DNA of 64,000 nt. It comes from Ignavibacteriota bacterium (GTDB lineage: Bacteria > Bacteroidota > Ignavibacteria > UBA10030 > UBA6906). Under the pieces are notes generated by a model. It ran no database searches. It had not been told where the DNA came from and worked only from the letters and a program-made list of their open reading frames with translations. The translations under genes and the position numbers were made by a program. How positions within the stretch are numbered: the stretch's first letter is position 1; each line of letters opens with the position of its first letter. Positions 1 through 64,000 of this stretch are shown here, in pieces. Location of the stretch: positions 184,817 through 248,816 of the forward strand of contig JADJHP010000006.1 in assembly GCA_016707525.1 (NCBI GenBank), given 5' to 3'.

Positions 1-1731
1 ATCCCGCGCCTGTATGACGAGCGCGTGAGCTTCTTCTCGAACACGATGTATGACTATGGCCGTCAGGACCACAAGGCCGAGGAGCGCCAGTTCATCGCGC
101 GCTGGCGCCTGGAGCCGAAGGATACTGCGGCTTTCCTGCGCGGCGAACTGGTCGAGCCGGTGAAGCCGATCACGTTCTATATCGATCGGGGTGTACCCGA
201 CACGTGGCGTCCGTACCTGAAGAAGGGCGTCGAGATGTGGCAGGTGGCCTTTGAAAAGGCCGGCTTCAAGAAGGCCATCGTTGCGAAGGATCCGCCGTCG
301 GTGAAGGAAGATCCGGACTGGAGTTCCGAGGATGCGCGGTATGCCACCATCCGCTGGCTCCCCTCCGAGATCCAGAACGCGTACGGGCCGCATATCTCCG
401 ATCCACGCACGGGCGAGATCCTCGATGCGGACATCGGGTTCTTCCACAATGTGATGAGCCTTGCACGCAACTGGTACATGGTGCAGGCGGGTGCGGTCGA
501 CCCCCGGGCGCAGAAGCTGCCGTTGCCCGACGACCTCCTGGGTGAGTTGCTGCAATACATCGCAGCGCATGAAGTGGGACATTCGCTCGGCTTCCCGCAT
601 AACATGAAGGCCACATCGATGTACCCGGTGGACAGTCTGCGCAGCAGGACGTTCACCACGAAATTCGGGACCGAGGCATCGATCATGGATTACGGCCGCT
701 TCAATTATATCGCGCAGCCCGGCGATGGGGCAGCCCTGATCCCGATCATCGGCCCGTACGACCTGTTCGCCACCGAGTGGGGCTATCGTCCGTTCATCGG
801 AACGAAGACCCCGGATGATGAGCGTGAAGCATTGAACAGGATCGCCGCGCGGCAGGAGACCGAGCCGTACCTGCGGTTCGGTGATGCCGACGGCACGGAC
901 CCGTCAGCACAGACGGAAGACCTCGGCGCGGATGCGGTGGCGTCGACCAGCTATGGCCTGAAGAACATTGCCCGGATCGCGAACTTCCTGTTGCCGGCAA
1001 CGACAAAGCCGGGCGAGGACTACAGTCTCCTGCAGGAGCTCTACCTTGAGCTGATCGGTCAGCGCAACCGTGAACTTGGCCACGTCGCCAACGTCGTGGG
1101 TGGCGTGAACCGCACCCGCCGGTTCGCGGGCCAGGCAGGCAAGGTCTATGAGCCGGTGCCGGCCGCCAAACAGAAGGAAGCAATGGCGTTGTTGTCCAGG
1201 GAGGCATTCCGCACGCCGATCGAGGTGTTGAAGCCGGAGATCCTCGCGCTCATCGAGCCAACCGGTGCGGCCGAACGGATCCTGAGTGGCCAGCGGTCGG
1301 TGTTGAACACGGTGCTCGACAACCGGCGCCTCGCCAGGATGATGAACGTCCAGGCGCTACCCGGCAATCCGAAGCCGTACAGGATCAGCGAAATGCTGAT
1401 GGACCTCCGTGCAGGCATCTGGTCGGACCTTGCCGCGGGGAAAGTGACGCCGGATGTGTACCGCCGCAACCTGCAGCGCGTGTATCTGGAGGTCTTCAAC
1501 GCGAAGCTGAATGCGTCCGTCGGTGCGCCACCGCCCGGATTCCCCGCTGCAATGTGGGCACAGTTCAATCCCGCGTTGCCGGGTGAAGCGCGCGCGATGA
1601 TGCGCAGTGAACTGTCCGATCTGGATGCCTCGCTGGCAGGGGCCATCGGGAAGGCCGGTGACCGTGAAGTGCGTGCGCACCTGCAGGATTGCCGCTACCG
1701 GATCGGGAAGATCCTGAATCCAGACAAGTGA
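1..1731 (+). CDS. Zinc-dependent metalloprotease (metzincin-like; DUF4953/DUF5117-type), 5' end cut by window edge
   Basis: Frame 1 is open from base 1 (IPRLYDERVSFF..), so the M at 25 is internal. Zinc motif HEVGHSLGFPHN (HExxHxxGxxH). Stop at 1729-1731. Confidence 0.8.
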   Translation: MPRLYDERVSFFSNTMYDYGRQDHKAEERQFIARWRLEPKDTAAFLRGELVEPVKPITFYIDRGVPDTWRPYLKKGVEMWQVAFEKAGFKKAIVAKDPPSVKEDPDWSSEDARYATIRWLPSEIQNAYGPHISDPRTGEILDADIGFFHNVMSLARNWYMVQAGAVDPRAQKLPLPDDLLGELLQYIAAHEVGHSLGFPHNMKATSMYPVDSLRSRTFTTKFGTEASIMDYGRFNYIAQPGDGAALIPIIGPYDLFATEWGYRPFIGTKTPDDEREALNRIAARQETEPYLRFGDADGTDPSAQTEDLGADAVASTSYGLKNIARIANFLLPATTKPGEDYSLLQELYLELIGQRNRELGHVANVVGGVNRTRRFAGQAGKVYEPVPAAKQKEAMALLSREAFRTPIEVLKPEILALIEPTGAAERILSGQRSVLNTVLDNRRLARMMNVQALPGNPKPYRISEMLMDLRAGIWSDLAAGKVTPDVYRRNLQRVYLEVFNAKLNASVGAPPPGFPAAMWAQFNPALPGEARAMMRSELSDLDASLAGAIGKAGDREVRAHLQDCRYRIGKILNPDK

Positions 1732-1756
1732 TCGCGTTCCAAAGGGATGGATCCTC

Positions 1757-1785
1757 GGAGGGGCGCAGCATGCTGTGTCCCTTAC
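1757..1785. repeat. Degenerate copy of GC-rich palindromic REP-like element
   Basis: GGAGGGGCGCAGCATGCTGTGTCCCTTA shares the GGGGCGCAGCATGCTG core with the 1827-1854 copy; the right arm is mutated. Confidence 0.5.
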
Positions 1786-1826
1786 CGGGGATGGAACATG
1801 ACACTTCTGTGTATGTATGGATGGTC

Positions 1827-1854
1827 GTAGGGGCGCAGCATGCTGCGCCCTTAC
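1827..1854. repeat. GC-rich palindromic REP-like element
   Basis: GTAGGGGCGCAGCATGCTGCGCCCTTAC. A perfect 20-bp palindrome at 1831-1850 is centred on GCATGC. It lies in the intergenic gap after the protease gene. Confidence 0.75.
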
Positions 1855-1863
1855 GATTTTGAA

Positions 1864-2793
1864 ATGGGAGAAGAGAGTATCAGTACCGACCAGAGTCCAG
1901 CACCGGCGCCGTCCACCTTCAAGATCGTCGCGGCATTCCTGACGATCTACATCGTCTGGGGATCGACGTATCTCGCCATCCGGTTCGGCGTCGAGACCAT
2001 CCCGCCGTTCATGATGGCTGCGACGCGGTTCCTTCTTGCAGGTGCGGTGCTCTTCCTCTGGGACCGGTACCGCGGTGGGGCGATGCCCACGAGCGCCCAC
2101 TGGCGTTCCGGGGTCATCATTGGAGGGCTCCTGCTCGTCGTCGGGAACGGCGGCGTGACCTGGGCAGAACAGACCATTCCTTCCGGGGTAACGGCGTTGT
2201 TGATCGGCACCGCCCCGATCTTCTTCGTCCTGCTCGATTGGCTGTTCTTCGGAGGCAAGCGGCCGACAGGGCGCATCACCCTGGGCCTTGCCATCGGCCT
2301 TGGCGGCACCATCCTGTTGGTCGGGCCGGACCATATCCTGACCGGGGAGGGATTCTCGGTGGCTGGCCTTCTCGTGCTTCTTCTCGCGGAGATCTGCTGG
2401 GCTGCAGGGTCGCTCTACTCCCGCCGGGCGATCCTGCCCGCGTCACCACTCATGGCGACGGCGGTGGAAATGCTTGCCGGTGGAGCGATCCTCTTGATCA
2501 TCAGTACGGTCTCCGGTGAACCGTTCCGACTCGATGTGTCCACGGTCTCGACCGTCTCGCTTCTGTCCCTTGGCTATCTCTTCCTGTTCGGTTCGCTGAT
2601 AGGATTCACGGCATACGTGTGGCTCCTGCGTGTCGCATCTCCCGCACGGGTCTCTACCTATGCGTACGTCAACCCGGTGATCGCGGTGATCCTGGGATGG
2701 ACATTGGGAGGGGAGGAACTGACGGTGCGGATGCTCATCGCCGCCGGCATCATCATCGCGGGTGTTGTGATGATCGTGATGTGGAAGGAGTGA
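1864..2793 (+). CDS. EamA/DMT-family transporter (10-TM drug/metabolite exporter type)
   Basis: Hydrophobic throughout, with two EamA-like halves (IYIVWGSTYLAIRF.., ..EICWAAGSLYSRR..). The listed ATG at 1840 is the CATG centre of the palindrome, so ATG 1864 (MGEESIS..) is preferred. Confidence 0.8.
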   Translation: MGEESISTDQSPAPAPSTFKIVAAFLTIYIVWGSTYLAIRFGVETIPPFMMAATRFLLAGAVLFLWDRYRGGAMPTSAHWRSGVIIGGLLLVVGNGGVTWAEQTIPSGVTALLIGTAPIFFVLLDWLFFGGKRPTGRITLGLAIGLGGTILLVGPDHILTGEGFSVAGLLVLLLAEICWAAGSLYSRRAILPASPLMATAVEMLAGGAILLIISTVSGEPFRLDVSTVSTVSLLSLGYLFLFGSLIGFTAYVWLLRVASPARVSTYAYVNPVIAVILGWTLGGEELTVRMLIAAGIIIAGVVMIVMWKE

Positions 2794-2801
2794 GCCGCGG
2801 T

Positions 2802-3161
2802 CTAGAGCTGCTCGATGGCTTTGAGCAAGCGGCTGAGGTCCAGCGGTTTCTGAAGGAAGGCATCGATGCCCGATGCGAGGATGTCCGCCGGGAGATAGAA
2901 TTGCGAGTACGCCGTGACCATGATGATGGGGAGGTCGGGGCGGGCGGCCTTCGCACGTTTCGAGAATTCGATCCCGTTCATCTTCGGCATATCCAGGTCC
3001 ACGATCGCCATGTGCACCAGCGATCTGCTCATCACCTCGAGCGCCTGCTCGCCATCCCCGGCTTCCAGGATCTGATACCCCTTCTCCGACAGGATCGTCT
3101 TCAGAAGTTCGCGCGCTTCCGGATTGTCGTCGATGACGAGGATGCGGCCGCCGAACTTCAT
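2802..3161 (-). CDS. Stand-alone response-regulator receiver domain protein (CheY-like)
   Basis: 119 aa. ILVIDDNPEARELL.. ..AIVDLDMPKMNG.. ..IIMVTAY: acidic pocket, phospho-acceptor Asp and conserved T/K region. No output domain. Confidence 0.85.
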   Translation of the reverse strand: MKFGGRILVIDDNPEARELLKTILSEKGYQILEAGDGEQALEVMSRSLVHMAIVDLDMPKMNGIEFSKRAKAARPDLPIIMVTAYSQFYLPADILASGIDAFLQKPLDLSRLLKAIEQL

Positions 3162-4348
3162 CGGGCACCCGCTTCGCTGCGCGAACGTGCAATGGCATCC
3201 TTCAACGCGGACGCGGCGCGCTGCATTTCGTCGGGCGTGTTGTAGAAATGCGGGGAGAACCGGAGAAGCCCCTCACGCACGGCGATGGTCACACCGGCGT
3301 TACGCATGTGCACCGCCAGTTCTTCCGCCCGCAGCCCTGCGGGCGGGCGCACGGTGACGATGCCCGCGCGACGGTTCGGATCCGCCGGCGTGACGCAGTG
3401 CACTCCTTCGATGCCGGTCAATGCCTGCATCAGGACGCCGGTGATCGTGAGAATGTGCCCCGCGATCGCGTCGACCCCCACCTCCAACAGCATCGTGAGA
3501 GCTGCATTCATTGCATGCATTCCGGTGATGTTGAGCGTGCCGCCCTCATATCTCCGGGCCGATCCGTCCAGCTCCTGGTCCAGGTCCTTGAAATTCCACG
3601 GTGTTGCCACGGAGAGCCAGCCGACATGCTGCTGGGTGATGCTGGACTGAAGATCGTCGGTCACATAGAGGAAGCCGGTACCCTGCGGCGACATCTGCCA
3701 CTTCTGTGCACCGGCCGCGAGGCAGTCGATATGCATCGCCTGCACATCGATCGGTACGGCGCCCACGGCCTGGATCCCGTCCACCACGAAGAGAATGCTG
3801 CGGTCCCGGCAGAGCGCGCCGATCGCTTCGAGATCTGCACGGTATCCGGAGAGGAACTGCACCGCACTGATGGCGAGGAGACGGGTGTCGGGCCGCAACG
3901 CGTGTGCGATGATCTCCGGTGTCACGATCCCGTTCTCCACCTGCATCATATCCACCTGGACACCATGCCGCCGGAGATGAAGGAAGGGGTGAAGGTTCGC
4001 GGGAAATTCCGCGTTGTTCAGCAGGATGTGGTTCCCATCGCGCCAGGGCAGCCCGGCCGCGACGATGTTCAGGGCGTCAGAGGTGTTCATGGCGAACCCG
4101 ATACGCTCCGGCCCTTCGGCGTTGATGAGCCGGCAGACGTTCTTCCGCCATTCCTTGATCATGGGGAGGTCGTCCCCGTAGGTGTCGATCTCACCCGTTG
4201 CACGGTTGGCGATATGCGCGGAAAGCGCATTGACCACCGGCGTCGCCAAGGGGCTCGTCGCAGCATGATTAAGATAGACATGCCCGCTGGCAAGGTACGG
4301 GAAAAGCGAACGGGCGCGGTCGAGTGTGGTCGGGGGGATCAGGGCCAT
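3158..4348 (-). CDS. Class-V aminotransferase / cysteine-desulfurase-like PLP enzyme
   Basis: This is the C-terminal 396 aa of the 1413-aa ORF, starting at MALIPPTT (ATG at 4348). Motifs LNHAATSPL, FVVDGIQAVG and AAGAQKWQ (PLP Lys). It overlaps the downstream receiver gene by 4 bp (3158-3161). Confidence 0.8.
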   Translation of the reverse strand: MALIPPTTLDRARSLFPYLASGHVYLNHAATSPLATPVVNALSAHIANRATGEIDTYGDDLPMIKEWRKNVCRLINAEGPERIGFAMNTSDALNIVAAGLPWRDGNHILLNNAEFPANLHPFLHLRRHGVQVDMMQVENGIVTPEIIAHALRPDTRLLAISAVQFLSGYRADLEAIGALCRDRSILFVVDGIQAVGAVPIDVQAMHIDCLAAGAQKWQMSPQGTGFLYVTDDLQSSITQQHVGWLSVATPWNFKDLDQELDGSARRYEGGTLNITGMHAMNAALTMLLEVGVDAIAGHILTITGVLMQALTGIEGVHCVTPADPNRRAGIVTVRPPAGLRAEELAVHMRNAGVTIAVREGLLRFSPHFYNTPDEMQRAASALKDAIARSRSEAGAR

Positions 4349-4409
4349 AAGCAGAGCAGGATCATGCAAAAAAGTACGAAGAAATGTACGGAATTGCAAA
4401 AAGGCCGTC

Positions 4410-4438
4410 TTGACTTCACCTCCGTGTTTGGGTACATT
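4410..4438 (+). promoter_or_regulatory. Candidate sigma70-type promoter for pbpC operon
   Basis: TTGACT (4410-4415), 17-nt spacer, TACATT (4433-4438). It sits in the divergent intergenic region, about 100 nt upstream of the pbpC start. Confidence 0.35.
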
Positions 4439-4546
4439 CGGTGACACTTCCGGAGCAGACCATGAGTTCCAACGCCCGCACCCTCCCGGGGGCCAGACCT
4501 GTTTTGCCCCGTTGGATGGCGGTCCTTTCCGGCCCCTGTGGCGAGA

Positions 4547-6874
4547 ATGCCTGACGGGGCGCCGCACGTGATACTCCGGAAGACCCTGCGCATCGCGGGT
4601 GGCATAGTGGGGGGCATGATCGGCCTGGCGTTCCTCCTGTCCTCCCTTTTCCCCCTTCCGCACCCCAAACCGTATTCGACCCTGATCGAGGATCAGCGCG
4701 GCAGGTTCGTCCATGCGTTCCGTGCCCCGGACGGGATCTGGCGGCTGAAAACGTCGCCCGACGAGATCCCGCCGCGCCTCAAGAGCATCCTGCTTGCCCG
4801 GGAGGACCGCTGGTTCTCCTATCATCCCGGCGTCAATCCTTTTGCGCTTGTCCGTGCGGTGTACCAGAATCTGAGCAGCGGACGCCGTGTGTCCGGTGCG
4901 TCCACGATCACGATGCAGATCGCCCGCATGCTCGAGCCGAAGGAACGGACGGTCGGCAACAAGATGCTGGAGATCCTCCGCGCGTTCCAGTTGGAATGGG
5001 CGTACTCGAAGGAGGAACTGCTCGAAATGTACCTCTCGATGGTCCCGCTGGGAGGCAACATCGAGGGGCTGCAATCTGCCGCACTCATCTATTATCAGAC
5101 CCCGCTCGAGCGATTGAATGTGGCACAGCTGTTCGACCTCATGCTGATCCCGAGCGATCCGAACGGCCTGCGGCCTGACAGGAACGGAGAGGCGTTGGTG
5201 CACCAGCGGTTGTCCCAGGCGAAGCGATGGCTGGCAGAGGGCATGCTCACTGAGGCGGATTCCGTCGTGTTGTGGAACACGCCGGCAGCAGCGGAACGCC
5301 GGGCGCTTCCGCGTGAAGCGGAACATTTTGCGTTGCGTGTAGCGAGGCGCTTCCCCGGTGCCGCCCTGGTCCATAGTACACTCGATATGGACATCCAGAG
5401 AAAGGTCGAGACCCTTCTTGCGAACCACCTCAGGCCGTGGCGGCTGAGCGGGGTGCAGAACGGTGCTGTCCTCGTCATGGAGAATGCGACCGGTGCGGTG
5501 CGCGCGTATGCGGGATCCGGTGCGTTCGCGGATGATGCGTCGCAGGGACAGGTGGACGCGGTCATGGCCCTGCGCTCTCCGGGTTCCACGCTCAAGCCGT
5601 TCCTGTATGCGATGCAGGTCGAAGCGGGAGAGCTCACGCCTCGCACGGTGCTGCTGGATACTCCGTACGACGCCGAAGGGTTCTATGCGGAGAACTACGA
5701 TGGCGGGTATGACGGCCTCGTCCATGCAGATGAAGCGCTCCAGCGCTCGCTGAATGTACCGATGGTACGCATGCTCAAGCGCGCCGGGCTTGGCACCTTC
5801 GAGGATTTCCTGGCGAAGGAAGGGTTCGTATCGCTGCAACAACAACGCGGACGCCTGGGCCTGAGCATGATCCTCGGTGGATGTGGTGTGCGTCTCGATG
5901 AACTGGTACCCGCTTTCGCTTCCTTCCCGCGCGGAGGTGTGTGGCGGCCGTTGCGGTGGCTCGAGGATGCTCCGGTCGACACAGCGCAGGATGTGCAGGT
6001 GTTCTCGACGGCCACGGCGTACGTCGTGACACATATCCTCTCGGGCCTTGAACGCCCCGATCTGCCGAACAATTTCGACTATGCGCTCACGCTCCCCAAG
6101 GTTGCCTACAAGACGGGGACGTCGTATGGCCGTCGCGATGCGTGGTGCATCGGCTATTCCTCCATGTACACCATCGGCGTGTGGATGGGGAATGTGACGA
6201 ACCGCGGGAACCCCGATCTCGTCGGGAGCCGCTCCGCGGCACCGCTCCTGCTGGATGTCTTCACATCGATCTCGACGATCTCGGAGAAGGGGATCCTGCG
6301 TCCGCCGGCGAGCATCCGGACACGCCAGGTCTGCGCACGCAGCGGCCGTCCGCCCGGCACGTTCTGCTCGCAACTCATCGACGATATGTACATCGATCGT
6401 ATCTCGTCCACGACACCGTGCACCGTGTGCTGCGAGTTCCTGGTGTCGCCGGACGGCGCCGTGACCTACTGTGCGTCCTGTCTTGGTGCTCATGCGTACA
6501 AGCCCGTCGTGTATGCGCAGTATCCTCCCGAACTCGTTCACTTCTGGAAGATGCATGGCGTGAACAAGACGCTGGCTCCGCCGCACGAACCGGGATGTAC
6601 GCGGGTGTTCGCGGGCGAAGGCCCGACGATCCTGAGCCCCTCCGAGGGGATGACCTACTTCATCACATCGCCCGGGCAGAAGATCGTGCTGCAGGCCGGG
6701 TCCAGCGTGGATGTGCAGGACCACCGGTGGTATGTGGACGACACGTATCTCGGGAAGAAGCGACCCGGAGAGAAAGTGTTCGTTGCGCTGGCCCAGGGGT
6801 CGCACACGGTCGCCTGCATGGATGATCGCGGGCGTTTGTCGTCCGTCTCCATGACCGTCAAGAGTGCTCTGTAA
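4547..6874 (+). CDS. pbpC: Penicillin-binding protein 1C (bifunctional-type transglycosylase/transpeptidase)
   Basis: N-terminal TM helix. GT51 motifs EDRWFSYHPGVNP and GASTITMQ. Transpeptidase motifs SxxK (STLK), SLN and KTGTS. PBP1C-type C-terminal beta domain. Start is GTG 4538 or ATG 4547. Confidence 0.85.
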   Translation: MPDGAPHVILRKTLRIAGGIVGGMIGLAFLLSSLFPLPHPKPYSTLIEDQRGRFVHAFRAPDGIWRLKTSPDEIPPRLKSILLAREDRWFSYHPGVNPFALVRAVYQNLSSGRRVSGASTITMQIARMLEPKERTVGNKMLEILRAFQLEWAYSKEELLEMYLSMVPLGGNIEGLQSAALIYYQTPLERLNVAQLFDLMLIPSDPNGLRPDRNGEALVHQRLSQAKRWLAEGMLTEADSVVLWNTPAAAERRALPREAEHFALRVARRFPGAALVHSTLDMDIQRKVETLLANHLRPWRLSGVQNGAVLVMENATGAVRAYAGSGAFADDASQGQVDAVMALRSPGSTLKPFLYAMQVEAGELTPRTVLLDTPYDAEGFYAENYDGGYDGLVHADEALQRSLNVPMVRMLKRAGLGTFEDFLAKEGFVSLQQQRGRLGLSMILGGCGVRLDELVPAFASFPRGGVWRPLRWLEDAPVDTAQDVQVFSTATAYVVTHILSGLERPDLPNNFDYALTLPKVAYKTGTSYGRRDAWCIGYSSMYTIGVWMGNVTNRGNPDLVGSRSAAPLLLDVFTSISTISEKGILRPPASIRTRQVCARSGRPPGTFCSQLIDDMYIDRISSTTPCTVCCEFLVSPDGAVTYCASCLGAHAYKPVVYAQYPPELVHFWKMHGVNKTLAPPHEPGCTRVFAGEGPTILSPSEGMTYFITSPGQKIVLQAGSSVDVQDHRWYVDDTYLGKKRPGEKVFVALAQGSHTVACMDDRGRLSSVSMTVKSAL

Positions 6875-7052
6875 CAACGCGGTGTAATGACGCAAAGAAG
6901 GCAGGGACACGAGCGCCAGGACGTACCGTGGAGGGTCGGGTCGCTCTCGCCAAGGCGCCAGATCCCCCCGCCTGTACGGCCCTGGTCTTTTCACCTTTGC
7001 GCCTGTGCGAGAGAAAGTGTGCCTCCATATCCAACACCAACAAGGAAGTTCC

Positions 7053-10000
7053 ATGACACGCCACCGCCTCCTCCTGGTGCTCGTCCTTCTCGCCGTGCTT
7101 CTGCACAGTTGCGGCGGGCCGGGAACGAACGTCCTCCGCGTCACCTCGACATTGCCCTCGGGCGTCGTGGGGCGCGACCTCATTCTGCCGGTCACGTTCT
7201 CCCGCGCGATCGTGCCGATGGATTCCGTGAACCAGTGGACCTCGACGCCGTACGTGACGTTCTCGCCGGGGATCCCCGGCAAGTTCATCTGGGAGGATAC
7301 CACACGGCTGGTGTTCAGTCCGGACGGCCAGCTTCCGGGCGACGCCCGGTTCACGGCGAAGCTGAATACCGACCTGCTCACGCAGATGTCGGGCGCCACG
7401 GGGTTCGATGGGCCTGCCGAATTCTCCTTTGAGACAGAGAGCTTCCGCCTGAAAGGGGCGGAGTTCTTCTATGACCGGATCGGGCAGAAGCGGGAGATCG
7501 GCATCCGCGCGAACCTGGAGTTCACGTATGAGGTGAATGCGTCCGATGTGCCCGGGATGGTCACGGTGAAGGTCGACAATGAACAGAGGCCGATCGCGAA
7601 TGTCGCCACAACCGGCAAGAGCCGCGTGATCGCGGTGGATATCGGGACGGTGACCCAGCTCGAGAAGGAGCGGGTGATCGCGGTGACCTGCTCGGGGGAT
7701 CTGACCTCGCCGGAGACCGGCACGCGTATCCGTACGGAAGAACCCTTCGTGTACAGGATGCCGCCGCTCGGGGAACTGCAGATCCTCGGGCATGAATTCG
7801 GGTCGGATGGGAACAATGGCTGGATCAAGGTCAGGACCTCTCAGGAAGTGGACGCCGAGGTGGCAAAGGCCGGCGTGACCCTGGATCCGGTACGCCCCTT
7901 CACCGTCCGGAACGATGGCGACGGGTTCACCTTGCTTGGTTCATTTGAACCGGGTGCGGCCTTCCGTTTGATCGTAAAGAAAGGCCTGGAGAGCGTACTC
8001 GGTGGCAAGACGCAGAACGACTACGAAGCCGACGTCGTGATCGGCAACATCGCGCCGTCGTTCGGCTTCGCCTCGTCCAGTGGCATGTACATGATGCTCG
8101 GCGGGGCACGCTCCATCGACATCAAGACCGTGAACCTTCCGCAGCTTGCGGTGCGCGTCAGCCAGATCTTCCAGAACAACATCGTCTATCTGTTGGACAA
8201 CGGCCGCTACTACGATTACTCGTACTACGGCGATGAAGAGGGCGGTGGCGAGTCGTGGGTGAAAAAATACCGGTACTATGTCGGGAATTTCGGGCGGCAG
8301 CTCTCGTACGATACGATCAGCGTCGCCCACGTGCCCAACCGGGAGATCACCACGCCGTTCAGTCTTGCCCCGTTCATGAACACCGGATACAAGGGGTTCT
8401 ATCTTGTGGAGATCGCGAATCCGGAAGAGTCGTGGCGGTCGACCTCGAAGCTGATCTCGATCTCGGATATCGGTCTCATCGCAAAGACCTCGTACAACGA
8501 GGTCCTGGTCTTTGCGACCAACCTCGTGACCACCACCCCGATGCCGAACGTGACCATCTCGCTCATCTCGACGACGAACCAGGTCGTTGCCGTTGCGAAG
8601 ACCGATCCGGACGGCGTTGCCCGCTTCACCGGGATGGCAGAGAAGATGAAGGACTTCCCCCTCCGGATCGTGACGGCCGAAGCGGACAACGATTTCAATT
8701 TCCTGCATCTGGACGATTACCGGGTGGAGACGTCGCGGTACGACGTTTCCGGGAGGCGGGATCTTGCAGGGCCATATGATGCGATGCTCTACGGCGACCG
8801 GAACATCTACCGTCCGGGAGAGAAGGTGGTCGTTGCCGGCCTCGTGCGCAATCTCTCGAACCCGGTTCCCGCGGGCATGCCCGTGCGCCTGAAGCTGTTC
8901 AGTCCGCGGAGCTCGCTCGTGCAGGAAACGCAGCACACGTTGAATGACCAGGGTGCGTTCGAGTCGTCGTTCCAGACATCCACCGCCGCCGGTACCGGCG
9001 ACTACCGGTATGAGCTGTACACCGGCAGCAATGTGTTCCTTACCTCGTACAAAGTGAGCGTCGAGGATTTTGTGCCCGACCGGCTGCGGGTGAATCTGAC
9101 GCCGACGCTTGAGACCGCAAGACCGGGTGAGACGGTCGATTATACCGTCCAGGCGACCAACTTTTTCGGTCCGCCGGCTGCAGGGAGGAACTGGGAGTTC
9201 GAGGGAGCCTTCACGGTCGTACCGTACGTCTCGAAGAATTTCCCTGAGTTCGTCTTCCGCGATGATGCGGCATCGAACAACGTCGGCGACCCGTTCGTTG
9301 CCACCGGGCGGACGGAAAACGACGGGACGGCAGCAGTCTCGATGACGATCCCCGAAGGGCTGTCGACGTCCGGTATCATCCGTGCACGGGCACGGGTGGC
9401 GGTGTTCGATGAGTCCGGAAGGCCGGTGTATCAGGTCGCGCAGACCATGGTCTACCCGAAGTCGTACCTGATCGGAGTGAAGAATGCCGGGGCGTACTAC
9501 GCCGCACCGAACACGCCGCAGAAGGTCCGGATCGTGGCGGTGGATCCGCAGGACCAGGTGCTGAAGGGGTTCACGGCCCAGGTGCAGTTGATCCGGTATG
9601 AATGGCATTCCGTATTGCGTCAGCATCCGCAGACCAACAACCTCCGTTATGTGTCGGAGCGGCGCGAGATCCCGGTGCGCACGGACCGGGTCACCATCGG
9701 CTCCGGGCCGTTGGAGTATACCTACACCGCACCGCGTTCGGGGGACTACGCGCTGCGGGTGAGCAAGGCCGGTGATGCCGGGTACAATCAGATCGAGTTC
9801 TACTCGTACAGCTGGGGCACATCGGACATGACCTCGTTCGAGGTCGATCCTGAGGCGCGGGTGGACATCGTGATGGACAAGAAGGTGTATGCGCCGGGCG
9901 AAAAGGCACACATCCTGTTCCAGGCTCCGTTCAGCGGCAAGATGCTCGTGACCGTCGAGAGGAACCATGTCTTCACCCACCAGTACCTCGATGTGGTCAA

Positions 10001-12482
10001 CAATGCCGCATCGATGGACCTGGACATCACGGATGCGCATCTGCCGACGGTCTATGTGGCGGCGGTGCTCTTCCGGAAGATCAACGACCTCAACATCCCG
10101 CTCCTGGCCGGCCACGGGTTCGCGCCGATCATGGTCGAGCGGAAGAGCAACAAGCTCGATGTCCAGATCCGGGCCCCGGAGCGGATCCGTCCGCGCGGCA
10201 AGCAGACCATCACCGTGGCCGTTTCGGGTGAACCGGGTGTGGCGCTCACGCTGGCCGCGGTGGACGAAGGGATCTGCCAGGTGAAGAACTACAGGACGCC
10301 TGATCCGTACGGATACTTCTACGCCCGTCGTGCGCTTGAAACGGACACGCACGACTTCTTCAAGCATCTGTTGCCGGAACCCGACCGCTCGCGGTCGTCC
10401 AGCACCGGTGGCGGTGAAGCAGAGATGGGCAAGCGTGTGAATCCCCTCGGCGTGCAGCGCTTCAAGCCGCTCGCGCTCTGGTCCGGCATTCTCACGACTG
10501 ATGGCAACGGCGAGGCCACGGTGCCGCTGACCATCCCCGAGTTCAACGGGGAGGTGCGGTTGATGGCATTCGCGTACAAAGGCGACAGGTTCGGGTCGGC
10601 GGAGAAGGCGATGAAGGTCGCGGACAACATCGTGGTGACCCCGGCCTTGCCGCGCTTCGTGGCGCCGGGGGATTCCTTCAGTATGCCGCTCACGGCGTTC
10701 AATACGACGGCGACGGGTACCACGGTGATGTTCGACATCGAGACCTCCGGGCCCGTGCGCACGACGCAGAAGCAGGTGGAACTCGAGGTCGGGGCGAATC
10801 AGGAACGGTACACACCGGTGGCGCTCGTTGCCGGTCCGCTCATCGGCGCCGGCACGGTGAAGGTGCGTGCGCGGGCTCTGGGCGAGGTGCTGGAATCTTC
10901 GACCGAGCTTCCCGTGCGCCCGGCCGCGCCGTTCGCCACGGATGCGCAGACGGGGTACGTCGACGGCGGGAACAACGTGAGTCTTCAGGTGGGTGATGTC
11001 TATCTGCCGGCCGGACGGAAGGCCTATGTGGCGCTGAGCCCGTTCCCGGTCTCCTCCATGGCCGGGCAGTTGAAAGCACTCCTCGGCTATCCGCACGGAT
11101 GCCTGGAGCAGACGGTCTCCCGTGCGTTCCCACAGATCTATCTGCGCGACATTGCCTCGGTCCTCGCGCCGGGCACATTGACCGGTGGGAGTCCCACGTA
11201 CTATGTGAATGAGGCGATCACCAAGGTCAGCGGGATGCAGTTGCAGGACGGCGGATTCTCCTACTGGCCGGGCGGGACGGAAGAGAATCCATGGGCGACC
11301 GTGTATGCGACACACTTCCTTGTCGAGGCACGCAAGGGCGGGTATGCCGTGATGGATGCCACCTTGTCGTCGGCGCTGGGTGCGATCGCGCGCATCGCCC
11401 GCGACAGGAAGACCGAGGACCGTTCCTCTCGTGAAGCGAACAAGTGGGTCGTCCGGCGGATCGCTGCAAAGAGTTCGCTCTATGCGCTCTACGTGCTCGC
11501 GCTCGCGGGAAAGCCGGAGCAGTCCGTGATGAGCTTCTACCGCAACGAGCGTTCGTTGCTGACGGCCGATACCCGGTACATGCTCGCCGGTGCGTATGCG
11601 CTCGCCGGCGACCGGCGTTCGTACAGCGATATCATGCCCGGTCAATTCGTGGTGGATGAGACAGCGCGTCAGAGTGGCGGCGATCTGGATTCACCGGTGC
11701 GCTCGGCGGCGGTGATGCTGAATGTGCTGCTGGAAACGGACCTGAACAGTCCGCATGTGCCGCGCCTCACGGAATACCTCTCGAAGGCGTACCGCACGGA
11801 TGAATGGTACAGTACACAGGACAACGCCTTCACGTTGCTGGCGTTCGGCAAGGCGGCCCGGTTGGCGACGGCGACGAAAGCCACCGGGAAGGTGAAGGTC
11901 GGGGGCAAGGATTATGCCTACGCCGGTGGGACGCAGCGGATCGACTGCGAGCCGTATGGCAAGACCGTCACGATCGCGATCGAGGGAAGTGGTCGTGTGT
12001 ACTATACGCTGGCGGTCGAGGGTATCCGGACCGACGGCAAGGTGAGCATGGAGGACCGGAATCTGCAGGTGCGGCGCGATCTGCTCAACCGCTCCGGCGG
12101 GGTGGTGACGGGGCAAACGGTGAAGCAGAACGACCTTCTGGTCGTGCGCATCACGCTCACGTCGTCGGTGGATCGGTTGGAGTATGTTGCGGTGAGCGAC
12201 CTTTTACCTGCGGGGCTCGAGATCGAGAATCCACGTCTGACGGAAGCCACGGCGTATCCCTTCATTCAGAACGCGACCGTACCGGAATACATGGACATCC
12301 GGGATGACCGTATCAATCTGTACACGAGTTTCCGCGGTGGCAAGCGGCAGCAGGTGTTCTATTACGCGGTCCGGGCGGTCACGGCCGGCACCTTCGTCCA
12401 TCCGCCGGTCTCGGCAGAAGCCATGTACGATGGCCGGTATTCCTCCAGGGCTGGTGCCGGGACGTTCCGCGTCGTGAGATAG
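7053..12482 (+). CDS. yfhM: Bacterial alpha-2-macroglobulin family lipoprotein with thioester motif
   Basis: 1809 aa from ATG 7053 (AAGGAAG upstream). Lipoprotein-like signal MTRHRLLLVLVLLAVLLHSC. GCLEQ thioester motif. Adjacent to pbpC as in the E. coli yfhM-pbpC pair, with order reversed. Confidence 0.85.
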   Translation: MTRHRLLLVLVLLAVLLHSCGGPGTNVLRVTSTLPSGVVGRDLILPVTFSRAIVPMDSVNQWTSTPYVTFSPGIPGKFIWEDTTRLVFSPDGQLPGDARFTAKLNTDLLTQMSGATGFDGPAEFSFETESFRLKGAEFFYDRIGQKREIGIRANLEFTYEVNASDVPGMVTVKVDNEQRPIANVATTGKSRVIAVDIGTVTQLEKERVIAVTCSGDLTSPETGTRIRTEEPFVYRMPPLGELQILGHEFGSDGNNGWIKVRTSQEVDAEVAKAGVTLDPVRPFTVRNDGDGFTLLGSFEPGAAFRLIVKKGLESVLGGKTQNDYEADVVIGNIAPSFGFASSSGMYMMLGGARSIDIKTVNLPQLAVRVSQIFQNNIVYLLDNGRYYDYSYYGDEEGGGESWVKKYRYYVGNFGRQLSYDTISVAHVPNREITTPFSLAPFMNTGYKGFYLVEIANPEESWRSTSKLISISDIGLIAKTSYNEVLVFATNLVTTTPMPNVTISLISTTNQVVAVAKTDPDGVARFTGMAEKMKDFPLRIVTAEADNDFNFLHLDDYRVETSRYDVSGRRDLAGPYDAMLYGDRNIYRPGEKVVVAGLVRNLSNPVPAGMPVRLKLFSPRSSLVQETQHTLNDQGAFESSFQTSTAAGTGDYRYELYTGSNVFLTSYKVSVEDFVPDRLRVNLTPTLETARPGETVDYTVQATNFFGPPAAGRNWEFEGAFTVVPYVSKNFPEFVFRDDAASNNVGDPFVATGRTENDGTAAVSMTIPEGLSTSGIIRARARVAVFDESGRPVYQVAQTMVYPKSYLIGVKNAGAYYAAPNTPQKVRIVAVDPQDQVLKGFTAQVQLIRYEWHSVLRQHPQTNNLRYVSERREIPVRTDRVTIGSGPLEYTYTAPRSGDYALRVSKAGDAGYNQIEFYSYSWGTSDMTSFEVDPEARVDIVMDKKVYAPGEKAHILFQAPFSGKMLVTVERNHVFTHQYLDVVNNAASMDLDITDAHLPTVYVAAVLFRKINDLNIPLLAGHGFAPIMVERKSNKLDVQIRAPERIRPRGKQTITVAVSGEPGVALTLAAVDEGICQVKNYRTPDPYGYFYARRALETDTHDFFKHLLPEPDRSRSSSTGGGEAEMGKRVNPLGVQRFKPLALWSGILTTDGNGEATVPLTIPEFNGEVRLMAFAYKGDRFGSAEKAMKVADNIVVTPALPRFVAPGDSFSMPLTAFNTTATGTTVMFDIETSGPVRTTQKQVELEVGANQERYTPVALVAGPLIGAGTVKVRARALGEVLESSTELPVRPAAPFATDAQTGYVDGGNNVSLQVGDVYLPAGRKAYVALSPFPVSSMAGQLKALLGYPHGCLEQTVSRAFPQIYLRDIASVLAPGTLTGGSPTYYVNEAITKVSGMQLQDGGFSYWPGGTEENPWATVYATHFLVEARKGGYAVMDATLSSALGAIARIARDRKTEDRSSREANKWVVRRIAAKSSLYALYVLALAGKPEQSVMSFYRNERSLLTADTRYMLAGAYALAGDRRSYSDIMPGQFVVDETARQSGGDLDSPVRSAAVMLNVLLETDLNSPHVPRLTEYLSKAYRTDEWYSTQDNAFTLLAFGKAARLATATKATGKVKVGGKDYAYAGGTQRIDCEPYGKTVTIAIEGSGRVYYTLAVEGIRTDGKVSMEDRNLQVRRDLLNRSGGVVTGQTVKQNDLLVVRITLTSSVDRLEYVAVSDLLPAGLEIENPRLTEATAYPFIQNATVPEYMDIRDDRINLYTSFRGGKRQQVFYYAVRAVTAGTFVHPPVSAEAMYDGRYSSRAGAGTFRVVR
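11097..11111 (+). other. Thioester motif G-C-L-E-Q of the alpha-2-macroglobulin
   Basis: gga tgc ctg gag cag, in frame with ATG 7053 (context LGYPHGCLEQTVSRAF). Confidence 0.85.
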
Positions 12483-12493
12483 TGAGCAACAAT

Positions 12494-12549
12494 CCGGGCC
12501 CGGTTTGCGTACAACTTCTCAGGAAGGGACACACGCACTCCGGGCCCGG
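12494..12549 (+). terminator. Pair of CCGGGCCCGG palindromes that can pair into a long-loop hairpin after the A2M gene
   Basis: CCGGGCCCGG occurs at 12494-12503 and 12540-12549. There is no U-tract, so the terminator role is speculative. Confidence 0.25.
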
Positions 12550-12592
12550 CAGTTCAGGCTGCAGCCCACATTGAACATCGAAAGGCAGACCC

Positions 12593-12814
12593 ATGGACAC
12601 ACCGACACCCTCTTCTGCAGGCGAGCGCAAACGTGACCGCGGTAGCGTCATCGGCGGCATCGTCCTTATTGTCATTGGCTGTCTGTTCCTGGCCGACAGG
12701 TTCCTGGACGTGAGTTTTGGGGATTTCTGGCCGCTCATACTTGTCGCGATCGGCGGCGCCATGCTGTGGCGTTCCCGCGATGACAACCAACCGCAGCAGG
12801 GAGGACAGTCATGA
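12593..12814 (+). CDS. Small membrane protein with LiaI/LiaF-like transmembrane domain
   Basis: 73 aa with two hydrophobic helices (VIGGIVLIVIGCLFLADRF, FWPLILVAIGGAMLW). ATGA overlap with the next gene. Confidence 0.6.
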   Translation: MDTPTPSSAGERKRDRGSVIGGIVLIVIGCLFLADRFLDVSFGDFWPLILVAIGGAMLWRSRDDNQPQQGGQS

Positions 12815-13707
12815 GACCCGGCCGGATCTTCTGGGGAGTGGCACTCGTCTCCCTCGGCCTGTTGGTCCTTGCCGACAAGGCGGGCATCATGACACCGAAG
12901 TGGAGTATCGCCATCGGGCTCTGGCCCCTGGTCCTGGTGCTCTGGGGAATCGGACTTCTGGTAGGAGGGAAGATTGTGCGATTGATCACAGCGGGTGTTG
13001 CGGGTCTGGTGCTTGCATATTTCTTTGCGGCACTTGTCACCACATCGTTCTGGGACGAGGAGGACGAGGGAGAATTGGCGAATTCCTCCCAGAGTTTCGT
13101 GGTATCACCCGACACGACGGTGAAGCATGTGAAGTTCATCCTCGACTCCGGCGCCGGTGCATTCACCATCGCCGATACGTCCACGAACCTGCTCTTCGCT
13201 GAAGTGGAATCGAACCTCGGGATGTATGCGTTCGATGAATCTGGCCAGGGCGAAGACCGGACGTATACGATGTCTCTGGAGGGAAAGCGGAAAGGACTCC
13301 GCCTGGGCCGGAACAGCAATCAGGTAACGGCGCGCCTCAACGCTGCTCCGGTCTGGGACCTGGAGATGAATATCGGAGCGGCGAAACTGACATGCGATCT
13401 GACACCGTTCAAGGTGGAACACCTGGAGATCAACGGCGGCGCCTCCAGCATGAAGATCACGCTGGGCGACCGGTCATCCACGACGAACGTCCATGTCTCC
13501 GCGGGGGCCTCCTCGATCACCCTGTATGTTCCGGAATCGGCGGCCTGTGAGGTGGAATTGGAGACGGCGTTGTCCTCCAAGCACTTTCCCGGGTTCACGA
13601 AGTCCGGTGAAGGCGTCTACCGCACGGAGAATTTCGGCACCGCAAAGAGCACGATCTCGGTGAACATCGAAGCGGGGGTGTCGAGTATCAAGGTGGAAAG
13701 ATACTAA
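12811..13707 (+). CDS. Membrane protein: LiaF-like TM N-terminus plus beta-rich repeat C-terminal domain (LiaF/DUF4097-like)
   Basis: N-terminus IFWGVALVSLGLLVLADKAGI plus further helices. C-terminal repeats ..GAGAFTIAD.., ..GGASSMKITLGD.., ..AGASSITLYVPE.., ..AGVSSIKVERY. Confidence 0.65.
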   Translation: MRPGRIFWGVALVSLGLLVLADKAGIMTPKWSIAIGLWPLVLVLWGIGLLVGGKIVRLITAGVAGLVLAYFFAALVTTSFWDEEDEGELANSSQSFVVSPDTTVKHVKFILDSGAGAFTIADTSTNLLFAEVESNLGMYAFDESGQGEDRTYTMSLEGKRKGLRLGRNSNQVTARLNAAPVWDLEMNIGAAKLTCDLTPFKVEHLEINGGASSMKITLGDRSSTTNVHVSAGASSITLYVPESAACEVELETALSSKHFPGFTKSGEGVYRTENFGTAKSTISVNIEAGVSSIKVERY

Positions 13708-13737
13708 GAGTATCGTGATACGGAAGACCACTCCGGG

Positions 13738-13777
13738 AACGGCGTATGAGCTTTCGTGCATACGCCGTTTTCCTTTT
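13738..13777 (+). terminator. Rho-independent terminator
   Basis: 11-bp stem AACGGCGTATG / CATACGCCGTT with a 10-nt loop, followed by TTTTCCTTTT. It lies between convergent genes. Confidence 0.65.
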
Positions 13778-13802
13778 CTGTCCGCTCCGTGGTGTCTCTG
13801 CT

Positions 13803-14288
13803 TCAGTGTTCCTCAAAGACCCCTGTCTTCTTGTTCTTCTTCACGTTGTCCCACGTGAACACCCTCCCGTTCATCACGATGTAGACACCGTGGGGGAGGA
13901 CCTGGACATAGGCCAGGGCGCTGCCAAGATTGAAGAGACCGTCGGAGCTGCCGAACTTATACGGGACCATTGCGCCGGTGAGGACGATCGTCTTGCCCGT
14001 TACTTCCGTGCCCAGCGCGCGTGCGGTCACATCCATCGTATCGGTGCCGTGGGTGATCAGGATCTTCTCCTCGTGCGCCTTCCTGCACTGGTCGAGGATC
14101 AGTGAACGGTCCGCATCCGTCATCTCCAGGCTGTCCACCATCATCAACGTGCGAATCGCCACATCGAGTTTGCACCGGCCCAGCGTGAGCATCTCCTGCA
14201 GATGGGAGTCCTTGAAAAAGAGTTTTCCTTCGAGTTCGTTGTATTCCTTATCGAAGGTTCCCCCGGTGACAAAGATGCGGATCGGCAT
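13803..14288 (-). CDS. Short asparaginase-domain protein (asparaginase N-terminal-domain family)
   Basis: IFVTGGTFDK (TGGT Thr motif) and ILITHGTDTM (HGTDT motif). ATG 14288 is preferred over the TTG at 14324. Confidence 0.7.
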   Translation of the reverse strand: MPIRIFVTGGTFDKEYNELEGKLFFKDSHLQEMLTLGRCKLDVAIRTLMMVDSLEMTDADRSLILDQCRKAHEEKILITHGTDTMDVTARALGTEVTGKTIVLTGAMVPYKFGSSDGLFNLGSALAYVQVLPHGVYIVMNGRVFTWDNVKKNKKTGVFEEH

Positions 14289-14570
14289 GGCGTGATCGCT
14301 GGTGGTGGTCGTATCTGTATCCAACTGCCCTTCGAACCTACCCGATTCCCATCAGAAAATCAAGCGCGTACCATTGTAGAAATGTCGGCTCCGGGGCCGT
14401 TCGGATGGGTATGATGTGCGTACGTGACCGCGATTACAGCGCCGGCCGGGCGTATCGTGTATATTGACTCCACACATCGGGTGTCTCCCGACACCGCACA
14501 CAGGTACCATCAGTCATCATCGAACAGTCCGTTTTCAACTGCTTTTCATTCTTCTCAGGAGGGTTCCATC

Positions 14571-15791
14571 ATGCGTACAACAGTCCTGGTCATTCTTGTC
14601 GGCCTGCTGACGGTTGCGCAGTCGTTCGCAGGCATCACGCTCGTCGATCGTCATTTCACGGGTGCTCATCCCACGCTCCCCGCGAACTGGGAGCAGGCAC
14701 AGAACTGGGATTCCACAAAAGCTCCGGGTTTGCTCAGCCGGGTCCATATCGCTTTCGCGTCCCCGTACGTGGCCGTGACTGGGAAATTGTGCGAAGCCTA
14801 TACCCTGAACATTCACGCTGGCGGGACGCTGGCCCTCAGGAAGTCCGATGCCGAAAGATTCCTGGTCGTGATCAACGACGTGACGGTTGATGCCGGTGGG
14901 TCCTGGAAGAAGGATGGCCCGGACGGCACGACAGGCCCGATCGTGGTCGTCGGCGGCGATATCCGGAATAGCGGTACGATCGACCTGAAAGGGGTGAGTA
15001 CCGGACAGGAGCAGGTGATCCTTGCCGGCTGCAGTCAGAGGCTCAGCGGCAGCGCAGACATCGTGTTCCAGACTCTCCGTTCGTTTGCGAAGTTCACGGT
15101 GGATGGTGTGACGGTGTACGTGACCGGCAAGTACTATGGCCCCTGGCCCGCACTGGTGAACGGCGGGCAGTTCATCGTGGGTGAAGCACCACTGCCCATT
15201 ACGCTGGCCTCCTTCACCGCTTCACCGATCGAGGGTGTGGCGGGTGTCGCCCTTCAGTGGCGCACGGTGACGGAGGTTGATAATTATGGTTTCTTCATCG
15301 AGCGCCGTGCGGCGGATGTGGGCATCTTCCAGCAGGTGGATTTCGTCCCGACGCAGGGAAACGGGATCGTGCCGCACGACTATATGTTCACCGATGGTTC
15401 GGTGGCCAGCGGTACGTGGTACTACCGGTTGCGTCAGGTGGACCTGAACGGGGACGAATCGACGACGGAAGAGGTACGGGTGGAGATCGCGGGAGTCACG
15501 GACGTGGCGACGGATGCCGTGCCGGCAGGGTTCGGGCTGCAGCAGAACTATCCGAATCCGTTCAATCCGGAGACCGCCATTTCCTTCACCGTGGCGGCAG
15601 CGGGGACCGCGAAGCTTGTGGTGTATGATGCGATCGGCCGTGAGGTTGCAACGCTCTTTGACGGCGTTGCCGAGCCGGGAAGGCTGTACAATGTGCGGTT
15701 CAATGGAGCGGGGTTGTCAAGTGGTATGTACTTCTACCGGTTGAACGCGGGTGCGCAGGTGGACATGAAGCGCATGGTGCTCGCCCGGTAG
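14571..15791 (+). CDS. Secreted hypothetical protein with canonical T9SS C-terminal sorting domain
   Basis: AGGAGG 14557-14562. Signal peptide MRTTVLVILVGLLTVAQSFAG. C-terminus LQQNYPNPFNPETAISF..VYDAIGREVATL..GMYFYRL..KRMVLAR. Confidence 0.8.
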   Translation: MRTTVLVILVGLLTVAQSFAGITLVDRHFTGAHPTLPANWEQAQNWDSTKAPGLLSRVHIAFASPYVAVTGKLCEAYTLNIHAGGTLALRKSDAERFLVVINDVTVDAGGSWKKDGPDGTTGPIVVVGGDIRNSGTIDLKGVSTGQEQVILAGCSQRLSGSADIVFQTLRSFAKFTVDGVTVYVTGKYYGPWPALVNGGQFIVGEAPLPITLASFTASPIEGVAGVALQWRTVTEVDNYGFFIERRAADVGIFQQVDFVPTQGNGIVPHDYMFTDGSVASGTWYYRLRQVDLNGDESTTEEVRVEIAGVTDVATDAVPAGFGLQQNYPNPFNPETAISFTVAAAGTAKLVVYDAIGREVATLFDGVAEPGRLYNVRFNGAGLSSGMYFYRLNAGAQVDMKRMVLAR

Positions 15792-15829
15792 CGTCCCGCG
15801 CGGAGAGCGGCACCCTCCGCAACAGCAAC

Positions 15830-15862
15830 GCCGGGCCATGCACACCTTCCTCATGGCCCGGC
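15830..15862. terminator. Hairpin between convergent genes (possible bidirectional terminator)
   Basis: GCCGGGCCATG, 11-nt loop, CATGGCCCGGC. No clear U-tract. Confidence 0.45.
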
Positions 15863-15891
15863 GTCCGCTGTTCACATCACACCCGCCGAAG

Positions 15892-18555
15892 TTACTTCAC
15901 CAGAAGCATCTTCCGCAGTTCAACGAACGGTTTGTCGCCGCCGGCTGATTGCGCCTGCAGGCGGTAGAAGTACACGCCGCTTGCCACGCGTGCACCGTCG
16001 GTGTTCGTGCTGTTCCAGGTCACCACCTGATACCCGGCACCCATGTCCCCATTCACCAGCCTCGCGACCTCACGGCCGAGTGCATCATAGACCGTCAGGC
16101 GCACGGATGCTGCGGCCGGCAGGCCGAAGCGGATCGTCGTGCTGGGGTTGAAGGGATTCGGATAGTTCTGATCCAGCGAGAACTGCGTCGGCACTGCGAG
16201 GCGGCCATCCACATCGGTGATGGTTCCACGGACGAGCGTCACATGCACCGTATCGATGCACAGTTGGATCGGGTTCGTCGGATCCTTTGTTGCTACCGAC
16301 CACTTCAGCAGCACCGAATCCGCCGCGCCCAGGTAGGTCAGAAGCTGCTTGCCGGTGCGGACAAGGAACGTATCCTTTGCTGCGGTGCCTGTCGGGACCG
16401 CGGCGGAACCGACCGGGAGCCACTGATAGATCAGATTGTCGCCGTTCAGGTCGACCGCTGCACGCCAGCGGAAGGTCACCGTCTGCGCGGTGTCATTCAG
16501 AACCACACGCGACGTATGGGCCGGGCTCAGCAGTGAGAAGTACCGGTTCGGCGGCGCATTGATGCCGCCGGTGATATCGGTGACCCAGCTCGGGGTGATC
16601 TGATAACCGTCGTTGTACACAGCGCTGGCTGATGTGTACTGGGTGGCGACACCCTGGACGCTCATCGGGTAGACCGGCTCCGTCGTGCCGTCCAAATCCA
16701 TATCCTGATCGATGCGCAGGAGGAGATCCCGGACGCCGTCGGTGATGGTCATGTTCGCATCGGCGCCAGTTGCGGGCCACGCAACGGATGTTGCGGTCTT
16801 GGCGACGCCGATGAACTTGATCAGTTCACTCTCATAGTTTTCCGCGTTCGCGAGGTAGTGCGGGAGAGTGAGCACTTGTGGTGTGACCGCATTGTTCGAA
16901 TCGAGCAGTTGGACGTCCGCCATGTTGACGATGTTCAGCTGCGTCGTGCCGCGATTCTGTCCGACCACACCCTTCACGACCAGGCGATCGCCGAACTTGT
17001 AGACCGGTCCGCCGCCCGTCACGCTCCCCTTCGTCACGTTGATCCCGCCCGTGGCATCCTGGATGAAGTACTGGAAGCGGTTCGCGCTGGCCGTGGGATT
17101 CATGGAGGTGACCGTACCGATCACCGTGACCGTGTCGCCCATGCGGTCCGGCCTGAATGGGTCGACCGACTGGATCCGCACGGCGGCGATGGTCTCGGAG
17201 ATGATGACCTTAATCTTCTCATGCGCGTCGGTCGTGAAGCTGTTCGGACCCGTCGGCGGCGAGATCAGGACCGTTTCCTCGTTGGAGTTCTCGAAGTAGA
17301 TGACGTTCCCTACGGCGTCCACGGCGATGTCGGAGCGTGCCCCGGTCATGTTGTTCTGCTTGTCCTTGTACACCGTGTCCAGGACCGGCGACCCGCTGTA
17401 GAGGTTCTTGATGACATAGATGTTCTGCTTCACATTGGCGTCGCTGGCCTTGCGGCGGGCGATGGTGAAATAGAGCATGTCATCGCTGCCCAGGGAATCC
17501 TTGCCATGGGCCAATGCCATCGTATTGCCGCGACCGCTGTCCACGGTCACCGTCCACTGCGCATCAGCGAGCTTCTTTGACGAGGTCCCGTCCCATCCGG
17601 CGAAATTGAACATTGCCACGCCCGGTGCGATGTTGTCCTTCGCACCGTAGAAGGATGCGAAGATGACGGAGTCGCCGCCGAACTGCACGTCCCAGAAGAC
17701 GACAGTGGAATCGCCGTCGATGGCGATCGTCTTCGGCTGGAACCACGTGCTGGCGCCGATGGGCATGAAGTACACTTTGCTGTTGCCGGCGACGGCCATG
17801 ACGCGGCTGCTGCCCGTACCGCCGATCGCAAGGCCTTCCAGATTGGTCGTGTACCCGCCCGAGTCGACCAAGACCACGTTCAACGTGTCTGTATGGTAGC
17901 GGAAGATCTGCTTGTTGTCGCGTCCGATCAGGTAGACATATCCTTCCTCATCAGCTTCGGAGGAATACCGGAGGTTCGCCGGTCCAACGATCGCGCCGGT
18001 GTTGTTGAGCTTTGCGACGCCCTTGCTGTTGCCCCACAGACGTCCATCCGCCGAGTGGCGTGCGATGCCGGTGGCGTAGCCGCCGTTGTCAGCGGCATAG
18101 ATGAATCCAAAATTCTTCAGCGAGGAATTCCGGATGGCGGTCACGCCACGGGTAAAGATCGACGGCTGATCGTAGAAGATCTCGGTGTACGTGCTGTACC
18201 CCTTATCGAACGCGGAGATCTTGATGGAGTAGTCGCCGGATGCGACCGGCGTCCCCTGGAAGTTGTTGCCGTCCCACACCACGAGCGTGTCGCCGGACGG
18301 GAGATCGGTGGCCTTGATCGTCCGGATGTTGATCATGCCGGAATAGATCTGGACCAGCACGGAGTCCGCGTGGTCCGACAGCACGAACCGGACCGCGGCA
18401 CCTGTCCCGTCGTTGAACTTGGCGTCGAAGGGATCAGTGGATGCCGGCTGGGTCACGCGAATATTGTGTGCAAACGTGTCTGCAACTGCCTGCTGCGTTG
18501 GCGCAAAGAGCATAAGCGCCAGTGCAGCCAGGCACAATCGAGTGAAGATCTTCAT
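15892..18555 (-). CDS. Large secreted protein (Ig-like N-terminal region, beta-propeller-like middle) with canonical T9SS CTD
   Basis: ATG at 18555 with AGGAG (18562-18566, minus strand). Signal MKIFTRLCLAALALMLFAPTQQAVA. C-terminus LDQNYPNPFNPSTTIRF..VYDALGREVARL..GVYFYRL..KMLLVK. Confidence 0.8.
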   Translation of the reverse strand: MKIFTRLCLAALALMLFAPTQQAVADTFAHNIRVTQPASTDPFDAKFNDGTGAAVRFVLSDHADSVLVQIYSGMINIRTIKATDLPSGDTLVVWDGNNFQGTPVASGDYSIKISAFDKGYSTYTEIFYDQPSIFTRGVTAIRNSSLKNFGFIYAADNGGYATGIARHSADGRLWGNSKGVAKLNNTGAIVGPANLRYSSEADEEGYVYLIGRDNKQIFRYHTDTLNVVLVDSGGYTTNLEGLAIGGTGSSRVMAVAGNSKVYFMPIGASTWFQPKTIAIDGDSTVVFWDVQFGGDSVIFASFYGAKDNIAPGVAMFNFAGWDGTSSKKLADAQWTVTVDSGRGNTMALAHGKDSLGSDDMLYFTIARRKASDANVKQNIYVIKNLYSGSPVLDTVYKDKQNNMTGARSDIAVDAVGNVIYFENSNEETVLISPPTGPNSFTTDAHEKIKVIISETIAAVRIQSVDPFRPDRMGDTVTVIGTVTSMNPTASANRFQYFIQDATGGINVTKGSVTGGGPVYKFGDRLVVKGVVGQNRGTTQLNIVNMADVQLLDSNNAVTPQVLTLPHYLANAENYESELIKFIGVAKTATSVAWPATGADANMTITDGVRDLLLRIDQDMDLDGTTEPVYPMSVQGVATQYTSASAVYNDGYQITPSWVTDITGGINAPPNRYFSLLSPAHTSRVVLNDTAQTVTFRWRAAVDLNGDNLIYQWLPVGSAAVPTGTAAKDTFLVRTGKQLLTYLGAADSVLLKWSVATKDPTNPIQLCIDTVHVTLVRGTITDVDGRLAVPTQFSLDQNYPNPFNPSTTIRFGLPAAASVRLTVYDALGREVARLVNGDMGAGYQVVTWNSTNTDGARVASGVYFYRLQAQSAGGDKPFVELRKMLLVK

Positions 18556-18664
18556 GGGTTTCTCCTGTGAAATGAGGAAGGTAGTTGACCCTTTCAAGTT
18601 AGCAATCACGGGAAGAAAGGCAAGGTTGGCCCTTCCAGATTTGTGTTCCATGGGTGCGGCGGGC

Positions 18665-18693
18665 TTGACATTCCCCGCGATGAGTGGTATCAT
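18665..18693 (+). promoter_or_regulatory. Candidate sigma70-type promoter
   Basis: TTGACA (18665-18670), 17 nt, TATCAT (18688-18693). It lies about 140 nt upstream of ATG 18835. Confidence 0.45.
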
Positions 18694-18834
18694 AAGAATA
18701 CCTGTATCACGTGCGCACCCGCCGCGGACGCGAGCGGCATCGGGGGCATCCTCTTCTCACCGGGTCGGATCTCGAACGCACTTGTTGTCCACCACTACAC
18801 TACTTTCTCACTCATTCACATCAGGAGTCAACGC

Positions 18835-20729
18835 ATGAGCAGAGCTACTATCGTGCTGCTTGTCCTTGCGCTCGTCAGCAGCGCCGCTGTGGCGCAGCTG
18901 TCCAGCGTGGCGACACACAATTCCTACCAGACGAAATTCCTCTGGACCGGCCCCGACAGCACCAAGCCCTTCCGCAACGACCAGGGCATCCGCAGCGCCT
19001 GGGTCACGAAGGACATGGACAAGGACGGCAAGCCCGAGATCATGTGTACGGACTATGCCAACGGCGGCCGCGTGCACGTGTTCGAGTTCAAAGCCCCGAA
19101 CATCCTTGAACTCGTCTGGTCATCGCCGAACATGTACAGCACCAATGCCAATTCGACACCGCGTTGGGTGAAGGATGGCGATCTGGACGGCGACGGCAAC
19201 AGGGAGATCATCTATCCCGTTGGCCCGCGCTATACCGGCAAGGTCGTGGTGTTCGAGTACAACGGAACCGACAATTCGTATGGTGCAGCACCCGGCCTTG
19301 CCGATCTTGAACTTCCTGCTACCCAATTTGCGGGCGTGCTCGGTGCCACCTCTGCTCTCCGCATGGACCGCGAGACCGGCACAGTGGATGATATCGATGG
19401 CGACGGCCGTGATGAACTGATCATGGCGAACCAGGACAACAAAGTCTACATCCTTGGTGTCATCGGTGATATCGGCGGGTTCGGGTCCTGGGATATCGAG
19501 GGCGGGAACCCGGCAGTGCATCCCGAGAACAAGTTCTCGGCTGGCTCCTGGTGGCAGTCGGTCCCGACCGACATCGATGGCGACGGCGCGAAGGAGATCG
19601 TGAACCACTACTGGAACTTCTACGGATTCTGGTCCATCGATCCGAAGGGTACGGATTCGTACCGGTACCCGACCCCGGGTGCTGACACGCTGACGAACCC
19701 GAAAGCGAAGAACTACTACTTCGAGTACATGAAGTCTTTCGGTGACGATGCGGTCGCGTATATGGGCGTGCAGCCTGCCGACGTCAACGGCGACGGCGCG
19801 AAAGAGATCGCGGGTATCCTCTACATCGGCGGCTCCACGAATGACTATCAGGTCTCTCTGACTGCGGTCGCCAAGGGAGATACCGGTGTGTATGTTTGGA
19901 AGGACTCGACCCAGTTCGGCATCGTCGGAAAAGACCTCTGGAAAGCTGCCGGCAAGAACACCGGTGCATTCTGGGGCATCGGTGCCTATGACTTCAACGG
20001 CAACGGCCGCGAGGAGATCCTTGCGGGCGGTGGTGCTGACTACAATGTGGTCGCCCTCGAGTATAAGGGGACGGGGAGCCTGACGGATCCGGCGAACTAC
20101 ACCAGCACGGTGTACTATCCCGGCGAGCCGGCATTCTTCCATAACATCGACTATTATGACTCGCTCGGCACGGGGGTGGATACCGTGTTTGCGGAGAGCC
20201 CCTTCGTCTCCAAGATGTTCGCAGGATCCGATGTGAACGGCAACGGCAAGAAGGAACTGATGCTCTCGTATCAGAGCGTCGCTGATTCCGTAACGTACCG
20301 TCGCTATTCATGGGATACCTCGGCGACCCCCGACTCGTGGAAACTGGACAGCACGTACAAGCAGGTCAACGTGATCGCGACGAACCTCCGTATGCTCGAG
20401 TGGACCGGTTCGACGTTCGTACCGATCGACATGACCACCGTCACCCCGATCAGTACGTGCTCGAAGCCAACTATCCGAACCCCTTCAACCCGTCCACGAT
20501 GATCCGTTTCTCGCTTCCGGCGGAGAACAAGATCTCTCTCGTGGTCTATGACATGCTGGGTCGTGAAGTGAAGACCCTGATCGGCAGTCAGGAGATGGCG
20601 AAGGGTGCGTATCAGCAGGAATGGGACGGCACGAACAATGCCGGACAGGGCGTTGCCAGCGGCAGCTACGTGTACACGCTGAAGTTCGGCAATTTCAGCA
20701 AATCCCAGAAGATGATGCTCGTCCGCTAG
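18835..20729 (+). pseudogene. FG-GAP/VCBS-repeat T9SS cargo gene interrupted by a -1 frame shift (or assembly error)
   Basis: Signal MSRATIVLLVLALVSSAAVAQ after CAGGAG. Six D(I/V)(D/N)GDG..E(I/L) repeats. Frame 1 ends at 20502, while the CTD (PDQYVLEANYPNPFNPSTMIRF..) continues in frame 3 to 20729. The locus is 1895 nt, one short of a multiple of 3. Confidence 0.65.
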
Positions 20730-20768
20730 TCCGCGGCGTCACACCGCGATGTGTTGTTTGACATACAA

Positions 20769-20805
20769 GGGCCGTGACAGATCATCTGTTGCGGCCCTTT
20801 TTTTT
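20769..20805 (+). terminator. Rho-independent terminator
   Basis: GGGCCGTGACAGA-tca-TCTGTTGCGGCCC stem followed by T8 (20798-20805). Confidence 0.75.
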
Positions 20806-20849
20806 ACAATGCAGCGACGGGCTGAAGCCCGTCGGCACAGGAGGCGTGT

Positions 20850-23612
20850 ATGTCAGTTCGTCGTATGTTCATTGTGCTGGTCGGATGCCTGATCGCCGGT
20901 GTCGCCTTTGGCGGGAACACGGGGAAGATCGCCGGGCGCATTCAGAGTTCGGAGAACGGGGAAACCCTCGTCGGCGTCAGCGTGCTCATCGAAGGCACCT
21001 CCATCGGCGCCAGTACGAATGTGGATGGCGATTTCACCATCATCAACATCCCGCCGGGGACGTACAACGTCGTCGCCTCCGGGGTCGGCTTCCAGAAGAA
21101 GCGCATCACGAATGTGAAGGTCTCGGTGGACTTCACCACCCGGCTGGACATCAAGCTGGGGACCGACGTGATCGCCCTCGAGACCGTGGAAGTGCAGGCC
21201 GAGGCGCCGATGATCCGCCGCGACCTGACATCCTCGCACACGAACATCGACGCGGCAGCGATTCAGGCCTTGCCCGTGGAGAGCGTGACGCAGATCCTCT
21301 CCTTGCAGGCCGGCATCACCCAGGGCGCGGGGGGCGAATTGCATATCCGCGGCGGACGCTCCAACGAGATCGCCTACACGGTGAACGGCGTGTCGATCTC
21401 CAACCCGTTCGACAACACCCGCACCGTGCAGATCGCCACGAATGCCATCCAGGAACTGTCGGTGGTGAGCGGGACGTTTAACGCCGAGTACGGCAATGCC
21501 CTGAGCGGTGTCGTCAATACGGTGACGAAGGAAGGTGGGAACAGCTTCGGCGGCAGCATGTCGTTCTACACGGGCGATTATGTGAGTTCGCACGATGAGG
21601 TCTTCACGAACATCGACAACGTGAAGCCGTTCAGCCATACGGTCACGGAACTCACGCTCAACGGGCCGATCCTCACCGACCAGGTGAGCTTCTTCCTCTC
21701 GGGCCGGTTCGACGACGAGAAGGGGTGGCTCTACGGCGTGCGCCAGCATCTTCCTACGGACTACGCCAGCGTGAACCCGATGAACCCCAATGACATCACG
21801 CTGTTCCGGTCCGGCGACAGCGCCCTCGTGCCCATGAATCCGAGCCGGGAAGTGAGCGGGACCGCGAAACTGACCTTCACGCCGTTCTCCACGGCGAAGA
21901 TCCGCTACGACGTCCTGTATTCGAACTCGTCCTGGAGAGGGTATTCCCACAGCTACAAGTACAATCCGGATGCGAACTACAATAATAATGAGTGGGGCTT
22001 GCTGAACGCCCTCGAACTCCGGCATTCGGTGAATGCCTCCACGTATTACACCCTCCGCGGGTCGTACAATCTGAACGACTACAAGCAGTACCTCTACCCG
22101 CTCCTGGATGCTTCCGGAAGTCCGGTGGTCTACTCTCCGGGGGGAGCACTGGACATCAGCACGCTCCATGCGGACCCGCGGTACCAGCCGGATTACAAGA
22201 GTGTTGCCGTGGCACCCTATACGTTCCTTTCCGGCGGCACGCGCAACGGCCACTATTATCAGCGTTCCGCAACGACGAGCGTGAAGTTCGATGTGACGAG
22301 CCAGATGACGCAGAACCACGAAGTGAAATTCGGGGCGGAGTACAAGACGCATACGCTGAAGTATGAGAGTTTCTCCGTTCTCCGGGATACGGTCCGGTAT
22401 TTCACCCCGACCATCCCATCGACGAATACCTCATATCACGATGCGTACACCCGCAAGCCGAAGGAGATCTCGGCGTACCTCCAGGACAAGATGGAGTTCG
22501 ACAACCTCATCCTGAATGTCGGCCTCCGGTACGACTTCTTCAGTGCCGACGCGGACTACTCCACCGATATGTTCAACCCGAGTCCGAACAGTCCGACGCT
22601 GCCGGCCTCGGTCGACCGCTCGACCCTGCTCGCCAGGTCGAAAGGGAAGCACCAATGGAGCCCGCGTGTGGGTGTGTCGTTCCCGATCACGGATCAGGGG
22701 ATCATCCATTTCTCGTACGGGCATTTCTTCCAGATGCCGCCGTTCTCGTACCTCTACGCGAACCCGGATTTCAAGTACAGCTTCTCCACCGGCACGCCGA
22801 GCTTCGGCAATGCCGACCTGAACCCGCAGCGGACGGTCACGTATGAACTCGGCCTCCAGCAGCAGCTCATGCCGAATCTCTCCTTCAATGTGACCGGGTT
22901 CTACAAGGACGTCCGCGACCTGCTCGCGCAACAGCAGATCCGCATCAGCGGCGACGAGACGTATTACAAGTATGTGAACAAGGATTACAGCAACGTGAAG
23001 GGGCTCACCTTCTCGCTCACCAAACGGCGGGGGGCAGGCGATCTGATCGGCGCGACCCTGGATTATACCTTCCAGGTTTCCGAGGGGAACGAGACCGATG
23101 CCAATGCATTCTTCGTCGATCTCTCGTCCGGACGGCAGAGCGAAAAGGTGCCGGTCTACCTGGATTGGGACCAGACACACACCTTGAATGCCACCGTCTC
23201 CGTCGGTGAACCGAACGACTGGAACGTCACGCTCGTCGGGCGCCTCGGCACCGGGCTTCCGTACACCCCGCAGATCCTGACGCAGACCGTCTATCTGGTC
23301 ACCAACAGCGCGCGGAAGCCCTCGCAGGTCCGCGTGGACCTTCTGGCCGACAAGACCTTCACCGTGGCAGGGCTCCGCTTGACCGCGTTCCTGAAAGTGT
23401 ACAATCTCTTCGACGGTCTGATCGAACGATATGTGTATGACGATACCGGACGGGCGACGTACACGCTCGTGGCCGGACAGGGAACCGCCGAGGCGACGGA
23501 TGCCATCGCCGCGCGTGTGCCGGGTGTTCATCCGGCATCGGAATGGTTCGTGAGGCCCGACTATTATGCACCCCCGAGAGAAATTCGGGTGGGGGTGGAT
23601 GTCGAATTCTAG
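20850..23612 (+). CDS. Cassette A gene 1: CarboxypepD_reg domain + plug + TonB-dependent-receptor-like outer-membrane barrel (Oar/SusC-like)
   Basis: AGGAGG 20839-20844 and a signal peptide. GKIAGRIQSSENGETLVGVSVLIEGT..DGDFTIINIPPGTYNVV (carboxypeptidase-regulatory fold). Plug-like LHIRGGRSNEIAYTVNGVS. About 700-aa barrel ending VGVDVEF. Confidence 0.8.
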   Translation: MSVRRMFIVLVGCLIAGVAFGGNTGKIAGRIQSSENGETLVGVSVLIEGTSIGASTNVDGDFTIINIPPGTYNVVASGVGFQKKRITNVKVSVDFTTRLDIKLGTDVIALETVEVQAEAPMIRRDLTSSHTNIDAAAIQALPVESVTQILSLQAGITQGAGGELHIRGGRSNEIAYTVNGVSISNPFDNTRTVQIATNAIQELSVVSGTFNAEYGNALSGVVNTVTKEGGNSFGGSMSFYTGDYVSSHDEVFTNIDNVKPFSHTVTELTLNGPILTDQVSFFLSGRFDDEKGWLYGVRQHLPTDYASVNPMNPNDITLFRSGDSALVPMNPSREVSGTAKLTFTPFSTAKIRYDVLYSNSSWRGYSHSYKYNPDANYNNNEWGLLNALELRHSVNASTYYTLRGSYNLNDYKQYLYPLLDASGSPVVYSPGGALDISTLHADPRYQPDYKSVAVAPYTFLSGGTRNGHYYQRSATTSVKFDVTSQMTQNHEVKFGAEYKTHTLKYESFSVLRDTVRYFTPTIPSTNTSYHDAYTRKPKEISAYLQDKMEFDNLILNVGLRYDFFSADADYSTDMFNPSPNSPTLPASVDRSTLLARSKGKHQWSPRVGVSFPITDQGIIHFSYGHFFQMPPFSYLYANPDFKYSFSTGTPSFGNADLNPQRTVTYELGLQQQLMPNLSFNVTGFYKDVRDLLAQQQIRISGDETYYKYVNKDYSNVKGLTFSLTKRRGAGDLIGATLDYTFQVSEGNETDANAFFVDLSSGRQSEKVPVYLDWDQTHTLNATVSVGEPNDWNVTLVGRLGTGLPYTPQILTQTVYLVTNSARKPSQVRVDLLADKTFTVAGLRLTAFLKVYNLFDGLIERYVYDDTGRATYTLVAGQGTAEATDAIAARVPGVHPASEWFVRPDYYAPPREIRVGVDVEF

Positions 23613-23699
23613 GTGAGGCGGAAACCGAACGAAGAGTATCCGGAGCGGCGGGTTGTGGCCCGTCGGCGTTCAAAGGAAGCTGATAAAGGAAGAGTGTGC

Positions 23700-26600
23700 A
23701 TGAAGAACATGAGAGTCACTCAATGGATGGTGTGGATGCTCGTGGCCGTGGTGAGCGCGGGTGTGACCGTTGTCCGTGCGGACGATGACGAGCTCGAGAA
23801 GGCACGCCGCGCGGTCAGGGAGTACATACAGGCCAACCCGTATCCGGCCGTGGTGAACGGAGGGGTGCCGGCACCGATGAAGCCTGAAGCGCCTTCGCTT
23901 GCCAAGACCTCCGGCACGATGGCGCAGAAGGACAGGAAATCCTTCTTCATGAACGGCAACCGGATCGCCGTGGAGCTGTACAACTACGGCGGCATTGCCC
24001 CGGGCTATGATGCGTTGCGCGCGGTGAACAACCTCGTCTGGCGCAATCTGGACTACGCATTCCAGTTCTGCCCCATCGTCGGCGCTTCCGTCCCCGATGC
24101 GTGGGTCCCGGGAAGCGCCTCCACATCGTCTCTGACGCCCTCTGGGACTATCCGAACCTGCGGGAAGTGAATCCTACCGGCGACACGCTCTGGCAGTGGC
24201 AGCCCATTCCGGGGTATGCCGATCCGGCACAGAAGTACATGGCCTCCAATCCCGCCGATGACACGAATGGTGACGGGAAGCCGGATAGCTGGCCGCGTAC
24301 GTGGTACAACCCCTCCACCGGCAAGTATGTCTGGCCGGGTTTCCTGTCGCAGGATGTGATGAGTTCGGACCTCGAAGTGTTCTGGGCAATGGACGATCGG
24401 TTCAACACCGAGTTCCAGTACTTCCCGTTCCTGGCGGACTCTGCGCGGAAGGGGATCGGTGTGCAGGTGGATGGGCGCGCATTCCAGTGGAGCAACGCTC
24501 TCGCAGAGAACACGATCTTTTTCGTGTACACGGTCACGAACACCAGCGATAAGCATCTGGACAGCGTGTACTTCGGCATCTACGGCGATCCGGACCTGGG
24601 CGGAGGTGCGCCCGAGAACACGGATGACAACGGGTATTTCGTTCCCCCGTACGATACCACGGGGCGTCTGGACGGGGTGCCGATCTATTCGCGCAGCATG
24701 GTGTACTTCTGGGACCCGGACATGAAGGGTGCCCGCGGGCTTCCGCTGGGGTTCGTCGGGTGCAAATATCTCGAGAGTCCGGGCAATCCGGTGAACACGA
24801 TCGATGACGATGGCGACGGGGTCATCGACGAACGGCAGGACGACGGGATCGATAACGATCACGACTGGAGCATCCTCGAAGACGACATCGGCATCGATGG
24901 CGTGCCGAACACGCAGGATCAGGGTGAAGGGAACGGTGTCCCCGATGCCGGCCGGCGCCTTGTGGACGGGACGCAGGACCCGCTCTATCCGGGTGAACCG
25001 AACTTCGAACTCACCGATCTCGACGAGTCGGACCAGATCGGCCTGACGAGCTTCAACAGCTGGTCGTGGAACACTGACCGCATCTCCAACGATGAATCGA
25101 TGTGGAACCGGTCCATTCCCCGGAACTTCGGTGCCATCCAGCAGAATTCCGACATCGTATACATCTTCGCATCCGGCTACATCACGCTGGACCGTGCCGA
25201 GACGAAACGCATTTCCATGGCCCTGCTCCTCGCCGAGAACCTCGACGGGCTGCTGACCACGGCGAAGACCGTGCAGACCATCTACAATAAGAACTACCAG
25301 TTCTTCCGTCCGCCCGTTACCCCGCACATGACGGCGGTGCCGGACGACAGGAAGGTGACGCTGTACTGGGATACCGCCGCGGAAGAGAGTGTCGACCCGA
25401 TCACCGGGAAGGACTTCGAAGGGTACGTGATCTACAGGAGCACCGATCCCGCATTCGGCGATATCCAGACGGTCACCGATGGCAAAGGGGCGAAATTCCT
25501 CTCGACGCCGTTGCAGGATGTGACGGGGGCAGAAGCGAAGTGGGACGTTGCCACACGCTCGGAGCCGTTCACCGATCTCAATTTCAACGGGAAGTTCGAC
25601 ACGGGCGAACCGTTCGTGGATTGGAATCACGATGGCCGGTATACCGAGAACGGCGAGGACCGCTGGAAGGGGTATTCTCCTGTGCCGTACCAGGACCGTG
25701 GATTGCAGTATTTCCTGGGCAACAACCGCGGGCTCGTGCACTCGTTCGTGGATTCGAACAACGTGATCAATGGCCAGACCTACTACTACGCCGTCGTGGC
25801 GTACGACCATGGCGATTCCGTCGGCATCCCGCCCACGGAGACCACGAAGAAGATCACCGTGGACCCGATCACATCGAAATTCAAGTACGATGTGAATACG
25901 GCACAGGTGGTGCCCGGTCCGCGGACGAGCGGCTATATCGCGCCGTCCCTCGCCTCGCGCAACATCAGCCATACGGGCGGTATCGGGACGGGCCCGGTGA
26001 CGCTGCGGATGATGAACGATCTCGTGATCCGCAATGCCGGAGAGTACACGGTGAGCTTCGCCGATTCTTTCTTCAATGGCGCGAGGAACATTCCGGGGAA
26101 GAATTATTCCGTGCTGGACGCGAAGCCGGTCACGGAGACGTTCGCACCCTTCGATACCAACTTCACGACGCTGGGGCACACGGCGATCGCGGATGACGGA
26201 TCGTTGCGGGTGACCGGCGCGAACGGGACGGTGTACACCCGCGGCGTGGACTATCTGGTGAACTTCCAGCGGGGTTCGATCCGCCGGACCGCAGCGAGCA
26301 CGATGCCTGCGAACGCCACGTACACCATCACGTACCGGTACTACCCGGTGTATCAGAGCCGCGCCATCAAGGCCGAGGATTCCAATCCTGTCTTCGACGG
26401 CGTTGCGCTCAAACTGGAGGACCATCCCGAGTTGCGCTACGACTCCATACGCTCGCGGTGGGTGGAAGGGACATGCAACTACACGTTCCTCGCCAAGACG
26501 GCGTCCGTCGGCTCCCGGAAGCGCCTCTGGCCGGCCGACTACGAGATCCGTTTCTCCTCCACGCCGATCGATACGGCACTCACGCTGGGGACGGGCGTGA

Positions 26601-27253
26601 TCCGCATCCCGGTGAAATATTCCGTCATGGACGTCACCACAGGAACGCCGCAGCGGATACTCACCTTCCTCGCGGAGAACAGCTCAACGAAGGATCAGCA
26701 GTGGAGCTCCGGTGAAGAGATCGTGCTCTTCAGGCCCGGGTCCACCGGGCTGACCACCGATACGACGACCTGGGGTATCGTGATCACGAAGCCGGCGGAT
26801 ACCACGATCGCTCCCCGCGCACCCGGGAATGGCGACGTGCTGTTGATCGCGACCCGGCGTCCGTTCTCGACGAGCGACCGTTTCACGATCACGACCGAAG
26901 GCTCAACCGTAAGCACGGAGCGCGCGTCCTCCCTCATGGACCAGATCTATGTCGTCCCCAATCCGTACGTCGGGCTGAGCGATATCGAACCGACCAACCG
27001 GCTTCCGGGCGCGACGCGGGGTGAGCGGCGGATCTACTTCGAGCACCTTCCCTCGCAATGCACGATCCGCATCTTCACGATCAACGGCGACCTCGTGCAG
27101 ACCCTGAACCATGATGCGGGTGTGCAGAACGGGCGGGAGTACTGGAACCTCCTGAACCGGGATGGGTTCAGCGTCTCCTACGGCGTCTACATCGCGCATA
27201 TCGATGCGCCGGGTGTGGGAGAGAAGATCCTGAAGTTCGCCCTCATTAAATAG
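23700..27253 (+). pseudogene. Cassette A gene 2: large secreted protein with variant CTD-like tail, interrupted by a -1 frame shift (or assembly error)
   Basis: ATG 23700 (AAGGAAG upstream) and signal MKNMRVTQWMVWMLVAVVSAGVTVVRA. The N-terminal 135 aa are in frame 3 and the rest (24101-27253) in frame 2. The intact paralog at 32808-36311 is collinear across the junction. The locus is 3554 nt, one short of a multiple of 3. Confidence 0.65.
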
Positions 27254-27348
27254 GCGATGAGGGAAGAAGGAAGGCACAGTGTAGGTCGGGATACGAAACC
27301 ACAAGAATCGTGCATGTTGAGGTGTTTCTTGACAGTGGAGAGACAGCA

Positions 27349-28374
27349 ATGAGACTTTCGAAGACCATACGGTTGGCATCGTTTGTGGTGATGATCGTCG
27401 CCGGCGTGGCGACGGCACCGGCACAGAACCTGACCAAGACCGGGACCACGGCGGCGCCGTTCCTCAAGATCGGCGTCGGCTCGCGTGCCATCGGGATGGG
27501 CGGTGCGTTCGCGGCCACGGCCGATGACATCACCGCGATCTACTGGAACCCCGGCGGACTCGCGAAGATGTACTCCAGCGAGGCGACGTTCAACCACGTC
27601 CGGTGGCTTGCCGATGTGAATCTTGATTTTGCGGCATTCGCGACGCACATCCCCGGGCTGGGAACGATCGGTGCGTTCGTGAGCGTGGAGTCCATGGATG
27701 AGATGGAAGTGCGGACCACCGCACAACCGGAAGGGACCGGTGAGTTGTTCTCGGCGGGCGCGATGGCGATCGGTATCACCTTTGCGCGGGACCTCACCGA
27801 CCAGTTCTCGATCGGGTTCAACGCCAAGTATGTCAACGAACATCTCTGGAACATGTCGGCGAGCGGCGTCGCCATCGACATCGGGACCATCTACCGTATC
27901 CCGATCCTGAACGAATTCCGGCTGGCCGCGAGCATCTCCAACTTCGGGACGAAGATGAAGCTGGAGGGGCGCGACAATCTGAAGATCGCCCAGGTGGGCG
28001 GGGGCGAGGGGAATCTGATCAATACCGACGTCCAGCTCGATGCTTTCGACCTTCCGCTCATCTTCCGCGTGGGTGTTGCGGCCGATGTGGTGAAGGACGG
28101 AGAGCACCGGGTGACGGCGGCTGTGGATGCCGTGCACCCCAACGACAACACGGAATACCTGAACACCGGCATGGAATATGCCTGGAACGAGATCGTGTTC
28201 ATCCGGGGCGGATGGAAGTCGCTGTTCGAACGAGAGACGGAGCAGCACTTCACCGCCGGACTCGGGCTGCACTACCGCATCGTGGGGGAGTTCAAGTTCA
28301 TGGTGGACTATGCGTACCAGGACTGGGGCCGCCTGAAGAACGTGCATTACCTGACATTCGGACTGCGATTCTGA
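27349..28374 (+). CDS. Cassette A gene 3: PorV/PorQ-like (UPF0164/FadL-fold-like) outer-membrane beta-barrel
   Basis: GGAGAG 27337-27342. Signal MRLSKTIRLASFVVMIVAGVATAPAQ. Motif TTAAPFLKIGVGSRAIGMGGAFAATADDITAIYWNPGGLA. Alternating beta pattern; ends GLRF. Confidence 0.6.
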   Translation: MRLSKTIRLASFVVMIVAGVATAPAQNLTKTGTTAAPFLKIGVGSRAIGMGGAFAATADDITAIYWNPGGLAKMYSSEATFNHVRWLADVNLDFAAFATHIPGLGTIGAFVSVESMDEMEVRTTAQPEGTGELFSAGAMAIGITFARDLTDQFSIGFNAKYVNEHLWNMSASGVAIDIGTIYRIPILNEFRLAASISNFGTKMKLEGRDNLKIAQVGGGEGNLINTDVQLDAFDLPLIFRVGVAADVVKDGEHRVTAAVDAVHPNDNTEYLNTGMEYAWNEIVFIRGGWKSLFERETEQHFTAGLGLHYRIVGEFKFMVDYAYQDWGRLKNVHYLTFGLRF

Positions 28375-28386
28375 TCGGTACTATGC

Positions 28387-28439
28387 GGTGCCGACCGTAC
28401 CTCCTCCATCACAGCGAGACGGGGTACGGCGGCGGCACC
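28387..28439 (+). terminator. Bulged GC-rich hairpin after cassette A (possible terminator or attenuator)
   Basis: GGTGCCG-A-CCGTACC, 21-nt loop, GGTACGG-CGG-CGGCACC. No U-tract. Confidence 0.3.
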
Positions 28440-28455
28440 AGACCGGAGGTGTGTG

Positions 28456-29073
28456 ATGAGACCGTTGCTGTGCGCATTGTGCCTGCTATTCCTCCTTCCC
28501 GCGTCGCTCCACTCCCAATCCTCTGATGCCGAGCTCGTCAATGTGAAAGAGCTCATCCCGGACATCGTGCTCGATCTGAAATATAGCACGGTGGTCAACT
28601 TCACCGCGCAGAAGCTGTACACCACCAATGAATGCCTGCTGGCCCGTGGCATGGTGAACCGCCTTGCCATGGTGCAAGACAGCCTGCGGAAAAGGGGATT
28701 GGGGCTGAAGATCTTTGATGGGTACCGTCCGCGCGCGGTCCAATACCTGATGTTCGAGATCTATCCCGACCCGACCTTCGTTGCCGATCCGGCCACGGGG
28801 TCGAAACATAACCGCGGGGCGGCGGTGGATCTGACGCTGGTCAACCTTGCCACGGGTCAGGAGTTGGTCATGCCGACGGGGTTCGACGATTTCTCCGACG
28901 CGGCTGCCCACGGGTGGACCATTGGCATGTCGGCCGAACAGATCGCGAACCGGGAACTCCTCCTCACCATGATGGTGAATGTGGGCGGCTTGACGAGTCT
29001 CGCATCGGAATGGTGGCACTACGAACACGGGCCATCGCTGACGAATCCACTCTTTGATTTCCAGATGAAATGA
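28456..29073 (+). CDS. VanX/DdpX-type D-alanyl-D-alanine dipeptidase (peptidase M15D) with signal peptide
   Basis: GGAGG 28445-28449. Signal MRPLLCALCLLFLLPASLHSQ. Motifs GYRPRAVQ, SKHNRGAAVDLTL (SxHxxGxAxD) and EWWHYE. Confidence 0.8.
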   Translation: MRPLLCALCLLFLLPASLHSQSSDAELVNVKELIPDIVLDLKYSTVVNFTAQKLYTTNECLLARGMVNRLAMVQDSLRKRGLGLKIFDGYRPRAVQYLMFEIYPDPTFVADPATGSKHNRGAAVDLTLVNLATGQELVMPTGFDDFSDAAAHGWTIGMSAEQIANRELLLTMMVNVGGLTSLASEWWHYEHGPSLTNPLFDFQMK

Positions 29074-29089
29074 CGGGCGGGGTCCAGCC

Positions 29090-31420
29090 ATGAGAACACT
29101 TCTTGCCCTCCTGGTGTGCGCGGGCACGGCCCTCGCCGACCAGGGTGTCGAGTTCACCGTCAATGCCAGACATCAAGGAGTCCAGCGGGATGTCCAGGTC
29201 GACCGTGACCTTCATTCGTCTGCGCTCGTCGTGTGGACCAGCGAGAACCATGCGGGTCCCGGCACGCGGGGGGATATCGTCCTCCGAAGGCTGACGATGG
29301 ATATGTGGGATGGAGGCTTCACCCCGGGGCCCGGAGCTCAAGCGGGAGTCCACCCGTCCTTCCGCAGCGCACTGGCAGACACTGAAATGATCGTCCATGA
29401 CGCCGCCGGTCTCGGGGACCAGGAGAAGCCCGCGCTCGCGGCCAACCTTCAGGGATCTGCCGTCGTGGCATGGGCATCGATGACCAACCGCGACTCAGCG
29501 TACGACATCAAGGCGCGGCGACTCCACCTCAGAGTGCCCGTCGGACCGGAGTTCTTCGTGAATACCACGATGGCACGGACACAGACCGAACCCGATGTGG
29601 CCGTGGACAGTGTTGGGAGGTTCGTGGTGGTGTGGAATGGCTGGACCGCGAGCGACGACCGGGATGTCTATCTGCGGGTCTATAGTGCCGATGGCGCGCC
29701 ACGCAGCGGAGAGATCCGTGTGAACACGACCACGGCATACAGCCAGGCGAAACCTGCCGTACGGTACCGGCCCGACGGCTCGTTCGTGGTGGTATGGGAA
29801 TCATGGCAACAGGATGACCAGTTGGTGTCAGGCTATGGTGTGTACGCCCGACACTTCGACAGTCTCGGGGTCCCCCTGTCCGGCGAATTCCGGGTCAATT
29901 CCTGGACGCCCGATAACCAGTGGTATGCCGACATCGAGACCTTCAGCGACAACAGCTTCGCCATCGTGTGGTGCAGTTGGGAACAGGATGGTGCGGACGG
30001 CGGCATCTCCATGCAGCACTACAATGCGGACAGGACGCGCCGGGGGACGGAGGTGCGGGTGAATACCACGACAGCTCACTACCAGTGGCTGCCGCGTATC
30101 CGCCGCAACGCGGACGACAGCTTCGTCGTCTGCTGGTCCAGCTGGAAGCAGGATGGCAGCCGTGAGGGGGTGTATTGCCAGATGTACGACGCGGATGCCC
30201 GGAAGGTCTCCTTCGAGACGCAGGTCAATACCCGCACGGAGTCGTTCCAATGGGAACCGGACATCGTGGCGATCGCACCGGGTGATGTGTTCGCGGTGTG
30301 GGCCGATTGGTTCAGTCCCCAGCTCGATTACGAGGTGACCGCCCGCCGCATCTTCCCGGTCCATGCCCAGGGGAGCATCGCGCCATCGACGATAGCGCAT
30401 ACGTCAGGCCGGACGACATCGCGCGTGGTGGTGCATGTGATCGATTCCCTCGCGTTGACGGGGCACACGTACGAGGCATTCTTCGATTCGCTCCCGAACA
30501 GGACGGCAGCCCTGAGCGTCCGGGATCTTGCGACCGGCGACACGCTTGTGCGACGATTCCCGATCGACCGTGGCGAGAACGTCTTCTCGATGACACCGGC
30601 GTTCCATGGGATCACCGTGGAGGTCGTCCCGGAATTCGACCTGGATCTGGACCTCGGGAATTCCACGACCATCCAGCGGAGTGGAACCACGTTCATGTTC
30701 TTCATCAATCTTCCGTCCGCAGGCACGAAGCGGATCGCGCCCATTGACGTTGCCCTTCTCTGGGGAAACACGGATACGCTGGCCGACGGCAGTTACGTTA
30801 CGGTCCTGGACACCGCGCTGTCGCTGAGCGGGAAACGGGAAGTGCTCGTTCCGTTCCGCGGCTGGAACATGACCGATGGCCAGAAGATGGACCTCCTCGT
30901 GGTCGACAGTCCATCCAACAAACGCTGGAACAAGGGGGAGCGGGTCGTCTTTCTGACGCCCCCGGCGTACCGGACGGCGGCCACGAACACGCATGCCGAA
31001 GTTCGCCCGGATGCATTCGGCTCACCGGTGATCTCTCCAGGGCCGGGCGACACGACGATCATTCGTACGTTCAGGCCGATAACGAATGCCGACCGTTTCA
31101 CATTCACTGCTGCGCGCGCGGCGGTCCTGGGCGTCCCGGGAACGGAGGGACAGCCGGGGTCCTTTGCGTTGCTGCAGAATTATCCAAATCCCTTCAACCC
31201 TGCGACCTCGATCCGGTACAGCGTACCGGTTGCAGGAAACTTCACACTCTCGGTGTATTCGATCCTCGGCCAGAAGGTGGGCGTGCTTGCCTCGGGCTTT
31301 CATCAGCCCGGCACGTACCGGGTCCGGTTTGATGCGCAGGGGTTGGCGAGCGGGGCATACTTCTACGTGTTGGAAGGGGGAGGGAAGGCGCACGTGCAGA
31401 AAATGATGGTACTAAAATGA
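29090..31420 (+). CDS. Repeat (about 7 blades) beta-propeller-like T9SS cargo protein
   Basis: Signal MRTLLALLVCAGTALA. Tandem units of about 55 aa: ..(F/V)RVN(T/S)..Q..P.V....G.FVV(V/C)W.SW.QDG...G(V/I)Y... C-terminus LLQNYPNPFNPATSIRY..VYSILGQKV..GAYFYVL..KMMVLK. Confidence 0.8.
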   Translation: MRTLLALLVCAGTALADQGVEFTVNARHQGVQRDVQVDRDLHSSALVVWTSENHAGPGTRGDIVLRRLTMDMWDGGFTPGPGAQAGVHPSFRSALADTEMIVHDAAGLGDQEKPALAANLQGSAVVAWASMTNRDSAYDIKARRLHLRVPVGPEFFVNTTMARTQTEPDVAVDSVGRFVVVWNGWTASDDRDVYLRVYSADGAPRSGEIRVNTTTAYSQAKPAVRYRPDGSFVVVWESWQQDDQLVSGYGVYARHFDSLGVPLSGEFRVNSWTPDNQWYADIETFSDNSFAIVWCSWEQDGADGGISMQHYNADRTRRGTEVRVNTTTAHYQWLPRIRRNADDSFVVCWSSWKQDGSREGVYCQMYDADARKVSFETQVNTRTESFQWEPDIVAIAPGDVFAVWADWFSPQLDYEVTARRIFPVHAQGSIAPSTIAHTSGRTTSRVVVHVIDSLALTGHTYEAFFDSLPNRTAALSVRDLATGDTLVRRFPIDRGENVFSMTPAFHGITVEVVPEFDLDLDLGNSTTIQRSGTTFMFFINLPSAGTKRIAPIDVALLWGNTDTLADGSYVTVLDTALSLSGKREVLVPFRGWNMTDGQKMDLLVVDSPSNKRWNKGERVVFLTPPAYRTAATNTHAEVRPDAFGSPVISPGPGDTTIIRTFRPITNADRFTFTAARAAVLGVPGTEGQPGSFALLQNYPNPFNPATSIRYSVPVAGNFTLSVYSILGQKVGVLASGFHQPGTYRVRFDAQGLASGAYFYVLEGGGKAHVQKMMVLK

Positions 31421-31616
31421 GTGCCAAGGTAAACTGTTCCTGATCTTGTCGGGTGAGGAGTGAGGGCGCTCTACTCCGAGTCCCAACCATGATGAGACTC
31501 TGTTCATCATGGAGCGAGGAGTCGGTATGAAGCGGGAAACGGCTTCATGCAAAGCGACTCGTCAACGTAGTCTGAAAGGACGCAACGCAAGCTGCAGAAA
31601 AGGCAGGTGAGGGCAA

Positions 31617-31652
31617 AGAAAAAGGGAGAAGACGGATCTTCTCCCTTTTTCC
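31617..31652. terminator. Bidirectional Rho-independent terminator between convergent genes
   Basis: A-run, then GGGAGAAGA-cgga-TCTTCTCCC, then TTTTT. Confidence 0.7.
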
Positions 31653-31675
31653 TTTCTGAGCAATCCCTTCTGTAC

Positions 31676-32731
31676 TTACAGCCGCACCCCCAGCGAGAAG
31701 TACTGCACGTTCTTCAACCGGCCGTAGTCCGCGAAGCCGTAGTCGAGTTTGACGGTGGCGACATTCGGGATGCCGTAGTGCACGCCCACGCCCCACGTGA
31801 GGCCCTGCTCGGAGTCGCGCAGGAACAGCGATTTGTACCCCACCCGTCCAAAGATGATCTCTTTCCAGGTCGCTTCCAGCCCGGCATTCACATACTCGGT
31901 GTTGTCATTCGGATGTGTCGCATCCACCGCGAACGTCGTCCGGATATCCTCGACCGGAGTGATCTCATACGCAACGCCGATCCGGAACGTCAGAGGAAGG
32001 TCAAACGTCTCCGTCCTCAGGTCGGACGGGATGTTGCTCGGTCCGCTGCCGATGTCGCCGTCCGGGTCGTAGTTGAACTGCAGGTCACGCCCTTCCAGCT
32101 TCATCTTCGTGCCGAAGTTCGAGATCGACGCGCCGAGGGTCAGGCCGGGGATCTCGGACATGTAGAGTGTGCCGATGTCCACGGCGAACCCGTTGGCGGC
32201 CTCGCTCCAGACCGCATCGCGGATGTACTTCGCCGTGAAACCGATCGAGAACCGGTCCGTCAGGTTGCGGGCATACGTCAACCCGAAGGCGATGGAACTC
32301 GCGTCCCACTTCCGGCCATCGCCGTTCGGGAAGTCGACCGTCCGGACGATGTCCTCGGGCACGCGCATCGAGATCACCGACAGGCCGAAGGTGCCGAGCT
32401 CGCCGATGGGCATCGCGCCCGCGGCGAAATCGTAGTTGATATCGGCCAGCCAGTTGGCGTGGTTGAACGTGAGCTCACTGTTGATCTGCATGCGGGACAG
32501 CGCGGCCGGGTTCCAGTAGATGGAGCTGATATCGCCGGTCACCGCTGCCTGCGCACCGCCCATGCCGAGGGCGCGGGCGCCGACGCCGATCTTGAGGAAC
32601 TGCGCCGCCGTGGTGCCGACCTTGGCGGTACTGCGGAACAGCTGGGCACGGGCGGGGCTGGCATTCACGACAAGGAATGCCAGGACGAGGGCTCCCGCGA
32701 GCGTTGCCCGTGTGCTGCGCATGATCTTCAT
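31676..32731 (-). CDS. Cassette B gene 3: PorV/PorQ-like outer-membrane beta-barrel
   Basis: GGAGG (32736-40, minus strand) 4 nt before ATG 32731. Signal MKIMRSTRATLAGALVLAFLVVNASPARAQ. Motifs TTAAQFLKIGVGARALGMGGAQAAVTGDISSIYWNPAAL and ISNFGTKMKLEGRD (identical in the A copy). Confidence 0.6.
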   Translation of the reverse strand: MKIMRSTRATLAGALVLAFLVVNASPARAQLFRSTAKVGTTAAQFLKIGVGARALGMGGAQAAVTGDISSIYWNPAALSRMQINSELTFNHANWLADINYDFAAGAMPIGELGTFGLSVISMRVPEDIVRTVDFPNGDGRKWDASSIAFGLTYARNLTDRFSIGFTAKYIRDAVWSEAANGFAVDIGTLYMSEIPGLTLGASISNFGTKMKLEGRDLQFNYDPDGDIGSGPSNIPSDLRTETFDLPLTFRIGVAYEITPVEDIRTTFAVDATHPNDNTEYVNAGLEATWKEIIFGRVGYKSLFLRDSEQGLTWGVGVHYGIPNVATVKLDYGFADYGRLKNVQYFSLGVRL

Positions 32732-32807
32732 ACAACCTCCAGAGCAATTCATGTGTGCGATCCGTACACCGCGGTGCCCGTCCGTCGGGCACCGCGTGAC
32801 GCGTTGA

Positions 32808-35800
32808 TCACTTGATCAGTGCAAGCCGGCCGATCTTCTCGCCGACACCCGGGACCTCGACGTGGTAGATGTACACGCCGTAGGCCAGGCGCTGGCCTTC
32901 ATACGAAAGGACCCGCCAGTCGGCGTAGCTGTTCCCATCATCCTTCACGATCGTGTCCACCAGTTCGCCGAGGAGCGTGTAGATCCGGATCGTGCACTTC
33001 GGCGGGAGGTTCCGGAATTGCAGCTTGTTGTCCCCGCGCCGGATGGAGCTCGGCCCCGGTTGCTCCATGGTGCTGTACGCGACGTACGGGTTCGGCACCA
33101 CGCAGATCTGGTCGAGCGTGTTCGTCGCTGTGGCAGCATCGAACTTCGATGCCGTGCTCGTGAACGTGTACTGGTCGCCCGCGGCGAACGGCTTCGAGGT
33201 CTTCACCTCGTAGATGTTCCCCTGCGTCGGGTAGACCGGCGTCTGTCCGTTCGGCACGCTGAACGTGACCGACAGCATCACCGGGATCGGACTCTGCGGT
33301 GCATACTTCGGAGGCGTCACGAACACGATCTCGCGTCCGGGGCGCCACATGCTGTCGGCGAGCGCTTTGTCCACCAGGATGCGCATCGCGGACGTATCGG
33401 ACATGTTGACGATCTTGAAGGGGCACACGACCACGCGGCGGCCCGAATTGTTCAGGACCGTGTCGCCCGGGAATGCCCACTTGCCGTTCGCAAGCGTGTC
33501 CGTCTTGTTCCACTGGATCTGGAAATCGAGCGGTGCCGGACGGAACGGTGCGGTCGTCAGCGCGATGGTCTTGTGGACCCGGCCAACGAGATTGGAATTG
33601 TTGATGGCGGACCAGCCGCTCCGGGCGGAGTCTATCCCCAGCGGCACGTCGGTCACGTACACCCGCATGCCATCGAACACCGGATTGTCGTCCTCGGTGG
33701 CCAGGCGGTTGCTCTCATACACCGCGTAGTAGCGATAGCTGATGGTGTACGCCCCGCCGTTGGCCAGGTTGCCGCTTGCTGCGCCACGGATCCGGCCGCC
33801 GGTGGCATCGACGCGGTACAGGGACGGATTGACCGTTGCGCCAGCAGCATCCTTCACGACCACCGACGACGCCACGAGGTTCTTCTGGGAAAGCGGGACA
33901 TAGATGGTGTCGCGTGACGTGAAGCTTTCGCTACGGTCGGAGAGCGGCTGGATATCGTACACCACTTTCCCGCCGGCCGTCCGGAAGTCGACGTTATACT
34001 TCGCTCCGTCGAGCACCGCGACATCACTCATCACTTTGACGCCGATCGTGCCGGTAGAGACGCCGGTCACGCGTTGAGCCTTCGCGCCGTTATCGACGCT
34101 GGCCTTTGTCTGGCCCGCGGGGAGCGGCCCCGGAATGGCGGCGAGGGTGTTCTGATCGAAGCTGAGTTCACCCGTCACGGGATCCTTGGTGATGGCGATC
34201 TGGCATTCCGTCGGCGGCAGAGAGACGCCCAGGGTATCGAATCCATGGTCATACGATGCGACGGCATAGTAATACGTGACGCCGTTGGTGACCGTGGAAT
34301 CGACGTACTCGTGGACGAGGCCGTTGTTGGTGCCGAGGTTGTACTTCACACCGCGGCCCTGATATTCGACCGGATGCAGGCCGGACCAGGTGTTGACGAT
34401 GTCGAACTGGGCTTTGGTCCCGTTCTTGCCCACGAGCGGCGTGGGGAGGAAGGCCGAACCGTTCGCGTCCGTGATCGTGTAGACATCACTGAACGTGTAG
34501 TCCTGGCTCCGGTAGATCTTGTATCCCTCGAAGTCCTGGGTGTTCGTCAGCGGGTCGGTGGTCTTCTCCGCCAGATTGTCCCAGTAGAGTGTCACGCGGC
34601 CGTCACCGGGGATCGCGGTCACATTCGGTTTGGGCGGCGGCTGGGCGAACAGGTAGTTCGCTTCGAGCACGCGCTGTGCCGTTTCGGAATTGAGCAGAAG
34701 GTCGGCGAGGTTTTCGCCCATCATCAGCGCGATGGAGAAGCGCTGCGTGCCTTCCGGTTCGAGCACGAACGGGCCGGAACCGTAGAGGAACTCGTTGTCG
34801 CCCGGCGTCCGGAAATAGGCCTGGTCGACTGCGATCGAGTCGGACGACAGCTGCTGGGTGAAGAGCACGTCGTTGACCGGGAAGTTCGGCGATGCTGCCG
34901 CCTGCGCGACGAAGCTGGTCAGACCGATCTGATCGGATTCGTTGACATCGCGGATGCCGAAATTCGGTTCCGAGGTGAAATTGCCGTTGGCATCGGTGCC
35001 GTTGTCCGGCTTGGCATTCCCTTCGCCGAAGTCACCGGTGCCGGCGATGCCGTCCAGCCCGACGTCGTCCTTATCGACACGCCAGTTGCCGTTCTCATCA
35101 CCCGACCAGCGAGCCTTGGGACGGCCATACAGTGCGATGTACTTGCTTGTATCAGAGATGCCCGTAGTGAGCGGGAGGGTCGTACCGTCGATGTACGTCC
35201 CCGGGCCATTGAACGGGCTCTCGTCGATCACACCGTCATCGTCATCATCCTTGCCGTTCGTGGAGTTGCTGGGCGACTCGAGGAACTTGAAGCCGAAGTA
35301 CCCCGGGGTCAGGCCGCCGTCGCCCTTATTGTCGGCATCCCATGCGTAGACCATGCTACGCGCGCGCTGGGGGAAGGGATCGGCAAGCGCCCCCTTGGGG
35401 GGAATGAAGTATGCATAGTCGTCGCCGTAGTCGTTCGGGCCGCCGACGTGCGGGTCGCCGAACATGCCGAAATACACCCTGCCCAGGGTCTTGGGGCTCT
35501 TGTTCGTGACGCGGTACACGAGGAAGATGATGTCTTCGGCCAGCGGGTTGTTGAACTGGAAGAAACGGCACTCGAGGTCGAGCCCGAGGCCGACGCGGTT
35601 GGTGTCGCCTTCGAACGGAAGGTACCGGTCCTTCCATTTCTTGTTCGTGGCATCATCGCACACGAAATACACTTCTTCGTCGGGCGAAGAGGCATCGTTG
35701 CCGAGGTAGGCGGGCCACACATAGCGTCCGAGGGCGCTGTTGTACCATGTCTCGGGCCAGCTATGGGGCTTCCTGGTCAGGTCGCCGCCCACATCGGAGC

Positions 35801-36311
35801 GGTGACTCCATGCAGCGATGTCCGACTGGCCGGGAGCAGCATACCCGGCCTTCGGCAGCCATCCCCATTTCAGGGAGCCGTCCGGCGCGTATGCACCCTG
35901 GCTGGGCGTGTACATACCGTCGTCCAGGATCCACACCGAATCGCCCTGGATGCTCTTCACTTTGGCGGCGACGAGCGGATCGAACTCGTAGCCGTAGCCG
36001 AGGCGGTTCCACACCAGGTCGGCCACGTTGCCCAGGGTGTTCGGGCGCGTGATGTTGCCGTAGTTGTAGACGATCGTGGTGATCTTGTTGCCACGAATGA
36101 TCAGGCTGCGGATCTCCTTCATGCTGCCCGTGGTCTTGGCCAGTGCGGGGCCCGACTGCTGGTGCTCGAGGAAGTCCACAAGCCGCTGCCATTCCTGGGG
36201 GCTCGCCTTTTTCGGATCGAGCTTCAGGATATCGTTCTCCTGCGCGCGTGACGCGCCCGCTGCCAACAGCAGCGCGGCGGCCACCAGGAGACTGAGAAAT
36301 GATGTTTTCAT
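32808..36311 (-). CDS. Cassette B gene 2: 1167-aa secreted protein with Asp-rich Ca-binding-like loops, Fn3-like module and variant CTD-like tail
   Basis: ATG 36311 and signal MKTSFLSLLVAAALLLAAGASRAQ. Collinear with 23700-27253 (VYNYG, SWPETWYN..YVWP, FLVYRVTNKSPKTLGRVYFGMFGDPHVGG, ESDQIGLTSF, VTLYWDN..FEGYKIYRS, YYYAVASYDHG). Tail ICVVPNPY..CTIRIYTLLGELV..GVYIYHV..RLALIK. Confidence 0.8.
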   Translation of the reverse strand: MKTSFLSLLVAAALLLAAGASRAQENDILKLDPKKASPQEWQRLVDFLEHQQSGPALAKTTGSMKEIRSLIIRGNKITTIVYNYGNITRPNTLGNVADLVWNRLGYGYEFDPLVAAKVKSIQGDSVWILDDGMYTPSQGAYAPDGSLKWGWLPKAGYAAPGQSDIAAWSHRSDVGGDLTRKPHSWPETWYNSALGRYVWPAYLGNDASSPDEEVYFVCDDATNKKWKDRYLPFEGDTNRVGLGLDLECRFFQFNNPLAEDIIFLVYRVTNKSPKTLGRVYFGMFGDPHVGGPNDYGDDYAYFIPPKGALADPFPQRARSMVYAWDADNKGDGGLTPGYFGFKFLESPSNSTNGKDDDDDGVIDESPFNGPGTYIDGTTLPLTTGISDTSKYIALYGRPKARWSGDENGNWRVDKDDVGLDGIAGTGDFGEGNAKPDNGTDANGNFTSEPNFGIRDVNESDQIGLTSFVAQAAASPNFPVNDVLFTQQLSSDSIAVDQAYFRTPGDNEFLYGSGPFVLEPEGTQRFSIALMMGENLADLLLNSETAQRVLEANYLFAQPPPKPNVTAIPGDGRVTLYWDNLAEKTTDPLTNTQDFEGYKIYRSQDYTFSDVYTITDANGSAFLPTPLVGKNGTKAQFDIVNTWSGLHPVEYQGRGVKYNLGTNNGLVHEYVDSTVTNGVTYYYAVASYDHGFDTLGVSLPPTECQIAITKDPVTGELSFDQNTLAAIPGPLPAGQTKASVDNGAKAQRVTGVSTGTIGVKVMSDVAVLDGAKYNVDFRTAGGKVVYDIQPLSDRSESFTSRDTIYVPLSQKNLVASSVVVKDAAGATVNPSLYRVDATGGRIRGAASGNLANGGAYTISYRYYAVYESNRLATEDDNPVFDGMRVYVTDVPLGIDSARSGWSAINNSNLVGRVHKTIALTTAPFRPAPLDFQIQWNKTDTLANGKWAFPGDTVLNNSGRRVVVCPFKIVNMSDTSAMRILVDKALADSMWRPGREIVFVTPPKYAPQSPIPVMLSVTFSVPNGQTPVYPTQGNIYEVKTSKPFAAGDQYTFTSTASKFDAATATNTLDQICVVPNPYVAYSTMEQPGPSSIRRGDNKLQFRNLPPKCTIRIYTLLGELVDTIVKDDGNSYADWRVLSYEGQRLAYGVYIYHVEVPGVGEKIGRLALIK

Positions 36312-36339
36312 ACAAAGTCCCATCGAATGAATGAGAGTA

Positions 36340-39228
36340 TTAGAACACGATCGAAGCGCCGACGCGGACGAGCCGCGGGGTGCTGATATTGCCGGGGTCC
36401 GCATAGTAATTGTCGATGGCGTTCAGCGGGACCATGCCCGCGTCGCCGCGTACGATGCGGTTGTGCAGATCCGCAAGGAGTTCCGGCTGCAACGTCTGCG
36501 CGATGTTGTACAGCGCACGGCCGGAGTTCGCATACACGTAGAGTTCGTTCTCGGTGTCGAACAGGTTGTCGACCTGGATGAACATCGACATGTCGAGCCC
36601 GCTGACCGTGAAGAATTTCTCGATCTTCAGGTCCACGTTCCATTGCATCGGCTGCCGATCGCTGTTCTGTGTGAAACTGATCGGGGAGACGTTCGTCGGG
36701 AACTCCGGGGTGTAGGGGGTACCGGTACGGAGATACCCGATCATGCTCACGCTCCAGTCATTCGGCTCGGAGATCATGACCGTGGAGGTCAGCGTGTGGC
36801 TGCGGTCGAAGTTCAACGGCACGAGATAGGTCTGGCTCAGACGGCCGGCACTTTCGCTGAAAAAGATCTCGTCGGTCGGCAGCGTCCGGTTCCCTTCAGA
36901 CACCTGGAAGGTGTAGTCCAGTGTCGCGGAGAGCATGTCGTTCGCGGAACGCCGCTTGAGGAGCGAGATGCTGACGCCGCGCGTGTTGGCATAACTGAGA
37001 TTGGTGAGCAGGTTGTATTCCTTGTCGCCGCGCGGGGTGATGACGCGTTGTGAGTAGATATAGTCACGCACGTCCTTGTAATACCCGCTGATCTCGACCT
37101 TCAGGTCCTCGGTGAGCCCCTGCTGCAGGCCGAGCTCATACTGCACGCTCTTCTGCGGGTTCACGTTGGGGTTGCCGAAGCTCAGGGTCACGCCGGAGGG
37201 GGCGCGGAAGTTCGGGTTGCTGTACAGGCTGGACAGCGAACCGATCTGGAAGAAGTGCCCGTACGAGAAGCGGATCGTTCCCTGGTCGGTGATCGGGTAT
37301 GACACGCTGACGCGGGGGCTGATCATATGCTTCTTTTCGGCGGCGACCAGGTTCTTCTGGAGGAAGATCGTGTCCTGGAGGGCGAGTTCGCTGCTGATCC
37401 CCGCGTTGTAGTTCGCGGCCGGGTCGAAGTACTCGTACCGCACGCCGAGATTCAGGATGATGGATTTGAAGAGTTCGATCTTGTCCTGGACATAGGCGGC
37501 CATCTGCAACGGCTGGCGTTCGTAGGCGGTGTAACCACCTACGGCGTCGGGGATGTACGGCAGGAAGTTGTAGTTGCCGGTCAGCGCGTTGGAGAAGTTC
37601 GGGGTCGTATTCGGGGAGTTCGGGTCCCGGAACTGCAGCGTATACGATTCCACATTCAGCTTATGCTTGCGCACCTCGATGCCCGCTTTGACCTCGTGGA
37701 TGCTGAAGATCTGGGCGACGAGGTCGACCTTGCCGGCCATCGTGACGGTCTTGCGGCTGAAACGGAACAGGTCGGTGCCGCCCGTGACGTACGAGGTGTT
37801 CGGGAAATACTTCTGATAGAAGCTCGGAAGGTACCGGGCATCAGAGGGGTCGTCGTAGGCCCAGCTGTGCCCCTGGTCGGTGATATAGGAGCCCTTCACG
37901 GTGTAGAACATGCTCTCGTTCACCGAGTGGGTCCACTCGAGGGAGTGCATGAAGCCCTTGCTCTGATCGATCGCCCTGCCATCCGGCTTGTAACGCGACG
38001 TGAAGGCATCCGAGAAGGCGTTGCTCGAATTCGGGGATTCATCGAAGTTGTGCACGAACTCATACTTCAGTTTGATCGACGGGGTGACCTTCCACGCGAT
38101 GTTCCCCTGGACATTGTACGAGCGGCTCCAGTTCAGCGCCACCGCATCGGGGGTGTAGGTGGAATCGTGGCCGTAGGCGCCGGTGTACAGGCTCGGCCGT
38201 CCGACCTTGTCCGTCGTCCCATTGATGAGCGGAGCGAAGTAGTACGGGTCGCTCGGGGAGCCAAAGCGCGGATCGGAGGACGAGAATCCCTCGCGTGAGA
38301 GGAACGCGTCGTTGGGGAGATAGATCCGCTGGCCGTACAGATGGCCACCGTTCCAGTTGTACACACCGGAGGCGAAGAACGTGAGATCCTCGCCGAGGAT
38401 GGGCCCGCTCAGGGTCGCTTCCGTGCGGTTCACGTTGGTCGGGCTGACCTTATTGATATTGTAGAACAGGTCCTTGTGCGAGCTTACATGGTCGCCGAAG
38501 AACTGCTTCACACTGCCGGCCCACTTCACGCCGCCGTCGCGGGTCACATAGTTCACCACGCCGCTGAGGGCGCTGCCGAATTCGGCGCTGAAGGTACCGC
38601 TGGACACCGACACTTCGCGCACGGCGTTGGTTGCGACGCCCACGGAGCGGGTGTTGCCGTAGGGATTGTTGATGTTCATCCCGTTCAGGGTGTAGGCGAT
38701 CTCGTTCCCCAGGCCGCCGCGGATGTGAATGCTGCCATCGTCGTCCACCGTGATCCCCGCCTGCAGCCCGATCACTTCGCTGATATCGGTCACCGGCAAC
38801 GCTTCGATGGATTCCGAGGAGATCGATGCTACGGGGTTCGTGAGGTCCTGGCGGATGAGCGGCGTGCGCTCGGCCTGGATCACCACGGCGTCCAGTTCAA
38901 CGCTTCCCTCGACCAGGTCGATGTCCTGCTGCGTTGTGAAGTCGGTGGAGATGCGAAGGTCGTTCACCTCGAACCGGCGGTAGCCGATGAAGGAGGCAAC
39001 GACCTTGACCTTGCCCGGCGGGACATTGAGGATCACATAGCGGCCGTCGACGGCCGAGGAAGCGCCAAGGGATGTTCCTGCGACGGTGACGTTCACGCCG
39101 GGGAGCGGTTCCCGTGTGCGGGAATCCCTGACCACGCCGGAGATCTTTCCTGTCGAACCGGCGAGCATCGTGGGGACTGCCAGGAGGACACTGAGCAGAA
39201 CCGCCATACAACGTGTAAGGATGCGCAT
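36340..39228 (-). CDS. Cassette B gene 1: CarboxypepD_reg + plug + TonB-dependent-receptor-like barrel
   Basis: ATG 39228. Signal MRILTRCMAVLLSVLLAVPTMLAG. GKISGVVRDSRTREPLPGVNVTVAGT..DGRYVILNVPPGKVKVV. Plug-like IHIRGGLGNEIAYTLNGMN. Ends VGASIVF. Confidence 0.8.
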   Translation of the reverse strand: MRILTRCMAVLLSVLLAVPTMLAGSTGKISGVVRDSRTREPLPGVNVTVAGTSLGASSAVDGRYVILNVPPGKVKVVASFIGYRRFEVNDLRISTDFTTQQDIDLVEGSVELDAVVIQAERTPLIRQDLTNPVASISSESIEALPVTDISEVIGLQAGITVDDDGSIHIRGGLGNEIAYTLNGMNINNPYGNTRSVGVATNAVREVSVSSGTFSAEFGSALSGVVNYVTRDGGVKWAGSVKQFFGDHVSSHKDLFYNINKVSPTNVNRTEATLSGPILGEDLTFFASGVYNWNGGHLYGQRIYLPNDAFLSREGFSSSDPRFGSPSDPYYFAPLINGTTDKVGRPSLYTGAYGHDSTYTPDAVALNWSRSYNVQGNIAWKVTPSIKLKYEFVHNFDESPNSSNAFSDAFTSRYKPDGRAIDQSKGFMHSLEWTHSVNESMFYTVKGSYITDQGHSWAYDDPSDARYLPSFYQKYFPNTSYVTGGTDLFRFSRKTVTMAGKVDLVAQIFSIHEVKAGIEVRKHKLNVESYTLQFRDPNSPNTTPNFSNALTGNYNFLPYIPDAVGGYTAYERQPLQMAAYVQDKIELFKSIILNLGVRYEYFDPAANYNAGISSELALQDTIFLQKNLVAAEKKHMISPRVSVSYPITDQGTIRFSYGHFFQIGSLSSLYSNPNFRAPSGVTLSFGNPNVNPQKSVQYELGLQQGLTEDLKVEISGYYKDVRDYIYSQRVITPRGDKEYNLLTNLSYANTRGVSISLLKRRSANDMLSATLDYTFQVSEGNRTLPTDEIFFSESAGRLSQTYLVPLNFDRSHTLTSTVMISEPNDWSVSMIGYLRTGTPYTPEFPTNVSPISFTQNSDRQPMQWNVDLKIEKFFTVSGLDMSMFIQVDNLFDTENELYVYANSGRALYNIAQTLQPELLADLHNRIVRGDAGMVPLNAIDNYYADPGNISTPRLVRVGASIVF

Positions 39229-39352
39229 GGTGTACCTTTTGGTTGATGAGATTGCCAATACAACAACGGGGGAACTGAGAAAGGAAAACGGTCGATCTTC
39301 CCTACGGCCCGAGGACACGACTGCGAGGATGAAGATCACTATTATAGACAAA

Positions 39353-39381
39353 AATATAGAGAAACCGCTTCCAGTAGTCAA
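39353..39381 (-). promoter_or_regulatory. Near-consensus sigma70-type promoter for cassette B
   Basis: The minus strand reads TTGACT (39381-39376), 17 nt, TATATT (39358-39353), inside an AT-rich island. The leader to ATG 39228 is about 115 nt. Confidence 0.55.
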
Positions 39382-39557
39382 GCCGCCACAACTTGATTTT
39401 TTGCGTGAATGTGCTAACTTGACGGGCATATCCCTGTTCCGTCTGTCCTGTCAACGCGCAAATCTCGCAGTGCCGGATCCGTGTCAGTTCCGGCCAACCC
39501 GGCCGGCTGCCGCCGCGTTCATCCGGATGCAGCACCCCTTACCAACAGGAGGTTTTC

Positions 39558-41012
39558 ATGAGAACGCTTCTACGGTTTGCTCTACTGACGTTCCTGATCT
39601 CGATCTCTGTCGTGGTCGCTGATGCTCAGTGGCAGTGCCTCTATGCGACGTGGGATGAGGAGACGAACGGCACGGGCCATCAGGTCCTGGGTGTGGGCGT
39701 CATCCACGAAGACATGTTCGTCGCATTGGTGAGTGTCCGCGGGGCACGGAGTTTCATGATCCCCTACGTGAACGCGGATTCCAGCAGCGGGCGCAAGTAC
39801 TACTACGGGTACGGCTCCGCCACAACGGCCGGCATCTATCAGACCTGGACGGATGGCGGTTTCGATCAGGTGATCGCGAAGGACATTTACAAGATCAAGG
39901 CGATGCCCGACAGTCTCATTTACGTGGCGAGCAACGATGTCGACCACAATGTGCTGGTGTTCAAGTACACAAACGACACCATCACGGTCGTGGACCCATT
40001 CCCGCGGCAGCAGACGGGGACCAATAGCATCTTCGGCATCGACGTCGACAACAATGGTTATGTGTATGTCTGCAACGACACCACCACGGGCCAGGCCTCG
40101 GACCTGAAGGTGTACAGGCCCATCGGCCAGTGGACCGTCGGTGGTCATACCGACGCTCCGATCACGTCGATCAACCTTCCCGATGGCGTGTACAAAGGGA
40201 TCGCGGTGACGCCGACGGGCAACGCGATCTTCATCGCAGACTACGTGAACAAGAAAGTGATCAAGTACGTGGGAACCCCGGCGACCGGCTATACACTGGC
40301 ACCGGGATTCACGTTCACGATGGGGCCGGAAGATACGCTCACCGGAAAGCCGACCGGACCCATCGGGCTGGGCTATCTTGCGTCCAAGAACATCCTCGCG
40401 GTGGCATGTGACTCGTTGTTCAAGCCTTCAGGCGGTGCGAACTATTCGTATGGACGCATCTATCTGCTGAACGGCAATACCGGTGCGAAGATCTCCTCCG
40501 ACACCAGCATGAATATGATCGATCAGGCAGCGTGGAACTTCGCGCAGACCGGTGCCTACAATGACCGCGGCAATGGCGACGTCCCCGGCAATGCCTCGGG
40601 CTATGCGTCGACGTACGACGTGAAGTTCGACGAGAGCGGGAATCTGTACAGTCAGTCGCAGTTCGGTTGGACCGTGGAGAAGTGGGCATACACCGGCACG
40701 CTGCCGAGCTTCACCACGGGCGTGGAACAGTCCGGCACGGAACTCCCCGCAGGCTACACGCTTTCGCAGAACTATCCGAACCCGTTCAATCCGACGACGG
40801 CCATCGAGTTCTCGATGCCGCAGTCAGGCTTCGCATCGTTGAAGGTCTATGACCTCCTCGGCCGTGAGGTCATGACCCTGCTGAACGAAGAGAAGCCGGC
40901 AGGTTCCTATCGCGCCACATTCGACGCAAGCACCCTCACCAGCGGAACGTATTTCTATGTGTTGCGTGCGGGATCCTTCACGGCGACCCGGAAAATGGCG
41001 TTGGTGAAGTAA
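39558..41012 (+). CDS. Beta-propeller-like (NHL-like) T9SS cargo protein
   Basis: AGGAGG 39547-39552. Signal MRTLLRFALLTFLISISVVVADAQ. C-terminus LSQNYPNPFNPTTAIEF..VYDLLGREVMTL..GTYFYVL..KMALVK. Confidence 0.8.
   Translation: MRTLLRFALLTFLISISVVVADAQWQCLYATWDEETNGTGHQVLGVGVIHEDMFVALVSVRGARSFMIPYVNADSSSGRKYYYGYGSATTAGIYQTWTDGGFDQVIAKDIYKIKAMPDSLIYVASNDVDHNVLVFKYTNDTITVVDPFPRQQTGTNSIFGIDVDNNGYVYVCNDTTTGQASDLKVYRPIGQWTVGGHTDAPITSINLPDGVYKGIAVTPTGNAIFIADYVNKKVIKYVGTPATGYTLAPGFTFTMGPEDTLTGKPTGPIGLGYLASKNILAVACDSLFKPSGGANYSYGRIYLLNGNTGAKISSDTSMNMIDQAAWNFAQTGAYNDRGNGDVPGNASGYASTYDVKFDESGNLYSQSQFGWTVEKWAYTGTLPSFTTGVEQSGTELPAGYTLSQNYPNPFNPTTAIEFSMPQSGFASLKVYDLLGREVMTLLNEEKPAGSYRATFDASTLTSGTYFYVLRAGSFTATRKMALVK
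40827..41012 (+). repeat. Copy 1 of a duplicated 186-nt CTD-coding segment
   Basis: Aligns without gaps to 43661-43846, with most positions identical by eye. The encoded peptides are FASLKV(Y/F)DLLGREVMTL..AGSYRATFDASTLTSGTYFYVLRAGSFTATR. Confidence 0.8.
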
Positions 41013-41081
41013 CGGTGCAGGGTGTGTGCGCGGGATCGTGTCGTGGTGCTGTGATCCTTGTAGAGGTCTCGGAGGGGCCTT

Positions 41082-41109
41082 GTAGGGGCCGAGCATGCTC
41101 GGCCCCTAC
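41082..41109. repeat. GC-rich palindromic REP-like element (perfect 28-bp palindrome)
   Basis: GTAGGGGCCGAGCATGCTCGGCCCCTAC. Half-site echoes lie at 41071-41080 (GGAGGGGCCT) and 41115-41124 (CGGCCCCTAC). Confidence 0.8.
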
Positions 41110-41332
41110 AGTTTCGGCCCCTACGATCTTGATGGGGCGCGAAGGGGGCCTGACCCCGGCGATGCGAATATACGTGGTGTAGGTACATCGTGGTGGTCTC
41201 GTCAGGGCCTCGCAGTGGCCGGGATTGCCCGGCCACGACACGTGTTTCTTGGGAACACTCCGGCAGTATCCCTTCCGCCAGTTGACATTCTCTCCAGCAT
41301 TCCTGTCCTTGAGAAAAAGGGATGCCCTGCCG

Positions 41333-43846
41333 ATGCGATGGTTCCGCGTTCTTCTTCTCACGATCCTTCTCCCCCTGCTCCTGTCGACCGGCGCGCACGC
41401 TGACGACCCCCCGCGGGAGACCAGCGTCCATGCTTCGTTCATGCAGATATACCGTAGCGCCTCGCTCGCCGCGCTCACGCCTGCACCACAGGGGTATGTC
41501 ATTCAGCCGCTGAACCGCACGGCCCGGACGACGCGCCTCACGCGCGAGGTCTTCGGATATCTTCCGTATTGGTTCATCAGCCGCTGGACACAGGTGGATC
41601 TCCAGCTCGTGAGCACGATCGCGTATTTCAGCGGCGAGATCGCCGCGGATGGGTCCATCGGCGACACCCACGGCTGGCCGAAAACGCCCGGCGATCCCAC
41701 GGCATCGGCACAGGTGGTGAATATGATCAATGCAGCGCATGCAGCCGGCGTGAAGGTGGTGCTCTGCTTCACGAATTTCACCGGATCGGAGATCGATGCC
41801 ATCGTCAGCACCCCGGCATACCGCACGGCGTTCATCCAGCAGTCGATGGCCATCGTGAAGGCAGGGAACGGCGATGGGATCAACATCAATTTCGAGGGGA
41901 TCAACAGCGCGAGCAAGGCAGCCCTGACGCAGTTCATGATCGCGCTTGCCGACAGCTTCCATGCGAACATTCCCGGGAGTCAGGTCTCGTGTGCGCCGAC
42001 CGATTTCGATACCCGGGCAGGGGACTGGGACCTCGCCGCCTTGAACCCGAAACTCGATCTCTTCTTCTTCCAGGGGTATGGGTACGGTTGGAGCGGGGGA
42101 TCGGTGGCGGCACCGGTAGGCCTCCTCCCGAATACGGCGTTCTGGGGAAGCCTCAACAGCACCACCCTCATAACCTATGCGCTCGCGCGCATCTCTCCCG
42201 CGAAGGTTGTCCTCGGCGTGCCGCACTATGGCTACCGCTGGCCCACGGTGTCGGGCGACCCGCGGGCGGCGACGATGGGGTCGGGCGTGGTCATTTATTA
42301 CCCCGATGCCCTGGGCTTCATCGGCAGCTACGGACGGCATTGGGACCAGGCAGCGCAGAACCCCTGGTTCCGGTATCAGGCCGGTGCGCAATGGTACCAG
42401 GGGTGGTATGACGACGCCGAGAGCATGAGCTACAAGTACCAGTTCGTGCTGGACCGGAACCTGATGGGGATCGGTATGTGGGCGTTGGGGATGGATGCGG
42501 GGAACAAAGATATCTGGAACATGCTGGCGGTGTACCTGACTGATTCCGGTTATGTGCCCCGCGCGCCCTCGGCTCCTGTCCTCGCCGCCGTGAAGGATAC
42601 CTCAGAGCAGTTCGACAATCGCGTCGTCGTCCGGTGGCGTTCGTCCGGCACCCCCGCGGCAGCCGGGTTCCGGCTGTACATGACGCACGATCCTGCAGCG
42701 TGGCCCACGACACCTCTCCTGGATGAATCGGTCCTGGGTCCGGTGCAGCGTGAAACGGTGATCAGCGGTCTTGCCGCCGACACGACGTACTTCGTGCGCA
42801 TGGTGGCCGTGGACAGTCTGCATGTGCGCATCAGCGATACCTCGGACACGTACGCGGTGCGGGTGGGAGGCGGGAAGCCGTATCTCATCGTGGACGGCTT
42901 CGACCGTGTGACGGGGAGCTACAATCTTCCGCGTCACGATTTCGGCGCGCGGTACGGCCAGGCGCTTGCCGCGTCGGGCGCCCACTTCGACTGCGTGGAC
43001 AACGAGGCCGTGCAGCAGGGGATGGTACACCCCGGGAACTATGCAGGCGTTCTCTGGTTCCTGGGTGACGAGTCCACCGCCGATCTCTCGCTGAACACGA
43101 TCGAGCAGAGCGTGCTGCAGTCGTACCTGAAGGGCGGCGGGCGGCTGTTCATTACTGGCTCCGAACTCGGATACGATCTCGGCCGGAGTGCATCGCCCAA
43201 TTATGCGCCGGCGTTCTATGCGGACTACATGAAGGCCGTCTATGGAGGCGACAAGGCTTCCACGAGCAGCTATACCGGTGCCGCCGGGTCGGCCTTTGCC
43301 GGCATCAGCGGGACTTTTGGTAGTGTGTATCCGGAAGACTATCCCGACTACATCACCCCGGCAGGTGGCGCGAAGAGCGCGCTGACGTATTCTGCGTCGC
43401 AGGTTGCGGCCGTGCAGTACGAGGGGGCGTTCGGGGGTGGGAGCATCGCCGGCCGGCTGGTGTATGTGGCGTTCGCCGTCGAGACCATGGGCTCTGCCGC
43501 TGAGCGGGCTACGCTGATCGGACGCGTCGTCGCGTTCTTCAGCGGGGCGACAGGCATCGCGGACGAGGAAGTGTCGCATCCGGACACGTGGTCACTGGAG
43601 CAGAATTTCCCAAATCCGTTCAATCCCACGACGACCATCGGGTTCTCGATGGCGCGCCAGGGGTTCGCATCGTTGAAGGTGTTCGACCTGCTCGGCCGCG
43701 AGGTCATGACGCTGGTCAGCGAAGAGAAGGCGGCAGGTTCCTATCGCGCCACGTTCGATGCAAGCACCCTCACCAGCGGCACCTACTTCTATGTGCTGCG
43801 CGCAGGGTCCTTCACGGCGACCCGGTCAATGGTATTGGTGAAGTAA
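41333..43846 (+). CDS. GH18-like glycoside hydrolase domain protein with Fn3-like region, unknown C-terminal domain and T9SS CTD
   Basis: Signal MRWFRVLLLTILLPLLLSTGAHA. GH18 features FGYLPYW and GDGININFEG (variant DxxDxDxE box). CTD LEQNFPNPFNPTTTIGF... Confidence 0.7.
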   Translation: MRWFRVLLLTILLPLLLSTGAHADDPPRETSVHASFMQIYRSASLAALTPAPQGYVIQPLNRTARTTRLTREVFGYLPYWFISRWTQVDLQLVSTIAYFSGEIAADGSIGDTHGWPKTPGDPTASAQVVNMINAAHAAGVKVVLCFTNFTGSEIDAIVSTPAYRTAFIQQSMAIVKAGNGDGININFEGINSASKAALTQFMIALADSFHANIPGSQVSCAPTDFDTRAGDWDLAALNPKLDLFFFQGYGYGWSGGSVAAPVGLLPNTAFWGSLNSTTLITYALARISPAKVVLGVPHYGYRWPTVSGDPRAATMGSGVVIYYPDALGFIGSYGRHWDQAAQNPWFRYQAGAQWYQGWYDDAESMSYKYQFVLDRNLMGIGMWALGMDAGNKDIWNMLAVYLTDSGYVPRAPSAPVLAAVKDTSEQFDNRVVVRWRSSGTPAAAGFRLYMTHDPAAWPTTPLLDESVLGPVQRETVISGLAADTTYFVRMVAVDSLHVRISDTSDTYAVRVGGGKPYLIVDGFDRVTGSYNLPRHDFGARYGQALAASGAHFDCVDNEAVQQGMVHPGNYAGVLWFLGDESTADLSLNTIEQSVLQSYLKGGGRLFITGSELGYDLGRSASPNYAPAFYADYMKAVYGGDKASTSSYTGAAGSAFAGISGTFGSVYPEDYPDYITPAGGAKSALTYSASQVAAVQYEGAFGGGSIAGRLVYVAFAVETMGSAAERATLIGRVVAFFSGATGIADEEVSHPDTWSLEQNFPNPFNPTTTIGFSMARQGFASLKVFDLLGREVMTLVSEEKAAGSYRATFDASTLTSGTYFYVLRAGSFTATRSMVLVK
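43661..43846 (+). repeat. Copy 2 of the duplicated 186-nt CTD-coding segment
   Basis: See 40827-41012. Confidence 0.8.
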
Positions 43847-43916
43847 GGGTGTGCAGGCCCCTGCAATGCGGGTTCTACGCGGCAGAGGTACACCATCGGG
43901 ATTCGCAAGGTCCTCG

Positions 43917-43940
43917 AGGGGCCGAGCATGCTCGGCCCCT
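43917..43940. repeat. GC-rich palindromic REP-like element (perfect 24-bp palindrome)
   Basis: AGGGGCCGAGCATGCTCGGCCCCT has the same core as 41082-41109 and the same distance (about 83 nt) from the preceding stop codon. Confidence 0.8.
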
Positions 43941-44013
43941 ACATGATTTTAGAACATTCCTGAGATCGCAAAGAAGGGCCCCGAGGCAGGAACATTTGAT
44001 GAGGAGGCTGCAA

Positions 44014-44021
44014 GGGGGGGG
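44014..44021. repeat. Intergenic G8 homopolymer
   Basis: caaGGGGGGGGtgcc, about 80 nt upstream of the cassette C -35 box. Confidence 0.9.
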
Positions 44022-44102
44022 TGCCATTAGTTGCGGCAGGCGAACCCGGACAAATTCGATACCCAGTAAATCCTTGAACTGGAACGGTTTAGCTGCATTT
44101 GC

Positions 44103-44131
44103 TTGACACTTCATTTGTTGTTCAGTATATT
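44103..44131 (+). promoter_or_regulatory. Near-consensus sigma70-type promoter for cassette C
   Basis: TTGACA (44103-44108), 17 nt, TATATT (44126-44131), in an AT-rich island. The leader to ATG 44260 is about 120 nt. Confidence 0.6.
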
Positions 44132-44259
44132 TCAGTAAAGTTATTGGGACAATGACGTCTGCCTGCCTTGTCCGGCCACATCCTGCCTCCGCCCGCAGAC
44201 GCCCATCGCATTCGTTCTTACCTTCGCAGTACATCAGGTCTACAATTTCAGGAGCAACT

Positions 44260-47200
44260 ATGAGAGTGACCTTTACTCTTTTCAGTGCTGCCCTGGTTCT
44301 TTTCACTTCGATCGCATTCGCCGGAACGACAGGAAAGGTCGCCGGCGTCGTACGTGACGCGCAGAGCGGTGAGCCGCTCCCGAACGTCAACGTGGTCGTT
44401 GAGGGAACCATGTTGGGTGCAGCAACCAATCCTGACGGCTACTATGCCATCCTGAACATCCCCCCGGGCCGGTACAAGGTCATCGCCAAACTCATTGGCT
44501 ACACCTCCGGCGCCGCCGTCAATGTTCGCGTCGACATCGACCAGACAACCGAGCTGAATCTTCAGCTGAGTCAGGAAACGATCTCCGGCGAAGAGGTGAC
44601 GATCGTGGCCCAGCGTCCGGTGGTCCAGAAGGATGTCGCGGCGAGCCGTGCGAACATCGAATTCCAGGACATCGAGAAGCTCCCTGTCACCAGTGTTTCA
44701 AGTGTGGTGACCCTGCAGGCTGGTATTCAGGGGGGACTCATTATCCGTGGCAGTGCCAGCGACCAGGCCGCGTTCGTTGTTGATGGTATGCTGATGCGCG
44801 ATGAAAGAACGAACACCCCGTTCACCGGGATCAGCCTGAGTTCAATTCAGGATGTTCAAGTTCAAACCGGCGGGTTCAATGCTGAATATGGCAACCTGCG
44901 CTCGGGTGTCGTGAACGTTGTCACGCGTGAGGGCAGCCCGTCATCCTACAGCTTCAACTTCATCGGCCGGTATAGCCCTGCCGGGCCGAAGCACTTCGGG
45001 CCGTCGATCTATGATGCGAACTCGTACTGGATCCGTCCTTATCTGGATGATGCGGTGGCGTGGAATGGGACGAGCACGTGGGACCAGTGGACGCAGGCGC
45101 AGTACCCTGAGTTTGAAGGGTGGAACGCTGTGGCCGCGCGTCTCCTGAAGGATGCCGATCCGACGAACGACCTTTCCCCTGAAGCCGCCCAGCGTCTGTT
45201 CCTTTGGGAGCATCGCCGTCAGGCCGAGATCAAGGACCCCGACTGGGATGTGGATATGGGCTTCGGTGGCCCGGTCCCGTTCATCTCCGAGCAACTGGGG
45301 AACCTCCGCTTCTTCGCTTCGTACCGGCAGCAGTCCACGCAGTATCTGGTGCCGCTCTCCCGCAACGGCTACAGCGACCTCAGCGGCCAGTTGAAGATCA
45401 CGTCGGACGTCGGCCCGGGCATGAAGCTCATGTTCTCCGGCCTCGTTGCGAAGCAGGAAGGCACGAACAGCAACAACACCGGCGATCCGGGGATGTTCAC
45501 CACCGTGTCAGGCGTTGCCTCGTCACTCTATAATACTTCCACAGCGGGCTACATTGATGCCCGTATCTTCGGCACGGACTACTGGGCCCCGACCACAACG
45601 AACATCAGCATGTTCGGTGCGAAGTTCTCGCATGCGCTGAGTGGCTCCACGTTCTATGAGGCAGCGGTCCAGCGCTTCGCGCAGGGGACCGATACCGATC
45701 CGGGTGCGTTGCGCGACACCGAAAGGAAGTATCTTTTCGGGAACAACTATTATGTGGATGAAGCACCCTTCGGGTTCCAGCCGTATCCGAGCACCGGTAT
45801 CGTCGGGCTCCGCATGGGTGTCGGCATGAGCAACTCCCGCGACACGTCGCGGGTGGAGACATGGACCGCGCGGTTCGACCTGACCACGCAGATCGACAAG
45901 TTCAATCAGGTCAAGGCTGGCGTGGAATTCGCGTACACGGACAACTGGGTGCGGGCCCGCAACGTCGACATCACGCTGCCAAGCGGGCGATACAACACGA
46001 GCTGGCACAATTATCCGATCCGTGGCGCGTTGTATCTCCAGGACAAGCTCGAGTTCGAGGGGATGATCGCGAACTTCGGCCTCCGGTTCGAGTACCTCAA
46101 TCCGAACGGGAGCTGGTACGAGTACGCGAACGATCCCTACAACAATGCATTCTCCGGCCAGGCGCTGCTCGATACGGCATTGGTGCCCACGACCGCGCCG
46201 GCAACGTTGACCGTCAGTCCGCGACTGGCCGTTGCCTTCCCGATCAGCGACGACGCCAAGCTGTTCTTCAACTACGGGCATTTCCGTCAGGTCCCGGATC
46301 CGCGCAACCTGTTCCTTCTGCGCAGGTATTCGGACAACAATCAGGTGACCGCGATGGCGGACCCCACGGCCGACTTCCCGAAGACCGTGGCGTATGAGCT
46401 CGGCTACGAGCACAGCCTGATGGAGGAGTACCTCGTGAGGGTGTCCGCGTACTACAAGGACGTCACGAACGAGACCAAGACCGTGAGTTACTACGGCCGG
46501 AACTCGGGTGTTCTGTACAGCAAATACACGAGCAACCAGTACCGGGACATCCGTGGTTTCGAGGTCCAGGTGAACAAGAACCGCGGCAACTGGGTCCAGG
46601 GCTTCATCAATTATACGTACGACGTGCGCACGACGGGATACTTCGGCCTCGGGCGGTATTACGAGGACCCGAACGAGCAGCGTGCCTATATCCGGACGAA
46701 TGTGTACCAGGAAAAGCCGCTCCCGCGTCCGTATGCCCGCGTCAACCTCGACTTCTTCACGCCGTCCGACTTCGGGCCGGCGCTTGTCGGGCAGAACCTG
46801 CTGGGCGACTGGCGTCTGAATTTCATCGGGACGTGGTCGGCCGGTGCGTACGACACCTGGGCCGGCGGCGGCACGATCTCCGAATTGCAGTACAACGTCA
46901 AATGGCGTGACTACTGGAATCTGGACATGCGCCTCAGCAAGAACTTCAAGTTCGGACGTGCCAACATCCAGTTGTTCGCTGACATGTCGAACCTCCTGAA
47001 CTTCCGGTACTTCAGCGGGGACAACGGGTTCTTCGGGACGCGCGACTATGACAACTATATGAAGTCGCTGCATCTGCCGGACTTCGCGCCGCAGTTCAAG
47101 ACCGCGATCGGCTACGTCAACGTTCCCGGCGACGACCAGCCGGGCGATTACCGCAAGGACGGTGTGCCGTATCAGCCTATCGTCGGCCTGGCGCAGATGA

Positions 47201-47427
47201 CCGATCTCGATCTCCCCTCGAACCAGCATGCGCGGCCGTTCTACTATGTCGTGGCAACGGGCGAGTATTACCAGTTCGTGAACGGTGTCCGCCAGGTGGT
47301 GGACCCCGGTAAGCTGCAGCAGGTGATGGACGACAAGGCATACATCGATATGCCGAACCAGGAAGCTTTCACGTTCCTCAATCCCCGGAACATCTTCTAC
47401 GGCATCCGGTTCTCGTTCGATCTCTGA
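44260..47427 (+). CDS. Cassette C gene 1: CarboxypepD_reg + plug + TonB-dependent-receptor-like barrel
   Basis: AGGAG 44250-44254. Signal MRVTFTLFSAALVLFTSIAFAG. GKVAGVVRDAQSGEPLPNVNVVVEGT..DGYYAILNIPPGRYKVI. Plug-like LIIRGSASDQAAFVVDGM. Ends GIRFSFDL. Confidence 0.8.
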   Translation: MRVTFTLFSAALVLFTSIAFAGTTGKVAGVVRDAQSGEPLPNVNVVVEGTMLGAATNPDGYYAILNIPPGRYKVIAKLIGYTSGAAVNVRVDIDQTTELNLQLSQETISGEEVTIVAQRPVVQKDVAASRANIEFQDIEKLPVTSVSSVVTLQAGIQGGLIIRGSASDQAAFVVDGMLMRDERTNTPFTGISLSSIQDVQVQTGGFNAEYGNLRSGVVNVVTREGSPSSYSFNFIGRYSPAGPKHFGPSIYDANSYWIRPYLDDAVAWNGTSTWDQWTQAQYPEFEGWNAVAARLLKDADPTNDLSPEAAQRLFLWEHRRQAEIKDPDWDVDMGFGGPVPFISEQLGNLRFFASYRQQSTQYLVPLSRNGYSDLSGQLKITSDVGPGMKLMFSGLVAKQEGTNSNNTGDPGMFTTVSGVASSLYNTSTAGYIDARIFGTDYWAPTTTNISMFGAKFSHALSGSTFYEAAVQRFAQGTDTDPGALRDTERKYLFGNNYYVDEAPFGFQPYPSTGIVGLRMGVGMSNSRDTSRVETWTARFDLTTQIDKFNQVKAGVEFAYTDNWVRARNVDITLPSGRYNTSWHNYPIRGALYLQDKLEFEGMIANFGLRFEYLNPNGSWYEYANDPYNNAFSGQALLDTALVPTTAPATLTVSPRLAVAFPISDDAKLFFNYGHFRQVPDPRNLFLLRRYSDNNQVTAMADPTADFPKTVAYELGYEHSLMEEYLVRVSAYYKDVTNETKTVSYYGRNSGVLYSKYTSNQYRDIRGFEVQVNKNRGNWVQGFINYTYDVRTTGYFGLGRYYEDPNEQRAYIRTNVYQEKPLPRPYARVNLDFFTPSDFGPALVGQNLLGDWRLNFIGTWSAGAYDTWAGGGTISELQYNVKWRDYWNLDMRLSKNFKFGRANIQLFADMSNLLNFRYFSGDNGFFGTRDYDNYMKSLHLPDFAPQFKTAIGYVNVPGDDQPGDYRKDGVPYQPIVGLAQMTDLDLPSNQHARPFYYVVATGEYYQFVNGVRQVVDPGKLQQVMDDKAYIDMPNQEAFTFLNPRNIFYGIRFSFDL

Positions 47428-47479
47428 TCACACAGGACGTCTGTCGCACGACACAAGCGTATCTCACGGCGAGGAAGCA

Positions 47480-49543
47480 ATGAAGAACATAGGCGTAGTT
47501 GTCCTCATCACACTGTTCCTTCTCGGCCTGGCACCGCAGGCGGCCCGGGCGCAGGGGTATGAGACCCAATGGATCTCGATCGGTTCGCTCCAGAACTGGT
47601 ATGCGAACATGGGGGCCGAGATCGAGGAGGGACGTGTCAAGAAACAGCAGGATGGACTCCAGTGGGAGGCCATCTATGCGAACCAGGACATGCAGGCGGC
47701 AAAAGGGTTGTGGATCGGAGCGATGAATTTCCGCGACCCGGACGGCACCGTGTATCCCCACAAGGTGATCGGCGTCGGTCCGCGTTACGACGGCAAGAAT
47801 GTCTTCACCCCCACGCTGTTCGAGTTGGTCGCGAAGATGGAAGCCCCCTCGGTGACCGTGGACGGGGTGAGCACGACCGGGCGGCTTGTGGACATCAAGC
47901 GTATCGATCCGACGATCCCCGGCGAGCGCATGATCGTCAATGAGCTGACGACCGCGCTCGGGCTCAAGATGACACGCAAGATCTACGCGTTCAGCCAGCA
48001 GTACCATGACAATTACATCATCAGCGACTATCGTTTCACGAACACCTCGAGCGTGCGGCTGGATTCGGTGATGTTCTACTTCCAGTACCGTCTGGCCGTC
48101 TGTGCGACGACGCGGTACGTCATCGGCAATGCGACGGGGTGGGGCATCAACACGATGCTTGATGTGCGCGGTGATGGCCTCAAGGCCGACGTGGACGATG
48201 CGGTGAACGTGCCGGGCGTGTATACCGCGCCGCACATGCGGCTCCAGTATGTCTGGCACGGCAAGTATCCGTCGTTCACGCAGTATGACAATCTCGGCGG
48301 CCCGATCTGGTCGCCTGCCTCGGTCGCGAACTACGGCGATCCGGCCGATTCGGTTGGTCGCCTGGGTGCCGCGCAATTCGTCGGTATCGGCACGATCCAT
48401 GCGGACCGGTCCGCGGCGGACAGCACCGATGATCCGGCGCAACCGTCGACGACATCCTATGAAGGGTCGGACGAGGCCTTTGCCTCCGCCGATGCCGACA
48501 TGTACAATGCGGCGCGCATGACGGCGAAGTACACGACGTGGATGCGCCGCGGCCATCGCGCCCCGCGCCATGCGGATGTCGTGGAGCCGACCGGCACCTT
48601 CAATGATCCCAAGGGCGATCCGGCGCTCGGGACGCCGGGCGGATTCTCGAATGCCAACGGGTATGGCCCGTACACGATCAACCCCGGCGAGGATGTCCAT
48701 ATTGTCATGGTCGAAGCAGTGGGAGCCCTGAGCCGCGAAAAGCAGATCTCGGTGGGGCGGAAGTTCAAAGCGGCGACGATCACCGCGAAAGCGAAGAACG
48801 ACTCGGTGCTGACCGGGAAGGATTCGCTCTTCCAGACCATGCGCCGCGCGATCGCGAACTACAAATCGGGCTTTGCGTTGCCGCCCGCGCCGCTTCCGCC
48901 GAAGATCCTCACGGTCACGTCGGCCGGCGACAAGATCGGGCTCACATGGGACACGTACAGCACACCTGATCCCGCCCTCGCAGGGTTCCGCGTCTATCGC
49001 TCACTTGGCAAGACGGACGGTGAGTACACGATGCTGGCGCAGGTTCCGAAGACCGCACGCTCCTTCGACGATACCACCGCTCTCCGCGGCCGTGCATACT
49101 ACTATTACGTCGTCTCCGTCGGTGATCCGGCGTTGAACACCGGTCAGGCACTCACGCCCGCCGGCGTCCCGCTCATGAGCAGCCGCTATCATACGCAGAC
49201 CTACGAGCCGGCCTATCTGAAACGCGCCCCCGGCCTGGCGATGAGTGAGATCCGGATCGTGCCGAACCCGTACAGCGTCTCGGCGCCGTTGAAAACCCTC
49301 CGCTTCGATGGCGAGGGGGACAAGATAGCGTTCTTCAACATCCCGGGACAGTGCCGGATCCGTATCTTCACCGAGCTGGGCGAGCTCATCAAGGAGATCG
49401 AGCATCTGGACGGCAGCGGCGATGCCTACTGGAACTCCGTCACCTCTTCGAATCAGGTGATCGTCAGCGGCATCTATATCGTGGTCTTTGAGAACTTGCA
49501 GACGGGCGAGCGCATCATCAAGAAACTCTCCGTCATCCGTTAA
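47480..49543 (+). CDS. Cassette C gene 2: 687-aa secreted protein, shorter divergent paralog of the cassette A/B large proteins, with variant CTD-like tail
   Basis: GAGGAAG 47471-47477. Signal MKNIGVVVLITLFLLGLAPQAARAQ. Shared blocks IISDYRFTNTSSVRLDSVMFYFQY and KIGLTWDT..GFRVYRS..RAYYYYVVSVGD. Tail IRIVPNPY..CRIRIFTELGELI..GIYIVVF..KLSVIR. Confidence 0.75.
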   Translation: MKNIGVVVLITLFLLGLAPQAARAQGYETQWISIGSLQNWYANMGAEIEEGRVKKQQDGLQWEAIYANQDMQAAKGLWIGAMNFRDPDGTVYPHKVIGVGPRYDGKNVFTPTLFELVAKMEAPSVTVDGVSTTGRLVDIKRIDPTIPGERMIVNELTTALGLKMTRKIYAFSQQYHDNYIISDYRFTNTSSVRLDSVMFYFQYRLAVCATTRYVIGNATGWGINTMLDVRGDGLKADVDDAVNVPGVYTAPHMRLQYVWHGKYPSFTQYDNLGGPIWSPASVANYGDPADSVGRLGAAQFVGIGTIHADRSAADSTDDPAQPSTTSYEGSDEAFASADADMYNAARMTAKYTTWMRRGHRAPRHADVVEPTGTFNDPKGDPALGTPGGFSNANGYGPYTINPGEDVHIVMVEAVGALSREKQISVGRKFKAATITAKAKNDSVLTGKDSLFQTMRRAIANYKSGFALPPAPLPPKILTVTSAGDKIGLTWDTYSTPDPALAGFRVYRSLGKTDGEYTMLAQVPKTARSFDDTTALRGRAYYYYVVSVGDPALNTGQALTPAGVPLMSSRYHTQTYEPAYLKRAPGLAMSEIRIVPNPYSVSAPLKTLRFDGEGDKIAFFNIPGQCRIRIFTELGELIKEIEHLDGSGDAYWNSVTSSNQVIVSGIYIVVFENLQTGERIIKKLSVIR

Positions 49544-50577
49544 TGAACGAGCATCGGGGCCTTTCCATGAGAACACAACGTGGTGTCGTGAGCTTCATCG
49601 CTCTGCTGTGCGTTCTGACGGCGATCGACGCTCCTGCGCAGCAGAAACTCGCGCAGACCGGTATGAAATTCCTGAATGTCCTGCCCGATGCCCGGGCCGC
49701 GGCCCTGGGCGAAGCGATGACATCGCTCGAAGGGCCGGCGTCATCCCTCTTCTTCAATACCGCATCGATGGGCCGGATGACCGGGCTGTCAAGCATGTTC
49801 GTCAGCCACACACAGTGGATCGCGGACATCAAGCATATGTATGCGGCCGCGGCGTTCAGCCCCTTCGATGGCGAGTACGGCGTGATCGGATTCAACTTCC
49901 AGGCGGTCGATTACGGGGTCTTCGAAGAAACGATCCTATGGAACAACGATGCGGGGTATCTCGACCTCGGCACGTTCAAGCCGTCGGCGATCATGGTCGG
50001 CATCGGCTATGCACGTGCGCTGAACGACAAGTTCTCCGTCGGCGGGAACGTGAAGTATGTGCGGCAATCGCTGGGCGATGGCACGAACGCTCTTGCTGCC
50101 AATGGCGACCCGGTGAAGGTATCCAATACGACCAGCGTCTTCGCCTTCGACTTCGGGATCCTGTACAAGACCGGGTTCAAGAGCCTGAACTTCGGCATGG
50201 CGATCCGCAATTTCGCGAAGGAGGTCATGTATCAGAAGGAAGGCTTCCAGTTGCCCTTGACCTTCAGGGTCGGCGTCTCGATGAACGCGCTCGACTTGAC
50301 GGATGCTGATCCCACGATGCACAAGTTCCTGATGGCGGTGGATGCCGAACATCCGCGCGACTTCGCGGAGCAGGTGCGGCTGGGCGGGGAGTATGTGTTC
50401 ATGGATATCCTCTCCCTGCGGGGAGGGTATGTTTCGGGCGGCGATGAGTATGGGATGAGCTACGGCGTCGGGCTGAAGAAGGACTTCGACGGCTTTGGGT
50501 TGAGCCTGGACTATGCGCGCACGCCGTTCGGGGTCTTCGGAGCCGTCAACCGGTTCTCGTTCCAGTTCTCTCTCTAA
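49543..50577 (+). CDS. Cassette C gene 3: divergent PorV/PorQ-like outer-membrane beta-barrel
   Basis: ATG 49543 overlaps the upstream TAA (TAATG); ATG 49567 (MRTQRGVVSFIALLCVLTAIDAPAQQ) is the alternative start. Motifs GMKFLNVLPDARAAALGEAMT, LPLTFRVGVS and DAEHPRD are collinear with the A and B barrels. Ends FQFSL. Confidence 0.55.
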   Translation: MNEHRGLSMRTQRGVVSFIALLCVLTAIDAPAQQKLAQTGMKFLNVLPDARAAALGEAMTSLEGPASSLFFNTASMGRMTGLSSMFVSHTQWIADIKHMYAAAAFSPFDGEYGVIGFNFQAVDYGVFEETILWNNDAGYLDLGTFKPSAIMVGIGYARALNDKFSVGGNVKYVRQSLGDGTNALAANGDPVKVSNTTSVFAFDFGILYKTGFKSLNFGMAIRNFAKEVMYQKEGFQLPLTFRVGVSMNALDLTDADPTMHKFLMAVDAEHPRDFAEQVRLGGEYVFMDILSLRGGYVSGGDEYGMSYGVGLKKDFDGFGLSLDYARTPFGVFGAVNRFSFQFSL

Positions 50578-50630
50578 TATCCCGGGATACTGTACCACTG
50601 AGTTTGACGATCGATAACAGGACTGTTCGC

Positions 50631-51819
50631 ATGAAAACTCCAATGCTGAGAATCGCGGTCCCCGGGTTCGCACTGCTCTCCGTACTGATGATGGCAGGGT
50701 GCAACGAGGAACCGCCTGCAAGCCTCTACAGCGACAACTATACAACGCGTCCGCAGCCGGTCGTGAGTACGCTGAACCCGGCCACCACGGCGCTGGCGGG
50801 CGTCACCACCATCACCATCACCGGTACGAATTTCTCGGCGGTCGCCTCCGAGAATCAGGTGTACTTCGATGCGACGCCGGCCACGATCCTGACGGCCGGC
50901 ACGACGCAGTTGACCGTGCGCGCACCGAACCTGGTGAAGGATACCGTGCAGGTGCGGGTATCGGTGTACAAATCGGACAAGTACAGCGAAGCCAGGCAGT
51001 ATAAGCTGCTGGCAGCGGTCAGCGACTTCGGCGGGTTGGCCAAGACCGACGAGCCCTGGGCGGTCACGGCCGATGCGGCGGGGAATGTGTATGTCTCCAT
51101 TAGCGCATCGGGAGTGAAGAAGATCACGCCGGCGGGTGTGAAAACGGACTATGCCACGCATGCCGCGGGCGTCACGAAATGGTCCGCGATGAAGATCGGG
51201 CCTGGTGGCGTGCTGTACAGTGCCCGTATCCTGCGCGTCATCTACACGACGCCGGCAGGGGGGGGCACCGGCGATCTGGGTGACCGGCAGCGCGATCGGC
51301 AATATCTATGATCTGGATTTCGATGCGCAGGGCAACTGCTGGGCGGGCGGGAACAATGCTTCGATCTACCGTGTGAAGCAGGACAAAACGATCAAAGCCT
51401 TCCCGTTCACCTGCAATGCGCGTGCGATGCGCGTGTATAACGGGTATCTGTATGTCGGCGGCAAGGTGGACACCACGGAGGGCGTCTGGCGTGCACCGAT
51501 CATCAGCGCCGACAGCCTCGGAGCGTTCGAACAGTACTACAATTTCAGCGCGTCCTATTCCGGCTCTGTGGTGAATGCGGTGACATTCGCTGCCGATGGC
51601 GACATGTACATCGGTACGGATGCGGCGGCGGCGGTGGTGATCGTGCATCCCACCAAGGCCGCCGAGCCGTTGTACCCGGGCCTCTTCAGTCCGACCACGC
51701 TGCTCTTCACCTGGGGCAAGGACGACGATATGTACCTGATCCGTTCGGTCAACACGCCGCAGCTGATCAAGTCAACGATGCTCAAGCCTGGCGCGCCGTA
51801 CTATGGCGCCACATTGTGA
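50631..51819 (+). pseudogene. IPT/TIG + NHL/beta-propeller-like lipoprotein gene interrupted at a G8 tract (+1 relative to the intact frame)
   Basis: Lipoprotein signal MKTPMLRIAVPGFALLSVLMMAGC. IPT-like ITITGTNFSA..VYFD..LTVRAP. Frame 3 stops at 51311 and frame 1 continues (APAIWVTGSAIGNIYDLDFDAQGN..) to 51819. The locus is 1189 nt, one more than a multiple of 3. Confidence 0.6.
51258..51265 (+). repeat. G8 homopolymer at the frame-shift point of the lipoprotein gene
   Basis: gcaGGGGGGGGcacc. G7 (or G10) would restore one continuous ORF. Confidence 0.9.
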
Positions 51820-51857
51820 TACATAGTCCACACTCAACCAACAGAAAGGGTCACGTT

Positions 51858-53309
51858 ATGAAGGCAGTCTACACGGTTGTTCTCCTGATGCTGGTGGTGG
51901 CCGCGAGCGCATTCTCGCAGTCGCACACCTGGCAGCACATGGGGGTTTTCCCGCCGTCACATGGGGTCGTCGGTGACACGTTGTTCGGGAATGGTATGCA
52001 TGGCCTTGCGGTCGATGGCGACGGCAAGATCTGGGCACAGCATTATTATGCCATCTCACGGGACAGCCTCCTCATTCCGAACTACATGGCCGACAAGGAC
52101 ACCGCCGGCGGCGTGGATAGCATCGAAGCCCGCAAGATCACGGTGCGCGCGCTGTATTGCTTCAACCCCGACGGTACCCAGCCGGCATGGTCCCCGCTGA
52201 AGGTCCTCAACATGCCTGGCGGCAAGAAGGACACCATCGGCGGCTACTCGGTGTATGTGAAAGGTAAGCTGGTGTGGCATCCCACGCTGAGCTCGCGCGG
52301 CGCCGGCGTGGGCCTGCGTGCCGACTGGCAGGGGAACATCTATGCCCTCTGGTTCAACAACGTCTACAAGATCGACCATAAGACCGGTGACGTGATCAGC
52401 AAGTTCGTGGTCAATACGAATGGCAGTCTGGTCGCTCCGGGCGTGGATCAGGATGGGAACGTGTTCGTGAACCGTGTGGTCACGGACGGGTATCCGCTGT
52501 GGGTTCATGACAATTCCGGCAACTTCCTCCAGTACGCGCGTGATACCCTGCGGGGATTCTCGCGCGCCCTCGAGGTGAGCAAGGATGGCAATGACATCTA
52601 TTATGCCGGCTTCACGCTGCATACGATCATCCGCTACCGCAATTCCTCCGGGTCCGGCGTGCTCGGACCGTGGGACCAGGTGGACAGCGTGATGAAGGGC
52701 TTCGACTGCGAATCGATCGTCTGGAATCAGAAGACCATGCAACTGTGGGCCTCTTCCGGTTCCTATAACGACCTGCCGAACCGCTACCCGGGTGTCACAA
52801 CGACCCATGACCCCGCGGCATGGTATGCGTACAATCCCACGACCGGTCAGCTGACGGGCGAGAAGATCAATTGGGAGTTCGGCGTCGCGGCCAACGTCAA
52901 CGAGCGTCCGCGTGGTATCGCGTTCAGCCCGGGCGGCGATACGGCCTATGCGTGCGTGTTCGGCGGCAACGCCGGTCCGCCTCCCGGCCTCCGCTGGTTC
53001 ACGCGCAAGCTGACGAGCGTGGAACAGACGGAAAGCGCTATCCCGTCGGGCTATACGCTGTCGCAGAACTACCCGAACCCGTTCAACCCGTCGACCGAGA
53101 TCCAGTTCACGCTTACAAAGAGCGGCATGACCACCCTGAAGGTGTATGACATGCTGGGCCAGGAAATTGCCACCCTTGTGAACGAACAGCTGAATGCCGG
53201 TACGTTCAAGTCGAAGTTCGATGCGTCACGCCTGTCGTCCGGGACCTACGTCTATGTCCTGACCTCGAACGGGACACGCCTCGTGAACAAGATGCTGCTC
53301 ATGAAGTAA
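51858..53309 (+). CDS. Beta-propeller-like T9SS cargo protein
   Basis: Signal MKAVYTVVLLMLVVAASAFSQ. C-terminus LSQNYPNPFNPSTEIQF..VYDMLGQEIATL..GTYVYVL..KMLLMK. Confidence 0.8.
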   Translation: MKAVYTVVLLMLVVAASAFSQSHTWQHMGVFPPSHGVVGDTLFGNGMHGLAVDGDGKIWAQHYYAISRDSLLIPNYMADKDTAGGVDSIEARKITVRALYCFNPDGTQPAWSPLKVLNMPGGKKDTIGGYSVYVKGKLVWHPTLSSRGAGVGLRADWQGNIYALWFNNVYKIDHKTGDVISKFVVNTNGSLVAPGVDQDGNVFVNRVVTDGYPLWVHDNSGNFLQYARDTLRGFSRALEVSKDGNDIYYAGFTLHTIIRYRNSSGSGVLGPWDQVDSVMKGFDCESIVWNQKTMQLWASSGSYNDLPNRYPGVTTTHDPAAWYAYNPTTGQLTGEKINWEFGVAANVNERPRGIAFSPGGDTAYACVFGGNAGPPPGLRWFTRKLTSVEQTESAIPSGYTLSQNYPNPFNPSTEIQFTLTKSGMTTLKVYDMLGQEIATLVNEQLNAGTFKSKFDASRLSSGTYVYVLTSNGTRLVNKMLLMK

Positions 53310-53365
53310 CGATGTCTCTTTACGGGAAACACCTCGTGGTCACACACGACAGATGATGCAAACAG

Positions 53366-53398
53366 CAGAGGCATCCGGCACAACGCCGGATGCCTCTG
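53366..53398 (+). terminator. Hairpin terminator candidate
   Basis: 14-bp stem CAGAGGCATCCGGC / GCCGGATGCCTCTG with a 5-nt loop. The U-tract is weak. Confidence 0.5.
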
Positions 53399-53482
53399 TG
53401 TCATATCGGTCCGCCCGGATGGACGTCGTGTGCGACGACGGACGGATCGTTTCCGAAACCGGTTTTGTAAGGGGCTGTATCC

Positions 53483-55861
53483 ATGTCCATGATCGTCCGC
53501 TGTACCGTTCTCGTCCTGCTGATGTCTCTGGTGTCCGGTGTGCTCTCTGCCCAGACGCCCCCCAAACGTGAATTCCGTGCAGCATGGCTGGCCACGGTGG
53601 ACAATCTTGATTGGCCGGTGCGTGGCGACACGCCGCAGAACCAGAAGAACCAGCTCCTCGTCCTGCTGGACGGGATGAAGGCGGCGGGTATCAACACCGT
53701 GATCTTCCAGGTACGCCCCGAATGCGACGCACTGTACGCATCACCCTATGAACCATGGTCGTATCATCTGACCGGCACCCAGGGGAGCGGGCCGTCGCCC
53801 TTCTATGATCCGCTGGAGTATGCGGTTCAGGAAGCACACAAACGGGGGATGGAACTCCATGCCTGGTTCAATCCGTACCGTGCTGAGAAGGCGATCAACA
53901 GGTATCCGCTCGCATCGAGCCACGTCTATGTGCAGCATCCCGATTGGATCCTGACTTTCCCGAGCTCCAATCTCCGCATCCTGAATCCGGGCCTCGAACA
54001 GGTCCGCGAGTTCGTCGCCCGCGTGGCTGCAGACATCGTCCGCCGGTACGACGTGGACGGCATCCATGCCGATGACTATTTCTATCCCTACAGTCCGATC
54101 ATCTCCACCGAGGACGCAGCCACGTTCACGGCCTATCCCCGGGGTTTCACGAACATCGGGGACTGGCGGCGCGACAATGTGAACCTGCTCATGAAGATGA
54201 TCATGGACAGCGTGAACGTGATCAAGCCCTATGTGAAATTCGGCATGAGTCCATTCGGCATATGGAAGAACGGCGTCCCCCCGGGGATCACCGGGCTTGA
54301 TGCGTACGGCTCCATCTATGGCGATGCGATCGCCTGGCTGCACCAGAAGAGTGTGGACTACCTGACACCGCAGTTGTATTGGAAGATCGGCGGGAGTCAG
54401 GACTACCTGAAGTTGAGCGCCTGGTGGGCCGACTCCTGTGCACGGAACGGGCGGCATCTGTACCCCGGGCTCGCTTCCTACAGGATGTCGTCCGGCTCCG
54501 GCGATTGGCCGGCGTCCGAGATCCTCTCGCAGGTCCGCGTGAACCGGGGAAATGCGAAGATCCAGGGCGAGGTCTACTTCCGGGCGGCACTGGGCCTCAT
54601 CGAGAACACCAAAGGATTCGCCGATTCGCTGCGGTTGGGGATGTACAGCAGCCCGGCGCTCCTGCCACAGATGATGTGGAAGGATACCATCGCGCCCTTC
54701 ATGCCGCGCAATATCCGGTATGAGAAGATCTCCCCATCCGCCCCTGCCGCGATCCTCTGGGACCTGCCCCTCAGCGCGCCGGATGGCGATTCGGCGAAGC
54801 GGTATGCCGTGTACCGGTTCAACCATACTCCGTCGCTCCCGGCCGAGCTCGCCGATCCACGGAATATGGTCGATGTGGTCGGGGCGCGTTCGTTCACACC
54901 ACCGACCCCGCCACCGGGCGGCCCGTACTCGTATGTCGTCACGGCGCTCGACAGGAATTACAACGAGAGTGAGCCGAGCAGCATCCTGCTTATCGGCGCC
55001 CCGGCCGTGCCGGTGCTCGCCAGCCCCGGCCCGCTTGCCATCGAGATGCCGGAGAGCCTTACCGTGCGCTGGAAGTCCGATCCACTTGTTGCGTCCTCTC
55101 ACGTGCAGGTATCGCTGGATTCCGCCTTCGCCGGGACGCTCATTGTGAACGACTCGACGGTCACCGACACCGCGCGGGTGGTTCGCGGCTATCCGGGTCT
55201 GACGGCGGTGCACTGGCGTGTGCGCGCACGGAACGCGGCGGGCGCTTCGGCCTTCTCCGCACCGCGCGTGTTCTACGGCGGCTTCCCTGCAGTGGCTCTG
55301 GGCGTGTATCCGCCGAACTCCGCGCTGGATATTCCGACCAGCGCGGCGCTCCGCTGGGGCGCGGCGCCGGCGGCCACATCGTATCGTGTGCAGGTCGCCC
55401 TCGCAACCACGTTCGCTCCTGCGCTTGTCGACACCGCGGGTCTCGTGGATACGACGTTCTCCCCCGTCGGGATGCAGAATTACAAGATCTACTTCTGGAG
55501 GGTGAAGGCGACCAATACCTTTGGTACCAGCGATTGGTCGATCGCGTACCGCTTCCGCACGGTCCAGGCGACCGGTGTTGAAGAGGAAGAGTTCCCATCC
55601 GAGTACACACTCGCGCAGAATTATCCGAATCCCTTCAATCCGGTCACCACGATACGGTTCACGGTCCCGCGGTCGGGATATGTGCGCCTGAATGTGTTCG
55701 ATCTGCTGGGCAGGGAAGTCGCGTCGCTGGTGGACAGCGAACTGCCGGCCGGCGCATATGCCGTGCAATGGGATGGGTCCGGTGCGGCGAGCGGGATGTA
55801 TGTCTACCGTATGCAGGCAGGTGATTTTGTCCGGATTAATCGTATGTTATTATTGCGTTGA
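53483..55861 (+). CDS. Glycosyl-hydrolase-like family 10 (GHL10/YngK-type) protein with Fn3-like modules and T9SS CTD
   Basis: Signal MSMIVRCTVLVLLMSLVSGVLSAQ. EFRAAWLATVDNLDWP, GINTVIFQVRPECDALY, GMELHAWFNPYRA and DGIHADDYFYP are typical of the YngK-like family. CTD LAQNYPNPFNPVTTIRF... Confidence 0.75.
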   Translation: MSMIVRCTVLVLLMSLVSGVLSAQTPPKREFRAAWLATVDNLDWPVRGDTPQNQKNQLLVLLDGMKAAGINTVIFQVRPECDALYASPYEPWSYHLTGTQGSGPSPFYDPLEYAVQEAHKRGMELHAWFNPYRAEKAINRYPLASSHVYVQHPDWILTFPSSNLRILNPGLEQVREFVARVAADIVRRYDVDGIHADDYFYPYSPIISTEDAATFTAYPRGFTNIGDWRRDNVNLLMKMIMDSVNVIKPYVKFGMSPFGIWKNGVPPGITGLDAYGSIYGDAIAWLHQKSVDYLTPQLYWKIGGSQDYLKLSAWWADSCARNGRHLYPGLASYRMSSGSGDWPASEILSQVRVNRGNAKIQGEVYFRAALGLIENTKGFADSLRLGMYSSPALLPQMMWKDTIAPFMPRNIRYEKISPSAPAAILWDLPLSAPDGDSAKRYAVYRFNHTPSLPAELADPRNMVDVVGARSFTPPTPPPGGPYSYVVTALDRNYNESEPSSILLIGAPAVPVLASPGPLAIEMPESLTVRWKSDPLVASSHVQVSLDSAFAGTLIVNDSTVTDTARVVRGYPGLTAVHWRVRARNAAGASAFSAPRVFYGGFPAVALGVYPPNSALDIPTSAALRWGAAPAATSYRVQVALATTFAPALVDTAGLVDTTFSPVGMQNYKIYFWRVKATNTFGTSDWSIAYRFRTVQATGVEEEEFPSEYTLAQNYPNPFNPVTTIRFTVPRSGYVRLNVFDLLGREVASLVDSELPAGAYAVQWDGSGAASGMYVYRMQAGDFVRINRMLLLR

Positions 55862-55932
55862 TTCTGTGTCATTGCCGGAACAGCCAATGGATCTCCCTGT
55901 CATGTTTCATGTCCAGGCCGAAAGGGTCATCT

Positions 55933-57159
55933 ATGAGTTCACCGCACGCGGTGCGGTCGCATATGCCGGGTTCTCTCGGTGCGGCCGCGCTCTTCTTGCT
56001 TCTCGCGTTACCGCTTCGTCCAGCGGTCGGAGGGCCTGACATGCTCTCCGATATCCTCAAGGAAGCGAAGCAGAAATTCGCCCCCGACCGCAGGACGGTC
56101 GTGTTCGACATTCAGCCCGAACCGAAGGGAAAGATCGTCGTGCTGCGGGGCGAGATCCACTCCATCGCGCTGAAGAAGGATCTCTTCGCGTTTCTTGCGC
56201 TGCACAAGGAATTCGTGTTCGAGGACAGCATCCAGACACTCCCCCAGCCGATCGTGGGCGACCGCACCAGGGGGGTGGTCAGCGTGAGCGTGGCGAATAT
56301 CCGGTCCAAACCGGACCACGCCGCGGAAATGGCGACGCAGGCGATCCTCGGCACGCCGCTCCGGATCCTCAAGAAAGAACACGGCTGGTACTTCGTGCAG
56401 ACACCCGATGATTACCTCGGGTGGACCGACGACAGGATCGAGATGATGACCCCGGCATCGTTCGAAGCATGGACGGCGAAGCCGAAAGCGATCGTGACAA
56501 CGGAGATCACGTTCCTCCATGCCGGCGATGACCCCTCTTCGGAGGTGGTCGGCGATGTCGTGGCGGGAGGGTTGCTTGCGCTCACCGGCGAAACCGAGGC
56601 GTCCTTCGCCGTGGAATTCCCCGACGGCAGGACGGCAGTTCTTCCCCGGAGCATGGGTACACCGTACATCGAATGGATCGCCAAAGCGAACCCCACACCG
56701 GAGAACATTCTGACGACCGCACGCCGCTTCTTCGGCGTCCCGTATCTCTGGGGCGGCACATCGGCGAAGGGCATGGACTGCTCGGGATTCATCAAGACCG
56801 TCTTCTTCCTGAACGGTGTCGTGATGCCGCGTGATGCCAGCCAGCAAGTGGATGTCGGCGAACCGGTCGACACCACCGGAGGCGTGGATCTGAAACCGGG
56901 CGATCTTCTGTTCTTCGGGTTCAAGGCGACGCCGGAACGGCGGGAGCGGGTGACGCATGTCGCCATCTCCCTCGGCGGCAAGCGATTCATCCATGCCTCC
57001 ACCGACGTCCGCGTGAACAGCCTCGCGCCGGTGGATACCGACTACAGCCAGCACCGCGAACAGATGTTCCTCCGCGCGCGCCGCGTGATCGGTGCACGCC
57101 CTGCGTCCGGGGTAAGGCCACTGAGAGACCTCCCTGACTATGGAGGCGGCCGTGAGTGA
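55933..57159 (+). CDS. NlpC/P60 (C40) peptidase with SH3b-like N-terminal domains (YkfC-like gamma-D-Glu-diamino-acid endopeptidase type)
   Basis: GVPYLWGGTSAKGMDCSGFIKTVF (catalytic Cys) and THVAISLGGKRFIHAS (His). Hydrophobic signal-like LGAAALFLLLALPL. The start is uncertain (ATG 55933 or 55963). Confidence 0.75.
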   Translation: MSSPHAVRSHMPGSLGAAALFLLLALPLRPAVGGPDMLSDILKEAKQKFAPDRRTVVFDIQPEPKGKIVVLRGEIHSIALKKDLFAFLALHKEFVFEDSIQTLPQPIVGDRTRGVVSVSVANIRSKPDHAAEMATQAILGTPLRILKKEHGWYFVQTPDDYLGWTDDRIEMMTPASFEAWTAKPKAIVTTEITFLHAGDDPSSEVVGDVVAGGLLALTGETEASFAVEFPDGRTAVLPRSMGTPYIEWIAKANPTPENILTTARRFFGVPYLWGGTSAKGMDCSGFIKTVFFLNGVVMPRDASQQVDVGEPVDTTGGVDLKPGDLLFFGFKATPERRERVTHVAISLGGKRFIHASTDVRVNSLAPVDTDYSQHREQMFLRARRVIGARPASGVRPLRDLPDYGGGRE

Positions 57160-58279
57160 GTCGTCGTCACGCCGTGACTTCCTTCGCATGATCTCGATCG
57201 CAGGTGCGGCCGCTGCGTTCCATCCGCGGGCACTTCCCTTTTCCTCCACTTTCACCGTCAATGACATGAAACTGACCTTCACGCCGTATACACTGGAACT
57301 CAAGCACACCTTCACCATTGCCACGAGTTCCCGCACCACCACGCCGGACATGATGGTTCAGGTGGAAAAGGACGGCATCATTGGCTACGGCGAAGCGTCC
57401 ATGCCACCGTACCTCGGCGAGTCCCAGGAATCGGCGAAAGCGTTCCTTTCGAAGGTGGACCTTACGACGTTCGCCGACCCGTTCGAGTTCGAGACCGTGC
57501 TGGCGTATGTGGACAGCATCGCCCCGGGGAATCCGGCCGCAAAAGCTGCCGTGGACATCGCATTGCACGATTGGGTGGGCAAGAAGATGGGCCAGCCATG
57601 GTTCCGCATCTGGGGGCTGGATCCGACAAAGACACCGGTGACCTCCTTCACCATCGGCATCGACACGCCCGAGGTGGTCCGCGCGAAGACCAAAGAAGCG
57701 GATATCTACAAGGTGATCAAGGTGAAGCTCGGGCGCGACACCGACAAGATGATGATCAACACCATCCGTGAGGTCACGGACACACCGATCTCCGTGGATG
57801 TGAACCAGGGCTGGAAGGACAAGACCATTGCCCTCGGAATGATCGAGTGGCTTGCCACGAAGAACATCCTGTTCGTCGAGCAGCCCATGCCGAAAGAGCA
57901 GGTGGATGATATCGTGTGGCTGCGCGAAAAGAGCCCGCTGCCCCTGATCGGTGACGAAAGCGTGCAGCGCCTGCCGGATGTCCGCAAGGCGTGGGGTGTG
58001 TATGACGGCGTCAACATCAAGCTGATGAAGTGCACCGGTATGCGCGAGGCACACAAGATGATCACGCTGGCCCGCGCACTGGACATGAAGGTGATGATCG
58101 GGTGCATGACGGAGACCTCGTGTGCGATCTCCGCGGCCGCGCAGCTCTCGCCGCTTGTGGACTGGGCCGATCTGGACGGCGCCGTGCTCATCAAGAACGA
58201 CCTCTTCGATGGCGCAACGATCGTGGATGGCAAGGTGACGTTGCCTGACAGGCCGGGGATCGGCGTCACAAAGAAGTAG
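57140..58279 (+). CDS. Dipeptide (L-Ala-D/L-Glu-type) epimerase of the enolase superfamily, with twin-arginine signal
   Basis: VIKVKLGRD and VNIKLMKCTGM (the two catalytic Lys contexts of YkfB/YcjG-type epimerases). N-terminus SSRRDFLRMISIAGAAAAF matches S-R-R-x-F-L-K. Overlaps the peptidase gene by 20 nt. Confidence 0.75.
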   Translation: MEAAVSESSSRRDFLRMISIAGAAAAFHPRALPFSSTFTVNDMKLTFTPYTLELKHTFTIATSSRTTTPDMMVQVEKDGIIGYGEASMPPYLGESQESAKAFLSKVDLTTFADPFEFETVLAYVDSIAPGNPAAKAAVDIALHDWVGKKMGQPWFRIWGLDPTKTPVTSFTIGIDTPEVVRAKTKEADIYKVIKVKLGRDTDKMMINTIREVTDTPISVDVNQGWKDKTIALGMIEWLATKNILFVEQPMPKEQVDDIVWLREKSPLPLIGDESVQRLPDVRKAWGVYDGVNIKLMKCTGMREAHKMITLARALDMKVMIGCMTETSCAISAAAQLSPLVDWADLDGAVLIKNDLFDGATIVDGKVTLPDRPGIGVTKK

Positions 58280-58339
58280 AGAAGAGTCCTGCTTCCTTTA
58301 CCCTTCACGTTCCATTCACCGAAAGGCCGAAGAGAGCGT

Positions 58340-59482
58340 ATGGCATCACAGCAGCGGTTGATCTCGTTGGACGCGTTCCGCGGGGCAACGATCGCCGGTA
58401 TGATCCTGGTCAATAATCCGGGGACCTGGTCGGCGATCTATCCGCAACTCCGTCATGCCGCATGGCACGGATGGACCTTCACGGATTTCATCTTCCCGTT
58501 CTTCCTCTGGATCGTCGGCGTCTCGATGACCCTCTCCTTCGCGCGTCGCGTGGAAGAGGGGGCCGACAAGCCGAAACTCCTCCTCCATGTGCTCCGGCGT
58601 GCGGCGATCATCTTCGGCCTCGGGCTGTTCCTGAACGGCTTTCCGTTCGGCCTCGCCCTGGGCCATGATTTCACCTGGGCGCACATCCGGATCCCCGGCG
58701 TGCTGCAGCGTATCGCGGTCTGCTATCTGATCGCCAGCACCATCTTCCTGTATTCAGGGATTCGCGGGCAGATCGCCTGGATCGTCGGATTGCTGACGTC
58801 GTACTGGCTTGTGACCGCACTCGTGCCGGTCCCCGGGTATGGCGCAGGCATCGTTGAGCCGACCGGGAACCTTGCGTGGTTCATCGATTCGAACCTGCTG
58901 GCAGGCCACACGTGGCGCGGAGCGCCGGTGCCGGGATTCGATCCCGAGGGCCTCTTCAGCACCATCCCCGCGATCGCTACGGCATTGATGGGCGTCATGA
59001 CCGGGCATCTGTTGCGCTCGCGTCTCACGGGCGAGGAGAAGACCGCCTGGATGTTCGTGGCGGGGAACTTCCTGCTCCTTGCGGGTGCCATCCTCGATAT
59101 GTGGTTCCCGATCAACAAGGCGCTGTGGACAAGTTCGTACGTCATCTTCATGGCAGGTTGGGCGAACGTCTGTCTTGCCATGTTCTACTGGCTCATCGAT
59201 GTGAAGGGCTATCGCACCTGGGCAACGCCGTTCGTCATCTATGGCATGAACGCCATCACGGTGTTCGTGCTGTCCGGACTGATCGCAAAGACCATGGGCC
59301 TCATCCGCTGGACGGCGGAGGACGGACAGAGGTATTCGGTCTGGTCGTACCTGTACCAGACGTTGTACGCCCCCCTGGGCAGCCCGATGAACACATCGCT
59401 CATGTTCGCGATCTCGTTCATCTCGATGATGTTCCTGGTGGTCTGGTTCATGTGGAAGAGAAAATGGTTCCTGAAGGTCTGA
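58340..59482 (+). CDS. HGSNAT/NagX-like polytopic membrane acyltransferase (DUF5009/DUF1624-type)
   Basis: RLISLDAFRGATIAGMILVNNPG..HAAWHGWTFTDFIFPFF. About 10 predicted TM segments. Confidence 0.65.
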   Translation: MASQQRLISLDAFRGATIAGMILVNNPGTWSAIYPQLRHAAWHGWTFTDFIFPFFLWIVGVSMTLSFARRVEEGADKPKLLLHVLRRAAIIFGLGLFLNGFPFGLALGHDFTWAHIRIPGVLQRIAVCYLIASTIFLYSGIRGQIAWIVGLLTSYWLVTALVPVPGYGAGIVEPTGNLAWFIDSNLLAGHTWRGAPVPGFDPEGLFSTIPAIATALMGVMTGHLLRSRLTGEEKTAWMFVAGNFLLLAGAILDMWFPINKALWTSSYVIFMAGWANVCLAMFYWLIDVKGYRTWATPFVIYGMNAITVFVLSGLIAKTMGLIRWTAEDGQRYSVWSYLYQTLYAPLGSPMNTSLMFAISFISMMFLVVWFMWKRKWFLKV

Positions 59483-59502
59483 CACAACACGGGGTCGGCA
59501 TC

Positions 59503-61233
59503 ATGTCACGCATCGTCATAGTGATCGGACTGGTGATGGGTATGTCTCTTCAATCGATGAACGCACAGGAGCCTGCTGCGGTCCTGAAGGAGATCCAGCG
59601 TCTCGAACAGCAGTACGGCGGGCATCTCGGCGTGATGGCGAAGAACCTTCGTACGGGCGAGGTGATCCGGTACAACGCCGAGGAACGATTCCCGACGGCA
59701 AGCCTGATCAAGTATCCGGTGATGGCAGCGTACTTCAAGGCTGTCGCGGAAGGGCGCGTGAAGCCCGACATGTCCATCACCCTCACGGCGGACGACAAGC
59801 GTCAGGGGTCGGGTGTTCTGGAAGGCCTCGATACCGGCGCGGTGATTACGCTCCGCGATGCCGTGCGGCTGATGATCATTCTCAGCGATAACACCGCAAC
59901 GAACCTGGTGGTGGACCGGCTGGGGACGACACACGAGGAACGGCTCGCATATGTCAATGATATGATGAAGAGTGTGGGGCTGAAGAACACGCGGTTGCTG
60001 AACAGGCTCTACTCCTGGAAGACGAAACAGCGGACCCCGGAGGGCATCCGGTACGGCATCGGCGTGTCGACGCCGGAGGACATGGTGACGCTGTCGGAAG
60101 CGCTGTACCGTCGGACACTGGTGAGCCCCGGGGCCTCGGACGACATGCTGTCGATCCTGAAAGCGCAGTTCTACGACGACATGGTCCCGCGGTTCCTCCC
60201 TGCATCGTCGTGTGCGAGTTTTGCGGTGGCGCACAAGACCGGATTCGTGCAGGAAACCAAGACGGATGCCGGGCTGGTGCTGTCGGACAAGCTGGACATG
60301 GCGATCGCGATCTTCATCGACAAGCATCCGGACCATGGCGAAGGCATCAACAATACGGGGATCCTTCTCGCGGGCTACGTCGCGCGGGCGATCTGGAACC
60401 ACTTCACCGGCATGACGGGGTATGACAACGGTCCGGTGGCGACGTCGCATGTGGACTGGAACATGATGCCGGGTGGCAAGTGGGGAATCTGGCGGTCAAC
60501 CGCGGCGCCATTCCCGCATCCCGACCGGGCGAACGGATTGACGAAGAAAGATGGTACGCACTATCCCGCGTATCCGCATTACATGGACAGCAGCATCGTG
60601 GTCTTCGTACCGGAGGGCCTGAAGCCCGGGCCGGACGGGGTGAACCTGATCATCCACTTCCACGGGCACGGCAACGACAATATGAACGTCCTCGAGCGGT
60701 ACATGTTGCCGCAGGCTCTCGGGGATGAGAAGATCAATGCGATCCTCGTGCTCCCGCAGGGGCCGTATCGCGCGCGGGACTCGTTCTGCGGAAAAATGGA
60801 GGATCAGGGCGGGTTGCGGCGCATGGTCGAGGATGTGCTCCGGACCATGCAGCGGGAAGAGGTCATTCCGGAAGCACGGGTCGCGAAGATCGTGCTTTCC
60901 GCACACAGTGGCGGGTACCGGCCTGTGGCTTTTTGCCTCGAAAAAGGGGAGATGAGCGCTTCGATCACGCACCTCTTTCTTTTCGATGCTTTCTATGGTA
61001 ACTTTGAGTTCTATAAGGCCTGGCTGGAAAAGGGCACGGGCATGATCGAGACCGCCTATACGGAGCATCTGGCCCGGGAACATACGGATTTTGGGGATTC
61101 CCTGGCCGCGCCGCTCCGCGCGCGGTTCCATGCGGTCCCGACGGAGGTCGAGCACGACGCGGTGCTCGGGGCGTTCATCCACCCCTGGCTGTCGCGGCTT
61201 CCGGTTGAGTTCAAAATTACACCAACACACTGA
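59503..61233 (+). CDS. Fusion protein: class-A beta-lactamase-like serine hydrolase + C-terminal alpha/beta-hydrolase-like domain
   Basis: Signal MSRIVIVIGLVMGMSLQSMNAQ. Motifs SLIK (SxxK), SDN and HKTG. The C-terminal half has IIHFHGHG and LSAHSGGY (nucleophile-elbow-like). The listed ORF start 58876 overlaps the previous gene and is rejected. Confidence 0.7.
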   Translation: MSRIVIVIGLVMGMSLQSMNAQEPAAVLKEIQRLEQQYGGHLGVMAKNLRTGEVIRYNAEERFPTASLIKYPVMAAYFKAVAEGRVKPDMSITLTADDKRQGSGVLEGLDTGAVITLRDAVRLMIILSDNTATNLVVDRLGTTHEERLAYVNDMMKSVGLKNTRLLNRLYSWKTKQRTPEGIRYGIGVSTPEDMVTLSEALYRRTLVSPGASDDMLSILKAQFYDDMVPRFLPASSCASFAVAHKTGFVQETKTDAGLVLSDKLDMAIAIFIDKHPDHGEGINNTGILLAGYVARAIWNHFTGMTGYDNGPVATSHVDWNMMPGGKWGIWRSTAAPFPHPDRANGLTKKDGTHYPAYPHYMDSSIVVFVPEGLKPGPDGVNLIIHFHGHGNDNMNVLERYMLPQALGDEKINAILVLPQGPYRARDSFCGKMEDQGGLRRMVEDVLRTMQREEVIPEARVAKIVLSAHSGGYRPVAFCLEKGEMSASITHLFLFDAFYGNFEFYKAWLEKGTGMIETAYTEHLAREHTDFGDSLAAPLRARFHAVPTEVEHDAVLGAFIHPWLSRLPVEFKITPTH

Positions 61234-61245
61234 CTACGGAGTCCC

Positions 61246-63603
61246 ATGGCTGCACACATGTATGATACGGCTTCCACTGTTGAATCCTATGAACTGAGCA
61301 AGACCGGGCGGTCGTTCCTGTATCCGCCGACGGAAAAGATCAAGGTCATCGAGGTTGAGAACTTTCCTCTGCTGGGGAAGCTGACCGCATTCCGGTTCAT
61401 TGAGTGGGTCCTGAAGAATCCGGACGGTGTGATCTCCCTTCCGACGGGCAAGACCCCCGAGCACTTCATCAAGTGGGTGATGCGCATTCTGGAGCGCTGG
61501 GACCAGGCCGATATCAGGACGCAGTGCGAAGCGTACGGGATCCCGACGGCACGCCGGCCGGTGATGGACGGCCTGCGGTTCGTGCAGATCGATGAGTTCT
61601 ATCCGATGGACGCGACGCAGCAGAACAGCTTCAACTGGTATGTGAATGAACTGTACCTGAAGGGGTTCGGCCTCCGTCCGAAGAACGCCCTGCTCATCGA
61701 CGCGACGAGCCTCGGCCTTCCTCCGGGTGTGTCGATGCAGGAGATGTTCCCGAACAACATCGTGGACCTTTCGCTGCGCGTGCGGCAGACCCGCACCAAC
61801 CTCGAACGGCGGCAGAAGGAAGCCATCAACCGCGTCGATGAATTCTGCATGGACTACGAGAAACGGATCCATGAGATGGGCGGGATCGGCTTCTTCCTCG
61901 GCGGCATCGGTCCGGACGGCCACATCGCCTTCAACGTCCGCGGTTCGAGCGTATTCTCGGTGACGCGTCTTACCGGGACGAACTATGAGACCCAGGCGGC
62001 GGCGGCATCGGACCTCGGCGGCATCGAGATATCGCGCAGCCGCCTCGTGATCACGATCGGCCTTGCCACCATCACCTACAACCCCACGGTCACGGCGATC
62101 GTCATCGCGGCCGGCGACGCGAAAGCGCCGATCGTTGCCGATGCGATCGAGAACAAACCGAGTCCGCAATACCCGGCGTCGGTCCTCCAGAGCATCGAGG
62201 GCGGACGTATGTATCTGACCAAGGGTGCGGCGAGCCGGTTGGTGGAGCGGCGGTTCGAGGATTTCCGGAACAAGCCGGAGGCGACCGCTGCCGACATCGA
62301 TGATATCGTTGTGCAGCTCGCCGTGCACCAGGGCAAGCGCGTGACGGAACTGCAGACGGAGGATTTTGCGGCCGACCGGTTCGCATCGGAACTGCTCACG
62401 AAGTCGGGCCAGCAGGTCCCCGCGCTCGTCCATGGCGTTGCCGAACGCCTCGTTGCCAAGATCGAGCGCGGACTCGCTCCGGTGAAGGAGACCGTGTTCC
62501 TGCACACCGAGCCACATCACGACGACATCATGCTTGGCTATCTTGCGCATATCTATCATCTGGTGCGCGACCCCAGCAATAAGCACTACTTCGCCAACCT
62601 GACGTCCGGCTTCACCGCGGTGTCGAATCCGTTCTGCCATTCGGTCGTGCGGAATCTCCTGCCGTATCTGGAGAGCCCGAAGTTCACCCAGATGCTGAAG
62701 GATGGCTACTTCAATCCGAAGAGCGCACCCAACAAGATGGAGGACGTGTTCCTGTATCTGGATGGCGTGGCCGCGAACAACGTGGATATGAAGAATGAGG
62801 GACAGGCGCGCCGGATGCTGCGCAACCTCATCGAGGTCTACAACACCAGCGACATGCGTGTGTTGCGTCTGCGGGTGAGGGACATGGACGAGTACTTCAG
62901 CACCCAGTATCCCGGTGCGAAGGATCCGCCGGACATCCAGCTGTTCAAGGGCACCATCCGCGAATATGAGGTGGAACTCCTCTGGGCGTACTTCGGCATC
63001 GATGCGTCCGCGATCTCGGCGCTCCGCCTGGGCTTCTACAAGGGCGATATCTTCTCCGAAGAGCCCGAAGTGGACCGGGACGTGATCCCGATCTATCAGC
63101 TCATCAAGAAGGTCAACCCGACCGTCGTCTCGGTCGCCTTCGATCCCGAAGGGAGCGGCCCGGACACGCACTACAAGGCGCTGCAGGCAGTGGCCGAAGC
63201 GTTGAGGATGTACGAGAAAGAGACCGGCAACACGAACATCCGGGTCTGGGGCTACAGGAACGTGTGGTACCGCTACCGTCCCTCCGAGGCGGAACTCCTG
63301 ATCCCCGTTTCGCTGAATTCGTTGTCGCTGCTGCATACAGCGTTCATGAATTGCTTCGGATCGCAGAGTGCCGCCTCCTTCCCGAGCTACGAGCATGATG
63401 GGCCGTTCTCGGAACTCGCGCAGCAGATCCAGGTCGGACAATACGATATGATGAAGACCTGCCTCGGCCACAGTTATTTCCAGAAGCATCCCCATCCCCG
63501 CATGCGCGCATCACGCGGCATGATCTTCTTGAAGGAGATGGAACTGGCCGAGTTCTATGAGAAGGTCCGCGAACTCAAGAAACTCACCGAAGCAAAGGAC
63601 TAA
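61246..63603 (+). CDS. nagB: Long-form glucosamine-6-phosphate deaminase fused to a PIG-L/LmbE-like deacetylase domain
   Basis: LPTGKTP and GGIGPDGHIAFN (NagB motifs). Downstream LHTEPHHDDIMLGY (PIG-L HxDD motif). 785 aa. Confidence 0.75.
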   Translation: MAAHMYDTASTVESYELSKTGRSFLYPPTEKIKVIEVENFPLLGKLTAFRFIEWVLKNPDGVISLPTGKTPEHFIKWVMRILERWDQADIRTQCEAYGIPTARRPVMDGLRFVQIDEFYPMDATQQNSFNWYVNELYLKGFGLRPKNALLIDATSLGLPPGVSMQEMFPNNIVDLSLRVRQTRTNLERRQKEAINRVDEFCMDYEKRIHEMGGIGFFLGGIGPDGHIAFNVRGSSVFSVTRLTGTNYETQAAAASDLGGIEISRSRLVITIGLATITYNPTVTAIVIAAGDAKAPIVADAIENKPSPQYPASVLQSIEGGRMYLTKGAASRLVERRFEDFRNKPEATAADIDDIVVQLAVHQGKRVTELQTEDFAADRFASELLTKSGQQVPALVHGVAERLVAKIERGLAPVKETVFLHTEPHHDDIMLGYLAHIYHLVRDPSNKHYFANLTSGFTAVSNPFCHSVVRNLLPYLESPKFTQMLKDGYFNPKSAPNKMEDVFLYLDGVAANNVDMKNEGQARRMLRNLIEVYNTSDMRVLRLRVRDMDEYFSTQYPGAKDPPDIQLFKGTIREYEVELLWAYFGIDASAISALRLGFYKGDIFSEEPEVDRDVIPIYQLIKKVNPTVVSVAFDPEGSGPDTHYKALQAVAEALRMYEKETGNTNIRVWGYRNVWYRYRPSEAELLIPVSLNSLSLLHTAFMNCFGSQSAASFPSYEHDGPFSELAQQIQVGQYDMMKTCLGHSYFQKHPHPRMRASRGMIFLKEMELAEFYEKVRELKKLTEAKD

Positions 63604-63605
63604 CT

Positions 63606-64000
63606 ATGCGTTGTCTGATCGCTGTCCTGCTCGCCGGGCTTGTTCTCCCGGCGAGCGGACAGATCCGCGTCGTCTCCACGGAACGGCTTCCCCTCCCTGT
63701 GGACCGTGTCTGGAGTGCCCCCCAGTTCTCACCAGATGGAACAACGATCTTTGTGACCACCGCCGGCTACAGGGGGATCTGGCGATACACCCTCTCCACG
63801 CGGTCGCTTGAGCAGATCTGTGATGATGCGGGGGCGGGGTACGGCTTCTCGGTCTCACCGGACGGCAACCGGGTCGCCTACCGGCGCACGCTGGAAGGGA
63901 CGTCCATGAACCGCCGCGTGCAGGAAGTGGTCGAGGTGGAGCTTTTGTCCGGCGAACAGGTGGTGATGGCATCCGGCCGTGATCTGCCGACGCCTGTCTA
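63606..64000 (+). CDS. Secreted TolB/PD40-like beta-propeller protein, 3' end cut by window edge
   Basis: My own translation of frame 3 from ATG 63606, open to the window end: MRCLIAVLLAGLVLPASGQ.. ..FSPDGTTIFV.. ..VSPDGNRVAY... This ORF is not in the supplied track because it has no stop. Confidence 0.55.
   Translation, partial: MRCLIAVLLAGLVLPASGQIRVVSTERLPLPVDRVWSAPQFSPDGTTIFVTTAGYRGIWRYTLSTRSLEQICDDAGAGYGFSVSPDGNRVAYRRTLEGTSMNRRVQEVVEVELLSGEQVVMASGRDLPTPV

Follow-up and report, generated by a model that had tools for sequence, protein, structure and literature searches.

Three blocks of three genes lie in one stretch of an Ignavibacteriota genome (the window, that is, all 64,000 nucleotides analysed), and each block runs from a TonB-dependent transporter (gene 1) through a large, putatively surface-exposed protein (gene 2) to a PorV/PorQ-like barrel (gene 3). 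What would a transporter and a barrel do with the protein encoded between them? The sequence-only reading had described three such triads in identical gene order, A and C on the plus strand and B on the minus strand, and this was borne out with coordinates essentially as it gave them. It did not recognise the triad as a described system, and likewise we found no published description of it in the literature.

Conservation of the triad as a gene unit

The triad is a real and strongly conserved gene unit and not a local coincidence. The triad genes are at most 95 nt apart, which is operon-type spacing, and each gene 1 is preceded by a promoter-like site. A promoter-like site (20758-20785) and a strong terminator (20767-20799) are located directly 5' of A1. 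B1 is preceded on the minus strand by the promoter-like TTGACT-17-TATATT (39381-39353), and C1 by a terminator (43917-43940) and a promoter-like site with 11/12 matches (44103-44131). Strong terminator-like hairpins were looked for inside the triads and none was found in any of the three.

Hundreds of Ignavibacteria-like species have the triad operon, and the order was found in Ignavibacteriota, Calditrichota, KSB1, and Kryptoniota. We sampled 80 species-level genome loci of the C type and 80 metagenome loci of the A/B type. For both types together, the order was kept at 136 of 138 testable upstream sites and at 136 of 139 testable downstream sites. Among testable C-type loci, the transporter gene was immediately upstream of gene 2 in 75/75 and a PorV-like gene immediately downstream in 75/78; the corresponding counts for the A/B type were 61/63 and 61/61. 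One of the two upstream exceptions of the A/B type was inspected, and there an AAA-ATPase gene lies between an intact transporter gene and gene 2. The outer flanks of the triads vary from locus to locus. Triads were likewise found around divergent gene 2 members 1490 and 1589 aa long, some of them in tandem. The sequence-only reading had staked its proposal on gene 2 homologues elsewhere having the same neighbours, and they keep both almost without exception.

The three proteins and a proposed mechanism

A1 (20850..23612, plus strand, 920 aa) contains an N-terminal CarboxypepD_reg domain, Plug, and TonB_dep_Rec_b-barrel in Pfam, and B1 (36340..39228, minus strand, 962 aa) contains the same three and OMP_b-brl_4. 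C1 (44260..47427, plus strand, 1055 aa) is divergent. Pfam found CarboxypepD_reg and Plug in it, and its barrel was detected only through weak NCBIfam TonB-receptor matches. Therefore, of the architecture claimed earlier for all three copies, the first two domains hold throughout and the Pfam barrel holds for A1 and B1. The quoted motifs are present in the translations, except that B1 has PPGKVKV instead of PPG.Y.V. In BLASTP, A1 and B1 are 39% identical over the full length, and C1 aligns in two pieces at 25-40% identity. Assignment of gene 1 to SusC/RagA was rejected, as TIGR04056 gave 60-71 bits (A1 61) and the cut-off is 368. No SusD match was found among the scanned ORFs of the window, so the claim that the triads are without SusD holds at this locus. 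Since Melioribacter roseus carries SusCDE (PMC3534657), it should not be generalised to the whole lineage.

Gene 2 is part of a very large superfamily; B2 has at least 958 homologues, every one of them unannotated, and no Pfam or NCBIfam family covers it. The protein has a Sec signal peptide and no lipobox. B2 (32808..36311, minus strand, 1167 aa) consists of the signal peptide, a beta-supersandwich with Asp-rich loops, FN3 and beta-sandwich domains, and a special C-terminal domain. A2 (23700..27253, plus strand), a large secreted all-beta protein, had been taken as one ORF. It spans two (23613-24170 and 24101-27253), because the loss of one base within GGGTCCCGGG shifts the frame by 1 nt near 24100, and it has about 1183 aa after repair. 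An intact orthologue (L001, 1223 aa) is collinear with A2 on both sides of the break. The same kind of split affects two other genes of the window, the FG-GAP and TIG genes, making an indel-prone assembly likelier than a pseudogene, and thus the A2 frameshift is probably an assembly error.

All three gene 2 copies had been described as collinear paralogues. This applies to A2 and B2, which are 36% identical over the full length (BLASTP), but C2 (47480..49543, plus strand, 687 aa; beta-supersandwich, FN3, and special C-terminal domain) is a remote, shorter relative rather than a plain collinear paralogue, and the quoted blocks (VYNYG, SWP.TWYN, ESDQIGLTSF, and others) are absent from it. BLASTP and a first hhalign run found only the last ~100 aa in common, with the tail region of C2 matching the B2 family at E 8e-16 in hhalign. 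When the tail was masked, weak collinear profile matches between C2 and the B2 family appeared (probability 90%, E 2e-6; probability 70%, E 4e-5). The AlphaFold models of B2 and C2 also match the same folds. In Foldseek, the B2 AlphaFold2 model (mean pLDDT 78.7) matched the N-terminal domains of GH94 and GH116 enzymes, the YidC P1 domain, FN3 arrays, and PorZ, while the C2 model (mean pLDDT 87.4, pTM 0.85) matched the N-terminal domains of GH94 enzymes and dextran dextrinase, FN3, and PorZ. The modelled layout is all-beta, with a supersandwich like the GH94 N-domain, then FN3, then the distinctive C-terminal domain. The supersandwich matches are confined to parts of the models (query TM-scores 0.14-0.26). 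These predicted folds are of binding or scaffold types, although the supersandwich matches do not prove ligand binding.

Could gene 2 be an unrecognised T9SS-secreted enzyme that cleaves glycans or peptides, with gene 1 importing the products and gene 3 as carrier or anchor? The B2 family has many invariant Asp, Glu, and His residues (e.g., in GDPHVGG and ESDQIGLTSF), and the supersandwich fold is present in GH94, GH116, and GH15-type enzymes. However, what the models match in these enzymes is the non-catalytic N-terminal domain, no match reaches a catalytic (alpha/alpha)6 domain, and the motifs invariant among B2 relatives are not kept in C2. The earlier observation that gene 2 lacks HExxH or another catalytic motif was confirmed, the copies share no GxSxG either, and Pfam found no enzyme domain. 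We therefore consider an enzymatic gene 2 very unlikely.

The C-terminal domain is the best-conserved part of the superfamily; C2 and B2 are 32-37% identical there, and BLAST aligns no other part of the two. The three tails (A2, 26930..27250, plus strand; B2, 32811..33134, minus strand; C2, 49217..49540, plus strand) fail the ordinary T9SS type-A model TIGR04183, scoring 13, 14, and 16 bits against a cut-off of 23, while 35-40 bits were obtained for two ordinary cargo tails encoded in the window. An HMM of the gene 2 tail matched the three copies at E 2e-31, 2e-43, and 7e-44 (1e-31 to 1e-44 overall) and other ORFs of the window at 5e-6 at best. Over 166 loci, its strong matches were nearly all on ORFs of 600-899 or 1000-1299 aa. 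Judged from these profiles, gene 2 carries a distinct class of T9SS-like tail. Among named proteins, this tail comes closest to those of PorZ and PorU, with weak matches (E 7e-6 to 1e-2): PorZ for A2 (E 2.5e-5), PorU and PorZ for B2, and PorZ for C2 (E 7.5e-6). In the PDB, the B2 family profile matched the PorZ tail (5m11) alone, at E 0.53. According to a review (PMC10202324), PorZ and PorU keep their tails, which are bound to PorQ and PorV, respectively. The sequence-only reading had not named this domain.

One option raised earlier was that gene 2 is exported by the TonB-dependent barrel itself; such a route has been proposed for the protease PopC and Oar in Myxococcus. Gene 1 does have an Oar-like architecture (CarboxypepD_reg, Plug, and barrel), and B1 matches OMP_b-brl_4. 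However, gene 2 has a Sec signal peptide and a T9SS-type C-terminal domain and adjoins a PorV-family barrel. A T9SS is in use, as at least eight genes of the window encode ordinary Por_Secre_tail proteins, so a second route is not needed. Oar-style export is thus superfluous, and we regard it as extremely improbable.

Gene 3 had been read as a PorV/PorQ-like barrel, and all copies score far above the 90-bit cut-off of the PorV/PorQ family model NF033709: A3 (27349..28374, plus strand, 341 aa) at 224 bits, B3 (31676..32731, minus strand, 351 aa) at 217 bits, and C3 (49543..50577, plus strand, 344 aa) at 196 bits. A3 also matches Pfam PorV (E 1.4e-10), and the sole PDB match of B3 in phmmer is F. 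johnsoniae PorV (6h3i_F, E 1.8e-11). The motifs noted earlier are found in the translations. The estimate by eye that about half the positions are identical between A3 and B3, with C3 more diverged, agrees with BLASTP (50% and 27-30%). Gene 3 is distinct from PorV, PorQ, and PorV2, as A3 is below all three equivalog cut-offs. The gene 3 copies might be the general carriers of this lineage.

The earlier proposal that each triad is a self-contained outer-membrane module, with gene 2 displayed on or handed to its own PorV-like barrel, is favoured by the T9SS-like tail, which makes this the most economical reading of the sequences; the Oar-style part of the proposal fell away. We tentatively suggest, at a little less than an even chance, that the T9SS exports gene 2, that the tail is retained on the cognate barrel, and that gene 2 is a SusD/BtuG-like capture partner for the transporter. 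Each triad would be an operon for a three-part outer-membrane uptake module, with gene 1 as a TonB-dependent transporter of Oar/SusC-like architecture. Gene 2 would enter the periplasm via Sec and then cross the outer membrane via the T9SS, its C-terminal domain being the export signal. Gene 3 would be a dedicated PorV/PorQ-family barrel that binds the uncleaved tail, and gene 2 would thereby be tethered at the cell surface like PorZ on PorQ and PorU on PorV. Its beta-supersandwich/FN3 ectodomain may capture or present substrate for the adjoining transporter, a role like that of SusD, surface glycan-binding proteins, BtuG, and TbpB, with the T9SS tail and the barrel replacing the lipid anchor.

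Alternatively, gene 3 might only be a substrate-specific T9SS shuttle, like SprF/PorP for SprB, that pulls gene 2 out of the translocon; cleavage of the tail would follow, leaving gene 2 free or linked to LPS. In this case, the transporter would be merely co-regulated and import what gene 2 liberates or binds. For the T9SS, it is well established that cargo can be encoded beside a cognate barrel (PMC10202324), and the distinct tail class goes with an adjoining PorV-like gene. However, a pure carrier leaves the transporter in 136/138 testable cases unexplained, the tail is closer to the retained PorZ/PorU tails than to cleaved type-A tails, and gene 2 is without a recognisable enzyme domain. 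We consider this explanation unlikely.

Genes around the triads and the possible substrate

C-type triads are directly followed by a conserved TIG-domain gene (50604..51819, plus strand; Pfam TIG), which is frameshift-split here, intact in L007 (407 aa), and present downstream in 44/48 loci. The next conserved gene encodes an ordinary T9SS type-A cargo (51816..53309, plus strand; Por_Secre_tail E 8e-11) with homologues downstream in 42/48 loci; the L005 orthologue has faint NHL and SBBP matches. It is followed by a GHL10-family glycosidase with an ordinary T9SS tail (53483..55861, plus strand; Pfam GHL10 E 5e-67, Por_Secre_tail), whose catalytic region was found in 28/40 C-type loci of at least 18 kb. 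Pfam also identified an NlpC/P60 + SH3 gene and then an MR_MLE (L-Ala-D/L-Glu epimerase-like) gene (55858..58279, plus strand); NlpC/P60 and MR_MLE genes are near C-type loci in a subset of genomes (12-13/48 loci, plus L006). A KSB1 genome has NamZ near its C-type locus as well, and one genome has a sensor kinase and a response regulator in the cluster. GHL10 is the family of the peptidoglycan lytic transglycosylase Cwp19 (PMC6016235). For the module proposed here, the C-type substrate is probably a cell-wall-type glycan or muropeptide freed by the co-encoded secreted enzymes, a soft assignment since GHL10 members also act on starch (PMC9967864).

The neighbours of A/B-type triads are housekeeping genes: HhH-GPD (19), GlmM-like PGM_PMM (10), and FtsW/RodA (6) among 80 neighbour ORFs, besides an FG-GAP T9SS protein (13 of 80). 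Thus, the suggestion of a SusD-independent PUL analogue suits the C type with its secreted GHL10, NlpC/P60, and epimerase genes, but not the A/B type. The housekeeping setting of the A/B triads fits a constitutive envelope function equally well as nutrient uptake. The triads might therefore assemble a constitutive structure (an adhesin, an S-layer-like coat, or a T9SS- or envelope-associated complex), in which gene 1 is an anchor or energised partner and not a nutrient importer. The FN3/Ig-like beta domains and Asp-rich, calcium-binding-type loops of gene 2 resemble those of adhesins and S-layer proteins. However, several diverged triads per genome, tandem arrays, and the tie of the C type to secreted hydrolases and muropeptide-catabolism genes are all like substrate-specific uptake loci, and this explanation seems quite unlikely.

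Comparison with known systems

In Porphyromonas gingivalis and F. johnsoniae, porU and porV are adjacent, in the order large tail-bearing protein, then barrel. In the PorZ-PorQ and PorU-PorV pairs of the P. gingivalis T9SS attachment complex, a large secreted protein is docked by its retained tail on a PorV/PorQ-family barrel (PMC10202324), and the triad resembles them in the best matches of the gene 2 tail and in the family of gene 3. Gene 2 is neither PorU nor PorZ, as it has no C25-like peptidase domain, and NF033707 and NF052228 matched the tail only, far below their cut-offs. Unlike the attachment complex, the triads are present several times per genome and a TonB-dependent transporter comes with each, and gene 3 is below the PorV and PorQ equivalog cut-offs.

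As with SprB-SprF of Flavobacterium johnsoniae, the gene for the cargo adjoins the gene for its own PorV-like barrel. PorP/SprF barrels are thought to carry or anchor their specific type-B CTD cargo (PMC10202324). However, the gene 2 tail is related to type A and not to type B, Bac_Flav_CTERM and PorP/SprF are absent from the NCBIfam matches of the triad proteins, and the SprB-SprF pair includes no TonB-dependent transporter.

With Myxococcus xanthus Oar, the triad shares the domain architecture of gene 1, but an export role of gene 1 is unneeded here. Oar is not known to be accompanied by a T9SS-tailed neighbour or a PorV-like barrel.

As in SusC/SusD (RagA/RagB), BtuB-BtuG, and TbpA-TbpB, a transporter is encoded beside a surface-exposed partner, which is predicted in the case of gene 2. 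Further common points are the CarboxypepD_reg-type N-terminal extension, several diverged copies per genome, and, for the C type, the clustering with secreted hydrolases. Gene 2 differs from these partners in that it is neither SusD-like, nor a lipoprotein, nor helical, and it would be anchored not by a lipid but by a T9SS tail plus a separate barrel. The triad looks like an apparently undescribed way to supply a transporter with an outside partner.

Layout of the three triads and relations among their copies

The sequence-only reading had described three triads with the same gene order, and these were confirmed by ORF listing and translation of the window, which has a G+C content of about 61%. 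Triad A lies at 20850-28374 (+), triad B at 39228-31676 (-), and triad C at 44260-50577 (+). In each, gene 1 (A1, B1, C1) encodes a putative TonB-dependent transporter, gene 2 a large secreted protein, and gene 3 a PorV/PorQ-like barrel. The intergenic gaps within the triads are at most 95 nt and no strong terminator-like hairpin was found within A, B, or C. The genes preceding A1 and C1 end in strong terminator hairpins, and a sigma-70-like promoter match is located immediately 5' of every gene 1. A common regulatory motif upstream of A1, B1, and C1 was rejected, as only generic sigma-70-like TTGAC/TATATT promoters are there. No riboswitch or other Rfam family and no tRNA gene was found in the window.

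A2 had been read as one ORF, but its frame changes near 24100 within GGGTCCCGGG (24095-24110, + strand). The A2 ortholog in L001, a syntenic locus in a 3.75-Mb contig, is an intact protein of 1223 aa that aligns collinearly over the break. Two more window genes are split alike. The first is an FG-GAP/T9SS gene (18589-20502 and 20286-20729, frameshift in 20286-20502), and in locus L002 one gene encodes an FG-GAP protein that has a C-terminal T9SS tail. The second is a TIG gene (50604-51311 and 51205-51819, frameshift in 51205-51311), which is unbroken in L007, a locus 91% identical to that of the window. Therefore, the A2 frameshift is probably an assembly indel and not a pseudogene, and the three split genes together suggest an indel-prone (long-read) assembly, not three pseudogenes.

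Full-length paralogs of A and B are 39% (gene 1), 36% (gene 2), and 50% (gene 3) identical in BLASTP, and triad C is far more distant from both. The gene 2 copies had been called collinear paralogs, which is true of A2 and B2; C2 is related to them only remotely and is not a plain paralog. Only the last ~100 residues of C2 aligned with A2/B2 in BLASTP and in a first profile-profile comparison. The idea that C2 shares the C-terminal domain (the tail) alone was overturned when the tail was masked, since hhalign of C2 against the B2 family then gave two more collinear matches (probability 90%, E 2e-6; probability 70%, E 4e-5) and the predicted folds also agree. Thus, these alignments and models place C2 as a remote, shorter member of the A2/B2 superfamily.

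Protein families of the triad

As the criterion for a TonB-dependent transporter, we took a 22-strand TonB_dep_Rec barrel preceded by a Plug domain. Pfam found CarboxypepD_reg and Plug in all three gene 1 products (Plug E 1.5e-11 for A1, 2.4e-10 for B1, and 3.3e-8 for C1). The barrel model matched A1 (E 8e-34) and B1 (E 4e-30), and the C1 barrel is visible through weak NCBIfam hits only. By these domain matches A1, B1, and C1 are all predicted TonB-dependent transporters. The stretch between CarboxypepD_reg and the plug (LETVEVQAE in A1, LDAVVIQAE in B1, EEVTIVAQ in C1) resembles the TonB box of SusC-like proteins by eye only. The SusC/RagA model TIGR04056 gave 61, 71, and 60 bits for A1, B1, and C1, all under its cut-off of 368. 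As noticed earlier, SusD is absent, with no SusD family match in the triad genes or the scanned neighbors. Since both defining features of a SusC/SusD PUL were tested and neither was found (the TIGR04056 cut-off is missed and no SusD/RagB-family lipoprotein gene is next to the transporter), this identity was rejected for the locus.

Gene 3 belongs to the PorV/PorQ family, as had been suspected: A3, B3, and C3 score 224, 217, and 196 bits with NF033709 (cut-off 90) over model positions 1-326. The sole PDB sequence match of gene 3 is F. johnsoniae PorV (6h3i_F, E 1.8e-11). The equivalog models exclude PorV proper (NF033710, 80-83 bits, cut-off 250), PorQ proper (NF033711, 85-94 bits, cut-off 220), and PorV2 (NF052325, 33-107 bits, cut-off 325). 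At E up to 0.01, none of the NCBIfam matches of gene 3 was to PorP/SprF.

Gene 2 has a Sec signal peptide and lacks a lipobox. Searches of Pfam, NCBIfam, and PDB sequences assigned it to no family and returned only PorZ and PorU tails; a 'tail tube' match was spurious, being under its cut-off. Similar size and a porU-porV-like gene order raised the possibility that A2 and B2 are PorU, which was rejected because they have neither a peptidase domain nor a full-length match to NF033707. More generally, gene 2 is neither PorU (NF033707, cut-off 420) nor PorZ (NF052228, cut-off 260), as only its last 50-75 residues match the PorU/PorZ models, with 13-25 bits. PorU was also not present in the top Foldseek matches.

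AlphaFold2 models of B2 (mean pLDDT 78.7) and C2 (mean pLDDT 87.4, pTM 0.85) are all-beta. In Foldseek, the N-terminal 450-550 residues of both resemble the beta-supersandwich N-domains of GH94 phosphorylases, which are non-catalytic, with further matches to GH116 and the YidC P1 domain for B2 and to dextran dextrinase for C2. The rest of the models match FN3 arrays and PorZ, the latter with low coverage. Relative to C2, A2 and B2 have additional Asp-rich loops and a stretch of ~350 residues, made up of beta-sandwich domains, that separates FN3 from the tail. A rival explanation, to which these enzyme-derived matches are relevant, is that gene 2 is a cryptic enzyme. None of the Foldseek matches of B2 or C2 extended into a catalytic domain, and the earlier impression that gene 2 has no catalytic motif stood, in that it has neither HExxH nor a GxSxG shared by its copies.

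The gene 2 tail was compared with type-A sorting domains (cut-offs of 23 bits for TIGR04183 and 27 bits for PF18962). The A2, B2, and C2 tails score 13.0, 14.4, and 15.8 bits with TIGR04183, below its cut-off, compared with 34.6 and 39.7 bits for two ordinary cargo tails of the window used as controls. They gave no match to PF18962 even at E 10, and neither TIGR04131 (type-B tail) nor PorP/SprF was among their NCBIfam matches at E up to 10. Their type-A likeness is in fold and motifs (a PNPY start, a C-terminal basic residue, and the alignment with PorZ). Oar-style export of gene 2 is the least likely of the rival explanations, since gene 2 already has its own T9SS-type export signal.

A tail HMM detected the gene 2 copies among the window ORFs with E 1e-31 to 1e-44 (best other ORF, E 5e-6), and its strong matches in 166 loci were nearly all ORFs of 600-899 or 1000-1299 aa. 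In a search of 1.84 billion representatives, at least 3393 clusters (50% identity) matched the tail profile at E 1e-10 or better. Among the best 150 of these, all matches longer than ~470 aa belong to the B2-like/C2-like superfamily, except for two FlgD_ig-repeat subtilases that match part of the tail only; the remaining ones are short fragments. These best 150 representatives rule out the tail as a promiscuous module of unrelated proteins. Since the long matches are almost all B2-like or C2-like, the tail is a hallmark of the gene 2 superfamily and its best-conserved part. By weak matches, it comes closest among named tails to those of PorZ and PorU, the two T9SS proteins with retained tails docked on PorQ and PorV (PMC10202324). 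Gene 3 might alternatively be a carrier-only barrel that merely carries gene 2.

Conservation and gene neighborhood

We surveyed triads with a C2-like gene 2 (C type) in 80 species-representative genomes from at least 576 matches, using the full C2 alignment as the query, and triads with an A2/B2-like gene 2 (A/B type) in 80 metagenome loci. For the C type, the transporter is directly upstream in 75/75 testable loci and the PorV-like gene directly downstream in 75/78. For the A/B type, the corresponding numbers are 61/63 and 61/61, and in one of the two exceptions (L150, 4370-5929) an AAA-ATPase gene separates gene 2 from an intact transporter. The first reading would have been refuted had gene 2 homologs elsewhere lacked these neighbors; since the triad order is kept in nearly all testable loci, that refutation fails for both types. 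The outer flanks vary from locus to locus. Hosts of the C type are Ignavibacteriota (including Ignavibacterium album, Stygiobacter electus, and Melioribacteraceae), Calditrichota, KSB1, Kryptoniota, and one Zixibacteria contig. Divergent gene 2 members of 1490 and 1589 aa are also within triads, some of them tandem. Superfamily members of 1490-1589 aa contain BNR- or Reg_prop-like propeller inserts, and tandem triad arrays occur in other genomes, at L167 (3329-16473), L169 (1-11831), and L004 (4721-18076).

The components are of known kinds, namely a TonB-dependent transporter, a PorV/PorQ family member, and a T9SS-like tail. We could not find an account of the obligate three-gene unit, the gene 2 superfamily, or its specialized tail in the literature on PorV/T9SS with TonB-dependent transporters and on Ignavibacteria/Melioribacter, of which our coverage was incomplete. 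To that extent the triad is, as first thought, not a described system.

C-type triads are followed on the 3' side by a TIG protein in 44/48 loci and by an ordinary T9SS cargo protein in 42/48. In 28/48 loci, a downstream gene on the same strand encodes a GHL10 glycosidase that ends in an ordinary T9SS tail, and GHL10 is found anywhere in 28/40 C-type loci of at least 18 kb. A subset of C-type loci has NlpC/P60 and an L-Ala-D/L-Glu-epimerase-like gene nearby, and NamZ was found in a KSB1 C-type locus. The GHL10 family includes the peptidoglycan lytic transglycosylase Cwp19 (PMC6016235) and also a starch-active enzyme (PMC9967864). For the C-type substrate, peptidoglycan or a related glycan is a sensible conjecture, though a soft one.

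After the C locus, the window has a muropeptide-type run (55858-63603, +) of NlpC/P60 with SH3 domains, an MR_MLE epimerase, an unknown 400-aa protein, a beta-lactamase/DD-peptidase-like protein, and a 789-aa protein with a weak NagB-like match. In a Melioribacteraceae locus (L005, 428-4259), a Y_Y_Y/HisKA_3 sensor kinase and a GerE-type response regulator directly 5' of a C-type triad are reminiscent of PUL regulators.

A/B-type triads have housekeeping neighbors, namely HhH-GPD, a GlmM-like mutase, FtsW/RodA, and an FG-GAP T9SS protein. Because the neighbor-family census of A/B-type loci contained no catabolic enzymes, we propose no substrate for A and B. Another explanation is that the triad builds a housekeeping surface structure. 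Between triads A and B, a D-Ala-D-Ala dipeptidase gene (Peptidase_M15; 28453-29073, +, in the window and 17084-17704 in L001) and a T9SS cargo gene are found in both the window and syntenic L001, and they may be an extension of the A operon.

Ordinary T9SS type-A cargo is unusually dense, with at least eight genes in 64 kb (14415-15791, 15892-18756, 18589-20729, 29090-31420, 39558-41012, 41225-43846, 51816-53309, and 53483-55861) that include GH18, GHL10, and a DUF5689/FlgD_ig protein. Downstream of a PBP1C-like transglycosylase/transpeptidase (4466-6874, +) comes a 1864-aa bacterial alpha-2-macroglobulin (6891-12482, +), and the two are the known pbpC-A2M pair. The left edge (1-1731, +) has a partial Met-zincin (DUF4953/DUF5117) gene.

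Proposed role and comparison with known systems

From the parts list and its conservation, which are observed, we infer the following scheme as the most economical model. Gene 2 would enter the periplasm via Sec and be moved over the outer membrane by the T9SS with the tail as the signal. The tail would then be kept and dock on the cognate PorV/PorQ-like barrel, and the tethered ectodomain would be a capture partner for the co-encoded TonB-dependent transporter. We put forward, tentatively and at clearly less than even confidence, that the widespread, unannotated gene 2 superfamily supplies the TonB-dependent transporters of Ignavibacteriota, Calditrichota, KSB1, and related groups with a subunit that captures substrate outside the cell.

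In Gram-negative nutrition, a central place belongs to TonB-dependent transporters that have a surface partner (SusCD, BtuBG, TbpAB), and to our knowledge the well-studied partners are all lipoproteins. Here, the transporter gene is all but invariably accompanied by genes for a T9SS-type protein and for a private barrel of the PorV/PorQ kind, in hundreds of species of environmentally abundant, little-studied phyla. If the capture model is true, the triad would be a third outer-membrane nutrient-capture architecture, independent of lipoproteins and SusD, and a very large family of hypothetical proteins would gain a function. The triad would also be a way into how Ignavibacteria, Calditrichota, and KSB1 take up polymers, which may include peptidoglycan or necromass.

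The proposed docking of gene 2 on gene 3 has precedents in PorZ-PorQ, PorU-PorV, and SprB-SprF. Under the capture model, the PorZ-PorQ principle would reach beyond the secretion machine into ordinary physiology, and retained-tail docking on PorV-like barrels would be a general anchoring device, of which the T9SS attachment complex is only one case. Since Melioribacter has SusCDE (PMC3534657), the triad would be an additional system and not a lineage-wide replacement of SusCD.
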